In this document: positions 1 through 28,025 of the stretch, piece after piece
How the letters are laid out: every line of letters starts with the position of its first letter
Position numbering within the stretch: position 1 is the stretch's first letter
Source: an uncultured Dehalococcoidaceae bacterium
GTDB taxonomy: Bacteria > Chloroflexota > Dehalococcoidia > Dehalococcoidales > RBG-16-60-22
DNA: 28,025 nt
Reading direction: 5' to 3'
NCBI GenBank assembly: GCA_964353385.1
Contig: CAYGVP010000001.1
Span: 1 to 28,025 of the forward strand
Translations under genes and position numbers: made by a program
Notes under the pieces: model-generated
Database searches by the model: none
What the model was told of the DNA's origin: nothing
Seen by the model: only the letters and a program-made list of their open reading frames with translations

Positions 1-290
1 AGGACAACGTACCGCCCGACGAGAAAAAGGCAAGGCTGAATGAAATAGAAAAACTCCAGGAGCAAATACAGTCCGAGATTAACGCCCGCTTACCGGGCAA
101 AGTAAGAGAAATACTGGTGGAAGGGAAAAAGAGGGGCAAGTGGTACGGTCGGACCCGCACAGACAAGCTGGTATTTTTCAGCAGCAACAAGGACTATTAC
201 GGGAAGCTGGTCAAAATAAAGATAGAAAAAACGAGTGCATGGTCACTGCAGGGTAAAATAGGGAAGATCAACAAGAACACGGAGGAATAA
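1..290 (+). CDS. miaB: tRNA-2-methylthio-N6-dimethylallyladenosine synthase MiaB, C-terminal part (5'-truncated; TRAM domain)
   Basis: Absent from the ORF track. My translation from nt 3: DNVPPDEKKARLNEIEKLQEQIQSEINARLPGKVREILVEGKKRGKWYGRTRTDKLVFF...GKLVKIKIEKTSAWSLQGK*, the typical MiaB tail plus TRAM domain. The TAA at 288-290 overlaps the yajC ATG. Confidence 0.85.
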   Translation, partial: DNVPPDEKKARLNEIEKLQEQIQSEINARLPGKVREILVEGKKRGKWYGRTRTDKLVFFSSNKDYYGKLVKIKIEKTSAWSLQGKIGKINKNTEE

Positions 291-697
291 TGAAGAATAT
301 CTTAAAAATCGGAATTATGGCGGGACTGCTGGTTACAGTCCTATTATTAAGCGCAAGCTGTCTCGCCACGGCGACGCCCGCCGGAAGTGGGAATGCCACC
401 GGGACGGCGGGAGAACAGAGCACCTTCGACAGCATCTGGCCGATGATTATCATTATGGTGGTGTTTTTCGGTTTTATCTACTTCATGATGATAAGACCGC
501 AACGCAAACGCCAGAAGGAGCAGCATACAATGATGCAGGGGCTACAAAAAGGCGATAGAGTCATCACCGCCGGCGGCATTTACGGAACCATTGAGAGCGT
601 CAGAGAAGACAGCGTAATCATTAAAGTCGAGTCCGGCACCACGATTAGAGTCAATAAGGGCAGCGTGTCGCTGCGACGCGACGATACAGCGAAATGA
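290..697 (+). CDS. yajC: Preprotein translocase subunit YajC with N-terminal signal/lipoprotein-like extension
   Basis: YFMMIRPQRKRQKEQ...LQKGDRVITAGGIYGTI is the YajC signature; SD GGAGG upstream. Confidence 0.93.
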   Translation: MKNILKIGIMAGLLVTVLLLSASCLATATPAGSGNATGTAGEQSTFDSIWPMIIIMVVFFGFIYFMMIRPQRKRQKEQHTMMQGLQKGDRVITAGGIYGTIESVREDSVIIKVESGTTIRVNKGSVSLRRDDTAK

Positions 698-1572
698 GCA
701 CAAGCCAGCTTACGGAAAAACAGATTGACGCGATTATCGACATCGCGTTAGAGGAGGATACGGGGCAGGGCGATGTCACCAGCGAGGCGCTGATACCGAC
801 CGACCTGACGGGCAAGGCAACGCTGCTGGTGAAAGAAAAAGGCATCCTGGCCGGCATCGAGATAGCGAAACGAGTCTTTCAATATATCGACCCTCTGGTA
901 CAGGTCGACATCCTGATAAAAGACGGGGCAGCGATTAAGCCGGGAGACATCGCCGCGACGATAGACGGCAGCGTCATCAGCATCCTCGAAGCGGAACGCA
1001 CCGCCCTCAATTTCCTGCAAAGACTAAGCGGCATTGCTTCATTGACGGCAGAGTACGTAGCTAAAGTTAAAGGAACAGAGGCTAAAATCTACGATACGCG
1101 CAAGACTACCCCGGGACTGCGCCTGCTGGAAAAATATGCGGTGCGGATGGGCGGGGGACATAACCACAGGATGCACCTGGGCGAAGCTGTTTTAATTAAA
1201 GATAACCACATAGCGGCGCTGCGGGCAATGGGAATGAGCCTGGCAGATATCCTGGCGAAAGCGAGAAAAAACGCGCCCGCGGGCATAACCATCGAGATAG
1301 AGGTAAACAGCGTAAAAGAAGCGGCGGAGGCATTGAGGGGCGGGGCGGATATCATCATGCTGGACAATATGAGCATAAATGAAATGAAGCAGGCGGTGGA
1401 AATGGCAGCGGGGAAGGCAAAATTTGAAGCTTCAGGGAAAATCACGCTGGAAAACGTCCGCCAGGCAGCGATGACCGGCGTGGATATTATCTCTATCGGG
1501 GCGCTTACCCACTCTTATAAAGCGCTGGACATCAGCCTGGAAATGGAAAGCCAGACTTTAAAGCTGATATAA
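694..1572 (+). CDS. nadC: Nicotinate-nucleotide pyrophosphorylase (quinolinate phosphoribosyltransferase)
   Basis: LEED..GD(V)T, ERTALNFLQRLSGIA, DTRKTTPGLRLLEKYAV..GGG.NHR..L, LIKDNHI, IIMLDN and ISIGALTHS motifs. Confidence 0.97.
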   Translation: MSTSQLTEKQIDAIIDIALEEDTGQGDVTSEALIPTDLTGKATLLVKEKGILAGIEIAKRVFQYIDPLVQVDILIKDGAAIKPGDIAATIDGSVISILEAERTALNFLQRLSGIASLTAEYVAKVKGTEAKIYDTRKTTPGLRLLEKYAVRMGGGHNHRMHLGEAVLIKDNHIAALRAMGMSLADILAKARKNAPAGITIEIEVNSVKEAAEALRGGADIIMLDNMSINEMKQAVEMAAGKAKFEASGKITLENVRQAAMTGVDIISIGALTHSYKALDISLEMESQTLKLI

Positions 1573-1601
1573 GTCACCCCGATAGTCTTTATCTTATTTA
1601 A

Positions 1602-1982
1602 TTAAGCCGAAAGGGTTCTTTTTGCTCTAGACACGGCCCTGGCCTTAACTTCCGCAATGACAACTATGATTCCCCAAACAGCGGTTACAGCAGCGGCCAT
1701 CGCCACGCCGACCGTAGCCATCTCATGCAACATAGCTGCCGGATTTGCCAGAGCAGTGAAAAAGGGCGGCCGGGCAATAATCTCTCCATTCAATATATGG
1801 TCTAACGCCAGCATTATAGTGCCACCCCATAACATCTTGTTCAGCCAGCTCAACCTATGACCCCATTTGAGTCCGGCATTCGCCGCTTTTCCACTACCGT
1901 CTTTCTTTTCTCTATGTTCTACTACCTTCTGCACTACCGTGGTTACAATAGCCTCCCCCATGGGAACGAGTAAACATGCCAT
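1602..1982 (-). CDS. Small conserved membrane protein of unknown function
   Basis: Hydrophobic segments (LNKMLWGGTIMLALDHI; MLHEMATVGVAMAAAVTAVWGIIVVI); SD GGAGG upstream on the minus strand; lies directly downstream of the fur-family gene. Confidence 0.75.
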   Translation of the reverse strand: MACLLVPMGEAIVTTVVQKVVEHREKKDGSGKAANAGLKWGHRLSWLNKMLWGGTIMLALDHILNGEIIARPPFFTALANPAAMLHEMATVGVAMAAAVTAVWGIIVVIAEVKARAVSRAKRTLSA

Positions 1983-2007
1983 AGCCTTTTACCTCCTATT
2001 CGGTATT

Positions 2008-2424
2008 TTAGTTATTCTTATTTTTACATTCCCTGCAAATTCCATTTATAACCATATGCTTGAAGTCGACGCTGAAGCTGTATTTCTTCATGAGCGAATT
2101 CTGTACTGATGCGAATATATCTTCATCACAACTTATTGTCTTGCCACATTGGCTACACTTTAAATGATGATGATGCCCTTCGTTATCGTGGTGATAAATG
2201 AACTCATTATCCAGTTCGCTTTTATAGACGCAGCCAGCTTCTTCCAGCATATCCAGCGTACGGTAGATGGTGGATTTATTGACCCCGGGCATCTTTGCCT
2301 GAACGTATCCTATAATTTCTACAGCAGTTAGATGGCCTTTGGCATCGTGTATGATATCCGCAATCAAAATCCTTTGCGGTGTGAGTTTAAGCCCTTTTTC
2401 CTTTAATGTAGCGACACAACTCAT
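2008..2424 (-). CDS. Fur-family metal-responsive repressor (Zur-like)
   Basis: LKLTPQRILI..II...HLTAVEI...STIYRTLDML, HHHHLKCSQCG and GICREC (two CxxC). Start set at the ATG at 2424 (SD AGGTG, 8 nt spacing) rather than the track's 2445. Confidence 0.9.
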   Translation of the reverse strand: MSCVATLKEKGLKLTPQRILIADIIHDAKGHLTAVEIIGYVQAKMPGVNKSTIYRTLDMLEEAGCVYKSELDNEFIYHHDNEGHHHHLKCSQCGKTISCDEDIFASVQNSLMKKYSFSVDFKHMVINGICRECKNKNN

Positions 2425-2428
2425 TGTT

Positions 2429-2446
2429 ATTGCACCTGGTTGCAAT
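2429..2446. promoter_or_regulatory. 6-6-6 inverted repeat ATTGCA-N6-TGCAAT over the fur leader/SD; candidate autoregulatory operator
   Basis: ATTGCA 2429-2434, CCTGGT, TGCAAT 2441-2446. Confidence 0.35.
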
Positions 2447-2489
2447 TATATTTTAAAAGAATATCTTTGTCAAGTTTCCCGGTTAATGT

Positions 2490-2942
2490 TTAAACGACCT
2501 TATCGCGGCTATCCAGCATGATAGTGACCGGGCCGTCATTATGGATTTCCACCTGCATATGCTGCTGGAAACGCCCGGTGGCAACCTTGAGGCCGCTTTC
2601 CCGCGCCAGTCCTACGGCGTAATTAAATAAAGCTTCAGCCTGTCCGGGCGGGGCGGCTTCGATGAATGAGGGGCGGCGACCCTTGCGCGCATCGGCTAAT
2701 AAAGTAAACTGGCTGACAAAAAGGAGTTCGCCGTTCACATCGAGGGCAGAGAGATTAAATTTATCCTGGGCGTCAGTAAAAATGCGCAGGTTAACGATTT
2801 TCGGCACCAGATATTGGGCGTCTTTTTCCGTATCGCCGACGGCTACCCCCAACAATACTACCAGCCCCTGCCCTATTTTCCCTACCTCCTCACCATCCAC
2901 AGTGACCGAGGCTTGGCTGACCCGCTGAATTAGCGCCTTCAA
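2490..2942 (-). CDS. dtd: D-aminoacyl-tRNA deacylase
   Basis: MKALIQRV..ASV.V, SQFTL, GRRPSF and NDGPVT (Gly-cisPro) motifs. Confidence 0.97.
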   Translation of the reverse strand: MKALIQRVSQASVTVDGEEVGKIGQGLVVLLGVAVGDTEKDAQYLVPKIVNLRIFTDAQDKFNLSALDVNGELLFVSQFTLLADARKGRRPSFIEAAPPGQAEALFNYAVGLARESGLKVATGRFQQHMQVEIHNDGPVTIMLDSRDKVV

Positions 2943-3193
2943 TCTTTACTCTTCTTTGTTTCCGATTTAGGTTTTTCGGGGCCGGAACTCTCTTTTGCTT
3001 TAGAGACATCACCGCTTTTACGGTGGTCCGTTACGTAAAAACCGCTGCCTTTAAAGATAATTGGGGTGGGGTGGAAAACGCGTTTGGCTTTCTTTTTACA
3101 CTGCGGGCAATCGGCCTGGGGTTTATCATGAAAACCCTGCTTTAATTCAAAACGGTGGCCGCAGTGTACGCATTCGTACTCGTAAACGGGCAT
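2939..3193 (-). CDS. FmdB-family zinc-ribbon protein
   Basis: MPVYEYECVHCGH...CPQC...FKGSGFYVTD signature. Confidence 0.9.
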   Translation of the reverse strand: MPVYEYECVHCGHRFELKQGFHDKPQADCPQCKKKAKRVFHPTPIIFKGSGFYVTDHRKSGDVSKAKESSGPEKPKSETKKSKD

Positions 3194-3292
3194 GTTATGT
3201 CACCTCACGCAAAATCAACCACTATACGTTATTTTAACATCAGGGGAAGATACGAGACAAGACGGAGGCAACTGCGCAAGACAAGTAGAATA

Positions 3293-3322
3293 TTGTCCGA
3301 ATGAGTTATTTTTTGATATACT
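3293..3322 (+). promoter_or_regulatory. sigma70-type promoter of tRNA-Glu
   Basis: TTGTCC (3293-3298), 18 bp spacer, TGn-extended TATACT (3317-3322), 10 nt before the tRNA. Confidence 0.6.
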
Positions 3323-3332
3323 AAACAGGTAT

Positions 3333-3405
3333 GCCCCCATCGTCTAGTGGACTAGGACAGCGGCCTTTCAAGCCGTCAACATGGATTCGAATTCCATTGG
3401 GGGCA
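3333..3405 (+). tRNA. tRNA-Glu (anticodon UUC), CCA not encoded
   Basis: Acceptor GCCCCCA/TGGGGGC, D arm GTC...GAC, anticodon stem GCGGC/GCCGT with loop CT-TTC-AA, T arm ATGGA-TTCGAAT-TCCAT, discriminator A followed by CTT. Confidence 0.95.
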
Positions 3406-3469
3406 CTTTTGATTTCTTCCTAGAGCCGTTGGAGGTAATGCCAATGGTGAAACCGAGAACCAAGTCAGC

Positions 3470-3511
3470 TATTTTCTTAAGACAGATATTTTCTTAAGAC
3501 AGATATTTTCT
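3470..3511. repeat. 17-bp tandem direct repeat (x2 plus 8 bp) covering the cinA stop codon
   Basis: TATTTTCTTAAGACAGA at 3470-3486 and 3487-3503, then TATTTTCT at 3504-3511. Confidence 0.9.
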
Positions 3512-4693
3512 CAATTCGATGAGGGCCTGATAGGCAATCCTACCTATTACCTGGGTAAATCGACCGGAGAAGTCCCGCACTAAAGGCAACATCGGCTTGG
3601 GGCCGACGACGGCAATATAGACCTTAGCCATCTGGATATTATCGACGGTTTCAGTATGACCTTCGATGCCGATGCCGATATCGGCCTGAAATTTATCGCG
3701 AGCAAGAGACGCCATTGCCTTAGCGATATTCCCGGCACCGCCGGAACCCCAGACAAGGCCGAGGGAAATTTTAGCTTCATCCGAAGCGGTGAAAAATCCC
3801 CCCTTAAAGAAAAGACGACTTTCAGGAGCGCGAGAGAGCAACTGTATCAGCGAACCGCCGGTAAAAGATTCAGCCACAGCCAGAGACAGCTTTTTAGCAA
3901 TAAGCATTTCCCCGACTATGTTTTCCAGTACGTCATCATCCGCGCCCCAGATATAATCGCCAATTACGTTCCTGACAGATTTTTCATGCTGGGAAATCAT
4001 AGATTGGGCTTTTTCCAGAGTATCAGCCTTGGCAGTAATACGCAGGTGAATGCCATCCTGCTTGGCGTATGAAGCCAGGGTGGGGTTGGGGGATTTTAGC
4101 AGGGCTGCCAGGCGCTCATCAACCGTGGATTCCGGCAGGCCGAAGGTCTTAAGCGTGCGTGACAGGATGATGGCGCCGGCTCGCTTTTGCAGCGCAGGAG
4201 CAATATGGCTCTGCCACATGGGCTGCATTTCAGCAGGGGGGCCGGGCATGGCGATAATGATACGACCTTCCTTTTCCGCCCACCAGCCGGGCGCAGTGCC
4301 CCGGGGATTGGAAATAGCCTGGGCGGAAGGAATAAGCATTGCCTGCTTGAGATTGTTGGGCGTCATCTCGATGCCCCGCTCGGCGAAGAATTTTTCCATA
4401 GCCAGCTTCAGCACCGGGTCCGCTTCCATTTTTTCTCCGAAAAGACCGGCGATAGCCTCGCGGGTAATATCGCCCTGCGTGGGGCCGAGACCGCCCGTGG
4501 TGAGAATGAGGTCAGAGCGCTGACAAGCAGATTTTAAAGCGCCTAATAATCTTTCATAGTTATCACCGACCAAGGACGTAAAATAGAGGTCGATGCCAAG
4601 CGAAGCCAACTGCTGCGCCAGAAAGGAGGTATTGGTATCCGTCACTTCGCCGAGAAGGAGTTCAGTGCCGGTGGCGATAATTTCCGCTTTCAT
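3494..4693 (-). CDS. cinA: CinA-family protein (molybdopterin-binding/MocF domain plus PncC-like domain)
   Basis: AEIIATGTELLLGEVTDTN..FLA, GDN, TTGGLGPT..DITREA, NPRGTAPG, MPGPP.EM, and C-terminal LAVAESFTGG. Confidence 0.93.
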   Translation of the reverse strand: MKAEIIATGTELLLGEVTDTNTSFLAQQLASLGIDLYFTSLVGDNYERLLGALKSACQRSDLILTTGGLGPTQGDITREAIAGLFGEKMEADPVLKLAMEKFFAERGIEMTPNNLKQAMLIPSAQAISNPRGTAPGWWAEKEGRIIIAMPGPPAEMQPMWQSHIAPALQKRAGAIILSRTLKTFGLPESTVDERLAALLKSPNPTLASYAKQDGIHLRITAKADTLEKAQSMISQHEKSVRNVIGDYIWGADDDVLENIVGEMLIAKKLSLAVAESFTGGSLIQLLSRAPESRLFFKGGFFTASDEAKISLGLVWGSGGAGNIAKAMASLARDKFQADIGIGIEGHTETVDNIQMAKVYIAVVGPKPMLPLVRDFSGRFTQVIGRIAYQALIELRKYLS

Positions 4694-4996
4694 GGTCTGA
4701 TTTTACTCTTAATGCCATGGTACAAGCAAGAATTAATTGAGATTATTTTAACGATACTTTACCTGTCCATCTTCAAGGCTCTGTAGATATAAGATATTCT
4801 ATCTTTCGACGCATTCCTGCACCAATGATATAACCATAACAAACCTTGACATTAGTAAAAATACTCAAATTTTACTGGGTGCTACCCCTCAATTAATTCC
4901 TATAGCGAAAAGGACAATGCGAGTTAACCCTTAAGCGAAATAGATGTTCTATTGGTTTCAAGAGAGGACGCGGTGTATTAAATTAAAGATACACCA

Positions 4997-5383
4997 ATGA
5001 ATAAACGGATTCTATTTATCAATAACTACACCGCCACTTCAACAACACCGGAGTTAATCGCAGGGGCAGGCTACAGGGTAGATATCGTATTGGATCCAGA
5101 CGCAGCCTCACGCGAGCTGGAAACGCGGAATTACGACCTGGCAGTTTTATTAGAAAACCCTTATGCCCCAAGCTGGATGACCTGTGAAAAATTACGCCGG
5201 TCGACCTCAATTCCCCTGATTGTGATAAGCTACGAGGCCAGCACGGAAACCTGTGTCAAGGCAATAAACGCCGGCGCCGATTACTTTATGCGCAAGCCGT
5301 TCGGGCCTCTGGAGTTGCATGCCAGGATAAATTCGCTGCTGCAGCGAGTCCCTTATAATCAAAACATGTCTATCGCCTATTAG
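4997..5383 (+). CDS. Stand-alone atypical receiver (REC) domain of OmpR type
   Basis: GADYFMRKPFGPLELHARINSLLQR matches the OmpR REC alpha4-beta5-alpha5. The acidic pocket reads NN and the phospho-Asp position is L/E. No output domain. Confidence 0.85.
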   Translation: MNKRILFINNYTATSTTPELIAGAGYRVDIVLDPDAASRELETRNYDLAVLLENPYAPSWMTCEKLRRSTSIPLIVISYEASTETCVKAINAGADYFMRKPFGPLELHARINSLLQRVPYNQNMSIAY

Positions 5384-5531
5384 TCTCACACCTAAAGAGA
5401 TATTCTCAAGAGCCAAAGCATACCCTGATTACCTCATTTTTTCCACAACGGGTTAAACTTGCCAATTTTATGCGACTTTGCTATTTTGGAAATACCAGCC
5501 TTCCTGATATTATAGAAATAGCAGAGCATAA

Positions 5532-6188
5532 ATGGACGAAAAACCGATTATTAAAAGACTGGTAGTGGGTTCGCTATCAGCCAACTGTTTCATTGCAGGC
5601 AAGAAATCCTCCGGAGAGGGTCTGGTCATAGACCCCGGGGGAAACGGCGATGATATCTACCGGGCGATTGCCGATACCGGGCTGGATATTAAAATCATCG
5701 TGCTGACGCACGGTCACTCCGACCATATCGCGGCTTTGTACGATATACAGGATAAAACCGGCGCCGAGGTGGCTATTCACGCAGCCGATGCCGACTTCCT
5801 GGAAAGCGGCGGCTCTTACAGCTCACAGTTCGGCATATCTTACAAGACCCCACATCCGCCGGACCGCCTGCTGCGTGAAGGCGATACAGTCGATATCAGC
5901 GGGATGAGCTTTAAAGTGATACATACGCCGGGGCATACGCCGGGGAGCATCTGCCTGCTTACAGACGCAGGGGTATTTACCGGAGATACGATTTTCCGGC
6001 GCGGCATCGGCACCACTCTAATGCCGGGGAGCAGCCGCCCGCAGCTTTTAGAAAGCATCAGTAATAAATTAATGGTATTGCCGGATGATACGGTTATCTA
6101 TCCGGGGCACGGCCGGGAGACAACTATCGGCGCCGAACGCCGGGACAACCCTTATGTAACCGGCAAGGCCGGCCACAGCTACTGGTAA
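5532..6188 (+). CDS. MBL-fold metallo-hydrolase (glyoxalase II-like)
   Basis: IDPG, THGHSDH, HTPGHTPG, FTGDTIF, YPGHG..TTIG.ER..NPY motifs. Confidence 0.93.
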   Translation: MDEKPIIKRLVVGSLSANCFIAGKKSSGEGLVIDPGGNGDDIYRAIADTGLDIKIIVLTHGHSDHIAALYDIQDKTGAEVAIHAADADFLESGGSYSSQFGISYKTPHPPDRLLREGDTVDISGMSFKVIHTPGHTPGSICLLTDAGVFTGDTIFRRGIGTTLMPGSSRPQLLESISNKLMVLPDDTVIYPGHGRETTIGAERRDNPYVTGKAGHSYW

Positions 6189-6302
6189 TGATATATAGAC
6201 TGCATCAGCGCTGAAATGTAATCTCCTGTCACTCCATCCCCACATCCACTCCCCACAGAATAGGCCGCGATTGGCTATTTTTGTCTAATAACAATCTCTT
6301 TA

Positions 6303-6368
6303 TTGTGATTTTTTTGTTATGTTAACATCGTTCTTTGTGATTAGATAGTTAACCCGGGATATTAAAGT
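6303..6368 (+). promoter_or_regulatory. Phased direct-repeat operator plus -10 upstream of first HTH gene
   Basis: TTGTGA 6303, TTGTTA 6314, (gap), TTGTGA 6335, TAGTTA 6346; TAAAGT at 6363 begins 11 bp after the last repeat. Confidence 0.55.
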
Positions 6369-6499
6369 AATATCAGAACTTTCGTTAATTCGGTTAATGC
6401 CGTGAAGAGCGTCAGGAATAATTTAACTTCAATAATCATAATAAGCCAGATAAATCAATCAATAGTAGCCTAAAGTAATTGACTTTAAGGAGGAATAAT

Positions 6500-6712
6500 A
6501 TGGAAAACGCATTGGAGAATCACTACCCGCAATATCTTACTACCGGGGCGGTAGCCCGGCACTGCGGCGTGAGTAAAGTTACCGTATTGAGGTGGATTGA
6601 AAAAGGCAATCTGGTTGCCTTCCGGCTGCCGAGCGGACAGAACCGAATACACAGAGATGAGTTCTTCAGTTTCGCAGAGAAACATAAAATTCCGCTGGGT
6701 AACGGTCACTAG
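6500..6712 (+). CDS. Small excisionase/BldC-like (MerR-type HTH_17) DNA-binding protein, copy 1
   Basis: YLTTGAVARHCGVSKVTVLRWIEKGNLVAFRLPSGQNRI; SD AGGAGG at 6488-6493 supports the ATG at 6500. Confidence 0.88.
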   Translation: MENALENHYPQYLTTGAVARHCGVSKVTVLRWIEKGNLVAFRLPSGQNRIHRDEFFSFAEKHKIPLGNGH

Positions 6713-6836
6713 TAACTCCCCGGGAAAACAAGTACAGTCAAGACTTCAACTCACATTTAAGAGTATCCAATCATCACACATTTTTTGGCAAAAATATATT
6801 CCGTTTTAAGGAAAAGCATATTTATCGCAAAACCTC

Positions 6837-6902
6837 TTGTGATTTATCTGTGAAGTTTTAGATTAACGTTGTGACCTGGTTGTGACAGCCCATTTATATA
6901 CT
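6837..6902 (+). promoter_or_regulatory. Phased direct-repeat operator plus -10 upstream of second HTH gene and pilin
   Basis: TTGTGA 6837, CTGTGA 6848, (weak site near 6858), TTGTGA 6869, TTGTGA 6880; TATACT at 6897 begins 11 bp after the last repeat. Confidence 0.7.
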
Positions 6903-6963
6903 CCAAATATAACAAGCATTGCAAACACCAAATTTATTGACAGTTCCGATTGTCTAGAAAAAC

Positions 6964-7227
6964 ATGGTTATGCGGAATGATGCAAAACAGGAGGTTACCT
7001 TGCTTAAAACAATCGAACAATTAAACCAGGAATACATATCAGTCGGTTTCATTGCGAAGCACTGCGGTGTGAGCAATACTACCGTTCTGCGGTGGATCGG
7101 CGCCGGGCAGATACCCGCCTTCCGCCTACCCGGCGGGCATTACCGGATAGGCAGAGAGGACTTATCTGAATTCCTAGCCAGGTACGGAATGCCTGCCGGC
7201 AATAAAACACATGAAAGCTATGAATAG
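6964..7227 (+). CDS. Small excisionase/BldC-like HTH_17 DNA-binding protein, copy 2
   Basis: YISVGFIAKHCGVSNTTVLRWIGAGQIPAFRLPGGHYRI; paralog of 6500-6712. The true start may be slightly downstream. Confidence 0.85.
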   Translation: MVMRNDAKQEVTLLKTIEQLNQEYISVGFIAKHCGVSNTTVLRWIGAGQIPAFRLPGGHYRIGREDLSEFLARYGMPAGNKTHESYE

Positions 7228-7317
7228 AACCGTGATTCGTACCTGCATTATTAATAATTAATGATAAGGAGCGTTATGAACAACAAAAATAATCAAAAAA
7301 TAACAGGAGGTTTTAAA

Positions 7318-7683
7318 ATGCGTAGATGTTTTAGGAAATTCCGCAAATTAGAAAAAGGTTTTACTCTTGTTGAACTGCTTATCGTCGTGGCGATACTGGG
7401 GGTATTGTCCGCCGTCGTCCTGCCTAACGTAATCGGGTTAGCCGATGAAGGGCAGGTTGAAGCCGCCAAGGCCGAATTCGTAACGGTGCAAACGGCGATG
7501 GATACGATGATGGCGAAAGCCCATATTACCACAGTTACAGCTACAGCGGCAACGGGTAATATGTCATCCTTCCCTATCGGACACCCACTGTATCCAAACT
7601 ATTTGAGAACAGCAAACACACAGGGTACTTATTCCTGCGATCCAACCGGTCTGGTTGAACAGGTAACTACCAGTTATGAATAA
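7318..7683 (+). CDS. pilA: Type IV major pilin (prepilin N-terminal cleavage/methylation motif)
   Basis: Basic 14-aa leader MRRCFRKFRKLEKG|FTLVELLIVVAILGVLSAVVLP with Glu5; SD AGGAGG before the ATG at 7318; mature protein 107 aa. Confidence 0.9.
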   Translation: MRRCFRKFRKLEKGFTLVELLIVVAILGVLSAVVLPNVIGLADEGQVEAAKAEFVTVQTAMDTMMAKAHITTVTATAATGNMSSFPIGHPLYPNYLRTANTQGTYSCDPTGLVEQVTTSYE

Positions 7684-7713
7684 TTAAGCATCTGGTTAAT
7701 AAATTGCTACAGA

Positions 7714-7735
7714 TTGCTAATTAATGCATTAGCAA
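7714..7735. promoter_or_regulatory. 8-6-8 palindrome between pilA and the PAS kinase
   Basis: TTGCTAAT-TAATGC-ATTAGCAA. Confidence 0.35.
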
Positions 7736-7787
7736 AACCTTCCGAGGAGCGGCTTGAGTTTATCAGGCAAGAGACAGGTGAAGGATA

Positions 7788-10700
7788 ATGAATATGAGCC
7801 CACAGCGAATACAAAAGCGGGGAAGTAATATTTCAAGTGCTACCACATCAGCCATTAAACGGATACAGAAGCACGGGAACGGTAGCAAATTAAGGCGGCA
7901 TGAACAGGTTGAAAGAGCGCTGCGAGAATCGGAGGAGAAGTTCAGGAACCTGTTCGATAATGCCAGAGATATGATTGTCCTGGTCGATACAGAAACCGGA
8001 ACAATACTGGATATAAACACGGCCGGATGCAACCTGCTGGGTCTGCCTAAGGAAAAAATAATAGGTAGACACCAGAGTGAACTTCATCCTCCGGAACTTG
8101 CCGATAAGTATAAGCGACTCTTTCAGGACCATGTTCAAAGAGGGGGTAATGTCAACGATTATATCGTCGTCCAGAGGGCTGACGGCGCACAGATACCTAT
8201 GGACGTTTCCGCCAGCGCCGCGAAGCTGGCAGATAAAACAATTATTCAGGGGATTTTCCGCGATGTTACCGAACGCGCGAGGATAGAGAAGACTTTACAA
8301 GAATCGGAGGAAAAGTTCTCTAAGGCTTTCCATGCCAGCCCGGAAGCGATAGGCATTGTCACAGAAAAAGACGGAAAATTTATCGATGTAAATGAAAGTT
8401 ATGTACGGATGACCGGCTACTCCAGGGAAGAATTGATAGGCACCACTACAAACACACATAACTGGGTGAGACCAGAAGACCACACTAAAATGCAAAAGAT
8501 AATGCAGGAACAGGGCAGGATTTACAACGAAGAATTTGACTACCGTACGAAATCAGGCGAAATCCGCACGAGGCTGTTTTCGATAGAAACTATCACCATA
8601 AATGGCGAGCTGTGCAGAATCGGCGTTTCGACAGATATCACCGAGCGGAAGCGGGCGGAGGAAGCACTACAGAAAGAGCGGGCTTTCCTTAGCAGCATTC
8701 TCACCGGCATTCAGGACGGCATTACCGTCCTCGATAATAAGCTCAATATTATCAGTGCGAACAAAACAGCGGAAAAGTGGTTCGCACATGGTATGCCACT
8801 TATCGGCAAAAAGTGTTATGAGGCTTGTCACAACCGGAGCAAGCCGTGTGAAGCCTGCCCCACAATGCAGACTCTAGAGACTGGCAAAGCTGCCAATCAA
8901 GTTGTCCCCAGACATAGTCCTGATGGCATGATTACCGGCTGGTCTGAACTTCATACTTTTCCAATCTTCGATACGCAGAAAGGGGAAATAACCGGCATTA
9001 TAGAATATGGGCGCGATGTTACCGCGCGGAAGCAGGCGGAGGAGGCTTTACGAGAATCGGAGGAAAAGTTCTCCAAGGCATTCCATGCCATCCCCGAGGC
9101 CGTCGCCATTTGCACCCTGAAAGACGGCATATTCCTTGAAGTGAACGATAGCTTTATCTCCTTCAACGAATATACCCGTGAAGAGGTAATCGGGCATGAA
9201 ACCAAAGAGTTAAATATCTGGGTAAATCCCGGCGACCGCTACCGGATAAAACAGCTAGTGGAGAAACGCGGCCATTTTGAAAATGAAGAGTTTTTATTCC
9301 GGAGCAAATCAGGCGAGATGCGTAACGTTTTACTATCGGCCGATGTGATTAATTTCGGCGGTAAACCCTGTATGCTGACCATCGGCAATGACATTACCAA
9401 GCGGAAGAAAATGGAAAATGCTTTAAAAGAGTCTGAGGAAAAGTTCTCCAAGGCTTTCCATGCCAGCCCGGAAGCGATTGCCATTGCCACAGCAAAAGAC
9501 GAAAAGCTTATCGATATAAATGAAAGTTATACGCAGATAACCGGCTACTCCAGGGAAGAATTGATAGGCAACACTTCAACCTCCGTGCATATCTGGGCAA
9601 GCCCTGAAGACCACACTAAAATGCGCAAGATGATGCAGCAACAGGGCAGGATTTACAACGAAGAATTTGACTACCGTACGAAATCAGGCGAAATCCGCAC
9701 GAGGCTGTTTTCGCTGGAACCTATCACCATAAATGGAGAGCCGTGCACAATCGGCGTTTCGATAGATATCACCGAGCGTAAGATGATGGAAAACGCATTA
9801 AGAGAAAGGGAGAAGAGGTTTAGCGATATCGCCTTGAACACTCTAGAGTGGATTTGGGAGGTTGATGTTAATGGGAAATACACTTACTCGAGTCCTGTTG
9901 TTGAAAAGATTCTGGGGTATAAACCCGAGGAAATACTTGAGAAATACTTTTATTCCTTTTTCCTTCCTGAAGAGCGGGAGGAATTAAAGAAAGCAGCGCT
10001 TGAAGTATTTGCCCAAAAACAGCCGTTCAATGGATTCATCAACCGTAACATACACAAAAACGGTAAAACAGTCGACTTTTTGACAAGTGGGGTCCCCATA
10101 ATTGATAAGGATGGAAATCTCCTCGGATACAGAGGCGTAGATACCGATATCACCGAACGCAAGGCAATGGAACGGGTAATAAGAGAATCGGAGGAAAAGT
10201 TTTCTAAGGCTTTCCATGCCATACCTGAACAGGTCACTATAGTCAGAATGAAAGACGGCATATTCATCGACGTTAATGAAAGTTTCTGCCGCAATAACGG
10301 GTACACCCGCGAAGAAGTAATCGGCCGTAAAAGGGAGGAATTAAATCTCTTAATAGGTCAAAGCCAGCGGGAACAGTTTATGAAAATAGTAAAAGAACAA
10401 GGCCACGCTGAGAATATCGAACTTGAATGCAGGGACAAATCAGGCGAAACACGTACACTATTGTTTTCCTCCGATATTATCAACCTCGGCGGTGAGCCCT
10501 GTCAATTGACTATCGTCAATGACATTACCAAGCGGAAGCAAGGAGAGCAAAAACTGCAACAGGCCATGGCCGAACTGGAATCATCCGGCGCCAAACTACA
10601 GGCTACCAACAAAGAACTGGAGAGTTTCAGTTACTCTGTTTCCCACGACCTGCGGTCGCCTTTGAGGAGCATTGACGGCTTCAGCCAAGCGTTGCTGGAA

Positions 10701-11273
10701 GACTATTTGGATAGACTTGATGAAAAAGGCCAGGACTATTTACACCGCTTACGCAGTGCCAGCCAGAAAATGGGCGAACTGATTGACGGTCTGCTTAAGC
10801 TATCCCGCCTGACAAGATGGGAAATGCACCATGAGAAAGTGGATTTAAGTTCGCTCGCGAATGAGATTGCCGCCAGGCTCCAGGAAACAAATCCGGAGCG
10901 CAACGTTAAGTTCATCATAGGCAGCGACCTGAAAGCTAACGGCGACCCGCAGATGTTGAGAGTCCTGGTGGAAAACCTATTCGGCAACGCCTTTAAGTTT
11001 ACAAAAAATACAAAACAAGCCCTTGTAGAGTTCGGCAGTATTACCGAAGGTGAAAGAAAAACCTTTTTTATTAAGGATAACGGCGCCGGATTCGATATGG
11101 CTTTCAAAGATAAACTTTTTGGCGCCTTCCAGCGCCTTCACGATGCGGCTGAATTTCCCGGCACCGGTATCGGTTTAGCCACGGTGCAGCGGATTATTAA
11201 TCGGCACGGCGGCAGCATCCGCGCGGAAGGAGCGGTAGGAGAGGGAGCTATTTTCTATTTTTCTCTAAATTAA
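7788..11273 (+). CDS. Cytoplasmic multi-PAS (7 PAS/PAC) sensor histidine kinase, Cph1/BphP-type transmitter
   Basis: Repeated (S)EEKF...D(I/V)TERK PAS units; H-box ELESFSYSVSHDLRSPL; N-box ENLFGNAFKF; DNGAGF; GTGIGL; no TM segment seen. Confidence 0.95.
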   Translation: MNMSPQRIQKRGSNISSATTSAIKRIQKHGNGSKLRRHEQVERALRESEEKFRNLFDNARDMIVLVDTETGTILDINTAGCNLLGLPKEKIIGRHQSELHPPELADKYKRLFQDHVQRGGNVNDYIVVQRADGAQIPMDVSASAAKLADKTIIQGIFRDVTERARIEKTLQESEEKFSKAFHASPEAIGIVTEKDGKFIDVNESYVRMTGYSREELIGTTTNTHNWVRPEDHTKMQKIMQEQGRIYNEEFDYRTKSGEIRTRLFSIETITINGELCRIGVSTDITERKRAEEALQKERAFLSSILTGIQDGITVLDNKLNIISANKTAEKWFAHGMPLIGKKCYEACHNRSKPCEACPTMQTLETGKAANQVVPRHSPDGMITGWSELHTFPIFDTQKGEITGIIEYGRDVTARKQAEEALRESEEKFSKAFHAIPEAVAICTLKDGIFLEVNDSFISFNEYTREEVIGHETKELNIWVNPGDRYRIKQLVEKRGHFENEEFLFRSKSGEMRNVLLSADVINFGGKPCMLTIGNDITKRKKMENALKESEEKFSKAFHASPEAIAIATAKDEKLIDINESYTQITGYSREELIGNTSTSVHIWASPEDHTKMRKMMQQQGRIYNEEFDYRTKSGEIRTRLFSLEPITINGEPCTIGVSIDITERKMMENALREREKRFSDIALNTLEWIWEVDVNGKYTYSSPVVEKILGYKPEEILEKYFYSFFLPEEREELKKAALEVFAQKQPFNGFINRNIHKNGKTVDFLTSGVPIIDKDGNLLGYRGVDTDITERKAMERVIRESEEKFSKAFHAIPEQVTIVRMKDGIFIDVNESFCRNNGYTREEVIGRKREELNLLIGQSQREQFMKIVKEQGHAENIELECRDKSGETRTLLFSSDIINLGGEPCQLTIVNDITKRKQGEQKLQQAMAELESSGAKLQATNKELESFSYSVSHDLRSPLRSIDGFSQALLEDYLDRLDEKGQDYLHRLRSASQKMGELIDGLLKLSRLTRWEMHHEKVDLSSLANEIAARLQETNPERNVKFIIGSDLKANGDPQMLRVLVENLFGNAFKFTKNTKQALVEFGSITEGERKTFFIKDNGAGFDMAFKDKLFGAFQRLHDAAEFPGTGIGLATVQRIINRHGGSIRAEGAVGEGAIFYFSLN
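8301..9782 (+). repeat. Intragenic duplication of a PAS module (8301-8650 vs 9429-9782)
   Basis: 8509-8582 is identical to 9640-9713 (74 bp); the flanks are highly similar, with a one-codon indel. Confidence 0.9.
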
Positions 11274-11278
11274 GGAGT

Positions 11279-11740
11279 ATGAAGATGACTACAGCAATGA
11301 ATGAAACAATTTTACTCGTGGAGGACAACCCGGACGACATCGAACTGACAAAGCGGGCATTCGGCAAAAACAACATCGCCAATAACCTGGTGGTTGCCCG
11401 CGACGGCGTCGAGGCTCTGGACTATCTTTTTTGCCGGGGTATCTACGCCGAGAGAAATATTAAAGATATACCGCGGCTGATTCTCCTGGATTTGAAATTG
11501 CCCAAGATGGATGGCCTGCAAGTGCTGGAATGCCTGCGTGCCGAAGAGCACACCAAGCTGGTGCCTACAGTAATCCTGACCTCTTCAAGAGAGGAGCAGG
11601 ACTTGATCAGCGGCTACAAGTACGGAGCCAATAGTTACGTTCGTAAGCCGATTAATTTTAACGAATTCGTTGATGCAGTACGGAATATCGGGCTCTACTG
11701 GCTGCTGATAAACGAGCCGCCGCCGGACAACCACCATTGA
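11279..11740 (+). CDS. Rcp1-like single-domain response regulator
   Basis: ILLVEDNPDDIEL, LILLDLKLPKMDG, VILTSS.EE.D, GANSYVRKP. SD spacing favours the ATG at 11285 as the start. Confidence 0.93.
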   Translation: MKMTTAMNETILLVEDNPDDIELTKRAFGKNNIANNLVVARDGVEALDYLFCRGIYAERNIKDIPRLILLDLKLPKMDGLQVLECLRAEEHTKLVPTVILTSSREEQDLISGYKYGANSYVRKPINFNEFVDAVRNIGLYWLLINEPPPDNHH

Positions 11741-11771
11741 TTACCCGAGTAATTAAATTTTATTAGTACCG

Positions 11772-14471
11772 ATGAAGGTGAGCAGCATGGAAAATAAAAG
11801 AATATCCGTCCTATTAATAGAAGATAGCATCGACGATGCTGAGTTGATTAAGAGGAAACTGGAGAAATCTATTAGTACCAGATTCCAGGTCACAATAGCG
11901 CGTAAGCTTGAGGACGGGCTGAAACAGGCGGAAATAAATGAGCCGGACCTGATTGTCTCCGACCTGGGATTACCGGACAGCCACGGACTCGATACAGTTA
12001 CGAAAATTCTTCTGGCGGTGCCGCACGTACCACTGGTGGTGTTAAGCGGTTTTGATGACGAAGAAACTGGCATCAAGGCGGTGCAATCCGGGGCGCAGGA
12101 CTATCTGGTGAAAGGGCGACTGGACGACGCTCAACTGGAACGGCCTATCTATTATTCCATCGAGCGAGCACGGTTACAGCACGAACTGGAACAGAACTCA
12201 CAGGAAATTTCCAAGCTGCAAGTCAATTTATTTAAAATCCTGGAGAATAGCACCGATGCAACAGTTGTAGTTGGCGAAAATGGCAGTATACTTTTTACCA
12301 ATCCTGCAGTCGAATCTCTTTTCGGGCAGAAGCAAAAAGAACTATTGAACCAGTCGTTCCAGTATCCGCTGGTAGGCGGAAAGACATCAGAGATTGAAAT
12401 TTACCGAACCGATGGTAAGAAAAACATTGCCGAAATGAATGTTGTGAATATCTCCTGGGAAGGCAGGCCGGCATGCCTGGTTTCCATGCACAACATTACA
12501 AAACGCAAGGCAATGGAAGAAGCCCTGCGGACAAGCGAGGAAAAATACCGCAATATCGTTGAACTATCCCATGAAGGGATTATCATAACAAATCTCCAGG
12601 GAGTAATCACGTCATGTAACATGACTTTCTTAAGCATGATTGGGTTGCCCCAAGAGGAAGTTGCGGGGAAACACTTTCAGGATATCCCGAATATAAATAT
12701 CAAAGACCTTCCTACCTACATAAAGATGTTCGCGTCTCTTTTACAGGGTAAGAAAAATCCACCGCTGGAAATATCATGGAAAATTGACAACGGGCCAGCC
12801 GGAATATTCGAGCTTAAGTCTAACTTGATGAAATCGAACGGTGATATCTTCGGGGTTCAGACAATCGTTACCGATATAACCGAGCGGAAGCGGGCGGAGA
12901 AGGCTTTACAAGAATCAGAGGAAAAGTTCTCTAAGGCTTTCCTCAACAGCCCGGAGTCAATCGTCATTTCCGATATAGATGACGAAGTTATTATTGAAGC
13001 CAACGACACGTTTTTGCGTTTTTCCGGCTATACCCGTGAAGAAATTATCGGCAAAAAGGCGAGCGAGCTTAATACCTGGGCTAATCCGGAAGAACGCGCC
13101 GAAGTAATAAAGATACTAAAGCAGGAGGGAGTAGTCCGTAACAGAGAATGCCATTTCCGTATGAAATCTGGAGAGAAAAGTATACAGCTTTTTTCCGCGG
13201 AAATCATTAATATAGGCGACCGGCCGTGTATGCTCTCGGTAACTACTGATATAACCGAACGTAAGAAAATGGAGGAAGACCTGAAACAAAGCGAGGAAAA
13301 GTACCGAGAGCTTATCAATACCTCTATCGATGCCATTATCTCCGCGGACCCAAAGATGAGAGTCACCATTTGGAACCATGGGGCAGAGAAAATCTTTGGA
13401 TATACAGAAAAAGAGATGATGGGGCAATCAGTGTTAAAAATAGTCTCCGAAACATACGGAAAAGGGATGGTCGAAGGCTTCGGTCATCTCCATAAAACAG
13501 GCTCGAGCGCGGTATCGGAGAAAATAACAGAAACCATCGCTATTAGAAAAAATGGTACCCAAGTACCCATTGAATTATCAATATCAACCAGAAAAGCCGG
13601 CGATACCTATATTGCCACGGCAATTATCAGAGATATTACCGCGCGTAAAGAGGCGGAGGAAAAGCTGCGAAAAATCGACCAGATGAAAACCGAGTTTCTG
13701 TCTAACGTATCCCACGAACTGCGCACGCCGCTGCAATCCATCAGCGGCTTTACTAAATTGATTATGACCGGCAAGGTGCCCGACTCCGCCACCCAGCAGG
13801 AATTTCTCCAGATTATCGATACAGAGATTTCCCATCTGGGTAATCTAATCAACAGTCTGCTGGATATGTCGCGGCTGGAATCCGGGCGATTTCAAATTTA
13901 CAAGAAGAACGTATCAATGCGCGATATCATCATTGACTGCATGAAGACATTACATGGTCTCGCCCGCGAGAAGAATATTACTCTAAGTGAAAACCTGCCG
14001 AAGCAATTGCCTGAAATGGAAGCTGATAATGAAAGAGTGCGGCAGGTAATCCTTAACCTGGTTGGTAACGCAATTAAATTCAGCGACCACGGCGGGAGCG
14101 TTAATATCAAGGTGACGGAGCAAAATAGCGAGTTATTGTTCCAGGTTATAGACAACGGCACTGGAATAAAGAAAGAGGCTATGCCCCATCTTTTCGAGAG
14201 ATTTTACCGCGCCGAGGGGGAAACGGTAAAAGGCGGTACGGGGTTGGGACTTTATATATCCAAGCAAATTATTGATGCACACAGAGGGCAAATCTGGGCA
14301 GAAAGCAAATACGGCGAGGGGAGTACTTTCAGCTTTACCCTGCCCTTTAACAACAAAGGAGGAGAAAAACATGGGAAAGAAAATTCTAATAATCGAAGAC
14401 GATCCGGCAACGCAAAGACTGGTAGATTACTCGCTAAAGCAGGAGGGGTACCAGATAATCACGGCCTCTAA
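11772..14471 (+). CDS. Hybrid kinase: N-terminal REC, 4 PAS, HisKA, HATPase
   Basis: VLLIEDSIDD..LIVSDLGLPDS.G..GAQDYLVK; H-box FLSNVSHELRTPL; NLVGNAIKFS; DNGTGI; GTGLGL. The tail reads through into the next gene. Confidence 0.93.
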   Translation: MKVSSMENKRISVLLIEDSIDDAELIKRKLEKSISTRFQVTIARKLEDGLKQAEINEPDLIVSDLGLPDSHGLDTVTKILLAVPHVPLVVLSGFDDEETGIKAVQSGAQDYLVKGRLDDAQLERPIYYSIERARLQHELEQNSQEISKLQVNLFKILENSTDATVVVGENGSILFTNPAVESLFGQKQKELLNQSFQYPLVGGKTSEIEIYRTDGKKNIAEMNVVNISWEGRPACLVSMHNITKRKAMEEALRTSEEKYRNIVELSHEGIIITNLQGVITSCNMTFLSMIGLPQEEVAGKHFQDIPNINIKDLPTYIKMFASLLQGKKNPPLEISWKIDNGPAGIFELKSNLMKSNGDIFGVQTIVTDITERKRAEKALQESEEKFSKAFLNSPESIVISDIDDEVIIEANDTFLRFSGYTREEIIGKKASELNTWANPEERAEVIKILKQEGVVRNRECHFRMKSGEKSIQLFSAEIINIGDRPCMLSVTTDITERKKMEEDLKQSEEKYRELINTSIDAIISADPKMRVTIWNHGAEKIFGYTEKEMMGQSVLKIVSETYGKGMVEGFGHLHKTGSSAVSEKITETIAIRKNGTQVPIELSISTRKAGDTYIATAIIRDITARKEAEEKLRKIDQMKTEFLSNVSHELRTPLQSISGFTKLIMTGKVPDSATQQEFLQIIDTEISHLGNLINSLLDMSRLESGRFQIYKKNVSMRDIIIDCMKTLHGLAREKNITLSENLPKQLPEMEADNERVRQVILNLVGNAIKFSDHGGSVNIKVTEQNSELLFQVIDNGTGIKKEAMPHLFERFYRAEGETVKGGTGLGLYISKQIIDAHRGQIWAESKYGEGSTFSFTLPFNNKGGEKHGKENSNNRRRSGNAKTGRLLAKAGGVPDNHGL

Positions 14472-14778
14472 CGGCTTAGAAGGGATAAGAAAAGCGCTCG
14501 GAGAAGCGCCCGACCTTATTATCCTGGATGTTATGCTGCCGGGGATGGACGGATTTGAAATCTGCTACCGGTTAAGGGCCGAACCCTCTACAGCAAATCT
14601 GCCCATCCTGATGTTCTCTGCCAAGGCGCAGGAAATAGATAAGGATACCGGCATCAAGGTGGGGGCAGATGATTATCTAACTAAGCCTTCTGCTCCGGCG
14701 GACATAGTAAATCGTGTGGGTAAATTATTAGCTAAAAAGAAGTCCGGCGTAACGCCCCGGGAGAAAGTAGCCGGATAA
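14371..14778 (+). CDS. Single-domain CheY-like response regulator immediately upstream of pilB
   Basis: MGKKILIIEDD, LIILDVMLPGMDG, GADDYLTKP; SD AAGGAGG before the ATG at 14371. Confidence 0.92.
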   Translation: MGKKILIIEDDPATQRLVDYSLKQEGYQIITASNGLEGIRKALGEAPDLIILDVMLPGMDGFEICYRLRAEPSTANLPILMFSAKAQEIDKDTGIKVGADDYLTKPSAPADIVNRVGKLLAKKKSGVTPREKVAG

Positions 14779-14787
14779 GGAAAAGGC

Positions 14788-16473
14788 ATGTTAGCGGACA
14801 AGACCTCTAAAAAGACCCTTGGTGATATGCTTATCGAGGAGAAGCTTATCACGCCAGAACAGCTAGAAAGCGCCCTGGCAATACAGCGGCAAAAGGGCGG
14901 CAAACTAAGCGATATATTACTGAAACAGGGCCTAGTTAAAGCCGAGGAACTGGCTGTTGTGCTTAGTATTCAATTGAAGCTGCCGCTTATCGACCTTAGG
15001 AGACATACTGTGCAACCACAGGCGCTGCGGCTTATCCCGGAAGAAATGGCCCGTAAACATGCCCTTATTCCTCTGGATATTGTAAATGACTCTTTAATGG
15101 TGGTCATGGCCGACCCCGAGGACATCCGTACTCTTGAGGATATTAAGGTCCAGGCCAAGATGAGAGTAGAGGTAGCGCTCGGCGTACGTTCCGATATAGA
15201 AAGGGCGATAAATATTCATTACCGTTCAAGCGGCGCCATCGAAAAACAGGTAAGCCAGTTCGCGCCAGCGCCGGAAGAGAAAAAAGAAGAGACAACTACT
15301 ATCACTGCAAGCACGCCAATTGCCGAGACACTCAACCTGCTGGTAGCGCAAGCCGTTAAGGACCGGGCGTCCGATGTGCACATCGAACCACAAGAAGACA
15401 GGCTAAGGATAAGGTACCGGATTGACGGCATCCTGCATGATATGTATTCCTTTCCCCTTAATATCCATTCTCCGCTGGTATCACGGGTAAAAATTCTTGC
15501 GGAGATGGATATTTCAGAGCAGAGACGTCCGCAGGACGGTCAATTTGCCATTATGATAGGGGGCAACGAGATTGATATCCGCACAGCAACCTTGGAGACG
15601 CCTTATGGGGAGAGGGTGACATTGCGGATACTGGATAAATCGCTGGCGCTTTTTACGCTAACCGAACTTGGTTTTCAACCCGATGTCCTGAAGAAGTATC
15701 GGGCGATGCTGAAGAGTCCGATTGGCATGATACTAGCCGGAGGGCCAACCGGTTCCGGGAAAACAACTACCCTATACGCCTCTATCAATGAGCTGGATAG
15801 AAACGAACGTAATATTATGACGATTGAAGACCCGATAGAATATAGTTTTATGGATATTAACCAGGCACAGGTGAACACTAAGGCAGGTCTGACTTTTGCC
15901 AACGGTCTGCGGGCAATCATGCGGCACGACCCGGATGTGATACTCGTAGGAGAGATAAGAGACAAGGATACCGTTAGCACCGCTATCCAGGCTTCTCTTA
16001 CAGGGCATCTGGTGCTGTCCTCAATACATGCCAACGATGCTGTCGGTGTGCTTTTCCGGATGATGGACCTCGAAGCGGAAGCTTCTTCCATCTCAACTAC
16101 GCTTATCGGTATGGTTTCGCAGCGAATGGTACGCCGCATATGTACCAATTGCCGCTCGACTTACCGTCCGACCGATGAAGAGCTGGAGGTTTTTAACAAG
16201 GAAATGGGGAATGAAGCTACTACGTTCTATCACGGCACAGGATGCAATTTATGCGCCGATACCGGCTACCGCGGGCGGACGGGGATTTTTGAATTCCTAA
16301 CTATGAGCGAGCCTATCAGGAAGCTGCTGCGGAGCAACGCCGGAGCCAGCGAAATAAGAGCGCAAGCCATCGCCGAGGGTATGGTAACGATGAAACAGGA
16401 CGGCATGAAAAAAGTTAAGGACGGGGTGACATCAATCAGCGAGGTAATGCGCAGCGTATTTTCAGTTAGCTGA
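14788..16473 (+). CDS. pilB: Type IV pilus assembly ATPase PilB/GspE
   Basis: N-terminal MshEN-like KTLGDMLIEEKLITPEQLESAL, ASDVHIEP, Walker A GPTGSGKTTT, TIEDPIEY, DPDVILVGEIRD, GHLVLSSIHAND, Zn-binding CTNC/CNLC, GYRGRTGIFE. Confidence 0.95.
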   Translation: MLADKTSKKTLGDMLIEEKLITPEQLESALAIQRQKGGKLSDILLKQGLVKAEELAVVLSIQLKLPLIDLRRHTVQPQALRLIPEEMARKHALIPLDIVNDSLMVVMADPEDIRTLEDIKVQAKMRVEVALGVRSDIERAINIHYRSSGAIEKQVSQFAPAPEEKKEETTTITASTPIAETLNLLVAQAVKDRASDVHIEPQEDRLRIRYRIDGILHDMYSFPLNIHSPLVSRVKILAEMDISEQRRPQDGQFAIMIGGNEIDIRTATLETPYGERVTLRILDKSLALFTLTELGFQPDVLKKYRAMLKSPIGMILAGGPTGSGKTTTLYASINELDRNERNIMTIEDPIEYSFMDINQAQVNTKAGLTFANGLRAIMRHDPDVILVGEIRDKDTVSTAIQASLTGHLVLSSIHANDAVGVLFRMMDLEAEASSISTTLIGMVSQRMVRRICTNCRSTYRPTDEELEVFNKEMGNEATTFYHGTGCNLCADTGYRGRTGIFEFLTMSEPIRKLLRSNAGASEIRAQAIAEGMVTMKQDGMKKVKDGVTSISEVMRSVFSVS

Positions 16474-16483
16474 CGAGGGTAAG

Positions 16484-17698
16484 ATGACTTATAAATATCG
16501 AGCTTATTCTGCGGATAAAAAGATAATCGAAGGAAAGATTGATGTTGCCTCGGAGAACATGGCCGAGGCTGCTCTATACCATGCCGGGTTCCGGAATGTC
16601 ATCAGCCTGAAAGAAGTAACGCCGGGAGGACTAGATGTTAGTAAGCTGTTACCGACATTTGCCGGCGTCAAGATGCGGGACGTAATTGATATATCAAATC
16701 AACTTGCCACGCTAATCCAGGCGGGTATTCCCCTGTTATCCGCACTAAAGCTGCTTAGCGGACAGCTAATAAAGAAAGCGACGAAAAAAATTTTCAGCGG
16801 GTTAATCGAGGAAATTCAGGCCGGCAACTCGCTATCTCAAGGTTTAACCAAATATCCCCAGGCATTTCCCAATACGTATTGCCAGGTAATCAAAGCCAGC
16901 GAACAGGCCGGCACGCTGGAGGCCGGCTTAAGACAGGGAGCCAAATACCTTGAAAAACGTGCCTACGCGAACCAGAAAATAAAACGCGCCATGATGTATC
17001 CTATATTTGTTTTACTTATGGCTATCGGCGTGGCTTTTCTGCTGATTACAGTAGCCCTGCCACCTCTAACAGCTCTTTTCAATTCTCTTAATGTTCAGTT
17101 GCCATGGATGACCAGCACGCTGGTCAATACTGCCAATTTCTTTAGCTTTAACAGCCTTCCGTTACTCGGCGGACTGGTCGCCATCATATTGTCAATAATA
17201 GGTCTCTTAAGGCTGCAATCCGTGAAGCTGTCCAGAGACAGACTATTTTTAAAAATACCTATAATAGGCAAAATTATCATCGAACGCAGTATGGGGTTAT
17301 TCTGCCAGACAGCTTCGATGCTCTTGCAGGCAGGACTGCGGTTGCCCCAGATTATCGACATCGTCATCCAGACAAACCGTAACCAGGTATTACGTAATGC
17401 ATTTAAAAATGTCAGAGACAGATTGGTGCAGGGCGAGGGGCTATCCCAACCGATGTCCGAAAACACTATCTTTCCTCCCCTACTGGTTGAAATGACAGTG
17501 GTCGGCGAGAAGACCGGAGCGATGGATACCACGCTCGGCACCCTGGCGGACTTTTATGAACAGGAGGTCGACCGAAAAATCGACTCGCTGATATCGATGA
17601 TAGAGCCGGTATTGACTCTGGCCATCGGAGGGCTGGTGATTTTTATCGCCCTTTCCATGATAACGCCGCTCTATTCCATTTTAAAATCCATGCATTAA
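16484..17698 (+). CDS. pilC: Type IV pilus platform protein PilC/GspF
   Basis: Two T2SSF repeats (QLATLIQAGIPL..GE/SEQAGTLE; QTASMLLQAGLRL..VGEKTGAMD), AMMYP and MIEP TM anchors. Confidence 0.93.
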   Translation: MTYKYRAYSADKKIIEGKIDVASENMAEAALYHAGFRNVISLKEVTPGGLDVSKLLPTFAGVKMRDVIDISNQLATLIQAGIPLLSALKLLSGQLIKKATKKIFSGLIEEIQAGNSLSQGLTKYPQAFPNTYCQVIKASEQAGTLEAGLRQGAKYLEKRAYANQKIKRAMMYPIFVLLMAIGVAFLLITVALPPLTALFNSLNVQLPWMTSTLVNTANFFSFNSLPLLGGLVAIILSIIGLLRLQSVKLSRDRLFLKIPIIGKIIIERSMGLFCQTASMLLQAGLRLPQIIDIVIQTNRNQVLRNAFKNVRDRLVQGEGLSQPMSENTIFPPLLVEMTVVGEKTGAMDTTLGTLADFYEQEVDRKIDSLISMIEPVLTLAIGGLVIFIALSMITPLYSILKSMH

Positions 17699-18105
17699 TG
17701 ATAAAGGTAAAAAAAGAGATGACGAAAGCAACACGGCCTCGAACTCAATTGAATAGCCAGCAAGGCATCGGCCTGGTGGAAACACTGGTGGCCGTCGCGA
17801 TTCTGGGAACTTCAGTGGTGGCTTTTATAGTATCCCTTTCGGCAGGTTCGCTTACGGTAAACGAACTCAACCGGGAAACCATAGCGCAGAGTCTGGCGCA
17901 GACACAGATGGAATACACGAAAAATTACGCCTTTATCCCCGGCGCCGTAACTTATCCTGTATTAGCTGCCCCGGCTACCTACAGTGTATCGGTCGATGTG
18001 CTTGACGTACCCAGTACCGATACAAACATACAGAAGATAACGGTAACCGTCCAGAAGGATAGCGCAAATATCCTTGCGGTTTCCAATTACAAGGTGAAAA
18101 GATGA
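17698..18105 (+). CDS. Minor type IV pilin (PilV-like)
   Basis: QQG|IGLVETLVAVAILG with Glu5; C-terminal IQKITVTV. Alternative start at 17719. Confidence 0.85.
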   Translation: MIKVKKEMTKATRPRTQLNSQQGIGLVETLVAVAILGTSVVAFIVSLSAGSLTVNELNRETIAQSLAQTQMEYTKNYAFIPGAVTYPVLAAPATYSVSVDVLDVPSTDTNIQKITVTVQKDSANILAVSNYKVKR

Positions 18106-18554
18106 AAAGCCAAGCGGGCGCAACTATGGTAGAACTGATTACAGCCGTAGCTATAACCGGCATAATCGTCGCTTTTTTAGGTACGGCTATCTACCACATT
18201 ATTACCGTTTCTGAATACGGCAATGACGAGTTCACCGCTTTGCATGAGCTGCAAAACGCTGCCTACTGGTTTAGCAAGGACGGGCAAGAAGCGAAAGCAG
18301 CCGTCGGGGGCAGCCAACTCGTGCTGACGCTGACCGATAATTCCACGGTCACCTACACGCTGGTCGGTTCCAATTTACAACGTACTGCCGCTGGTCAGCA
18401 GATAATCCTGGCACGCAATATAAGCCGCGCTGATTTTTCAGTAAACAACCGCCTGGCGACAATGAGTCTGATTTCTGCCCCTCCCGGGAGGAATAATGTG
18501 AGCGAGAACGGAACATATATGATTAATTTAAGGCCGATTGAGGTGGAAAAATGA
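18102..18554 (+). CDS. Minor type IV pilin (PilW/GspJ-like)
   Basis: MKSQAG|ATMVELITAVAITGII with Glu5; YTLVGSNLQR beta region. Confidence 0.85.
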   Translation: MKSQAGATMVELITAVAITGIIVAFLGTAIYHIITVSEYGNDEFTALHELQNAAYWFSKDGQEAKAAVGGSQLVLTLTDNSTVTYTLVGSNLQRTAAGQQIILARNISRADFSVNNRLATMSLISAPPGRNNVSENGTYMINLRPIEVEK

Positions 18555-20065
18555 ACGGCGAAAAGGGGCAAGCCCTGCCTTTAGCCATCATGGCGCTTAC
18601 CATAGGCACACTGCTAATTGCGCCATTCCTGGGGCATGCCGGCAGCAGTATCATCGGGTCCAGGACATATGGCGAAGCTATAGACTACCGGAACGCTTGC
18701 GATGCAGGAGTGGAGCACGCCATCTGGAGTCTCTTTTATGACGAGCTGGGAGACCTGATACCCAATCCCGGTGACCAGATTACCTATCAATTACCGGAGA
18801 CAGTCAATGGTGTAACAACTTCCGTTACAATAACCTCTAACGCAAGCGGCGGCGGGGATATAGGGAGCATCAATAAAACCGTTATAGACAGATTCGATTT
18901 TGATGGGGCATACTGCAATACGCCTGATATGATACATGTCTCCGGCAATATTTACGCTATAGCTTATAATGGACCAGCTAACGATGGATTCGTCAAGACA
19001 GTGGAAATAGCCCTGGATGGAAGCATCACCAACAGCGCTATCGATACGCTGGAGTTCGATACGAGCGATTGTTATAATCCCAATATTATTTTCGTATCTA
19101 ACAATATTTACGCTATTGCTTACAGAGGGCCGAGCAACGACGGCTTTATCAAGACGGTATCTATTGCCTCCAATGGCGACATAGGCAACAGCGTTATCGA
19201 CACTCTTGAGTTTGATACCAGCGACTGCTACGAACCGGATATTACCTTTGTATCCGGCATATATTACGCTATCGCTTATAGGGGACCAGCTAGCGACGGC
19301 TTTCTTAAGACGGTAACGATAGCCGCCAATGGCGATATAAGCAATGCCGCCATCGACACATTGGAGTTTGACCCCAGCAATTGCTACGAACCGGATATCA
19401 TCTACATATCCCCGACATATTTTGCGATTGCATATCGGGGCGTAAGCAACGACGGCTTCCTGAAGACAGTGACCATTGCTGCTAATGGCGATATAGGCAA
19501 TAGCGTTATCGACACTCTGGAATTCGATACCAGCGACGGAGCTTACCCCTATATCATGAATATTTCCGGGAACACCTATGCCATAGTGTATACAGGCTCG
19601 AGTTCCGACGGTTTTATCAAAACGATGACAATTTCTGGTGTCGGTGATATATCCAACAGCGTTATCAGCAGCTTCGAATTCGACCCCGCCAACGGGCAGG
19701 AGCCTCAAATAATCCATATCGTAGGGAATACTTTTGCTATAGCCTATGACGGTCCCCAGAATGACGGATACCTGATAACCCTGCCGATAGAACCAAACGG
19801 CACCATTCCCGGTACGATAACCGATACCTTTGAATACGACACCAGCAACGGATATTTTCCGGATATCGTCGCTATCTCGGAAGGAATCGTCGCAATCGCT
19901 TATGACATCCCATCATCAAGGGGAAAGCTGGTTACTATTGGTGTTAATACCATTAGCGCCTTTAATGCTTATCGAATTAGAGTCACCGCCGGCGATACCG
20001 CTATTCAAGCCAGTGTAGTTACTGATAATACTTCAACATATATAACTGCCTGGCAGGTGCAATAA
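18551..20065 (+). CDS. Large PilX/GspK-like minor pilin with an inserted 52-aa repeat (predicted beta-propeller) domain
   Basis: MNGEKG|QALPLAIMALTIG (no Glu5, as in PilX/GspK), DAGVEHAIW, six full and two half repeats, C-terminal YRIRVTAG..IQASV..ITAW. Confidence 0.85.
   Translation: MNGEKGQALPLAIMALTIGTLLIAPFLGHAGSSIIGSRTYGEAIDYRNACDAGVEHAIWSLFYDELGDLIPNPGDQITYQLPETVNGVTTSVTITSNASGGGDIGSINKTVIDRFDFDGAYCNTPDMIHVSGNIYAIAYNGPANDGFVKTVEIALDGSITNSAIDTLEFDTSDCYNPNIIFVSNNIYAIAYRGPSNDGFIKTVSIASNGDIGNSVIDTLEFDTSDCYEPDITFVSGIYYAIAYRGPASDGFLKTVTIAANGDISNAAIDTLEFDPSNCYEPDIIYISPTYFAIAYRGVSNDGFLKTVTIAANGDIGNSVIDTLEFDTSDGAYPYIMNISGNTYAIVYTGSSSDGFIKTMTISGVGDISNSVISSFEFDPANGQEPQIIHIVGNTFAIAYDGPQNDGYLITLPIEPNGTIPGTITDTFEYDTSNGYFPDIVAISEGIVAIAYDIPSSRGKLVTIGVNTISAFNAYRIRVTAGDTAIQASVVTDNTSTYITAWQVQ
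18863..19945 (+). repeat. 156-bp/52-aa tandem coding repeats
   Basis: Consensus (I/Y/T)YAIAYxGPxNDGFxKTVxIAxNGDIxNSxIDTLEFDTSDCYEPDIxxVSxx; full copies span 18950-19885. Confidence 0.92.
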
Positions 20066-20100
20066 GAGATGCGAGGAAAAAACTTGTTTAAGAGAGATTT

Positions 20101-20664
20101 ATGAAAAAACGCGGAGCACTCATCATCATATTAATATTAGCGCTGCTGGTGGTCTATTATATTTTCGGCATGGATTACCTGAAGCAGCGGAACCAGAAAG
20201 AAAACCTGAAGGCTCAGATTTCTGAAGATACGGCGACGCTGTCTTTAATTCCCCTACCGCCTGCTGACCTCGAGCAGCAACTGGCTGACGCTGAAGATAG
20301 CCTGTGGGCAATAAAAGACACTTTGAAGATAGATACGAATATTACCCGAATCGTCAACGGCATTCTTAGATTGGGAAACGAGACCGGGGTCAAGGCGATA
20401 CCGCTATCAACGCAACCCTGGGTAATCGAGCATATTTCAAATCAGGACTACTCGGTTTTTCGCATTGACATAGCGATTACCGGAAACTTTACGCAAATGG
20501 CCGAGTTTTTAAAGCGCCTGGAAAACGGCGAACCTGAAACGCTTGTCCTTGAGTATTCGAAGGTCGAAAAAGCACCCGGCTCTTTCCTATCTGAAAGCCC
20601 GGGCGAAGGACCAATAAGCGCTAATATCAGACTAGCCATTTACACTCTACCTGTTATTGGTTGA
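20101..20664 (+). CDS. PilO-like pilus alignment protein
   Basis: N-terminal TM, coiled coil, then VFRIDIAITGNFTQMAEFLKRLE (PilO/GspM ferredoxin-like fold motif). Confidence 0.75.
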   Translation: MKKRGALIIILILALLVVYYIFGMDYLKQRNQKENLKAQISEDTATLSLIPLPPADLEQQLADAEDSLWAIKDTLKIDTNITRIVNGILRLGNETGVKAIPLSTQPWVIEHISNQDYSVFRIDIAITGNFTQMAEFLKRLENGEPETLVLEYSKVEKAPGSFLSESPGEGPISANIRLAIYTLPVIG

Positions 20665-20686
20665 TGGGAAAGGCTGAAATAAAAAT

Positions 20687-22198
20687 ATGTATGTCGCACT
20701 AAATATAAGCAGCCATAACATCAAATTACTATCGATGAAAGGTCGCCGGGTAGGAACATGGGCAACAGCCGACCTCGCTGAAGGCCTGGTGCATGACGGC
20801 CTGATTACGCAGCCCGAAGCTGTTGGAGAGGCGATAAATTCATTATTCAAGTCGACCGGGATACGGAAAAACAACGTTATTGTGAGCGTCGCGGGGTTAT
20901 CCTTTACCTACCGGTTTATCAGCCTGCCACGTATAAAACCCGCGTTACTTGAGGAAGCTCTCTTACGTGCCGCGAAAAAAGAGATATCTTTGCCTTTAGA
21001 AGAACTCTATATCTCGTGGAAACCGATACATAGCAAGGGTGAGGAGCAGGAATATTTTATCATCGGCGTGCCGCGTAATCTGGTCGATGCCACTGTTCAG
21101 ACTTTAAAAATAGCAAATGTGGAGCCTTACCTCATGGACGTGCGGCCGCTGGCTCTAGCGCGGGCAGCTCACCAGAACGATGCAATCGTTGTCAATATGG
21201 AGCCCGATTGTTTTGATATTGTCTTCATCACACAGGGTTTACCGACAGTAATACACACGATAAGCCCGAGGAGTGACGGAGCTACGATAGAAGATAATAT
21301 CCACCGCCTGGCGGACGAATTAACGAAAACGGCCGCCTTTTACCAAAGCAATCACCCTGATATACAACTGAATGGGTCGCTTCCTTTATTGCTTGCCGGA
21401 GAACTGGCAGCCGATACAAGAACCAGCCAGATGCTTCAATCTGAAATTGAATACCCGATCGAACCACTGATTCCACCGGTAGAATTTCCTGATAGATTAC
21501 CAATCGCTTCTTATGCCACCAATATCGGGCTGGCTACCAAAAGAACACCGTTAAAGTCACTTGACCACGGTAGTGTGTCACGCTTTTTTGATATTGATGT
21601 AAATATCTTAGAGGGGAAATACCGTAAGCCTAAAGCCAAACCTATCCCAATAAAGAACTGGTTATTGACATCTCTTCTTATAGCGGTTATCGCATGTCTA
21701 TTCCCGCTTTATCAGGCCAAGAGTCAAATAGCTGTAGAAAACAGCTCGCTGGAAGCAGCTTTGGATAACATTTACCGCGAACTTAATCTGGCAACCCTGG
21801 TAAACGCAGAAACCATGTTGACCCAGGGAAAAATCAGCGAGACTAATGCAATGGCTGAATCTCTAGAAACCACCAATAAGAATATTTTCAGCGTCAGGGG
21901 CAATTTCGATACGGGATTACAGAAGGTCACCCGGGACATGCCGCTAAACACCTCATTTACATCAATAGAAATCAAAAAAGATGTTATTGTAATTAAGGGA
22001 GAAACAGATAGCGTTTTTACGGTAATCGAATATGCGAAGGCATTGGAGGCCGAGGGCGTATTTACCCAAGTTCGTATTACAGACCTGGATGAAACATATA
22101 TTGCAGTTCCCGGGACAGAAGAAACCGAGGAGCCTTCTTTGCTTCAAGTGTATATTATTACATTCGAAATCCAAGCACAATTACCGCTACCTGAATAA
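20687..22198 (+). CDS. PilM-PilN fusion protein
   Basis: N-terminal PilM/actin-like region (LNISSHNIKLL, DVRPLALARA, LLAGE), TM WLLTSLLIAVIACLFPLY, coiled coil, and PilN-like C-terminus (MPLNTSFTSIEIKKDVIVIKGET..EYAKALE..FTQV). Confidence 0.8.
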   Translation: MYVALNISSHNIKLLSMKGRRVGTWATADLAEGLVHDGLITQPEAVGEAINSLFKSTGIRKNNVIVSVAGLSFTYRFISLPRIKPALLEEALLRAAKKEISLPLEELYISWKPIHSKGEEQEYFIIGVPRNLVDATVQTLKIANVEPYLMDVRPLALARAAHQNDAIVVNMEPDCFDIVFITQGLPTVIHTISPRSDGATIEDNIHRLADELTKTAAFYQSNHPDIQLNGSLPLLLAGELAADTRTSQMLQSEIEYPIEPLIPPVEFPDRLPIASYATNIGLATKRTPLKSLDHGSVSRFFDIDVNILEGKYRKPKAKPIPIKNWLLTSLLIAVIACLFPLYQAKSQIAVENSSLEAALDNIYRELNLATLVNAETMLTQGKISETNAMAESLETTNKNIFSVRGNFDTGLQKVTRDMPLNTSFTSIEIKKDVIVIKGETDSVFTVIEYAKALEAEGVFTQVRITDLDETYIAVPGTEETEEPSLLQVYIITFEIQAQLPLPE

Positions 22199-22210
22199 GG
22201 AGATAACCAG

Positions 22211-23284
22211 ATGCACATCAACGACCTGTTAAAGCTGGCTACAAAACGGAACGCTTCTGACCTGCATTTGAAGGTTGGCAATTATCCCGTTTTGCGCATT
22301 AATGGAGAACTCATATTACAGAAAGATTCAACCATAATCACACCGAAGGATATGGATATCATCTTCAATGAAGTAACTACCGAGACGCAAAGAGAAACAT
22401 ACGCCAGAGAACTAGAAGCGGATTTCGCTTATCAGGCTCAAGACGTCGGCCGCTTCCGTATCAATATCTCCCAGCAGGAAGGAACGATAAGTCTGACCTG
22501 CCGTCCGATCAGAGTGGAATTACCGACCATAGAAGACCTGGGACTGCCAGAAACATGCAAAACACTTGCCTTAAAGAGTAATGGCCTGGTAATAGTAACC
22601 GGGCCTACCGGCTGCGGTAAGTCGACGACCCTCGCCGCTATGATAAACTACCTCAACCATACTGTCAGTCGCAAGATTATCACTATCACAGACCCGATAG
22701 AATACTTGCATCATGATATCAAGTGCATCATTTCCCAGCGAGAAATTGGCCGAGATACCCGGTCTTTCGCCAATGCTTTAAAACACGCCATGCGTCAAGA
22801 CCCCGATGTCATAATGGTAGGAGAAATGCGAGACCTTGAGACAATGGCGACCGTACTTACCGCGGCGGAGACCGGACACCTGGTATTGACAACGCTTCAT
22901 ACACTGGGCGCGGCGGAGGCGATTGACCGTTTCATAGATGTTTTTCCGCCGCACCAGCAACAGCAGGTGCGCATTCAGTTATCCATCGTACTCGAAGGAG
23001 TTATTTACCAGCTATTAGTACCTCGCGCCGATAATTCAGGACGTTTGCCTGCCGTTGAAGTAATGCTGGCATTACCTGCCATCAAGAATCTCATACGCGA
23101 AGGGAAAACGTACCAGATGATGAACACTATACAAACGGGAACACAGTATGGCATGCAAACCCTGAACCAATCGCTGGCCGATCTCTGTAAAAGAGGGATA
23201 ATAACCTGCGAACAGGCTATGACCAGGAGCAGTGATACCGAAGAACTATCCGAGATGCTCGGTAGACAGATAGCACATCACTAA
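22211..23284 (+). CDS. pilT: Type IV pilus retraction ATPase PilT
   Basis: ASDLHL, GPTGCGKSTTLAAMI, QREIG.DT.SF..AL..AMRQDPDVIMVGEMRD.ET, AAETGHLVLTTLHT, AIKNLIRE (AIRNLIRE motif), GMQT. Confidence 0.93.
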   Translation: MHINDLLKLATKRNASDLHLKVGNYPVLRINGELILQKDSTIITPKDMDIIFNEVTTETQRETYARELEADFAYQAQDVGRFRINISQQEGTISLTCRPIRVELPTIEDLGLPETCKTLALKSNGLVIVTGPTGCGKSTTLAAMINYLNHTVSRKIITITDPIEYLHHDIKCIISQREIGRDTRSFANALKHAMRQDPDVIMVGEMRDLETMATVLTAAETGHLVLTTLHTLGAAEAIDRFIDVFPPHQQQQVRIQLSIVLEGVIYQLLVPRADNSGRLPAVEVMLALPAIKNLIREGKTYQMMNTIQTGTQYGMQTLNQSLADLCKRGIITCEQAMTRSSDTEELSEMLGRQIAHH

Positions 23285-23335
23285 TTATTCTTGGATACTT
23301 CGGGGTTTATTATTTTATTGAGGGAGGCATGAATT

Positions 23336-24046
23336 ATGGAAGTAATCAGACACAAGGAAATGAACAAAATAAATAACAAACTTCTATCAGCAGTCTCCCA
23401 TGAGTTACGTGCCCCGCTGGCGGCGATCAAGGGCTACTCAACGATGTTACTCGACTATTTACCCAAGCTTACGGCTGAAGAAACCAAGGAATATATTCAA
23501 TCTATAGATAATGCCACGGACAGGATGACCCGGCTCGTTGATGACCTTATGGACACGTCACATCTGGAGGAAGGAAGGCTCAACCTGGAAAAAACCCCAG
23601 TTGATATGGAAATCCTTATCAAAGCAACTGTTAAAGAAGCCGAAACCAGAACCAACCATCATGAAATCTTAACAGCGCTGAACCATAATTTGCCCAGAGT
23701 AAACATCGACCCAAAACGTATCCAGCAAGCGCTGGATAATCTAATCGATAATGCTGCCAGACTATCACCTCAAGGGACAGAAATTTTAATATCAGCGACC
23801 GCTGATGATAAAGAACTAGAGATAGGCGTTATCAGCGGCGACCCGGGCATACCTGACAGCGAGTTTTGCAGTATTCCCGAACTTATGTGTAGAATGGGTA
23901 AAACAACCTCACCGAGAGATAACGGCATGAATCTAGAATTATATATTTGCCAGCGGCTGATTGAAGCTCATGGCGGTCGAATATGGGCAGAGAGTATCTT
24001 AGGGAAAGGAACCAGTATTAAATTTACACTTCCATTAACTTCGTAA
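23336..24046 (+). CDS. Sensor-less histidine kinase-like protein with intact H-box but degenerate ATP-binding domain
   Basis: VSHELRAPLAAIKG; N-box DNLIDNA; G1 reads SGDPGI, F box IPELMCR, G2 GMNLEL; AHGGRIWAES..GKGT retained. Confidence 0.85.
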   Translation: MEVIRHKEMNKINNKLLSAVSHELRAPLAAIKGYSTMLLDYLPKLTAEETKEYIQSIDNATDRMTRLVDDLMDTSHLEEGRLNLEKTPVDMEILIKATVKEAETRTNHHEILTALNHNLPRVNIDPKRIQQALDNLIDNAARLSPQGTEILISATADDKELEIGVISGDPGIPDSEFCSIPELMCRMGKTTSPRDNGMNLELYICQRLIEAHGGRIWAESILGKGTSIKFTLPLTS

Positions 24047-24097
24047 AAAGTGTTAAAATATCGTCTTGCATATATTTTAAAACATGCCAAATTGGTT

Positions 24098-24103
24098 TAT
24101 AAT
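24098..24103 (+). promoter_or_regulatory. -10 element upstream of the OmpR-family regulator
   Basis: Perfect TATAAT in an AT-rich intergenic region; the -35 is weak (TTTTAA at 17 bp). Confidence 0.4.
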
Positions 24104-24145
24104 GTTTGATTGGAAGGTAGAACAGAGCAAAAACAGAGGGTTTAT

Positions 24146-24844
24146 ATGCCAAAAAAGAAAGCTCTAATACTGGTAGTGGATGATGACATCCGCATGTTGC
24201 GCATGATGAAGCGTATGCTGGAGCTGGAAGGTTTTGAAGCTACCACGGCTAACTGCGGCGAAGCTGCCTTAAAAACATTTGAAAAAGAAACCCCTGCGCT
24301 CGTGCTGCTTGATATTATGATGCCGGACATGGATGGATATGTAGTATGCCGACGTATTAGAGAGTTCTCCCAAGTCCCGATTATTATGGTTACCGCCAGA
24401 GGCGAAGATAAAGAAAAGGTGGAGGGCTTAAATATAGGCGCCGATGATTACGTTACCAAACCTTTTTCCGCCAGTGAACTGGCTGCCCGCGTCCGGGCGG
24501 TTCTGCGGCGTGTTAGCAGCCAAGAAATAACTCAAGAAGCTGTTTTTCGCTACAAGGATATGGTAATCGATTTTACATCACGGCGGGTTTTAGTTAATAA
24601 CCAGGAATTAAAATTAACCTCAACCGAATATAAGATGCTGTCTTACATCTCGCTTAACGCCGGGCGCGTGGTCACGCCGGACCAGCTATTGAACAAGGTC
24701 TGGGGTGAGGAATATGTTGGCGCGGCACACCTGCTCCAGGTAAATATCGCCAGATTGAGGAAAAAACTGGGCGATGATGCCAAGAAACCTGACTATATCC
24801 AGACCCGCCCGGGTATCGGATATATCATGTCAAAACTGCCTTAA
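24146..24844 (+). CDS. OmpR/PhoB-family (KdpE-like) response regulator
   Basis: ILVVDDD, LVLLDIMMPDMDG, GADDYVTKPF..EL.ARV; winged helix LTSTEYKML..GRVVT..LL..VWG..V.IARLRKKL..YI.T.PGIGY. Start set at the ATG at 24146. Confidence 0.95.
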   Translation: MPKKKALILVVDDDIRMLRMMKRMLELEGFEATTANCGEAALKTFEKETPALVLLDIMMPDMDGYVVCRRIREFSQVPIIMVTARGEDKEKVEGLNIGADDYVTKPFSASELAARVRAVLRRVSSQEITQEAVFRYKDMVIDFTSRRVLVNNQELKLTSTEYKMLSYISLNAGRVVTPDQLLNKVWGEEYVGAAHLLQVNIARLRKKLGDDAKKPDYIQTRPGIGYIMSKLP

Positions 24845-24886
24845 ACCGGTGCCCGTCATCCCCCCTGAATCATTAGACCCCCCCCA

Positions 24887-24920
24887 AGGTCTTCATGAAA
24901 ACGGAAGACCTCTCTTTATT
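24887..24920 (+). terminator. Probable intrinsic terminator after the OmpR-family gene
   Basis: 8-bp stem AGGTCTTC/GAAGACCT, 9-nt loop, followed by CTCTTTATT. Confidence 0.5.
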
Positions 24921-25027
24921 TCCGCTATGTAATGCCGCTGTTTCCGCGTATTTTACCTGTCAAAAACTCCCTACATATTTGCCATCCAAAGGCTACCGGC
25001 ATACCCATTTAGATATAATTGATTTTA

Positions 25028-25082
25028 ATGTGTTAGATTATGTCCTTTTTGTGATACCTGCGTGATATCCACTATATAAATT
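25028..25082 (+). promoter_or_regulatory. Phased direct-repeat operator plus -10 upstream of the Ubl-membrane gene
   Basis: ATGTGT 25028 (weak), TTGTGA 25049, GCGTGA 25060; TAAATT at 25077 begins 11 bp after the last repeat. Confidence 0.5.
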
Positions 25083-25190
25083 AACAATAGGGTAGATGGA
25101 GGGTTCTATTTACTTGAGGTGTAACTATTCTTAATAGGGACAAATTAACACAAGAGTATAACTTTACCCTCGGCTAGAACTGAAAAACAC

Positions 25191-25955
25191 ATGATAGAAA
25201 TTAAATTTAAAAACAACCGTGAAGAAGCAAATATAGCCGGGCGTTCCATCGCGGAAGCACGGGGGTTATATCAATCGGAGTTTGGCATCGCGGAAAAAGC
25301 CGTCGCCGTATTGAACGGCGAGAAAATCGGCTCCGCCGCGGAAGCTTTTGCTATCCTGATGGATGACGATAATCTGGTATTCAAAACAGTAAAAGGCAAC
25401 AAAGCAATGTACCTAGTCGGCGCACTACTGCTGACAATGGCTGCCACCGTCGGGTTGTTCGCCTCCGGGTACACTAACGCTACGGCTACGATTAATGCAG
25501 GAATAGCAGACTATGATTTCGCCTTAGTTACGGCCAACACATCAAGTATACCTTCATGGACCGCTCACGGGTTGCAGAAAAATTCCACCGGTTCCGGTAC
25601 CCTCTTCGATATTAATACTCAAACATCAGGTTATACCGGCGATATCATCGCTACTATTTCTCTGGCTAATGTCGACTCTCTCATCAAGGTCTACCGCAAT
25701 CTGACGCTATCCATAGAGGTCCGGGATTCTTTAAACAATCTGATGGATATTAATAGCGACAATATTTCAGATATTAACGACTATACTCTCCTGACGCTGG
25801 AAAACAGCGTGGTGTCATTATATATCGAGCAAAACGCCGCGAGTATATATACCGTTAAACTCAGGAGCGGCTACTATATCTGCAACATCGCTCAAAGCAA
25901 CTGGTCCAGCACTGATGGGACACCATTACTGTACTGTGAAGTTGCCCAGAGGTAA
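25191..25955 (+). CDS. Hypothetical protein: N-terminal ubiquitin-like (beta-grasp) domain, TM/signal helix, extracellular beta-rich domain
   Basis: aa 1-69 IEIKF..AGRSIAEAR..F.I..AVAVLNGEK..L.DDD.LVF..KG; aa 73-93 hydrophobic; Thr/Asn/Ser-rich beta-type remainder. The SD is weak. Confidence 0.7.
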   Translation: MIEIKFKNNREEANIAGRSIAEARGLYQSEFGIAEKAVAVLNGEKIGSAAEAFAILMDDDNLVFKTVKGNKAMYLVGALLLTMAATVGLFASGYTNATATINAGIADYDFALVTANTSSIPSWTAHGLQKNSTGSGTLFDINTQTSGYTGDIIATISLANVDSLIKVYRNLTLSIEVRDSLNNLMDINSDNISDINDYTLLTLENSVVSLYIEQNAASIYTVKLRSGYYICNIAQSNWSSTDGTPLLYCEVAQR

Positions 25956-26032
25956 TTTCTCCCTTCTTAAGACGGACGGGCAATATCTCACCATCTTTTT
26001 ATCTTAACGTCAATCCTGTCTAATTGATACCC

Positions 26033-26098
26033 TTGTGATGTTTTTGTGAGGTATTGTGAGATGTTTTTGATAACTTTGTGAGTCTATTTGAGTATTGT
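26033..26098 (+). promoter_or_regulatory. Five-unit phased TTGTGA array plus -10
   Basis: TTGTGA 26033, 26044, 26054; TTTTGA 26065; TTGTGA 26076; TATTGT at 26093 begins 11 bp after the last repeat. Confidence 0.75.
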
Positions 26099-26121
26099 TA
26101 GATAGACGGGGGGTATCAAAG

Positions 26122-26367
26122 ATGATTCTGGTATGGGATAACATTAAATCCTTTCAGCGGCATCTTGAAGATATGAGGTCATTCCAAAACTCGCACATTC
26201 ACAACACACCGTTAGTGGACTTAAAAATGCTCAAGGATATGCCTATGCCGTTCGATGTCACAATACCCCGTGAAACAGGTCTCATTAAAAGCGTTTATGA
26301 TGCCAGAGGTAAATTGATACTCGTCCCTATATGGAGAGTTGACCTTTCTAGATGCTCACAGAATTAA
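26122..26367 (+). CDS. Small hypothetical protein (81 aa)
   Basis: ATG at 26122 after a GGGGGG SD-like run; open and co-oriented with the downstream receiver; no family recognised. Confidence 0.55.
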   Translation: MILVWDNIKSFQRHLEDMRSFQNSHIHNTPLVDLKMLKDMPMPFDVTIPRETGLIKSVYDARGKLILVPIWRVDLSRCSQN

Positions 26368-26383
26368 ACAGGTGATATAAGAA

Positions 26384-26806
26384 TTGGCGACTGGAAATGC
26401 GACTCTACCCGATGTTAAAGAACGCCAGCGTATCCTGGTAATAGACAATAACCAGGATATGTTGATGTTACTTAATCGCACGCTTGAACTAGAGGGCTTC
26501 GATACCGTTATCTCTGTTGATTACGATGAAGCATTGGCCATGCTGGATACAATCAATCCAGATATGGTCATCATGGATACCTATTTGCCGGATATCGATA
26601 GTTTGAGAATCCTGGATATCATTAGAGAACGTTCCAACGTACCTATCATTGTTATCACCGCGGATAACGAACTGGAGACGCTAAAGACAGTCTTCGCGCA
26701 CGGCGCCGATGATCTTATACGCAAGCCATTTGGGATAAAACCGTTTATAGCGAGGATAAAAGCTAAGCTAAGGCGCTACCGGAGAGAAATCCCCGCACCT
26801 TCTTGA
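26384..26806 (+). CDS. Stand-alone OmpR-type receiver domain
   Basis: ILVIDNN, MVIMD (phospho-Asp kept), VITA, GADDLIRKPF..FIARIKAKLRR; TTG start with SD AGGTGA; no DNA-binding domain. Confidence 0.88.
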   Translation: MATGNATLPDVKERQRILVIDNNQDMLMLLNRTLELEGFDTVISVDYDEALAMLDTINPDMVIMDTYLPDIDSLRILDIIRERSNVPIIVITADNELETLKTVFAHGADDLIRKPFGIKPFIARIKAKLRRYRREIPAPS

Positions 26807-27094
26807 TATGACAGCCGTCCACAATACCACGATATATTTTTTCAAGAAACGACTTACAGCTGATTAGCTTTGTAGTCGTTTTTCTATTTATGTAAAGTTA
26901 TTTCATGGTTATGTCAAACCCTACCTTTTTATTTAACTTTTAGCCTCACCCTCTTGCCCTTCAGGGTGAACCTTCACTTCGTGGTGACTCAGTGGAACCA
27001 GGATGAACCTTCAGGCTGAACCCCCTCTTACCGGATTTCTCCCCGACCCGATAAATAGTGTTAATGAGCCAGTAAACAATGCAAGACGGAGATA

Positions 27095-27139
27095 GAGATT
27101 GCCACGTCGTCCTTCTGAAGAAGGACTCCTCGCAATGAC
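27095..27139. repeat. REP/RPE-like short palindromic element
   Basis: GAGATTGCCACG...CTCGCAATGAC with inner hairpin GTCCTTC/GAAGGAC and outer ATTGC/GCAAT; its minus-strand reading gives the characteristic VIARS...RGNL. Confidence 0.7.
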
Positions 27140-27204
27140 ATCGTGGATAAAAAGCGAGGCTTGATTTTTTGTTTTAGATACTGTATATTGATAGGACAAT
27201 TGAA

Positions 27205-27340
27205 TATGGTAACAGGGGTTCTCTAACGCGAGTTGGAGACCAACTGGAAAGCAAGTCGGTGAGAAGCCGACGCGGCCGCGCCGCTGTGATTGGTTAGCCA
27301 GAGAAAAAACCATAAGCCAGAACGCCGACCCCTGGAAAGC
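27205..27340 (+). ncRNA. Cobalamin (AdoCbl) riboswitch
   Basis: P1 CAGGGGT (27213-27219)/ACCCCTG (27328-27334); GGAAAG..GTC-GGTGAGAAGCC-GAC-GCGGCC.CGCCGCTGTGA; AAGCCAGAACGCC; lies upstream of a BtuF-like gene. Confidence 0.9.
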
Positions 27341-27391
27341 CTACAGTACTTCGCGGGGAAGTGGTAGGAATTTTTATTAGGTTATTATCAT

Positions 27392-27427
27392 CCCCTCGGC
27401 TTATTGCAGGCGAGGGGTTTATTTTTT
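27392..27427 (+). terminator. Riboswitch-controlled intrinsic terminator
   Basis: CCCCTCG/CGAGGGG stem (27392-27398/27411-27417) followed by TTTATTTTTT, between the aptamer and the SD. Confidence 0.75.
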
Positions 27428-27439
27428 AGAGGAGGCCAG

Positions 27440-28025
27440 GTGAAAAACGCCTTAAAGAAAAGCGGCTTTATTTTATTAGGGGCTGCCCTGCTGGCAGGGG
27501 CATTGACAGCCTGCTCAACAGCTCCGACGGCGACAGCTTTAACCATTACCGACCAACTGGGAAGAACAGTAACGATAAATAACACTCACCCGCAGAGAAT
27601 AATATCGCTGGCGCCAAGCAATACGGAAATACTATTCGCACTGGGGCTGGGCGACCGCATTGTCGGCGTAACGACTTACTGCAACTACCCGCCCGAAGCA
27701 ACTACAAAGCCGAGCATCGGCGATTACAATACGCCTAACCTCGAGGAAATAGTAGTTAAAGAACCGGACCTAGTGCTGGCGACCGAGAACCACAAGACAT
27801 CTCTAATACCCCAACTGGAGGCTCAAGGGATTACGGTCGTCGGTTTGAATCCCAAAACAATCGATGAAGTTATGGGCTCTATTACGCTGGTGGGACAAAT
27901 CACAGGGCAGTACGATGAAGCCGCCAGCCTGGTAGCCGATATGCAAAAGCGAATAAACGCCATAAAGGATAAGACGAGCGCATTATCCGAAGCCAAGAGG
28001 CCGAGGGTTTTCTACATCATCTGGC
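27440..28025 (+). CDS. btuF: Cobalamin ABC transporter substrate-binding lipoprotein (3'-truncated)
   Basis: Absent from the ORF track (no stop in the window). GTG start after GAGGAGG: MKNALKKSGFILLGAALLAGALTAC (lipobox) ...ITDQLGRTVTI..PQRIISLAPSNTEILFALGLGDRIVGVT.YCNYP.EA..KP.IG...NLEEIV..EPDLVLA. Confidence 0.9.
   Translation, partial: MKNALKKSGFILLGAALLAGALTACSTAPTATALTITDQLGRTVTINNTHPQRIISLAPSNTEILFALGLGDRIVGVTTYCNYPPEATTKPSIGDYNTPNLEEIVVKEPDLVLATENHKTSLIPQLEAQGITVVGLNPKTIDEVMGSITLVGQITGQYDEAASLVADMQKRINAIKDKTSALSEAKRPRVFYIIW

Follow-up and report, generated by a model that had tools for sequence, protein, structure and literature searches.

Class II activation from direct repeats is a textbook mechanism. 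In the pho box of Escherichia coli, direct repeats with an 11-bp period replace the -35 element and end 10–12 bp before the -10 element. The core binding region of Bacillus subtilis PhoP consists of four contiguous direct repeats, and the two dimers that occupy them are required at activated promoters. The Salmonella PhoP box, in direct orientation and 12 nt upstream of the -10 element, acts by class II activation and functions only at integral helical turns (PMC3335776). For MtrA of Mycobacterium and Corynebacterium, the best-contributing bases are TTGTTA-N5-TTGTGA (PMC10609481). Streptomyces BldC forms cooperative multimers on contiguous AATTXXXX(C) repeats, one helical turn apart (PMC5859096). 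Here, we compare these systems with four repeat arrays that lie among the pilus genes of an uncultured Dehalococcoidia bacterium in the window, by which we mean the whole 28,025-nucleotide stretch of DNA analyzed.

Architecture of the four repeat arrays

A sequence-only reading had listed tandem TTGTGA-like hexamers at 10–11 bp spacing in four intergenic regions; on re-reading, all of its repeat and -10 coordinates were correct. The helical phasing stood, but the repeats do not form a free run. Instead, the unit is four TTGTGA-like direct repeats at 0, +11, +32, and +43, followed by 11 bp and a TAnnnT hexamer, a fixed 2+2 layout that leaves out one helical turn between pairs. We read this layout as two predicted pho-box-like dimer sites, the proximal one at the -35 position.

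All four predicted promoters lie on the + strand, and in each of them the last repeat precedes its TAnnnT hexamer by exactly 11 bp, as had been claimed. P1 (6303–6368; PWM score 56.0) comprises exact TTGTGA at 6303 and 6335, the variants TTGTTA at 6314 and TAGTTA at 6346, both scored as one-mismatch, and the -10 hexamer TAAAGT (6363–6368), with a predicted start at ~6375; its layout is retained in 10 or more relatives. P2 (6837–6902; PWM score 56.0) has exact repeats at 6837, 6869, and 6880, one-mismatch CTGTGA at 6848, TATACT at 6897–6902, and a predicted start at ~6909, and is retained even in relatives that are ~70% identical. P3 (25017–25082) is the weakest of the four, matching 17/24 by simple matching yet reaching a PWM score of 30.4. 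Its upstream repeats, AATTGA at 25017 and ATGTGT at 25028, are both weak; exact TTGTGA at 25049, two-mismatch GCGTGA at 25060, and TAAATT at 25077–25082 follow, and relatives have a clean, homologous array at the equivalent place. P4 (26033–26098; PWM score 62.2) carries exact repeats at 26033, 26044, and 26076, one-mismatch TTTTGA at 26065, and TATTGT at 26093–26098, and an extra exact repeat at 26054 occupies the skipped turn. Its predicted start is ~26105, and it is retained 5′ of the orthologous gene in 18 relatives.

At none of the four -10 boxes did a consensus scan call a sigma-70 -35/-10 pair, bearing out the reported absence of a canonical -35 element. In the alignment of distinct arrays, the -35 position falls within the spacer that separates repeats 3 and 4, which is variable. 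The arrays thus have class II geometry: direct repeats of ~11 bp in one orientation, with the proximal box over the -35 position and ending 10–12 bp before the -10 element.

Like the PhoB pho box and architecture I of Salmonella PhoP, the arrays have 11-bp-period direct repeats with TGTnA-type half-sites facing the -10 element, a box in place of the -35 element at that same distance, and strict helical phase. Unlike them, they always comprise a pair of boxes offset by 32 bp, one turn being left out between them, and their targets are genes for pilus, signaling, and small DNA-binding proteins; no pst or pho genes were found among the array targets examined. The resemblance to B. subtilis PhoP lies in four direct repeats for two dimers (predicted here), and the difference in the skipped turn between pairs, filled only by the extra repeat at 26054. 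The MtrA optimum has the half-sites and spacing of our arrays, but the MtrA study (PMC10609481) describes neither a fixed promoter geometry nor a 2+2 layout.

Downstream of P1 lies a small HTH_17 (excisionase/MerR-like) gene, no. 1 (6500–6712, +; PF12728, E = 2.4e-10), whose open reading frame runs from 6479 and whose likely start is the ATG at 6500, with GGAGG upstream. HTH_17 gene no. 2 (6964–7227, +; PF12728, E = 1.7e-11), with an alternative TTG start at 7000 that also has GGAGG upstream, follows P2. It is separated by 33 bp from a pilA-like pilin gene (7261–7683, +; N_methyl motif, E = 8.2e-9), a synteny retained in relatives. No terminator was called in that gap, so the pilin is probably co-transcribed from P2. 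Signaling and type IV pilus genes identified by Pfam (PAS histidine kinases, receiver proteins, PilB, PilC, minor pilins, PilO, PilM-PilN, and PilT) fill 7788–23284 (+). P3 precedes a gene for a 254-aa protein with an internal hydrophobic helix and no family match (25191–25955, +), in place of which relatives have a 176–199-aa signal-peptide protein. The target operon of P4 (26122–26806, +) encodes a small protein without family (ATG 26122, end 26367) and a single-domain receiver (26384–26806).

Phasing and conservation of the arrays

Across this genome, 18 pairs of TTGTGA lie on the same strand within 60 bp of each other; 16 of them are spaced by 10, 11, 21, 22, 32, or 43 bp. Spacings between exact and one-mismatch copies peak at 11, 21, and 32 bp (14, 12, and 15 pairs), with ~3–4 pairs at most other spacings. 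The four-repeat layout (10–11, 21–22, 10–11 bp) gave 10 matches scoring ≥19/24 in the real genome, compared with a mean of 0.5 in ten genomes simulated under a Markov-2 null and 0–3 at off-phase spacings in the real genome. The phasing, which the sequence-only reading had proposed checking against a null, therefore exceeds both controls. A PWM trained on other genomes only was then run on this 1.57-Mb genome, where it found exactly eight sites, four of which are P1–P4; in five simulated genomes, it found no site scoring 10 or more.

The repeats of 93 distinct arrays from relatives give the consensus tTGTGAy in the 2+2 layout. TAnnnT lies at offset 11 in 89 of the 93, with no other offset above 8. 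Taken alone, bare TTGTGA-N11-TAnnnT is only weakly enriched genome-wide (11 matches at gap 11 versus 3–10 at most other gaps, and 12–13 at gaps of 21–22). The 11-bp rule applies to the last repeat of an array. At orthologous promoters, the repeats are retained while the spacers drift. A pattern for the full architecture, with 20 fixed bases and at most two mismatches, matched 19 of the 121 genomes scanned in the order and 26 of the 301 in the class, counts that overstate independence because the compared genomes are related. Within the order, the architecture was seen in ~12 families, and it also recurs in other orders of the class. The RNA data at hand are two short metatranscriptome contigs from a relative. 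Overall, the repeat architecture was confirmed and is stronger than first described.

These results bear on whether the repeats are non-regulatory or a different signal, that is, chance repeats in AT-rich DNA, remnants of promoter duplication, an alternative-sigma -35 element, or Rex/CRP-type operators, which we consider highly improbable. P1 and P2 could be a tandem duplication, but arrays stand before unrelated genes. The simulated-genome nulls and off-phase controls speak against chance, as does the reversed pattern, which had no match in 422 genome scans. TTGTGA shares four of six bases with TTGACA; sigma-70-type factors, however, use a spacing of 15–20 bp, and the gap between repeat and -10 element in arrays is 11 or 22 bp. 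The half-site of Rex is TTGTGA and that of CRP is TGTGA (PMC2883068). A Rex or CRP-FNR operator requires an inverted TGTGA repeat, and we rejected this candidate, as the array repeats are all direct on one strand with no inverted TCACA partner.

The candidate regulator and its competitors

The gene at 24110–24844 (+) encodes an OmpR/PhoB-family response regulator (PF00072, E = 2.2e-32; PF00486, E = 1.6e-24). From its translation, the receiver has the acidic pocket (DDD24–26), the phospho-accepting Asp (D68), and the conserved Thr and Lys (T95 and K117), and a winged-helix Trans_reg_C domain is present at the C-terminus, with the recognition helix HLLQVNIARLRKK. The closest solved structures are RegX3, KdpE, MtrA, and PhoP. 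MtrA is also the second-best family model, but its 217.5 bits fall below the 300-bit cut-off and there is no MtrB-LpqB context; PhoB proper was rejected, at 207.9 bits against the TIGR02154 cut-off of 296.2. What sets the regulator's orthologues apart as a group is an unusual recognition helix, HLLQVNIARLR, which differs from those of two alignable paralogues of this genome and of lower-identity homologues elsewhere; its QVNIARLR contrasts with the usual VDVHIRRLR type.

A histidine kinase gene lies upstream (23336–24046, +), with domain matches to HisKA and HATPase_c only and no sensor domain. The kinase is the presumed phosphodonor of the regulator, and the gene pair is syntenic in relatives. 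Downstream, a terminator-like hairpin read from the sequence (24888–24923, +; 7-bp stem, 9-nt loop, T-rich tail) ends the regulator operon. The terminator scan did not call it, presumably because its loop exceeds 8 nt; equivalent hairpins lie 3′ of the regulator gene in relatives.

In at least eight families, and in another order (G185), an array lies ~60–310 bp 3′ of the regulator orthologue, often behind a terminator-like hairpin. In several families, this array precedes a small protein and a single-domain receiver, so that the regulator-array-small protein-receiver module recurs; in G037, an array also lies 5′ of a regulator orthologue. A regulator orthologue was found in 15 of 19 array-positive genomes of the order, and the four misses compare with ~2.9 expected from genome incompleteness. 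One of these is G097 (92% complete), where the array, lying at a contig end, is truncated. Two events, on which the covariation of helix and half-site rests, are the pairing of QANIARLR with TGTCA repeats in G116 and of QVAVARLR with TGAGA/TGTGA repeats in family f95.

An alternative is that the small HTH_17 proteins bind the repeats head-to-tail, as BldC does, and auto- and cross-regulate the array-bearing genes. Like BldC, they are small MerR-like HTH proteins with no effector domain, encoded directly 3′ of arrays. In this genome, three of seven HTH_17 genes have an array before them, as do many in other families, a placement that autoregulation would fit too, and the three other genomes in which the regulator orthologue was not found (G025, G088, and G141; 87, 84, and 67% complete) have arrays before HTH_17 genes. 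However, the HTH_17 subfamily was found in just 8 of the 19 array-positive genomes and is absent at E 0.01 from G099, which is 98% complete and whose array adjoins the regulator gene; in G099, G037, and family f37, none of 12 HTH_17-domain loci checked carries an array. The phylogenetic profile of the arrays thus fits the response regulator better. In addition, two sequence-distinct HTH_17 subfamilies would need one common half-site, and the contiguous BldC site is unlike TTGTGA in a 2+2 layout. Against the BldC model NF033787 (cut-off 77), proteins no. 1 and no. 2 score only 28.0 and 31.8 bits. A fixed 11 bp to the -10 element, replacing the -35 element, is a signature of PhoB/PhoP-type activation and not of known MerR-like action. 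We therefore regard the HTH_17 proteins as frequent targets and as the weaker rival for binding, which is unlikely to be theirs.

The reader of the arrays might also be one of the three further OmpR-family regulators encoded in this genome, or a protein not yet recognized. The TTGTGA half-site type is common in the OmpR family, the genome, with its four Trans_reg_C proteins, is only 70% complete, and G088 has a different OmpR-type regulator 2 kb from an array. We consider this quite improbable, as the recognition helices of the two aligned paralogues differ, conserved synteny with arrays is confined to the QVNIARLR group, and cultured-type genomes of family f10 have the paralogues and no arrays. 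Both binder classes had been proposed from the sequence; synteny, co-occurrence, half-site type, and geometry favor the OmpR/PhoB class over BldC-like HTH proteins, and the regulator at 24110–24844 is probably the array binder.

Predicted circuit and its meaning

Taken as a whole, the arrays are best explained, with good probability, as activator-dependent promoters, each with two dimer sites for an OmpR/PhoB-family regulator. The four direct repeats on one helix face would hold two regulator dimers. The proximal pair, at about -40 to -24 in place of the -35 element, would place the bound regulator 11 bp before the -10 element, so that it recruits RNA polymerase by class II contact like PhoB and PhoP, and the distal pair would add cooperative binding. 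Phosphorylation may come through the adjoining sensor-less kinase and the upstream PAS kinases. The active regulator would then turn on both small HTH genes and, along with gene no. 2, pilA; transcription from P2 probably runs on through the pilus and signaling operon to the regulator's own gene, giving positive feedback. It would also switch on the gene at 25191 and the small-protein/receiver operon. Elsewhere in the genome, at least four more loci would respond: an operon that combines a third HTH_17 gene with those for a receiver and a PAS kinase, the genes of two zinc-ribbon mini-proteins, and that of an alpha/beta hydrolase.

The proposal that one cis-element, here with pho-box geometry, links the HTH genes (with pilA), the 25191 gene, and the small-protein/receiver operon is supported by the orthologous promoters, by the independent PWM at all four sites, and by class-wide recurrence. 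The proposed circuit is not confined to this locus, given at least four further sites in this genome and the spread of the system through the class. The arrays define a conserved, previously undescribed candidate regulon, as judged from sequence. A bolder and rather doubtful extension is a class-wide master regulon of Dehalococcoidia, in which a new OmpR/PhoB subfamily with the QVNIARLR-type helix might control cell-surface and pilus genes through a cascade with two tiers. It would act directly mainly on mini DNA-binding proteins (zinc-ribbon proteins and two HTH_17 subfamilies), which in turn would serve these same promoters as co-factors or second-level regulators, and tandem-duplicated regulators in f95 would read alternating TGAGA/TGTGA as heterodimers.

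To our knowledge, almost nothing is known of transcriptional control in uncultured Dehalococcoidia, and full-text literature searches turned up no study of how their type IV pili are regulated. Well-known pilus regulators, such as PilS-PilR, are of the NtrC/sigma-54 type; the pilus cluster here is probably controlled by a two-component switch of the OmpR type, in which positive feedback is likely. A precise promoter grammar and a candidate regulator with an unusual helix are now available, together with a first candidate regulon list, whose entries are pilin and signaling operons and the genes of secreted, small HTH, and zinc-ribbon proteins. This grammar offers a means of annotating promoters and operons across hundreds of metagenome-assembled genomes.

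Phased repeat arrays and the genes behind them

The sequence-only reading had placed four promoters, P1 to P4, behind helically phased TTGTGA repeats, each run ending 11 bp before a -10 hexamer, and its repeat and -10 coordinates were all correct on re-reading of the sequence. TTGTGA occurs 388 times in the source genome, counting both strands, and 16 of the 18 same-strand pairs lying no more than 60 bp apart genome-wide are spaced by 10, 11, 21, 22, 32 or 43 bp; when the partner repeat may carry one mismatch, the genome-wide spacings peak at 11, 21 and 32 bp. The helical phasing and the 11-bp gap were upheld, but not the idea of a freely phased run, as the real unit is a fixed four-repeat layout with repeat starts at 0, +11, +32 and +43, followed after exactly 11 bp by TAnnnT. 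This layout gave 10 matches of at least 19/24 in this genome, against a mean of 0.5 in ten Markov-2 simulated genomes and 0–3 for eight off-phase spacing sets on the real genome, so that spacings, simulations and off-phase controls all agree on phasing beyond chance. Seven distinct layout sites were found, namely P1 (6303), P2 (6837), P4 (26033) and four on other contigs, and TAnnnT stands at offset 11 in every one. At P4, an extra TTGTGA (26054–26059) occupies the skipped helical turn to give five contiguous repeats; no repeat is conserved at that position in relatives. Bare TTGTGA-N11-TAnnnT is weakly enriched genome-wide and is informative only inside arrays. A sigma-70 consensus scan returned no -35/-10 pair at any of the four -10 boxes, in agreement with the proposed lack of a canonical -35.

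The source genome (1.57 Mb in 226 contigs, 70% complete, 48% G+C) contributes the window as contig C1; the nearest named relatives of the window are uncultured Dehalococcoidia/Dehalococcoidales MAGs, and its stretch occurs mainly in sediment metagenomes. Gene order was assigned by Pfam. A small HTH_17 gene (no. 1, 6479/6500–6712) and a second (no. 2, 6964–7227) lie behind P1 and P2, and 33 bp downstream of the latter is a pilin gene (7261–7683), followed by PAS histidine kinases and receivers and then by PilB, PilC, minor pilins, PilO, PilM-PilN and PilT. A histidine kinase with HisKA and HATPase_c domains only, lacking any sensor or membrane part (23336–24046), precedes an OmpR/PhoB-family response regulator (24110–24844); this kinase probably receives its signal from the PAS kinases and a hybrid kinase upstream. 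Further along are a 254-aa protein without family (25191–25955), a small protein of no assigned family (26095/26122–26367) and a single-domain receiver (26384–26806). A cobalamin riboswitch (27199–27347, + strand; Rfam RF00174, 50.7 bits) sits directly 5' of a periplasmic binding protein gene (from 27404, PF01497).

Independent recovery of sites and their targets

A position weight matrix trained solely on arrays of other genomes matched this genome exactly eight times, at the seven layout sites and at region 3 (25017–25082, the P3 array); on five simulated genomes no score reached 10. The sites on other contigs precede a third HTH_17 gene with receiver and PAS kinase genes downstream (C26), a zinc-ribbon mini-protein (C32 and C93) and an alpha/beta hydrolase (C13), the last supported by an array before the orthologous hydrolase in another genome, G012. 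Zinc-ribbon mini-proteins of about 56–65 aa (CxxC ... CxxC) are recurring array targets in several families, the loci being C93 (about 5760–5930, - strand) and C32 (about 5780–5970, + strand) here, G141:C8 and G012:C37.

Region 3 is the weakest site (score 30.4), but relatives have a clean, homologous array at the same position. There (L022–L036), the array is followed by a signal-peptide protein of 176–199 aa, which is also an array target in G057; in this genome, the degraded array is followed by the unrelated 254-aa protein, which suggests that the gene at this position was replaced.

A two-repeat site at position 962 of contig C106 was dropped, as it was not among the matrix matches and lies on a contig that seems foreign. 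At 900–1000 of this contig, three tandem GGTGTCACA units adjoin two TTGTGAC repeats; the contig has runs of N and long ORFs that appear GC-rich, and the stretch is probably foreign or mis-binned DNA outside the regulon.

Conservation across relatives, order and class

Promoters orthologous to P1, P2, P3 and P4 were found in more than 20 relatives, with the repeats and the 11-bp gap kept and the spacers changed. Across 93 distinct array sequences, which are partly non-independent, TAnnnT stands at offset 11 in 89 and at every other offset in no more than 8, and the columns at the expected -35 position are variable. We then scanned for the full architecture (20 fixed bases, up to two mismatches), which was present in 19 of 121 sampled genomes of the order, representing about 12 families, and in 26 of 301 of the class, counts that are not independent since the compared genomes are kin. 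The reversed pattern, used as a control, gave no match in 422 genome scans, and the full pattern was absent from family f10, whose genomes are nearly all single contigs of 99–100% completeness. Collectively, recovery by an independent matrix and conservation across relatives confirm the hidden regulon of the sequence-only reading, and the predicted regulon is, by these comparisons, real and widely conserved.

Some flanking sequence is also strongly conserved in relatives: the 15-bp P1 spacer between repeats 2 and 3 (6320–6334, TGTTAACATCGTT...), unlike the remaining spacers, which drift, and the first 20–40 nt past the -10 boxes of P1 (6369–6390) and P2 (6903–6945). Such conservation could reflect an additional binding site or an element of the leader; an Rfam scan of the four leaders found no known RNA element. 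In one metatranscriptome run, two short contigs of a relative cover part of HTH gene no. 2 and pilA, though not start sites.

Candidate binding proteins and related systems

Both the response regulator and the HTH_17 proteins had been proposed as binders. The regulator reached no named equivalog, neither PhoB nor MtrA nor any other, and its orthologues share the recognition helix HLLQVNIARLRKK, from which the helices of two alignable paralogues in this genome and of lower-identity homologues elsewhere (VDVHIRxLR, LRVHIQHLR, LRAYIRHLR) differ. An array lies about 60–310 bp downstream of the orthologue in the window's own family, in G138, G081, G116, G099, G078, G043, G142 and G057, and likewise in G185, from another order, often with a terminator-like hairpin in between; several of these arrays precede small-protein and single-domain receiver genes, and in G037 an array is also found upstream of an orthologue. 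Helix and half-site change together twice: in G116 the helix is QANIARLR and the repeats are TGTCA, and in family f95 QVAVARLR goes with repeats of TGAGA/TGTGA. Anaerolineae homologues, about 47% identical, have no arrays within 3.5 kb.

The f95 genomes (G427:C156, G306:C19, G389:C8; L199, L200, L203) carry the regulator with helix QVAVARLR in tandem duplicates. They have many arrays, with up to 13 pattern matches; repeats 1 and 3 are often TGAGA and repeats 2 and 4 TGTGA, an alternation that could mean heterodimers.

Within the order sample, the regulator orthologue was found in 15 of the 19 array-positive genomes, the four misses comparing with 2.9 expected from stated genome incompleteness. 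It was not found in G097, an incomplete genome whose array is truncated at a contig end, nor in G025, G088 and G141, also incomplete, where arrays precede HTH_17 genes. The latter three would fit binding by HTH_17 proteins themselves, as would the frequent position of arrays before HTH_17 genes, which is compatible with autoregulation. However, the HTH_17 subfamily occurs in only 8 of the same 19 genomes and is absent at E 0.01 from G099, which is 98% complete and has both regulator and array, and arrays are lacking at all 12 HTH_17-domain loci that were inspected in G099, G037 and family f37. The window's HTH proteins also score far under the BldC family cut-off, and BldC reads contiguous AATTXXXX(C) repeats (PMC5859096), whereas the arrays here are TTGTGA-like in a 2+2 layout. 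We therefore consider the HTH_17 genes to be targets and their products unlikely binders, a weaker rival to the OmpR/PhoB regulator, which is the favoured predicted binder with reasonable confidence; to this extent the sequence comparisons support the original interpretation.

OmpR/PhoB-family regulators typically bind TGTnA-type direct repeats that recur every 11 bp. For MtrA, the bases that contribute most are TTGTTA-N5-TTGTGA (PMC10609481). A directly oriented Salmonella PhoP box placed 12 nt 5' of the -10 makes class II contact while overlapping the -35, with activity at 12, 23 and 33 nt and none at 7, 17 and 28 (PMC3335776); the arrays, with their one orientation and unvarying 11-bp gap, correspond to the requirements of this mechanism. 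Rex- and CRP-type operators were rejected on orientation, as their sites are inverted and the array repeats direct, and an alternative-sigma -35 element was rejected on spacing. The literature on ResD with TTGTGAA and on pilus regulation in Dehalococcoidia yielded nothing usable. The pho-box-type promoter grammar is classical and is used here in a fixed two-box layout; the novelty would lie in the regulator subfamily and in the regulon that it is predicted to control.

Follow-up and report, generated by a model that had tools for sequence, protein, structure and literature searches.

Putative cytoplasmic two-component circuitry within a secretin-less type IVa pilus operon of an uncultured Dehalococcoidales bacterium

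Background

What is the role of the genes for soluble histidine kinases and receivers that lie, in an uncultured sediment Dehalococcoidales bacterium, between the gene of the major pilin and that of the extension motor of a type IV pilus? The question is raised by a stretch of 28,025 nt, hereafter the window, which is an entire contig of a metagenome-assembled genome of this bacterium. An earlier note on this DNA had regarded PilSR, Chp and c-di-GMP systems as the characterised means of type IV pilus control, which is overstated, since control of PilB by receivers was published in 2025-2026. Receivers that bind PilB are already known from Xanthomonas: in the ColS/ColR/EmvR system of X. oryzae and in X. 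campestris (DrdR), receivers devoid of an output domain bind PilB (and, in the case of DrdR, PilT as well) and alter the ATPase activity of PilB, and one Xanthomonas kinase feeds both a DNA-binding regulator and a receiver-only protein, giving a transcriptional and a motor output (PMC11973254, PMC13507683). The locus described here is probably, with a likelihood of about 55%, a retractile type IVa pilus operon from a monoderm, devoid of a secretin and equipped with dedicated cytoplasmic two-component circuitry of its own; this figure covers the whole explanation, namely the identity of the operon together with the signalling mechanism proposed below.

The pilus machine

The window carries one co-directional cluster with all genes on the plus strand (Pfam scan of the window), in the order two HTH genes, pilA, a 7-PAS kinase, an Rcp-like receiver (REC1), a REC-4PAS kinase, the receiver REC2, pilB and pilC, followed by three pilin-like genes, pilO, pilMN, pilT, a kinase core (HK236), an OmpR-type regulator, two further genes and the receiver REC3. 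The components of the machine are as follows.

7318..7683, +, pilA, major pilin (Pfam N_methyl; cleavage site G|FTLVELL; TIGR02532 at 32.5 bits against a cut-off of 16.3)
14788..16473, +, pilB, extension ATPase bearing a c-di-GMP motif of the MshE type at its N-terminus (Pfam T2SSE, 1e-123, and MshEN)
16484..17698, +, pilC, platform protein (Pfam T2SSF, twice)
17698-18105 and 18102-18554, +, two minor pilins with a 4-nt overlap (weak N_methyl matches; N-terminal hydrophobic helix)
18551..20065, +, pilin-like protein of 504 aa containing about 7 propeller-like repeats, each about 52 aa long; no match in Pfam or NCBIfam
20101..20664, +, PilO-like protein (Pfam PilO, 1.2e-4, 22.7 bits against a cut-off of 22)
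20687..22198, +, PilM-PilN fusion (Pfam PilM_2 and PilN)
22211..23284, +, PilT, retraction ATPase (TIGR01420 at 444.8 bits against a cut-off of 319)

The defining parts of a type IVa machine, a class III prepilin, PilB- and PilT-type ATPases, PilC and PilM/N/O, are all present (Pfam, NCBIfam), and the prepilin peptidase PilD is encoded outside the window, on contig C15 of the same genome (A24_N_bact and Peptidase_A24). PilB scores 532 bits, short of the equivalog cut-offs for PilB (676) and GspE (630), yet these are its best matches (NCBIfam); its c-di-GMP motif scores 60.7 bits against a cut-off of 38 (NF053729), and its N-terminal PDB matches are the N-domains of PilF, PilB and MshE. A search of G000 and of four relatives with 92-95% completeness gave no match to the secretin family PF00263.

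Within the window, Pfam detects no Hpt, CheA/CheW, MCP, secretin, PilP or sigma54-activator domain and every kinase of the cluster is devoid of a TM-like segment, which bears out the earlier description of a locus lacking a TM sensor, PilQ, PilP and PilS/PilR (Pfam, TM scan). The absence of CheA, CheW and MCP, also claimed earlier, holds for the window but not for the genome, where a full Che operon lies on contig C16. An archaellum-like ArlH/ArlI pair is found on contig C59 of the same genome, and the Che operon may serve it.

Signalling genes and the proposed mechanism

The kinases, the receivers and the genes that accompany them are listed below.

7788..11273, +, HK7PAS, soluble histidine kinase with 7 PAS units, HisKA and HATPase_c; H, N, G1 and G2 boxes intact
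11279..11740, +, REC1, single-domain receiver resembling phytochrome response regulators (Pfam REC)
11772..14471, +, RECPASHK, kinase with REC, 4 PAS units, HisKA and HATPase_c; its stop lies 101 nt inside REC2
14371..14778, +, REC2, stand-alone receiver, 9 nt before pilB; the gene has a conserved ribosome site (AAGGAGG) of its own
23336..24046, +, HK236, sensor-less kinase core of 236 aa (HisKA and HATPase_c)
24146..24844, +, OmpR/PhoB-family response regulator (Pfam REC and Trans_reg_C, 112 and 86 bits)
25191..25955, +, 254-aa membrane protein with one TM segment; no Pfam or NCBIfam match and no tblastn match in relatives (poorly conserved)
26095..26367, +, 90-aa protein, conserved together with REC3
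26384..26806, +, REC3, stand-alone receiver (Pfam REC)

The signalling block between pilA and pilB measures 6,991 nt (7788-14778) against the about 7.1 kb given in the earlier note, whose placing of these genes, with short or overlapping junctions, agrees with Pfam and the coordinates: the junctions across 7788-16473 are 5, 31, -101 (an overlap), 9 and 10 nt. A terminator scan found no intrinsic terminator behind pilA, and one lies behind REC3 at 26845-26890 (hairpin fold z = -2.6). The catalytic and phospho-acceptor motifs are intact in two kinases and five receivers. Six receiver domains had been counted between 6500 and 26806; only five fall inside this range, the sixth (4997-5383) lying outside it and lacking the phospho-acceptor Asp. 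Similarly, the eleven cytoplasmic PAS units formerly taken as inputs are present, but their diversity was overstated, since five of them represent one duplicated subtype (45-78% identity) and the number of PAS units varies among the relatives. Light, suggested as one such input, is not favoured, as the LOV Cys motif (NCRFL) has no match in either PAS kinase; Pfam reports no PHY or GAF chromophore module in the 7-PAS kinase.

REC1 groups with the Rcp1/BRR-type receivers by its best PDB matches (5brj, 3e-44; 5ic5; RcpA, 6e-24; RcpB; Rcp1, 1e-21) and by its start 5 nt behind the 7-PAS kinase. REC2 is a protein of 135 aa with a REC domain only (DD at 10-11, D53, S83, K105), by sequence a phosphorylatable-type receiver without an output domain, as are EmvR and DrdR. 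The OmpR-type regulator falls below all NCBIfam equivalog cut-offs, its best matches being RpaB, MtrA and PhoB.

Because kinases and receivers are built into the operon, with one receiver directly before pilB, the arrangement suggests that phosphorylation may switch pilus gene expression and motor alike. In the mechanism proposed, the kinase-receiver pairings of which are assigned from gene adjacency alone, the REC-4PAS kinase would phosphorylate REC2, whose gene overlaps the 3' end of the kinase gene, and REC2~P would act on the adjacent ATPase, PilB, in the manner of the Xanthomonas proteins EmvR and DrdR. The 7-PAS kinase and the Rcp-like REC1 would form an upstream tier, feeding REC1, the receiver at the N-terminus of the second kinase, or both. 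The OmpR-type regulator would bind phased promoter boxes and determine how the HTH-pilA operon and two small units further downstream are transcribed; its partner would be the degenerate, ATP-blind kinase core in the window and an ordinary PAS kinase in some relatives. The net effect would be that intracellular (PAS-type) signals govern both the making and the firing of one pilus system. Other inputs may dominate the control of PilB, because it carries a c-di-GMP motif and the genome has a Che operon.

Conservation and divergence of the receiver beside PilB

The synteny survey proposed in the earlier note was answered in its favour: the signalling and the pilus genes stay together, in the same order, in 13 related genomes of two genera (g1; G019 of g3). 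REC2 stands immediately before pilB in 12 of the 13, the exception being G008, where REC2 is missing and PilB lacks its first 47 residues. All 10 loci extending that far contain the 7-PAS kinase, the REC-PAS kinase and REC1, and in each of the 11 loci reaching it the OmpR-type regulator comes after the pilus genes. Identity to the relative G001 is about 80% for REC2, PilB, PilT and the OmpR-type regulator and 51-56% for the kinases. Metagenomic clusters sharing 76% identity or more with REC2 number more than 120; nearly all of them are 131-143 aa long (one has 159 aa), and they consist of the receiver domain alone.

A paralogous locus of the same lineage (C102 type) comprises pilA', a soluble kinase, a receiver fused to AAA_31, pilB', pilC', minor pilins, pilO' and pilMN', the AAA_31 part being a ParA/MinD-like ATPase and the fusion standing directly before pilB'; the kinase-REC-pilB plan recurs at loci of other Dehalococcoidia families. 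Between the window and C102 the receivers and the PilB proteins are both 58% identical, between the window and G070 both 63%, between the window and G207 54% (REC) and 60% (PilB), and between C102 and G001p 84% (REC) and 80% (PilB). REC2-type receivers and their PilB partners, as judged from these comparisons, co-occur and diverge in step, also beyond the family. The pilB-adjacent receivers group in the REC tree with moderate support (85/79), the tree, built on 135 columns, being poorly resolved. A REC-pilB pair without other pilus genes is found in G207, and a JGI contig has two pairs of a PAS kinase and an overlapping REC2 around HTH-pilA and pilB.

These patterns bear on the possibility that the circuitry is dedicated to the pilus but purely transcriptional, with REC1, REC2 and REC3 as phosphate sinks or relay intermediates that tune the OmpR-type regulator and leave PilB untouched. 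Single-domain receivers often serve as phosphate sinks, and in G001, G009 and G004, where it is an orphan, the OmpR-type regulator must receive its phosphate from the upstream kinases; a contact is also without support from the predicted REC2-PilB complex, whose score of 0.00 counts neither for nor against it. However, REC2 is conserved to a much higher degree than its kinases and diverges together with PilB, both between paralogues and between families; its counterpart in the paralogue is joined to an ATPase module resembling TadZ/CpaE, and G207 has a lone REC-pilB pair. All of this would be hard to explain by a mere sink and makes a transcription-only role unlikely.

The preferred reading, with REC2 acting on PilB, can be tentatively widened, at odds below even: a dedicated receiver, either free-standing as REC2 or fused to a TadZ-like ParA ATPase, might be an integral and co-evolving subunit of the type IVa extension motor across the Dehalococcoidia, perhaps also in wider monoderm or uncultured lineages, with PAS kinases switching PilB by phosphorylation. 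If so, the logic of TadZ in Tad-type systems and the EmvR-type control of Xanthomonas would be joined as one ancient mechanism.

The sensor-less kinase core

The gene behind pilT had been called a pseudokinase, a term that suits the degenerate ATP-binding boxes G1, F and G2 of HK236 but not its H-box, where the His is kept (SHELRAP); the phosphatase Thr is replaced by Ala. The three boxes are degenerate in the window, G010, G016, G008 and G006, the Thr to Ala replacement occurs in four of these five cores, and the ORF is unbroken in six genomes. Among the 11 relatives reaching this site, the core is absent from three (G001, G009, G004) and a normal PAS kinase occupies the site in three (G007, G002, G012). 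The best PDB matches of HK236 are HK853-type kinases (HK853/WalK-type core), with no match to ChpT at E <= 1e-10. Judged by its sequence, HK236 is a recent derivative of an ordinary PAS kinase, confined to a subclade.

The multi-step phosphorelay read into the locus by the earlier note would be a true His-Asp-His-Asp chain from kinase to receiver, to the ATP-blind core as a ChpT/Spo0B-like phosphotransferase and on to the OmpR-type regulator. HK236 resembles ChpT of Caulobacter, Spo0B and the pseudokinases DivL and RetS in its kinase fold, DHp His and, by sequence, non-functional ATP site; the retention of the His beside degenerate boxes, the intact ORF and the loss of the Thr of the HisKA ExxT motif, which presumably leaves phosphotransfer or sequestration as its possible roles, agree with such a chain. 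Unlike those proteins, however, it has an HK853/WalK-type core of recent descent from a PAS kinase still present at the same site in some relatives, and the window contains no Hpt domain. Moreover, HK236, the sole candidate phosphotransferase, occurs in the window and five relatives but is absent or replaced in 6 of the 11 relatives, and its absence from three of them means that it is not an essential step of the conserved circuit. The phosphorelay is quite improbable, and a two-tier kinase cascade fits as well as a multi-step relay.

Promoter boxes and HTH_17 genes

The features relevant to transcription are the following.

6303..6340, +, phased TTGTGA boxes before the first HTH gene, in its promoter region; same arrangement at the equivalent site in G001 and G009
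6501..6713, +, HTH_17 (excisionase/BldC-like) gene a, read from the sequence; paralogue of 6964-7227
6837..6885, +, phased TTGTGA boxes at 6837, 6869 and 6880 with CTGTGA at 6848, 11 nt before TATACT; conserved in G001, G009 and G012
6964..7227, +, HTH_17 gene b, head of the pilA operon (Pfam PF12728, E 1.7e-11)
25049..25065, +, TTGTGA and GCGTGA, 11 nt apart, before TATATAA and upstream of the 254-aa gene
26033..26081, +, four to five TTGTGA boxes with 10-11 nt phasing; positions kept in 7 of 8 relatives examined

Conserved phased TTGTGA boxes mark four putative promoters of the locus. Ten of the 13 plus-strand TTGTGA sites fall in four intergenic stretches of about 1 kb in total, and the whole 1.57-Mb assembly has only 7 phased clusters. 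A second HTH17 tblastn match lies upstream in G001, G009, G002 and G012. Because three of the 7 clusters head HTH_17 genes (two at the locus, one on contig C26), the boxes may belong to the HTH proteins instead of the OmpR-type regulator. That these small BldC/excisionase-like proteins bind the boxes and autoregulate, the OmpR-type regulator having other targets, is a credible alternative, somewhat short of an even chance, and accords with the head-to-tail binding of BldC on direct repeats. On the other hand, direct repeats of a hexamer, spaced by 11 nt and abutting the -10 element, form the layout that is classic for the PhoB/OmpR family, the two boxed promoters directly downstream of the OmpR-type gene drive non-HTH genes, and the HTH genes of the paralogous locus and of the JGI variant lack TTGTGA boxes.

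Comparison with known systems

The dual output proposed for the locus, through an OmpR-type regulator and a receiver beside PilB, is supported by an experimental analogue in ColS/ColR/EmvR. The genes of EmvR and DrdR are orphans, whereas that of REC2 is part of the pilus operon, and Xanthomonas is a diderm with PilQ and a membrane sensor kinase, whereas the locus belongs to a monoderm and has soluble kinases. EmvR and DrdR bind PilB; for REC2 binding is inferred from gene linkage, and the likeness is drawn from descriptions of those proteins.

A likeness to TadZ/CpaE of the Tad (type IVc) systems lies in the C102-type REC and AAA_31 module directly before the pilus ATPase, to the receiver domain of which REC2 is 57-63% identical. 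REC2 itself has no ATPase domain (REC only, Pfam), it keeps an intact acidic pocket and phospho-acceptor Asp, in contrast to the atypical receiver domain of TadZ, and the machine is T4a-like (PilB with MshEN, PilM/N/O, PilT) and not Tad. With PilS-PilR, which controls pilin transcription, the locus shares two-component genes adjoining pilA, but it has neither a membrane sensor nor an NtrC-type sigma54 activator; no true PF00158 regulator occurs in five genomes, the relatives giving only weak matches (at most 32 bits, proteins of 325-944 aa) and G000 none. REC1 matches the receivers of the Cph1-Rcp1 and bacteriophytochrome-BRR pairs best and likewise adjoins a soluble sensor kinase; unlike Cph1 and the bacteriophytochromes, the 7-PAS kinase has PAS units only as its sensor part.

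In Pil-Chp (PilG/PilH), cyanobacterial Pix/Tax and Frz, CheY-like receivers control type IV pilus motors, as proposed here, but the locus is without CheA, CheW and MCP, the single Che operon of the genome lying elsewhere (C16), with no demonstrable link to the pilus locus. A rival in which c-di-GMP or the Che pathway is the main control of the motor, and the kinases of the locus are neighbours with an unrelated regulatory task, would draw on the PilB c-di-GMP motif above its cut-off, on one GGDEF protein per genome and on the presence of a Che operon where flagellin was not found. This is highly improbable in view of the synteny across two genera, with gene overlaps, and of the kinase-REC-pilB plan repeated in the paralogous locus and in other families; the Che operon may instead serve the ArlH/ArlI-like system on C59 (PMC12488501).

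Organisation of the pilus and signalling genes

The gene map was based on Pfam and NCBIfam scans, complemented by direct reading of the sequence, and confirmed with small corrections the cluster of pilus and signalling genes described in the earlier note. These genes are co-directional on the + strand of the window, which is an entire contig (C1) of a MAG of 1.57 Mb that is 70% complete (G000), and whose DNA is also present in metagenomes, all of them DNA data sets from sediments and lakes, with no RNA run listed for the locus. The cluster is real and well conserved, and is best read as a pilus operon whose own cytoplasmic two-component system would act on transcription and probably also, through the stand-alone receiver REC2, on PilB; both the action on the motor and the choice of a binding protein for the promoter repeats are inferred.

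Features of the pilus locus
6501-6713, +, HTH_17 gene a
6964-7227, +, HTH_17 gene b
7318-7683, +, pilA
7788-11273, +, first kinase, 1161 aa, seven PAS units
11279-11740, +, REC1
11772-14471, +, second kinase, 899 aa, REC and four PAS units
14371-14778, +, REC2
14788-16473, +, pilB
16484-17698, +, pilC
17698-20065, +, two minor pilins; pilin-like protein of 504 aa with repeats
20101-20664, +, pilO
20687-22198, +, pilM-pilN fusion
22211-23284, +, pilT
23336-24046, +, 236-aa HisKA and HATPase_c core
24146-24844, +, OmpR-type regulator
25191-25955, +, 254-aa membrane protein
26095-26367, +, 90-aa protein
26384-26806, +, REC3, followed by a good intrinsic terminator

Between the first kinase and pilC, successive genes are separated by 5, 31, -101, 9 and 10 nt, and the hairpin that follows pilA is without a U-tract. 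The signalling block is real, although its size is 7.0 kb and not the earlier estimate of about 7.1 kb. TM-like segments are present in neither kinase. Both kinases retain intact H, N, G1 and G2 boxes, and the phospho-acceptor Asp, Thr/Ser and Lys are kept in REC1, the receiver of the second kinase, REC2, the receiver of the OmpR-type regulator and REC3. Five of the six receivers counted previously lie within the locus, but the sixth (4997-5383, +) falls outside it and is without the phospho-acceptor Asp as well as the acidic pair. This pseudo-receiver adjoins a metallo-beta-lactamase-fold gene, and the same pair of genes occurs upstream of the pilus locus in the relative G009.

Conservation in related genomes

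The proteins of the window were mapped onto orthologous PilB loci found at 75-93% identity in 13 genomes, of which twelve belong to the genus g1 and one (G019) to the genus g3. The gene order was identical wherever the contigs reach, and thus the lack of synteny that the earlier note had named as counting against its proposal was not found. The second kinase precedes REC2 in all the loci of the relatives, all 10 loci extending that far contain REC1 and the first kinase, two HTH genes and pilA stand at the head of all four loci reaching that point, an OmpR-type regulator follows the pilus genes in 11 of 11, and the 90-aa gene with REC3 comes next in eight. REC2, PilB, PilT and the OmpR-type regulator are best conserved (about 80% identity to G001), with the kinases only 51-56% identical. 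REC2 lies directly before pilB in 12 of the 13 genomes; in the exception, G008 (locus L040, about 13012-13261), REC2 is missing along with the first 47 codons of pilB, which may reflect either a true deletion or an error of the assembly.

The REC2-PilB module and its paralogues

Sequence comparisons indicate that REC2 and PilB constitute an old module. In a class-wide search, very few receivers reached 50% identity to REC2, the best matches being free receivers or the receiver domains of REC+AAA_31 proteins, again encoded before a pilB (G070, G207 and contig C102 of G000). The C102-type locus, seen whole in G001 (L061) and G013 (L062) and represented in G000 by C102 (L054), has the order pilA', soluble kinase, REC+AAA_31 (ParA/MinD-like ATPase), pilB', pilC', two minor pilins, a pilin-like protein, pilO' and pilMN'; it is a paralogue of the locus of the window built on the same plan, and its PilB' is 58% identical to the PilB of the window. 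Receiver and PilB identities move together across loci, with values of 58/58% between the window and C102, 63/63% for G070, 54/60% for G207 and 84/80% within the paralogue. In the REC tree, REC2 orthologues and REC+AAA_31 receivers group at 85/79, away from the other receivers of the genome, with G070 and G207 just outside this group and unresolved; the support is moderate only, because deep nodes are weak and long branches intrude.

A JGI metagenome contig (Ga0646001_000031, locus L063, 7543-16060) carries two copies of a unit consisting of a PAS kinase and an overlapping REC2-type receiver, one before HTH-pilA and the other before pilB, the two receivers being 91% identical. L063 lacks the 7-PAS kinase and REC1, and its HTH gene is not preceded by TTGTGA boxes. 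From these comparisons, the conserved core consists of kinase, REC2-type receiver and PilB, and the first kinase with REC1 is an add-on. Matches to REC2 at 76% identity or more comprise over 120 metagenomic clusters; almost all have lengths of 131-143 aa (one has 159 aa), and they carry a receiver domain only. Complex prediction for PilB and REC2 with our own alignments gave a score of 0.00, which counts neither for nor against binding.

The reading frame of the second kinase extends 101 nt into REC2 (14371-14471), which is read in the +1 frame, and similar kinase-into-REC overlaps occur in the relatives, in G070 and in the JGI contig. A programmed frameshift fusing the kinase to REC2 was considered and rejected, since the alignment of the 13 loci reveals a conserved ribosome site of REC2 itself (AAGGAGG-N7/8-ATG), no conserved slippery sequence and a variable stop position and tail length of the kinase. 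The overlap is read instead as a kinase lacking a stop codon where its catalytic domain ends and running on into REC2.

The 236-aa core and the proposed phosphorelay

The multi-step phosphorelay of the earlier note remains a proposal, because Pfam and NCBIfam scans of the window detect no Hpt domain. The 236-aa core after pilT, previously described as a pseudokinase, begins at the DHp helix (SHELRAP) and has a G1 box SGDPGI (vs DxGxG), an F box IPELMC and a G2 box NGMNLEL (vs GxGLGL). The boxes are likewise degenerate in the cores of G010, G016, G008 and G006, and in part in that of G015. The same position is occupied by a normal PAS kinase of 524-652 aa in G007, G002 and G012, and by no gene in G001, G009 and G004. 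The core is thus a recent, lineage-restricted remnant of the cognate kinase of the regulator. By sequence it is an HK853-type core, with RetS and DivL also among the matches; homology to ChpT was rejected, no ChpT entry of the PDB matching at E <= 1e-10. A ChpT-like transfer role is possible, but cannot belong to the conserved circuit.

Sensory inputs

Eleven PAS units are indeed present in the two kinases, but five of them (A2, A4, A5, A7 and B3) represent one subtype common to both kinases (45-78% identity) and their number differs among the relatives, which weakens the picture of eleven inputs. The suggestion of light input found no support, no LOV motif being found in these units; the c-type heme motif was likewise not found in them. 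The third PAS unit of the first kinase carries a C-x3-C-x6-C-x2-C cluster (residues 343-357; 8814-8858), which is a putative metal or Fe-S site; the N-terminal part bearing it is absent in most relatives.

Phased TTGTGA repeats

TTGTGA occurs at 13 sites on the + strand of the window, of which 10 lie in four intergenic stretches at spacings of 10, 11, 22 or 32 nt, namely upstream of both HTH genes, of the 254-aa gene and of the 90-aa/REC3 unit. In G001, G009 and G012 the HTH promoters carry the boxes too, and those before the 90-aa gene keep their exact positions, with one-mismatch variants, in seven of eight relatives examined. Direct hexamer repeats one helical turn apart and abutting the -10 element are typical sites of the PhoB/OmpR family, and for this reason the OmpR-type regulator is the first candidate as predicted binder. 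Only seven phased clusters exist in the whole G000 assembly, the four outside the window lying on C26 before another HTH_17 gene followed by a receiver, on C32 and C93 before two small Cys-rich (Zn-ribbon-like) ORFs, and on C106 before a masked stretch. Binding by the BldC/excisionase-like HTH_17 proteins is nearly as good a candidate, as HTH_17 genes follow three of the seven clusters.

Other possible pilus inputs and comparison with known systems

The absence of CheA, CheW and MCP noted earlier holds for the window, but contig C16 (L052, 4121-13564, -) encodes a complete Che operon comprising a HAMP-PAS MCP, CheW, CheA, CheC, CheD, CheY, CheB, CheR and an HD_5 protein. Flagellin was not found in the five genomes searched. 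A KaiC-like protein of 238 aa and a T2SSE ATPase of 605 aa, together resembling ArlH/ArlI, are encoded on contig C59 (L056, 981-8114). The genes after them specify a kinase, a REC-REC protein and a REC-GAF kinase, so that a third type IV filament-type locus has two-component genes of its own. Archaellum transfer into Dehalococcoidia has been reported (2025; PMC12488501), and therefore the Che system may serve this ArlH/ArlI-like machine.

PilB residues 11-62 pass the NCBIfam model for the MshE-type c-di-GMP motif (60.7 bits vs a cut-off of 38) and also match PilF/MshE N-domains, and each genome has one GGDEF protein. No secretin was found in G000 and four relatives, and no true sigma54 activators in five genomes. 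PilD is encoded in a further, signalling-free pilus locus on contig C15, the third after those of the window and C102.

The system belongs to neither the PilS-PilR nor the Chp type. Its nearest functional analogues are EmvR and DrdR, receiver-only proteins of Xanthomonas, of which DrdR enhances the ATPase activity of both PilB and PilT, to which it binds (PMC11973254, PMC13507683). REC1 groups by sequence with phytochrome response regulators, and the REC-ParA protein of the paralogue resembles TadZ/CpaE, which bears on the relation of Tad and T4a regulatory parts. Dehalococcoidia are a monoderm group common in sediments, and no specific paper on pilus regulation in them or in Chloroflexi was found. 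Direct phospho-control of a pilus motor, so far demonstrated for no receivers but the orphan ones of Xanthomonas, could be examined in this compact and conserved locus. Because the kinases are soluble and PAS-only, a system of kinase, REC2 and PilB ATPase should reconstitute easily in vitro, and this would reveal whether intracellular redox or metabolite signals decide the timing of pilus extension.

Flanking features

A tRNA gene (3333-3405, +; RF00005, 62.7 bits) lies between the D-Tyr-tRNA deacylase and CinA genes. A cobalamin riboswitch (27199-27347, +; RF00174, 50.7 bits) immediately precedes a Peripla_BP_2 (BtuF-like) gene, which is cut off by the end of the contig.

What the first reader, a model, noticed from the sequence alone, without database searches (positions are those of the whole stretch)
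18551..20065. PilX-like tip pilin with a ~7-blade beta-propeller inserted into the pilin fold
Seen: an N-terminal pilin helix lacking Glu5 (aa 7-60) and C-terminal pilin-like strands (aa 466-504) flank six full 52-aa repeats (aa 134-445) plus a leading half (105-133) and a trailing half (446-465) that together complete a seventh unit. Cys sits at the same position in four consecutive units (122, 174, 226, 278) and Gly in the last three; acidic DTLEFDTSD and NDG turns recur. Known: split first/last blades give the velcro closure of propellers, PilY1 adhesins are separate propeller proteins, and modular minor pilins carry adhesin domains in streptococci. Inference: a fused pilin-adhesin replacing PilY1, possibly binding Ca2+ or glycan, with a repeat family I do not recognise.
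Basis: partly seen in the sequence, partly recalled or inferred. Interest (0 to 1): 0.7.

Follow-up and report, generated by a model that had tools for sequence, protein, structure and literature searches.

The report
Pilus-tip pilin with inserted seven-blade propeller
This gene of an uncultured sediment Dehalococcoidia bacterium encodes the probable cap subunit of a type IV pilus: a tiny pilin lacking Glu5, with a seven-bladed beta-propeller of an uncatalogued 52-residue repeat spliced into one loop, most likely a built-in sticky tip. It is a variant of the known "modular pilin" design.

Summary
ORF 18551-20065 encodes 504 aa: a pilin-type leader and helix without Glu5 (cleavage motif KG|QALPL, so Pro4 and Leu5), seven 52-aa repeats, and three C-terminal strands. 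AlphaFold2 (pLDDT 89.7) gives 28 strands that superpose on seven-bladed propellers (Z 26-31).

The "insertion" reading is shown directly. An ortholog at the same operon position in another Dehalococcoidia genome is only 132 aa. It aligns to residues 1-99 and 470-504, and its model matches tip pilins (S. sanguinis PilA Z 11.1, GspK 9.5, ComZ 9.3).

A second pilus operon in the same genome carries a double jelly-roll at the same loop. Relatives carry DUF11, CBM96 plus a propeller, or 49 blades.

The gene lies after two small Glu5-bearing minor pilins in a PilB-PilC-...-PilO-PilMN-PilT operon. That order is conserved in 7 of 7 related loci.

The propeller repeat has no Pfam, NCBIfam or PDB sequence match. 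It is nonetheless widespread (about 2000 clusters at 50% identity), often alongside ConA-like lectin modules and other pilin N-termini.

Ligand binding, PilY1 replacement, Ca2+ binding and velcro closure are untested. The Cys column is a Gly/Cys small-residue position.

The design is known (ComZ, GspK, cyanobacterial PilX, TM7x PilX2). This scan has also reported the same family in two other genomes.

The parts
18551..20065 (+). Whole gene for the 504-aa Glu5-less minor pilin with an inserted propeller (P0001)
   Evidence: more than 900 homologs, nearly all about 505 aa
18551..18568 (+). Putative class III leader peptide MNGEKG (aa 1-6), predicted to be cleaved after Gly6
   Evidence: read from the sequence; G6/Q7/P10 invariant; prepilin peptidase gene present in the genome; cleavage itself is inferred
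18569..18739 (+). Pilin alpha1 helix (aa 7-63); Pro at +4, Leu at +5 (no Glu5)
18776..18847 (+). Pilin strands beta1-beta2 (aa 76-99), ending at the insertion point
18869..19945 (+). Seven-bladed beta-propeller (aa 107-465), seven 52-aa repeats of four strands each, pI about 4.05
19964..20059 (+). Pilin strands beta3-beta5 (aa 472-503), homologous to the C-terminal 32 residues of the 132-aa minimal pilin
17698..18105 (+). Minor pilin 1 (135 aa, QG|IGLVE, Glu5 present), weakly GspI/ComGE-like
18102..18554 (+). Minor pilin 2 (150 aa, AG|ATMVE, Glu5 present), weakly ComGF-like
14788..16473 (+). PilB-type extension ATPase with an MshEN c-di-GMP-binding N-domain
16484..17698 (+). PilC/GspF platform protein
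20101..20664 (+). PilO/GspM-like protein
20687..22198 (+). PilM-PilN fusion (503 aa)
22211..23284 (+). PilT-type retraction ATPase
7261..7683 (+). Major pilin candidate (KG|FTLVE, N_methyl match)

Best explanation
P0001 is the K-type (GspK / PilX / ComZ / S. sanguinis PilA class) minor pilin of a monoderm-style type IV pilus in a Dehalococcoidia bacterium. Shown: a minimal 132-aa pilin scaffold (one long helix plus a five-stranded sheet, no Glu5, Pro4) carries a complete seven-bladed beta-propeller in the hairpin between strands beta2 and beta3. Relatives carry other modules at the same loop. Inferred: the prepilin peptidase cleaves after Gly6. Because the protein lacks Glu5 and is far too bulky to fit within the filament body, it is incorporated first. 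Together with the two small Glu5-bearing minor pilins encoded just upstream, it primes and caps the filament, so the propeller sits at the distal tip. There it most likely acts as a multivalent binding head. All seven blades are held close to one consensus, the domain is very acidic, and the same propeller family recurs next to ConA-like lectin and CBM96 modules; together these point to a repetitive ligand such as a glycan or surface polymer. PilB (regulated by c-di-GMP through its MshEN domain) would extend the pilus and PilT retract it, giving attachment and pulling.
For: Architecture. The AF2 model has pLDDT 89.7, with 28 strands between residues 107 and 465. Only seven-bladed propellers head the fold searches: CylK Z 31.3, BP39L lectin 30.3, PLL lectin 29.6, YncE 29.0, rmsd 2.6-3.1 over about 300-320 residues; Foldseek places PLL/PHL lectins at E about 1e-12.

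Insertion. The 132-aa ortholog P0392 sits in an identical operon (PilC, minor pilin 133 aa, minor pilin 152 aa, P0392, PilO, PilM). It aligns to P0001 residues 1-99 and 470-504 with only 3-5 residues where the propeller lies.

Pilin class. The P0392 model (pLDDT 87.1) best matches S. sanguinis PilA (Z 11.1, rmsd 2.2, 96 aa), GspK (Z 9.5), ComZ (Z 9.3) and XcpX (Z 7.8). PilA also lacks Glu5 and has Pro4, and the K subunit is the Glu5-less cap (PMC9934059). GspK and ComZ carry domains inserted in the pilin sheet (PMC6561018).

Context. The major pilin and both upstream minor pilins have Glu5, while P0001 does not. The operon order is conserved in 7 of 7 related loci. A prepilin peptidase is present in the genome.

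Cassette behaviour. HMMs of the N and C halves of the scaffold bracket inserts of about 3, 135, 147, 159, 305, 322, 375 and 2500 residues. These include a double jelly-roll in the paralogous operon of the same genome, DUF11, and CBM96 plus a propeller.

Binding-head inference. Blades are 29-75% identical within the protein. Across orthologs, blade i is hardly closer to blade i (58%) than to any other blade (50%). The propeller family co-occurs with Laminin_G_3 in 8 of the roughly 25 multidomain proteins scanned, and also with CBM96, He_PIG and three kinds of pilin N-terminus. In Saccharibacteria TM7x, PilX2 bears a heptabladed propeller and has a non-canonical signal peptide, and its deletion reduces host binding (PMC11623550).
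Against: No ligand, processing or pilus localisation has been measured, and the structures are predictions. The N_methyl, PilX_N and T2SSK Pfam models do not match P0001, so pilin class rests on fold, motif and context. The propeller fold matches are generic: WD40 proteins, lactonases and lyases score Z 26-29, within 2-5 units of the lectins, so the fold gives no function. No canonical Ca2+-loop motif is present. The genome is only 70% complete, so absence of other tip proteins cannot be claimed.
Confidence: 0.7

Rival explanations
1. The propeller is a structural cap or priming plug only, a PilY1-like role in biogenesis or protection against retraction. It stabilises the tip complex and sets pilus number and length without recognising a specific ligand.
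For: Cyanobacterial PilX beta-solenoids have been proposed to fulfil the capping role of PilY1 (PMC13759059). K-type pilins are needed to initiate assembly (PMC9934059). PilT is encoded in the operon.
Against: A 132-aa insert-less ortholog sits in an otherwise identical operon, so the scaffold alone suffices for the core role. The inserts are swapped for lectin-type or Ig-type modules, which is what is expected of a specificity module and not of a plug.
Confidence: 0.12
2. It is a DNA receptor for natural transformation, like ComZ of Thermus or the ComG minor pilins.
For: The scaffold resembles ComZ (Z 9.3). The upstream pilins give weak ComGE/ComGF matches. A cinA gene lies in the window at 3494-4693.
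Against: The propeller has 46 Asp+Glu against 12 Lys+Arg, pI about 4.05, which is unfavourable for DNA binding. The ComGE/ComGF matches are below the family cut-offs.
Confidence: 0.04
3. It is an enzyme displayed on the pilus: a lactonase-, lyase- or alkylase-type propeller.
For: The top structural rows include CylK, PpgL gluconolactonase, virginiamycin B lyase and polysaccharide lyases. Atlas neighbours carry PF10282 Lactonase in 14-17% of members, but at a score of 0.79, which is below the trust level.
Against: All seven blades keep the same consensus, whereas enzymatic propellers have differentiated blades around one active site. There is no sequence match to any enzyme family.
Confidence: 0.04
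4. It is not a pilus subunit at all, but an unprocessed, membrane-anchored surface protein (signal-anchor type) that happens to be encoded in the pilus operon.
For: Pilin HMMs do not recognise the leader, and the +1 residue is Gln rather than Phe or Met.
Against: The scaffold folds as a pilin and best matches tip pilins. S. sanguinis PilA shows the same Pro4/no-Glu5 degeneracy and is a pilus subunit (PMC9934059). The gene's position directly after two minor pilins is conserved in 7 of 7 loci.
Confidence: 0.08

Closest known systems
PilX2 of Nanosynbacter lyticus TM7x (Saccharibacteria) thin type IV pilus (PMC11623550)
   Same: It is a PilX-type minor pilin with a non-canonical signal peptide that bears a heptabladed beta-propeller and is proposed as the tip adhesin. 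That organism's second pilus system has a PilX with a jelly-roll domain, just as this genome has a second operon with a jelly-roll PilX.
   Different: The TM7x propeller is built of RCC1 repeats and is described as a C-terminal domain. Here the repeat is an uncatalogued 52-aa unit with no RCC1 match, and it is demonstrably an insertion inside the pilin sheet. The phylum is different. No genetics exist for this protein.
ComZ of Thermus thermophilus (PDB 6QVI; PMC6561018) and cyanobacterial PilX (PMC13759059)
   Same: These are GspK-like tip pilins with a large beta-rich domain inserted into the pilin sheet. The scaffold matches ComZ structurally at Z 9.3.
   Different: Their insert is a beta-solenoid placed between the penultimate and last strands. 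Here the insert is a propeller between beta2 and beta3 of a five-stranded sheet. ComZ binds DNA, whereas this domain is strongly acidic.
GspK / XcpX of type II secretion (PDB 3CI0, 5VTM)
   Same: A Glu5-less cap subunit that follows I- and J-type minor pilins and has a domain inserted in the pilin sheet; Z 9.5 and 7.8.
   Different: The GspK insert is an alpha-helical domain between strands 3 and 4. There is no sequence-level match, and the present system is a pilus with PilT, not a secretion pseudopilus.
PilA and the modular pilins PilB and PilC of Streptococcus sanguinis (PMC9934059, PMC8179133)
   Same: PilA is the best structural match of the scaffold (Z 11.1) and shares Pro4 and the lack of Glu5. 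PilB and PilC exemplify pilins that carry adhesion modules (vWA, ConA-like lectin) at the tip of a monoderm pilus.
   Different: In S. sanguinis the Glu5-less subunit is plain, and the modules are grafted C-terminally onto other pilins that do have Glu5. Here the Glu5-less subunit itself carries the module, as an internal insertion.
PLL/PHL/BP39L/CV39L seven-bladed propeller lectins and the PilY1 C-terminal propeller
   Same: A seven-bladed propeller with near-identical blades (PLL family; Foldseek E about 1e-12, Z about 30). PilY1 is a propeller at the pilus tip.
   Different: There is no sequence similarity, and the fold scores are barely above those for WD40 proteins or lactonases. PilY1 is a separate non-pilin protein with a Ca2+ site, and no such motif is present here.

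Membership tests
Type IV pilin (class III signal peptide) | Short charged leader ending in Gly, followed by a hydrophobic alpha1-N helix of about 20 residues | tested here: met
   MNGEKG|QALPLAIMALTIGTLLIAPFL; G6 invariant in 59 homologs; model helix from residue 8
Type IV pilin (class III signal peptide) | Glu at +5 of the mature protein, and a match to the N_methyl model (PF07963) | tested here: not met
   Leu at +5 and no PF07963 match. This is the expected exception for K-type cap pilins, and the three other pilins of the operon do have Glu5.
Type IV pilin (class III signal peptide) | Cleavage and methylation by prepilin peptidase | not testable with these tools
   A Peptidase_A24 gene is present on contig C15. 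Processing itself needs biochemistry.
Type IV pilin fold | Long N-terminal helix packed on an antiparallel sheet | tested here: met
   The minimal ortholog model has helix 8-63 plus five strands. Top PDB matches are pilins and pseudopilins, Z 11.1-7.1.
K-type tip minor pilin (GspK / PilX / ComZ / S. sanguinis PilA) | Lacks Glu5 | tested here: met
K-type tip minor pilin (GspK / PilX / ComZ / S. sanguinis PilA) | Structural similarity of the pilin module to GspK-class subunits | tested here: met
   PilA Z 11.1, GspK 9.5, ComZ 9.3, XcpX 7.8; the next unrelated folds score about 6
K-type tip minor pilin (GspK / PilX / ComZ / S. sanguinis PilA) | Encoded directly after I- and J-type minor pilins | tested here: inconclusive
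   Two small Glu5-bearing pilins precede it in 7 of 7 loci. Their GspI/ComGE and ComGF matches are below the cut-offs (E 4e-5 and 2e-3).
K-type tip minor pilin (GspK / PilX / ComZ / S. sanguinis PilA) | Sequence match to the PilX_N / T2SSK models | tested here: inconclusive
   No match for P0001. The paralog P0391 matches PilX_N only at E 0.14.
K-type tip minor pilin (GspK / PilX / ComZ / S. sanguinis PilA) | Location at the pilus tip in complex with the other minor pilins | not testable with these tools
   Needs pilus preparations, cryo-ET or pull-downs.
Seven-bladed beta-propeller | Seven four-stranded sheets closing a ring | tested here: met
   28 strands in residues 107-465; about 300-340 residues superpose on seven-bladed propellers at rmsd 2.5-3.5, Z 26-31
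Seven-bladed beta-propeller | Velcro closure (first and last strands share a blade) | not testable with these tools
   No coordinates are returned. The longest loop (about 11 aa) lies at the repeat boundary starting at residue 108, so repeats may coincide with blades, but that is inference only.
PLL-family propeller lectins | Sequence homology or conserved sugar-binding residues | tested here: not met
   A profile of 59 homologs finds no PDB sequence at E up to 10. Identity in the structural alignments is 6-15%.
PilY1 / PilC | PF05567 propeller with a Ca2+-binding loop; a non-pilin protein docking on the minor pilins | tested here: not met
   No PF05567 match on P0001; no DxDxD-type loops; the protein is itself a pilin.
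RCC1-repeat propeller (as in TM7x PilX2) | Pfam RCC1 repeats | tested here: not met
   No RCC1 match at E up to 0.01
Modular pilins (Raynaud et al. 2021) | A pilin module plus a module that is not specific to pilus biology | tested here: met
   The same propeller family occurs alone (about 380 aa) and in non-pilin giants: 133 of the 149 top cluster representatives checked lack the scaffold.

The most novel reading that the evidence does not exclude
The 132-aa Glu5-less pilin of Dehalococcoidia is a natural display scaffold with one hot-spot hairpin (beta2-beta3). Whole binding modules have been exchanged there repeatedly: almost nothing, DUF11, jelly-rolls, CBM96 plus a propeller, one propeller, or seven tandem propellers. 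Pilus-tip specificity would then be set by cassette swapping, and one genome keeps several pili with different heads. The pilin hairpin that ties the propeller's two ends together may also serve as the clasp that closes the ring in place of a velcro strand.
Probability: 0.35. Interest if true: 0.6.

Novelty: new variant of a known kind. Interest (0 to 1): 0.45.

Why it matters
Dehalococcoidia are abundant, mostly uncultured subsurface bacteria, and how they attach to surfaces is essentially unknown. This family has more than 900 clusters at 90% identity and is annotated everywhere as 'hypothetical'. It is the best candidate for the part of their pili that touches the outside world. It also provides three useful things: a clean natural series (the same scaffold with no insert or with different inserts) for studying how tip pilins acquire specificity; a widespread propeller repeat family that deserves a domain-library entry; and a compact scaffold that tolerates very large loop insertions.

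Tried and rejected
1. Complex prediction on the truncated soluble parts of the two upstream minor pilins plus P0001 (collected) returned 'no answer', because a control with chain 2 replaced scored almost as high. I draw nothing from it in either direction.

2. RNA evidence: no RNA holder is listed for the stretch, so there is no information on expression.

3. Laying contigs of four sediment metagenomes gave only short, low-depth pieces of related strains. No contig spans the gene and no blade-number variant is supported. Several contigs share 18688-18732 and then diverge, which fits other genes using the same pilin N-module but is weak evidence.

4. Phage link: an ESM-Atlas cluster of 374-aa propellers (TM 0.96) is labelled mostly viral. 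However, tblastn against 50,697 phage records found nothing, a viral-contig scan found nothing, and the neighbours of a stand-alone 380-aa homolog have no PHROG match. This stays a lead only.

5. Pfam, NCBIfam and PDB sequence searches of the repeat found no family. A language-model neighbour search gave only a weak Lactonase hint (score 0.79).

6. The PilY1 family search in the genome found nothing, but its control genomes were silent too, so it is uninformative. No secretin was found, but the genome is only 70% complete.

7. The 'shorter' homolog search returned almost only fragments from contig ends. The insert-less form was found instead by searching genomes with the N-terminal module.

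8. Regex scans for DxDxDG, integrin-type and PilY1-type Ca2+ loops and for RGD found none. This is a weak negative.

9. A functional role for the Cys column is rejected: the position alternates between Gly and Cys across blades and homologs.
Full report
**1. The observation**

The window holds a complete type IV pilus locus on the + strand:
- a major pilin (7261-7683, KG|FTLVE);
- PAS histidine kinases and receivers;
- PilB with an MshEN c-di-GMP-binding N-domain (14788-16473);
- PilC (16484-17698);
- two small minor pilins (17698-18105 and 18102-18554, both with Glu5);
- the finding (18551-20065);
- a PilO/GspM-like gene, a PilM-PilN fusion, PilT, and a further kinase and regulator.

The finding's ORF is open, 504 aa long, and starts with an ATG that overlaps the upstream stop codon.

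The 52-residue period is far above background. There are 177 identities at lag 52, against 6-37 at every other lag from 40 to 69, and TRF sees the 156-nt period in the DNA.

Two need re-reading:
- Counted from residue 108 there are seven complete repeats. The 'half + six + half' count is therefore a register choice and says nothing about velcro closure.
- The Cys/Gly column is Gly 61% / Cys 32% over all blades of 59 homologs. It is a small-residue position, not a functional cysteine.

**2. Fold**

With an alignment of 59 full-length homologs, AlphaFold2 gives a confident model (pLDDT 89.7, pTM 0.74). It has helices 8-36 and 38-63, strands 76-80 and 90-99, then 28 strands between 107 and 465 in seven groups of four, then strands 472-480, 483-491 and 496-503.

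Foldseek against the PDB is led by the seven-bladed lectins PLL, PHL and CV39L (E about 1e-12). The Foldseek-independent aligner gives:
- CylK propeller, Z 31.3;
- BP39L lectin, Z 30.3;
- PLL lectin, Z 29.6;
- YncE, Z 29.0;
- dozens of WD40, integrin-alpha, lactonase and lyase propellers at Z 26-29.

All of these are seven-bladed, with about 290-340 aligned residues at rmsd 2.4-3.5. The seven-bladed propeller is therefore confirmed, but the fold by itself does not single out a function.

**3. Is it an insertion in a pilin?**

Searching 301 Dehalococcoidia genomes with residues 1-104 found the N-terminal module in 68 of them, in open frames of 88 to 1391 aa.

One of these (L007) has the same operon: PilC, a minor pilin of 133 aa, a minor pilin of 152 aa, the homolog, PilO-like, PilM. 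Here the homolog, P0392, is only 132 aa. It aligns to P0001 residues 1-99 and 470-504, with 3-5 residues where P0001 has about 370.

Folded with a mixed alignment, P0392 is a classic pilin 'lollipop' with helix 8-63 and five strands (pLDDT 87.1). Its best PDB matches are:
- the minor pilin PilA of Streptococcus sanguinis (Z 11.1, rmsd 2.2, 96 residues);
- GspK (Z 9.5);
- ComZ (Z 9.3);
- XcpX (Z 7.8);
- other pilins follow.

From the literature:
- K subunits are the Glu5-less caps of the HIJK complex (PMC9934059).
- S. sanguinis PilA lacks Glu5 and has an unusual Pro4 (PMC9934059).
- GspK and ComZ both carry a foreign domain inserted into the pilin sheet (PMC6561018).

P0001 has Pro4 and Leu5, and G6, Q7 and P10 are invariant in the family. 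The propeller is thus an insertion into the beta2-beta3 hairpin of a K-type pilin. This site differs from GspK (between strands 3 and 4) and ComZ (between the penultimate and last strands).

**4. The site is a cassette site**

The same genome (1.57 Mb, 70% complete) has a second pilus operon on contig C142: PilC, a minor pilin of 136 aa, a minor pilin of 148 aa, P0241 (452 aa), PilO-like, PilM. P0241 shares the N-module (51% identity) and the C-terminal strands. Between them it carries two copies of a Trp-rich jelly-roll with an Endotoxin_C match at 8.6e-7.

A third paralog, P0391 (820 aa, contig C20), has the N-module, an insert of about 170 aa, a partial C-module and a long C-terminal extension.

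HMMs of the two scaffold halves bracket inserts of about 3, 135, 147, 159, 305, 322 and 375 residues in other genomes. Two of these inserts are DUF11 domains and one is CBM96 plus a propeller.

One metagenomic protein, P0242 (2690 aa), has the N-module at 29-124, the C-module at 2660-2690 and 49 blades (7 x 7) between them. It sits at the same operon position. It comes from a short-read assembly of a repeat, so its copy number needs confirmation.

Only 9 insert-less forms were found among 5.8 billion proteins, against more than 900 clusters of the form with the propeller.

**5. The propeller family**

No Pfam, NCBIfam or PDB sequence match exists. An exhaustive phmmer search finds 1996 cluster representatives at E up to 1e-3. 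Of the top 149 checked, only 16 have the pilin scaffold. The rest are stand-alone proteins of about 380 aa or multi-propeller giants of up to 3800 aa.

Among the multidomain members scanned, the propeller sits next to several other modules:
- Laminin_G_3 (ConA-like lectin) in eight proteins;
- CBM96 in two;
- He_PIG/PKD domains;
- archaeal Pilin_N N-termini;
- canonical bacterial N_methyl N-termini.

Within the GTDB species genomes sampled, the propeller is rare: 5 of 401 Dehalococcoidia genomes at E up to 1e-20, concentrated in the window's own family.

**6. Mechanism**

Shown: the architecture, the pilin class by fold and motif, the operon context with synteny in 7 of 7 loci, and the presence of a prepilin peptidase.

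Inferred from GspIJK, ComZ/PilA2 and S. sanguinis PilABC: the Glu5-less bulky subunit enters first and caps the filament, with the two small pilins beneath it.

The adhesin reading is also inferred, from five observations:
- Blades are 29-75% identical within the protein. Across orthologs, blade i is barely closer to blade i than to other blades (58% against 50%), the pattern of multivalent propeller lectins.
- The family repeatedly appears alongside lectin modules.
- An insert-less ortholog exists, so the insert is not needed for the core pilin role.
- The domain is very acidic (46 Asp+Glu against 12 Lys+Arg, pI 4.05), which argues against DNA binding.
- The propeller-bearing PilX2 of Saccharibacteria TM7x is required for efficient host binding (PMC11623550).

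No canonical Ca2+ loop is present. The ligand is unknown.

**7. Comparison and novelty**

Several parts of this design are already published:
- modular pilins that display grafted modules are widespread (PMC8179133);
- tip pilins with inserted domains are known (GspK, ComZ, cyanobacterial PilX; PMC6561018, PMC13759059);
- a PilX carrying a heptabladed propeller has been described and partly tested genetically (PMC11623550).

I found no description of this Dehalococcoidia family. What differs here:
- the repeat family is unnamed and is not RCC1;
- the insertion site is different;
- there is a natural series from an empty scaffold to 49 blades;
- two or three alternative heads coexist in one small genome.

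This scan has already reported the same family from two other genomes with the same conclusion, and my independent tests agree. I therefore rate it a new variant of a known kind, of moderate interest.

Noticed in passing
L005 (own genome, contig C142) 1321-2679, minus strand: A second, paralogous pilus operon in the same genome: PilC, a minor pilin of 136 aa, a minor pilin of 148 aa, P0241 (452 aa), PilO-like, PilM. P0241 uses the same pilin scaffold but carries two jelly-roll (Endotoxin_C-like) domains at the insertion site.
   Followed up: partly
L004 (own genome, contig C20) 3277-5739, minus strand: A third PilX-like gene, P0391 (820 aa). It has the same N-module, an insert of about 170 aa, a partial C-module and then about 500 further residues without any Pfam match. 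It lies beside ABC-2 transporter genes; the contig ends just upstream.
   Followed up: partly
L032 5001-13073: A 2690-aa homolog (P0242) with 49 blades, i.e. seven tandem propellers, between the two scaffold halves, at the same operon position. It comes from a short-read assembly, so the copy number is unverified.
   Followed up: partly
window 14788-16473: The PilB ATPase carries an MshEN-type c-di-GMP-binding N-terminal domain (NF053729, E 8.6e-17). This suggests that pilus extension is controlled by c-di-GMP. The operon is flanked by several PAS kinases and receivers.
   Followed up: no
window 20687-22198: PilM and PilN are fused into one 503-aa protein. The fusion is conserved in the related loci at 498-507 aa.
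   Followed up: no
L027-L031, about 5530-5690: Orthologous operons have a called ORF of 37-50 aa between the propeller pilin and the PilO-like gene. The window has only a 35-nt gap there (20066-20100).
   Followed up: no
window 18791-19717, minus strand: A 308-aa antisense open frame runs through the propeller repeats. It is probably a by-product of the repeat composition and not a gene.
   Followed up: no
L019 5001-6143: A stand-alone 380-aa propeller of the same family lies in a run of small co-directional genes that have no Pfam or PHROG match. An Atlas cluster of similar 374-aa proteins is labelled mostly viral. A possible phage receptor-binding use is unconfirmed.
   Followed up: partly
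P0300 (404 aa) and P0341 (347 aa), metagenomic homologs: Both scaffold halves are present but only 5 and 4 blades are detected. These are either real shortened inserts or collapsed repeat assemblies.
   Followed up: no
window 18688-18732: In four sediment metagenomes, contigs match this stretch of the pilin helix and then diverge immediately downstream (the same 253-letter loose end in three runs). This fits other genes that share the N-module.
   Followed up: no

Follow-up and report, generated by a model that had tools for sequence, protein, structure and literature searches.

The gene at positions 25191..25955 of the window, which is the whole 28,025-nucleotide stretch of DNA analysed here, probably encodes the precursor of a secreted fibre or tube subunit of the CanA/CanX branch, processed by a SipW-type signal peptidase and carrying a cytoplasmic ubiquitin-like domain ahead of its signal sequence. 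The order of parts that the first-pass annotation had read from this open reading frame, a ubiquitin-like domain followed by a hydrophobic helix and a beta-rich domain, was confirmed by an AlphaFold2 model of the whole protein (pLDDT 83) and by its homologues. The four-part architecture is conserved, all four parts being kept in more than 100 full-length homologues; those that are named come nearly all from Dehalococcoidales metagenome genomes. The whole protein gave no significant family match in Pfam or NCBIfam. The gene and its parts are as follows.

25191..25955, + strand: whole gene, ATG start, 254 aa plus stop; the "type-1" paralogue
25191..25385, + strand: aa 1-65, ThiS/MoaD-like beta-grasp domain, predicted to be cytoplasmic
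25386..25409, + strand: aa 66-73, basic juxtamembrane stretch, comparable to a signal-peptide n-region and containing Gly69
25410..25463, + strand: aa 74-91, h-region or TM helix with the end T-G-G-(V/I)-F-A, predicted SipW-type cut after Ala91
25464..25523, + strand: aa 92-111, flexible arm leading the predicted mature chain, possible donor strand
25524..25952, + strand: aa 112-254, jelly-roll domain, homologue of the cannula subunits CanA/CanX/Hyper2
25746..25781, + strand: aa 186-197, D-x-N-x-D-G-x-x-D-x-x-D loop, candidate EF-hand/dockerin-like calcium site

The beta-rich domain of about 160 residues with two cysteines, described in the first pass, was recovered as a jelly-roll at aa 112-254 (pLDDT above 90; C231 and C249). 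The top six PDB matches returned by Foldseek were to CanA, CanX, Hyper2 and AbpA (E 1e-5 to 4e-4; 9.6e-6 for 7uii). VIA-align, which is independent of Foldseek, gave Z scores of 12.1 for CanX (9h8b) and 11.6 for Hyper2 (9bac), with every other match to this domain at 6.9 or below. A profile of 47 family members, searched against PDB sequences, retrieved CanA (E 5.4e-5) and CanX (E 4e-3) over a core of 63-76 residues only, which spans the conserved central motif ..V-x-L-A-N-A-x-x-L...Y..L. Fold and sequence profile agree in making this domain a bacterial relative of archaeal CanA/CanX, within the TasA superfamily, and this homology upholds the earlier proposal of a fibre subunit. No match to Peptidase_M73, the Pfam model for TasA, was obtained, and the closest relative of the target by structure and profile is CanA rather than TasA or AbpX.

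The target shares its jelly-roll with CanA, CanX and Hyper2 of Pyrodictium abyssi and Hyperthermus (7uii, 9h8b, 9dlo, 9bab/9bac), the alignment covering 140-145 of about 148 residues. As in those subunits, the mature protein would be acidic and its flexible N-terminal arm would come after a Sec-type signal, which in the target is a predicted one. CanX homologues have been reported in Pyrodictiaceae only (PMC12518558, Nat Commun 2025), whereas the target is bacterial; the cannula family, described so far from hyperthermophilic Pyrodictiaceae only, thus extends to mesophilic sediment Dehalococcoidales. Unlike the cannula subunits, the target also has an inserted EF-hand-like loop and a cytoplasmic beta-grasp domain before its signal. 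Cannulae are tubes; for the target, known from sequence and models, a tube and a thin fibre are both possible.

The arm at aa 92-111 lacked secondary structure in the monomer model (pLDDT 54-70). It aligns structurally with the N-terminal arm of CanX (model residues 82-254 against chain residues 1-148), and by homology it may act as a donor strand; donor-strand assembly would be expected, as in TasA/CalY and AbpA/AbpX. In AbpX the arm is likewise disordered in the monomer, and AbpX homologues are acidic (10.64898/2026.01.04.697558), as is the predicted mature target protein (aa 92-254, 163 aa, pI 4.2). For aa 92-254 modelled as a homotrimer the score was 0.00; this is no verdict and was counted neither way, so it is homology that suggests polymerisation. 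Calcium may be bound at the EF-hand-like loop, in which N188 and D197 are conserved in all 32 homologues, D186 in 30, D190 in 22, G191 in 21 and D194 in 22 (with N in the other 10). Four family members weakly matched Pfam Dockerin_1. The small size of the mature domain makes it a tractable candidate for a calcium-triggered self-assembling material.

The helix at aa 72-91 is the sole strongly hydrophobic segment of the protein (Kyte-Doolittle 19-residue maximum 1.98), and its resemblance to the SipW-type signals of TasA and CalY, suggested in the first pass, is borne out across the family. Basic residues precede it (K/R at position 71 in 30/32 homologues and at 68 in 21/32), and its end is conserved at T86 (31/32), G88 (30/32), F90 (31/32) and A91 (29/32). 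The family motif reads T-G-G-V-F-A/Y-G-F, the slash marking the predicted cut, and resembles the SipW-cleaved signals of TasA and CalY, as judged by motif inspection only; the target itself has T-V-G-L-F-A/S-G-Y-T. The h-region and small-x-A motif of this signal are conserved, but the signal is internal, behind a 69-aa domain; relatives that lack the beta-grasp domain have the same h-region and motif behind an ordinary K-rich n-region. Cleavage by a SipW-type peptidase is predicted after Ala91. A search of NCBIfam, a library expected to contain TIGR04088 (the SipW-cognate signal model), yielded no hit for the protein at E values up to 10.

A candidate peptidase is present in the host genome. 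The first-pass annotation had found no SipW gene in the window, which is correct for the window itself, the target being a stand-alone paralogue with no SipW-type gene beside it; the genome, however, encodes one next to a paralogous subunit. This locus belongs to the "type-2" paralogue (44% identical to the target), whose conserved operon also encodes a second subunit and a SipW-type signal peptidase. Four related genomes share one gene order: kinase, OmpR regulator, LuxR-type regulator, beta-grasp-bearing subunit, a subunit of roughly 348 aa and SipW. In the host genome, the operon is split over two contigs, one of which (C134) carries a 347-aa paralogous subunit directly 5' of the peptidase gene. 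The encoded peptidase (L003, 550-1488, - strand) scored 80.5 bits on TIGR02228 (cut-off 51.85), and has the Ser box GSSMEP, the His box SHRV, two TM helices and a cytoplasmic tail of roughly 160 aa.

This arrangement follows the two-subunit logic, with a dedicated archaeal-type peptidase, of TasA/CalY with SipW (Bacillus tapA-sipW-tasA and sipW-tasA-calY) and of archaeal AbpA/AbpX. In those systems, as in the target family, the signal ends in G-G-x-aromatic-A and is followed by an aromatic-rich mature N-terminus. The peptidase of the AbpX locus is described as having 10 TM helices, in contrast to the smaller membrane portion and long tail of the one found here, and cannula loci are said to be without a dedicated peptidase. 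AbpX also has a long presequence (54 aa), and Chloroflexota homologues of it have been noted (10.64898/2026.01.04.697558). No TasA/CalY or AbpA/AbpX protein is reported to have a folded domain ahead of its signal, such as the target has.

That domain lies within the coding sequence. As an alternative, the first pass had allowed that the true start might be the ATG at 25407, with an unconserved upstream frame. Instead, the alignment with more than 60 full-length homologues, at 40-80% identity, begins at residue 1, and Met73 is conserved in only 5/32. The dN/dS ratio is 0.19-0.27 for the beta-grasp domain and 0.25-0.30 for the C-terminal domain; purifying selection on the former is therefore as strong as on the remaining protein. 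Ribosome-binding sites of the GGAGG type stand immediately 5' of the beta-grasp ATG in the type-2 paralogues. These observations establish the upstream frame as real coding sequence and, together with the occurrence of the domain in one to three tandem copies (for example in P0070 and P0079), they identify the beta-grasp domain as a functional part of the protein.

As anticipated in the first pass for aa 1-69, the N-terminal region models as a ubiquitin-like fold. Folded alone, the domain reached a pLDDT of 85.7, and aa 2-65 have the order beta-beta-alpha-beta-beta-(short helix)-beta. The structures that it resembles most are those of ThiS, MoaD and ubiquitin: Foldseek retrieved ThiS 3cwi at TM 0.72, and VIA-align gave Z 8.6 with an rmsd of about 2 A over 62-67 residues. 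The residues R24, N42, E51 and D60 are invariant. Weak matches to Pfam ThiS were obtained for 17/35 of the domain sequences (best E 4.3e-5). A search restricted to this region for other architectures returned close relatives only, and an ESM Atlas features search returned small ThiS-like phage proteins at low scores (0.84). Every beta-grasp-bearing protein examined has a CanA-like cargo except P0129, which looks like a chimera or deletion.

The domain is not required by the system, as it is absent from L028 and decayed in L026/L027 within otherwise intact operons; it is also missing in L003/L004 from the host's own genome. A count of gains and losses on the family tree forced at least 18 changes, a figure that was not used because many of the domain-less entries are probably truncated gene calls; the cases of absence or decay that were verified are those just named. 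Stand-alone proteins of 74 aa that seemed to consist of the beta-grasp domain only were likewise set aside: the one checked, P0201, sits at the end of a low-coverage contig and is thus no evidence for a free domain. Docking of the domain on the peptidase's long cytoplasmic tail was considered and dropped, since the same tail occurs in the L028 operon, whose subunits lack the domain.

In the model that we favour, the precursor would insert N-in/C-out through its single hydrophobic segment acting as a signal sequence. The archaeal-type (SipW/Sec11-like) peptidase of the host would cut after Ala91 and free the acidic jelly-roll protein of aa 92-254, whose N-terminal arm would donate a strand for head-to-tail polymerisation, probably aided by calcium at the EF-hand-like loop. 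The folded beta-grasp domain would be non-exportable and would stay in the cytoplasm, at first on the precursor and then on a membrane-anchored stub of 91 residues. Most likely it would serve in the cytoplasm as a docking or control module, sequence-specific and concerned with the handling of precursor or stub, for example in targeting, in export timing or in feedback to the adjacent two-component regulators; no partner of the domain was identified. Export may be gated by the domain, as the first pass proposed. It is possible, though we hold it only tentatively, that the domain is a new kind of cytoplasmic module placed ahead of a signal and that one precursor yields two products, an extracellular cannula-like subunit and, in 1:1 ratio, a membrane-tethered ubiquitin-like stub. 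The stub, or the domain before its separation from the precursor, would then engage a cytoplasmic partner and so time or report export.

What counts against the favoured model is that stable type II membrane proteins, which are not cleaved, normally have this same layout of a folded cytoplasmic domain and a TM helix. The helix would then be a permanent signal anchor, the beta-grasp domain a cytoplasmic stopper or docking element, and the jelly-roll would be displayed on the surface, either as a cell-proximal base or nucleator for subunits with plain signals (TapA-like) or as a stand-alone surface protein. The conserved operon does pair a beta-grasp-bearing subunit with an ordinary-signal subunit, and in some relatives the gene lies 3' of one for a CARDB surface protein of 1037 aa. 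Dehalococcoidia are not known to have a peptidoglycan wall, and a fibre would then have to be anchored in the membrane. However, in most genomes no partner with a plain signal is encoded near the type-1 gene, which stands by itself, and the cleavage-type motif (T86, G88, F90, A91, G93) is equally conserved with and without the beta-grasp domain, which would be unexpected if cleavage never occurred. We regard the uncleaved anchor as unlikely.

The genes around the target are as follows.

23336-24046, + strand: histidine kinase of 236 aa, HisKA and HATPase_c only, without a sensor domain (Pfam)
24110-24844, + strand: OmpR-type response regulator (Pfam)
26122-26367, + strand: downstream ORF of 81 aa, no Pfam-based function
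26384-26806, + strand: downstream receiver-only response regulator (Pfam)

The upstream kinase-OmpR pair is likely to regulate the gene. The same pair precedes it in L022 and L023, and ahead of the type-2 operon there are paralogues of both genes, at 44-46% identity for the OmpR regulators and 31% for the kinases. The order of the two downstream genes is kept in L022 and L023 as well, with 81-aa proteins that are 56% and 35% identical. A sensorless kinase in this position, next to a beta-grasp domain under purifying selection, could suit a feedback token, in which the stub or the uncleaved precursor would signal the flux of export to the neighbouring kinase and OmpR regulator and so tune subunit synthesis to secretion. 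However, the orthologous kinase of L023 has PAS sensor domains, relatives at 58-71% identity have no two-component neighbour beside the gene, and the L028 operon has the same regulator type without a beta-grasp domain. Such feedback is improbable as the purpose of the domain.

Far less credible still is the first-pass proposal that a ubiquitin-like pro-domain is cut off after Gly69 by a DUB/JAB-type protease, together with two variants of it, conjugation through Gly69 and prepilin-like processing at Gly69 with assembly by the type IV pilus machinery next to the gene: the target does have K-G at 68-69 before the helix, a ThiS/MoaD-like fold and, as in L022 and L023, a type IV pilus cluster ahead of its gene, but Gly69 is G in 10/32 homologues and a gap in 14, there is no Gly-Gly, no N_methyl/prepilin match was found in the target although the true pilins of the locus do match, and pilus linkage, whose conservation the first pass had proposed to check, is no family feature, being confined to relatives at 68% identity or more and lost in those at 58-71%. 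The first-pass annotation had further called for a search of the genome for JAB; no Prok-JAB gene was found in the host genome, which is 70% complete, and its only ThiF-family gene above cut-off lies on another contig (C17). With Gly69 not conserved and no JAB found, deubiquitinase clipping is unsupported, and the lack of conservation largely refutes cleavage at this residue. Since neither a C-terminal Gly nor Gly-Gly is conserved, the domain is not a conjugatable modifier; the chain runs on from it into the TM helix, and its C-terminus is not free.

The target has in common with ThiS/MoaD, SAMP, TtuB and Urm1 the beta-grasp fold, the N-G turn, the D-x-L-x-F last strand and the weak matches to Pfam ThiS. 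Unlike them, it is fused to a TM helix, lacks a free C-terminus and Gly-Gly, has no linked E1-like (ThiF/MoeB) or JAB gene in the window, and has relatives with up to three tandem copies. RnfH (PDB 8ahx chain H), which was among the structural matches (Z 7.5-7.8), offers a parallel as a small, unconjugated ubiquitin-like domain at the cytoplasmic face of a membrane machine. The N-terminal ubiquitin-like domain of EccD (type VII secretion) and YukD are likewise unconjugated and lie at the cytoplasmic side of a secretion component. However, RnfH, EccD and YukD are permanent machine subunits, whereas the beta-grasp domain of the target leads a secreted substrate, and the likeness is by fold alone.

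In the literature searched, no folded ubiquitin-like domain ahead of a signal sequence was found, in line with the first-pass view that the architecture has no described precedent. It raises the question of how a cytoplasmic domain could govern the way in which a self-polymerising secreted protein is exported, cleaved or regulated. If the two-product reading were true, the precursor would be a bacterial counterpart of proteins that join a ubiquitin-like domain to a TM helix, by a mechanism not described for any Sec substrate. The wider reach of the cannula family and its link here to a dedicated peptidase of the SipW type suggest that a group with archaeal-like envelopes builds an extracellular fibre or tube not yet described.

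In one metatranscriptome run, short contigs of relatives covered 25737-26046 only, with none over the beta-grasp domain, and start, strand and level could not be resolved from them. A sigma-70 scan gave no + strand promoter upstream of the gene. A brief look at the phased promoter claimed in the first pass found two TGT[GT]A words at -160 and -141. A block of 60 nt before the ATG, containing TATAAC, is conserved with L010.

The open reading frame at 25191-25955 (+ strand) encodes a 254-aa protein, in which the first-pass annotation saw a ubiquitin-like beta-grasp, a signal or transmembrane helix and a secreted beta-domain in succession. The AlphaFold2 model of this protein, built from an alignment of 32 homologues (pLDDT 83), consisted of four parts:

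aa 2-65: beta-grasp domain, beta-beta-alpha-beta-beta-(short helix)-beta
aa 72-91: single long helix
aa 92-111: low-confidence arm
aa 112-253: beta-sandwich, pLDDT >90

The architecture was confirmed, and its interpretation, a fibre subunit whose export is gated by a removable ubiquitin-like pro-domain, was supported in part. We assign the protein to the TasA superfamily as a cannula-type subunit; the same genome also encodes a dedicated SipW-type peptidase. A cannula-type family in bacteria was unexpected, as was a ubiquitin-like domain ahead of a signal sequence. We found no description of the latter in the literature searched; the sole trace of such a fusion was the automatic UniProt name 'Ubiquitin-like domain-containing protein' on one homologue.

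The assignment of the C-terminal domain to a fibre subunit was borne out by three lines of evidence. Its best PDB matches by Foldseek were the archaeal cannula subunits CanA (7uii, E 9.6e-6), CanX (9h8b) and Hyper2 (9bab), followed by the bundling pilin AbpA. In a search independent of Foldseek, it reached Z 12.1 against CanX and 11.6 against Hyper2, with 140-145 of ~148 residues aligned, and all further matches had Z ≤6.9. A 47-member family profile searched against PDB sequences also matched CanA (E 5.4e-5) and CanX (E 4e-3), through a central V-x-L-A-N-A-x-x-L..Y..L motif. CanX homologues have been reported from Pyrodictiaceae only (PMC12518558), whereas the present family is bacterial; AbpX, relatives of which were noted in Chloroflexota (10.64898/2026.01.04.697558), forms a separate family within the TasA superfamily. 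Calcium-assisted assembly has been published for CanA and AbpX. Assembly of this kind would fit both the predicted pI of the mature protein, 4.2, and a loop at aa 186-197 with the pattern D-x-N-x-D-G-x-x-D-x-x-D, in which N188 and D197 are invariant, D186 is present in 30/32 homologues, and four family members gave weak Pfam Dockerin_1 matches. Four metagenome proteins (P0097, P0123, P0132 and P0076) carry 200-380-aa insertions inside the jelly-roll, or long C-terminal extensions; the insertions are Ala/Thr/Asp/Phe-rich, apparently helical and repetitive, and such proteins might represent fibre subunits with decorations or spacers.

Modeled separately from 35 domain sequences (pLDDT 85.7), aa 1-70 matched ThiS (3cwi) with a TM-score of 0.72 by Foldseek, and VIA-align superposed 62-67 residues on ThiS, MoaD and ubiquitin (Z 8.6, rmsd ~2 Å). 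Pfam ThiS gave weak matches for 17 of the 35 sequences (best E 4.3e-5). The superpositions and Pfam matches therefore uphold the beta-grasp assignment. Residues R24, N42, E51 and D60 are invariant, and some proteins carry the domain in tandem (P0070, two copies; P0079, three). It is present on several deep branches of the family tree, and its cargo was CanA-like in every protein seen except P0129. In this 283-aa metagenome protein, a probable deletion or assembly chimera spanning the operon, the beta-grasp and signal are joined directly to the second transmembrane helix and cytoplasmic tail of a SipW-type peptidase. Some otherwise intact operons lack the domain (L028) or have it in decayed form, with stop codons (L026/L027). 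In the latter two assemblies (L026:1-128 and L027:1-285), an apparent remnant beginning M-I-E-I lies 5' of the 194-aa subunit P0083, which suggests natural loss of the beta-grasp.

A search of ~5.8 billion proteins returned 63 full-length relatives (40-80% identity), nearly all of 250-265 aa, and the named ones belong to metagenome genomes of Dehalococcoidales or Chloroflexi. Searching cluster representatives exhaustively gave 147. The architecture proved conserved, with alignments beginning at residue 1 in all relatives. This alignment argues against a true start at 25407 behind an unconserved frame, as do the presence of Met at position 73 in only 5/32 homologues, the GGAGG-type ribosome-binding sites immediately 5' of the beta-grasp ATG in paralogous genes, and the dN/dS ratios. 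In two moderately diverged pairs, dN/dS was 0.19-0.27 for the beta-grasp and 0.25-0.30 for the C-terminal domain. The beta-grasp is thus conserved and under purifying selection. Against the closest relative (L022:8001-8765, 79% identity), dS was only 0.12-0.23 and dN/dS ~0.5 over the whole gene. This suggests that selection between closely related strains is relaxed or diversifying, a frequent pattern in surface proteins. The distribution is narrow: counting the own genome each time, matches were found in 2/151 genomes across the class, 19/41 relatives and 13/17 other species of the same genus.

An NCBIfam library search with the window protein gave no match. The end of its helix is strongly conserved: T86 in 31/32 homologues, G88 in 30, F90 in 31, A91 in 29, an aromatic residue or Ser at position 92 in 30, G93 in 30 and an aromatic residue at position 94 in all 32. 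Judged by eye, it resembles the signal ends of TasA (G-G-G-T-W-A|A-F) and CalY (G-G-G-T-F-A|Y-F). Relatives that lack the beta-grasp have the same h-region and motif after ordinary K/R-rich n-regions; in L028, checked on DNA, only a 73-bp intergenic spacer lies upstream. The suspected SipW-type character of the signal is in keeping with both observations. Position 71, before the helix, is K/R in 30/32, and these positive charges argue for an N-in topology.

The window contains no signal peptidase. We found three further family members in the own genome (226 contigs, 70% complete):

contig C176: full-length, beta-grasp-bearing paralogue, 44% identical
contig C134: 347-aa protein, classical K-K-K signal, homologous C-terminal domain
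contig C27: 171-aa family member

The genome search also recovered the sought SipW-type peptidase, a 312-aa protein 9 bp after the 347-aa gene of C134. It scored 80.5 bits on TIGR02228, the archaeal-type signal peptidase model (cut-off 51.85), and contains Ser and His boxes; its second transmembrane helix is followed by a cytoplasmic tail of ~160 aa. In four related genomes, the operon of the C176 paralogue (type-2) reads XRE-type HTH protein, soluble histidine kinase, OmpR-type regulator, LuxR-type regulator, beta-grasp-bearing subunit (251-255 aa), 345-349-aa subunit and SipW-type peptidase. Because it is contiguous there, C176 and C134 are almost certainly neighbours; joined, they rebuild the stretch from the LuxR-type regulator through both subunits to the peptidase. 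Eleven more family genomes have a beta-grasp-subunit match 0.8-1.2 kb from a larger-subunit match. Since the operon logic is that of TasA-superfamily fibres, the most economical reading would be that this peptidase cleaves the beta-grasp-bearing proteins. The chief alternative, judged less likely, is an uncleaved protein that serves as the membrane anchor of the fibre; the undiminished conservation of the cleavage-type motif in beta-grasp-bearing proteins argues against it. The peptidases (L003:550-1488 and four others, L018-L021; 310-326 aa) share the helical C-terminal tail and are longer than Bacillus SipW (~190 aa).

As a folded domain ahead of the signal, the beta-grasp should be unable to cross the membrane and would stay in the cytoplasm; after cleavage by the SipW-type peptidase, the domain would be kept on a 91-residue membrane stub, one per exported subunit. 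Our best guess is a sequence-specific cytoplasmic role, which might be docking for targeting, control over when a self-polymerising protein is exported, or feedback to the regulators encoded next to it. Docking on the peptidase tail was dropped because the tail also occurs in the operon without a beta-grasp (L028:3517-4401). The proposed removal after Gly69 by a DUB-like protease was not supported, and it is very unlikely that the domain is conjugatable or is processed by a DUB or by PilD, since position 69 is Gly in 10/32 homologues and a gap in 14, a Gly-Gly is absent, no Prok-JAB was found in the 70% complete genome, and the window protein has no prepilin motif. The only clear ThiF-family gene in that genome lies on another contig.

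Linkage to a type IV pilus locus held in part. The 79%- and 68%-identical relatives keep the order PilM/N, PilT, kinase, OmpR regulator, the gene, 81-aa ORF and receiver-only regulator. In the 58-71%-identical relatives, the gene lies between the nuo operon and SDR genes, with no pilus or regulator genes nearby, and the linkage is therefore local and not a family trait. In 58-63%-identical relatives (L005:6658-9771, L009:6149-9292), a ~1040-aa (1037 aa) surface protein with nine CARDB repeats is encoded just 5' of the gene.

The kinase-OmpR pair 5' of the window gene is paralogous to that of the type-2 operon (OmpR regulators 44-46% identical, kinases 31%). The window kinase (23336-24046, 236 aa) has HisKA and HATPase_c only, without a sensor, and the type-2 kinase is similarly short (238 aa); the protein at this position in a near relative (L023) has 641 aa, with PAS domains. 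At 26122-26806, an 81-aa ORF without family assignment precedes the receiver-only response regulator, an order kept in both near relatives (L022, L023); identity between the 81-aa proteins is 56% and 35%, and their C-terminal S-Q-N is invariant. A sigma-70 consensus scan reported nothing on the + strand upstream of the gene. The 60 nt before the ATG (25131-25190) are largely conserved with a relative of 71% protein identity (L010), and include a TATAAC hexamer 29 nt 5' of the start codon.
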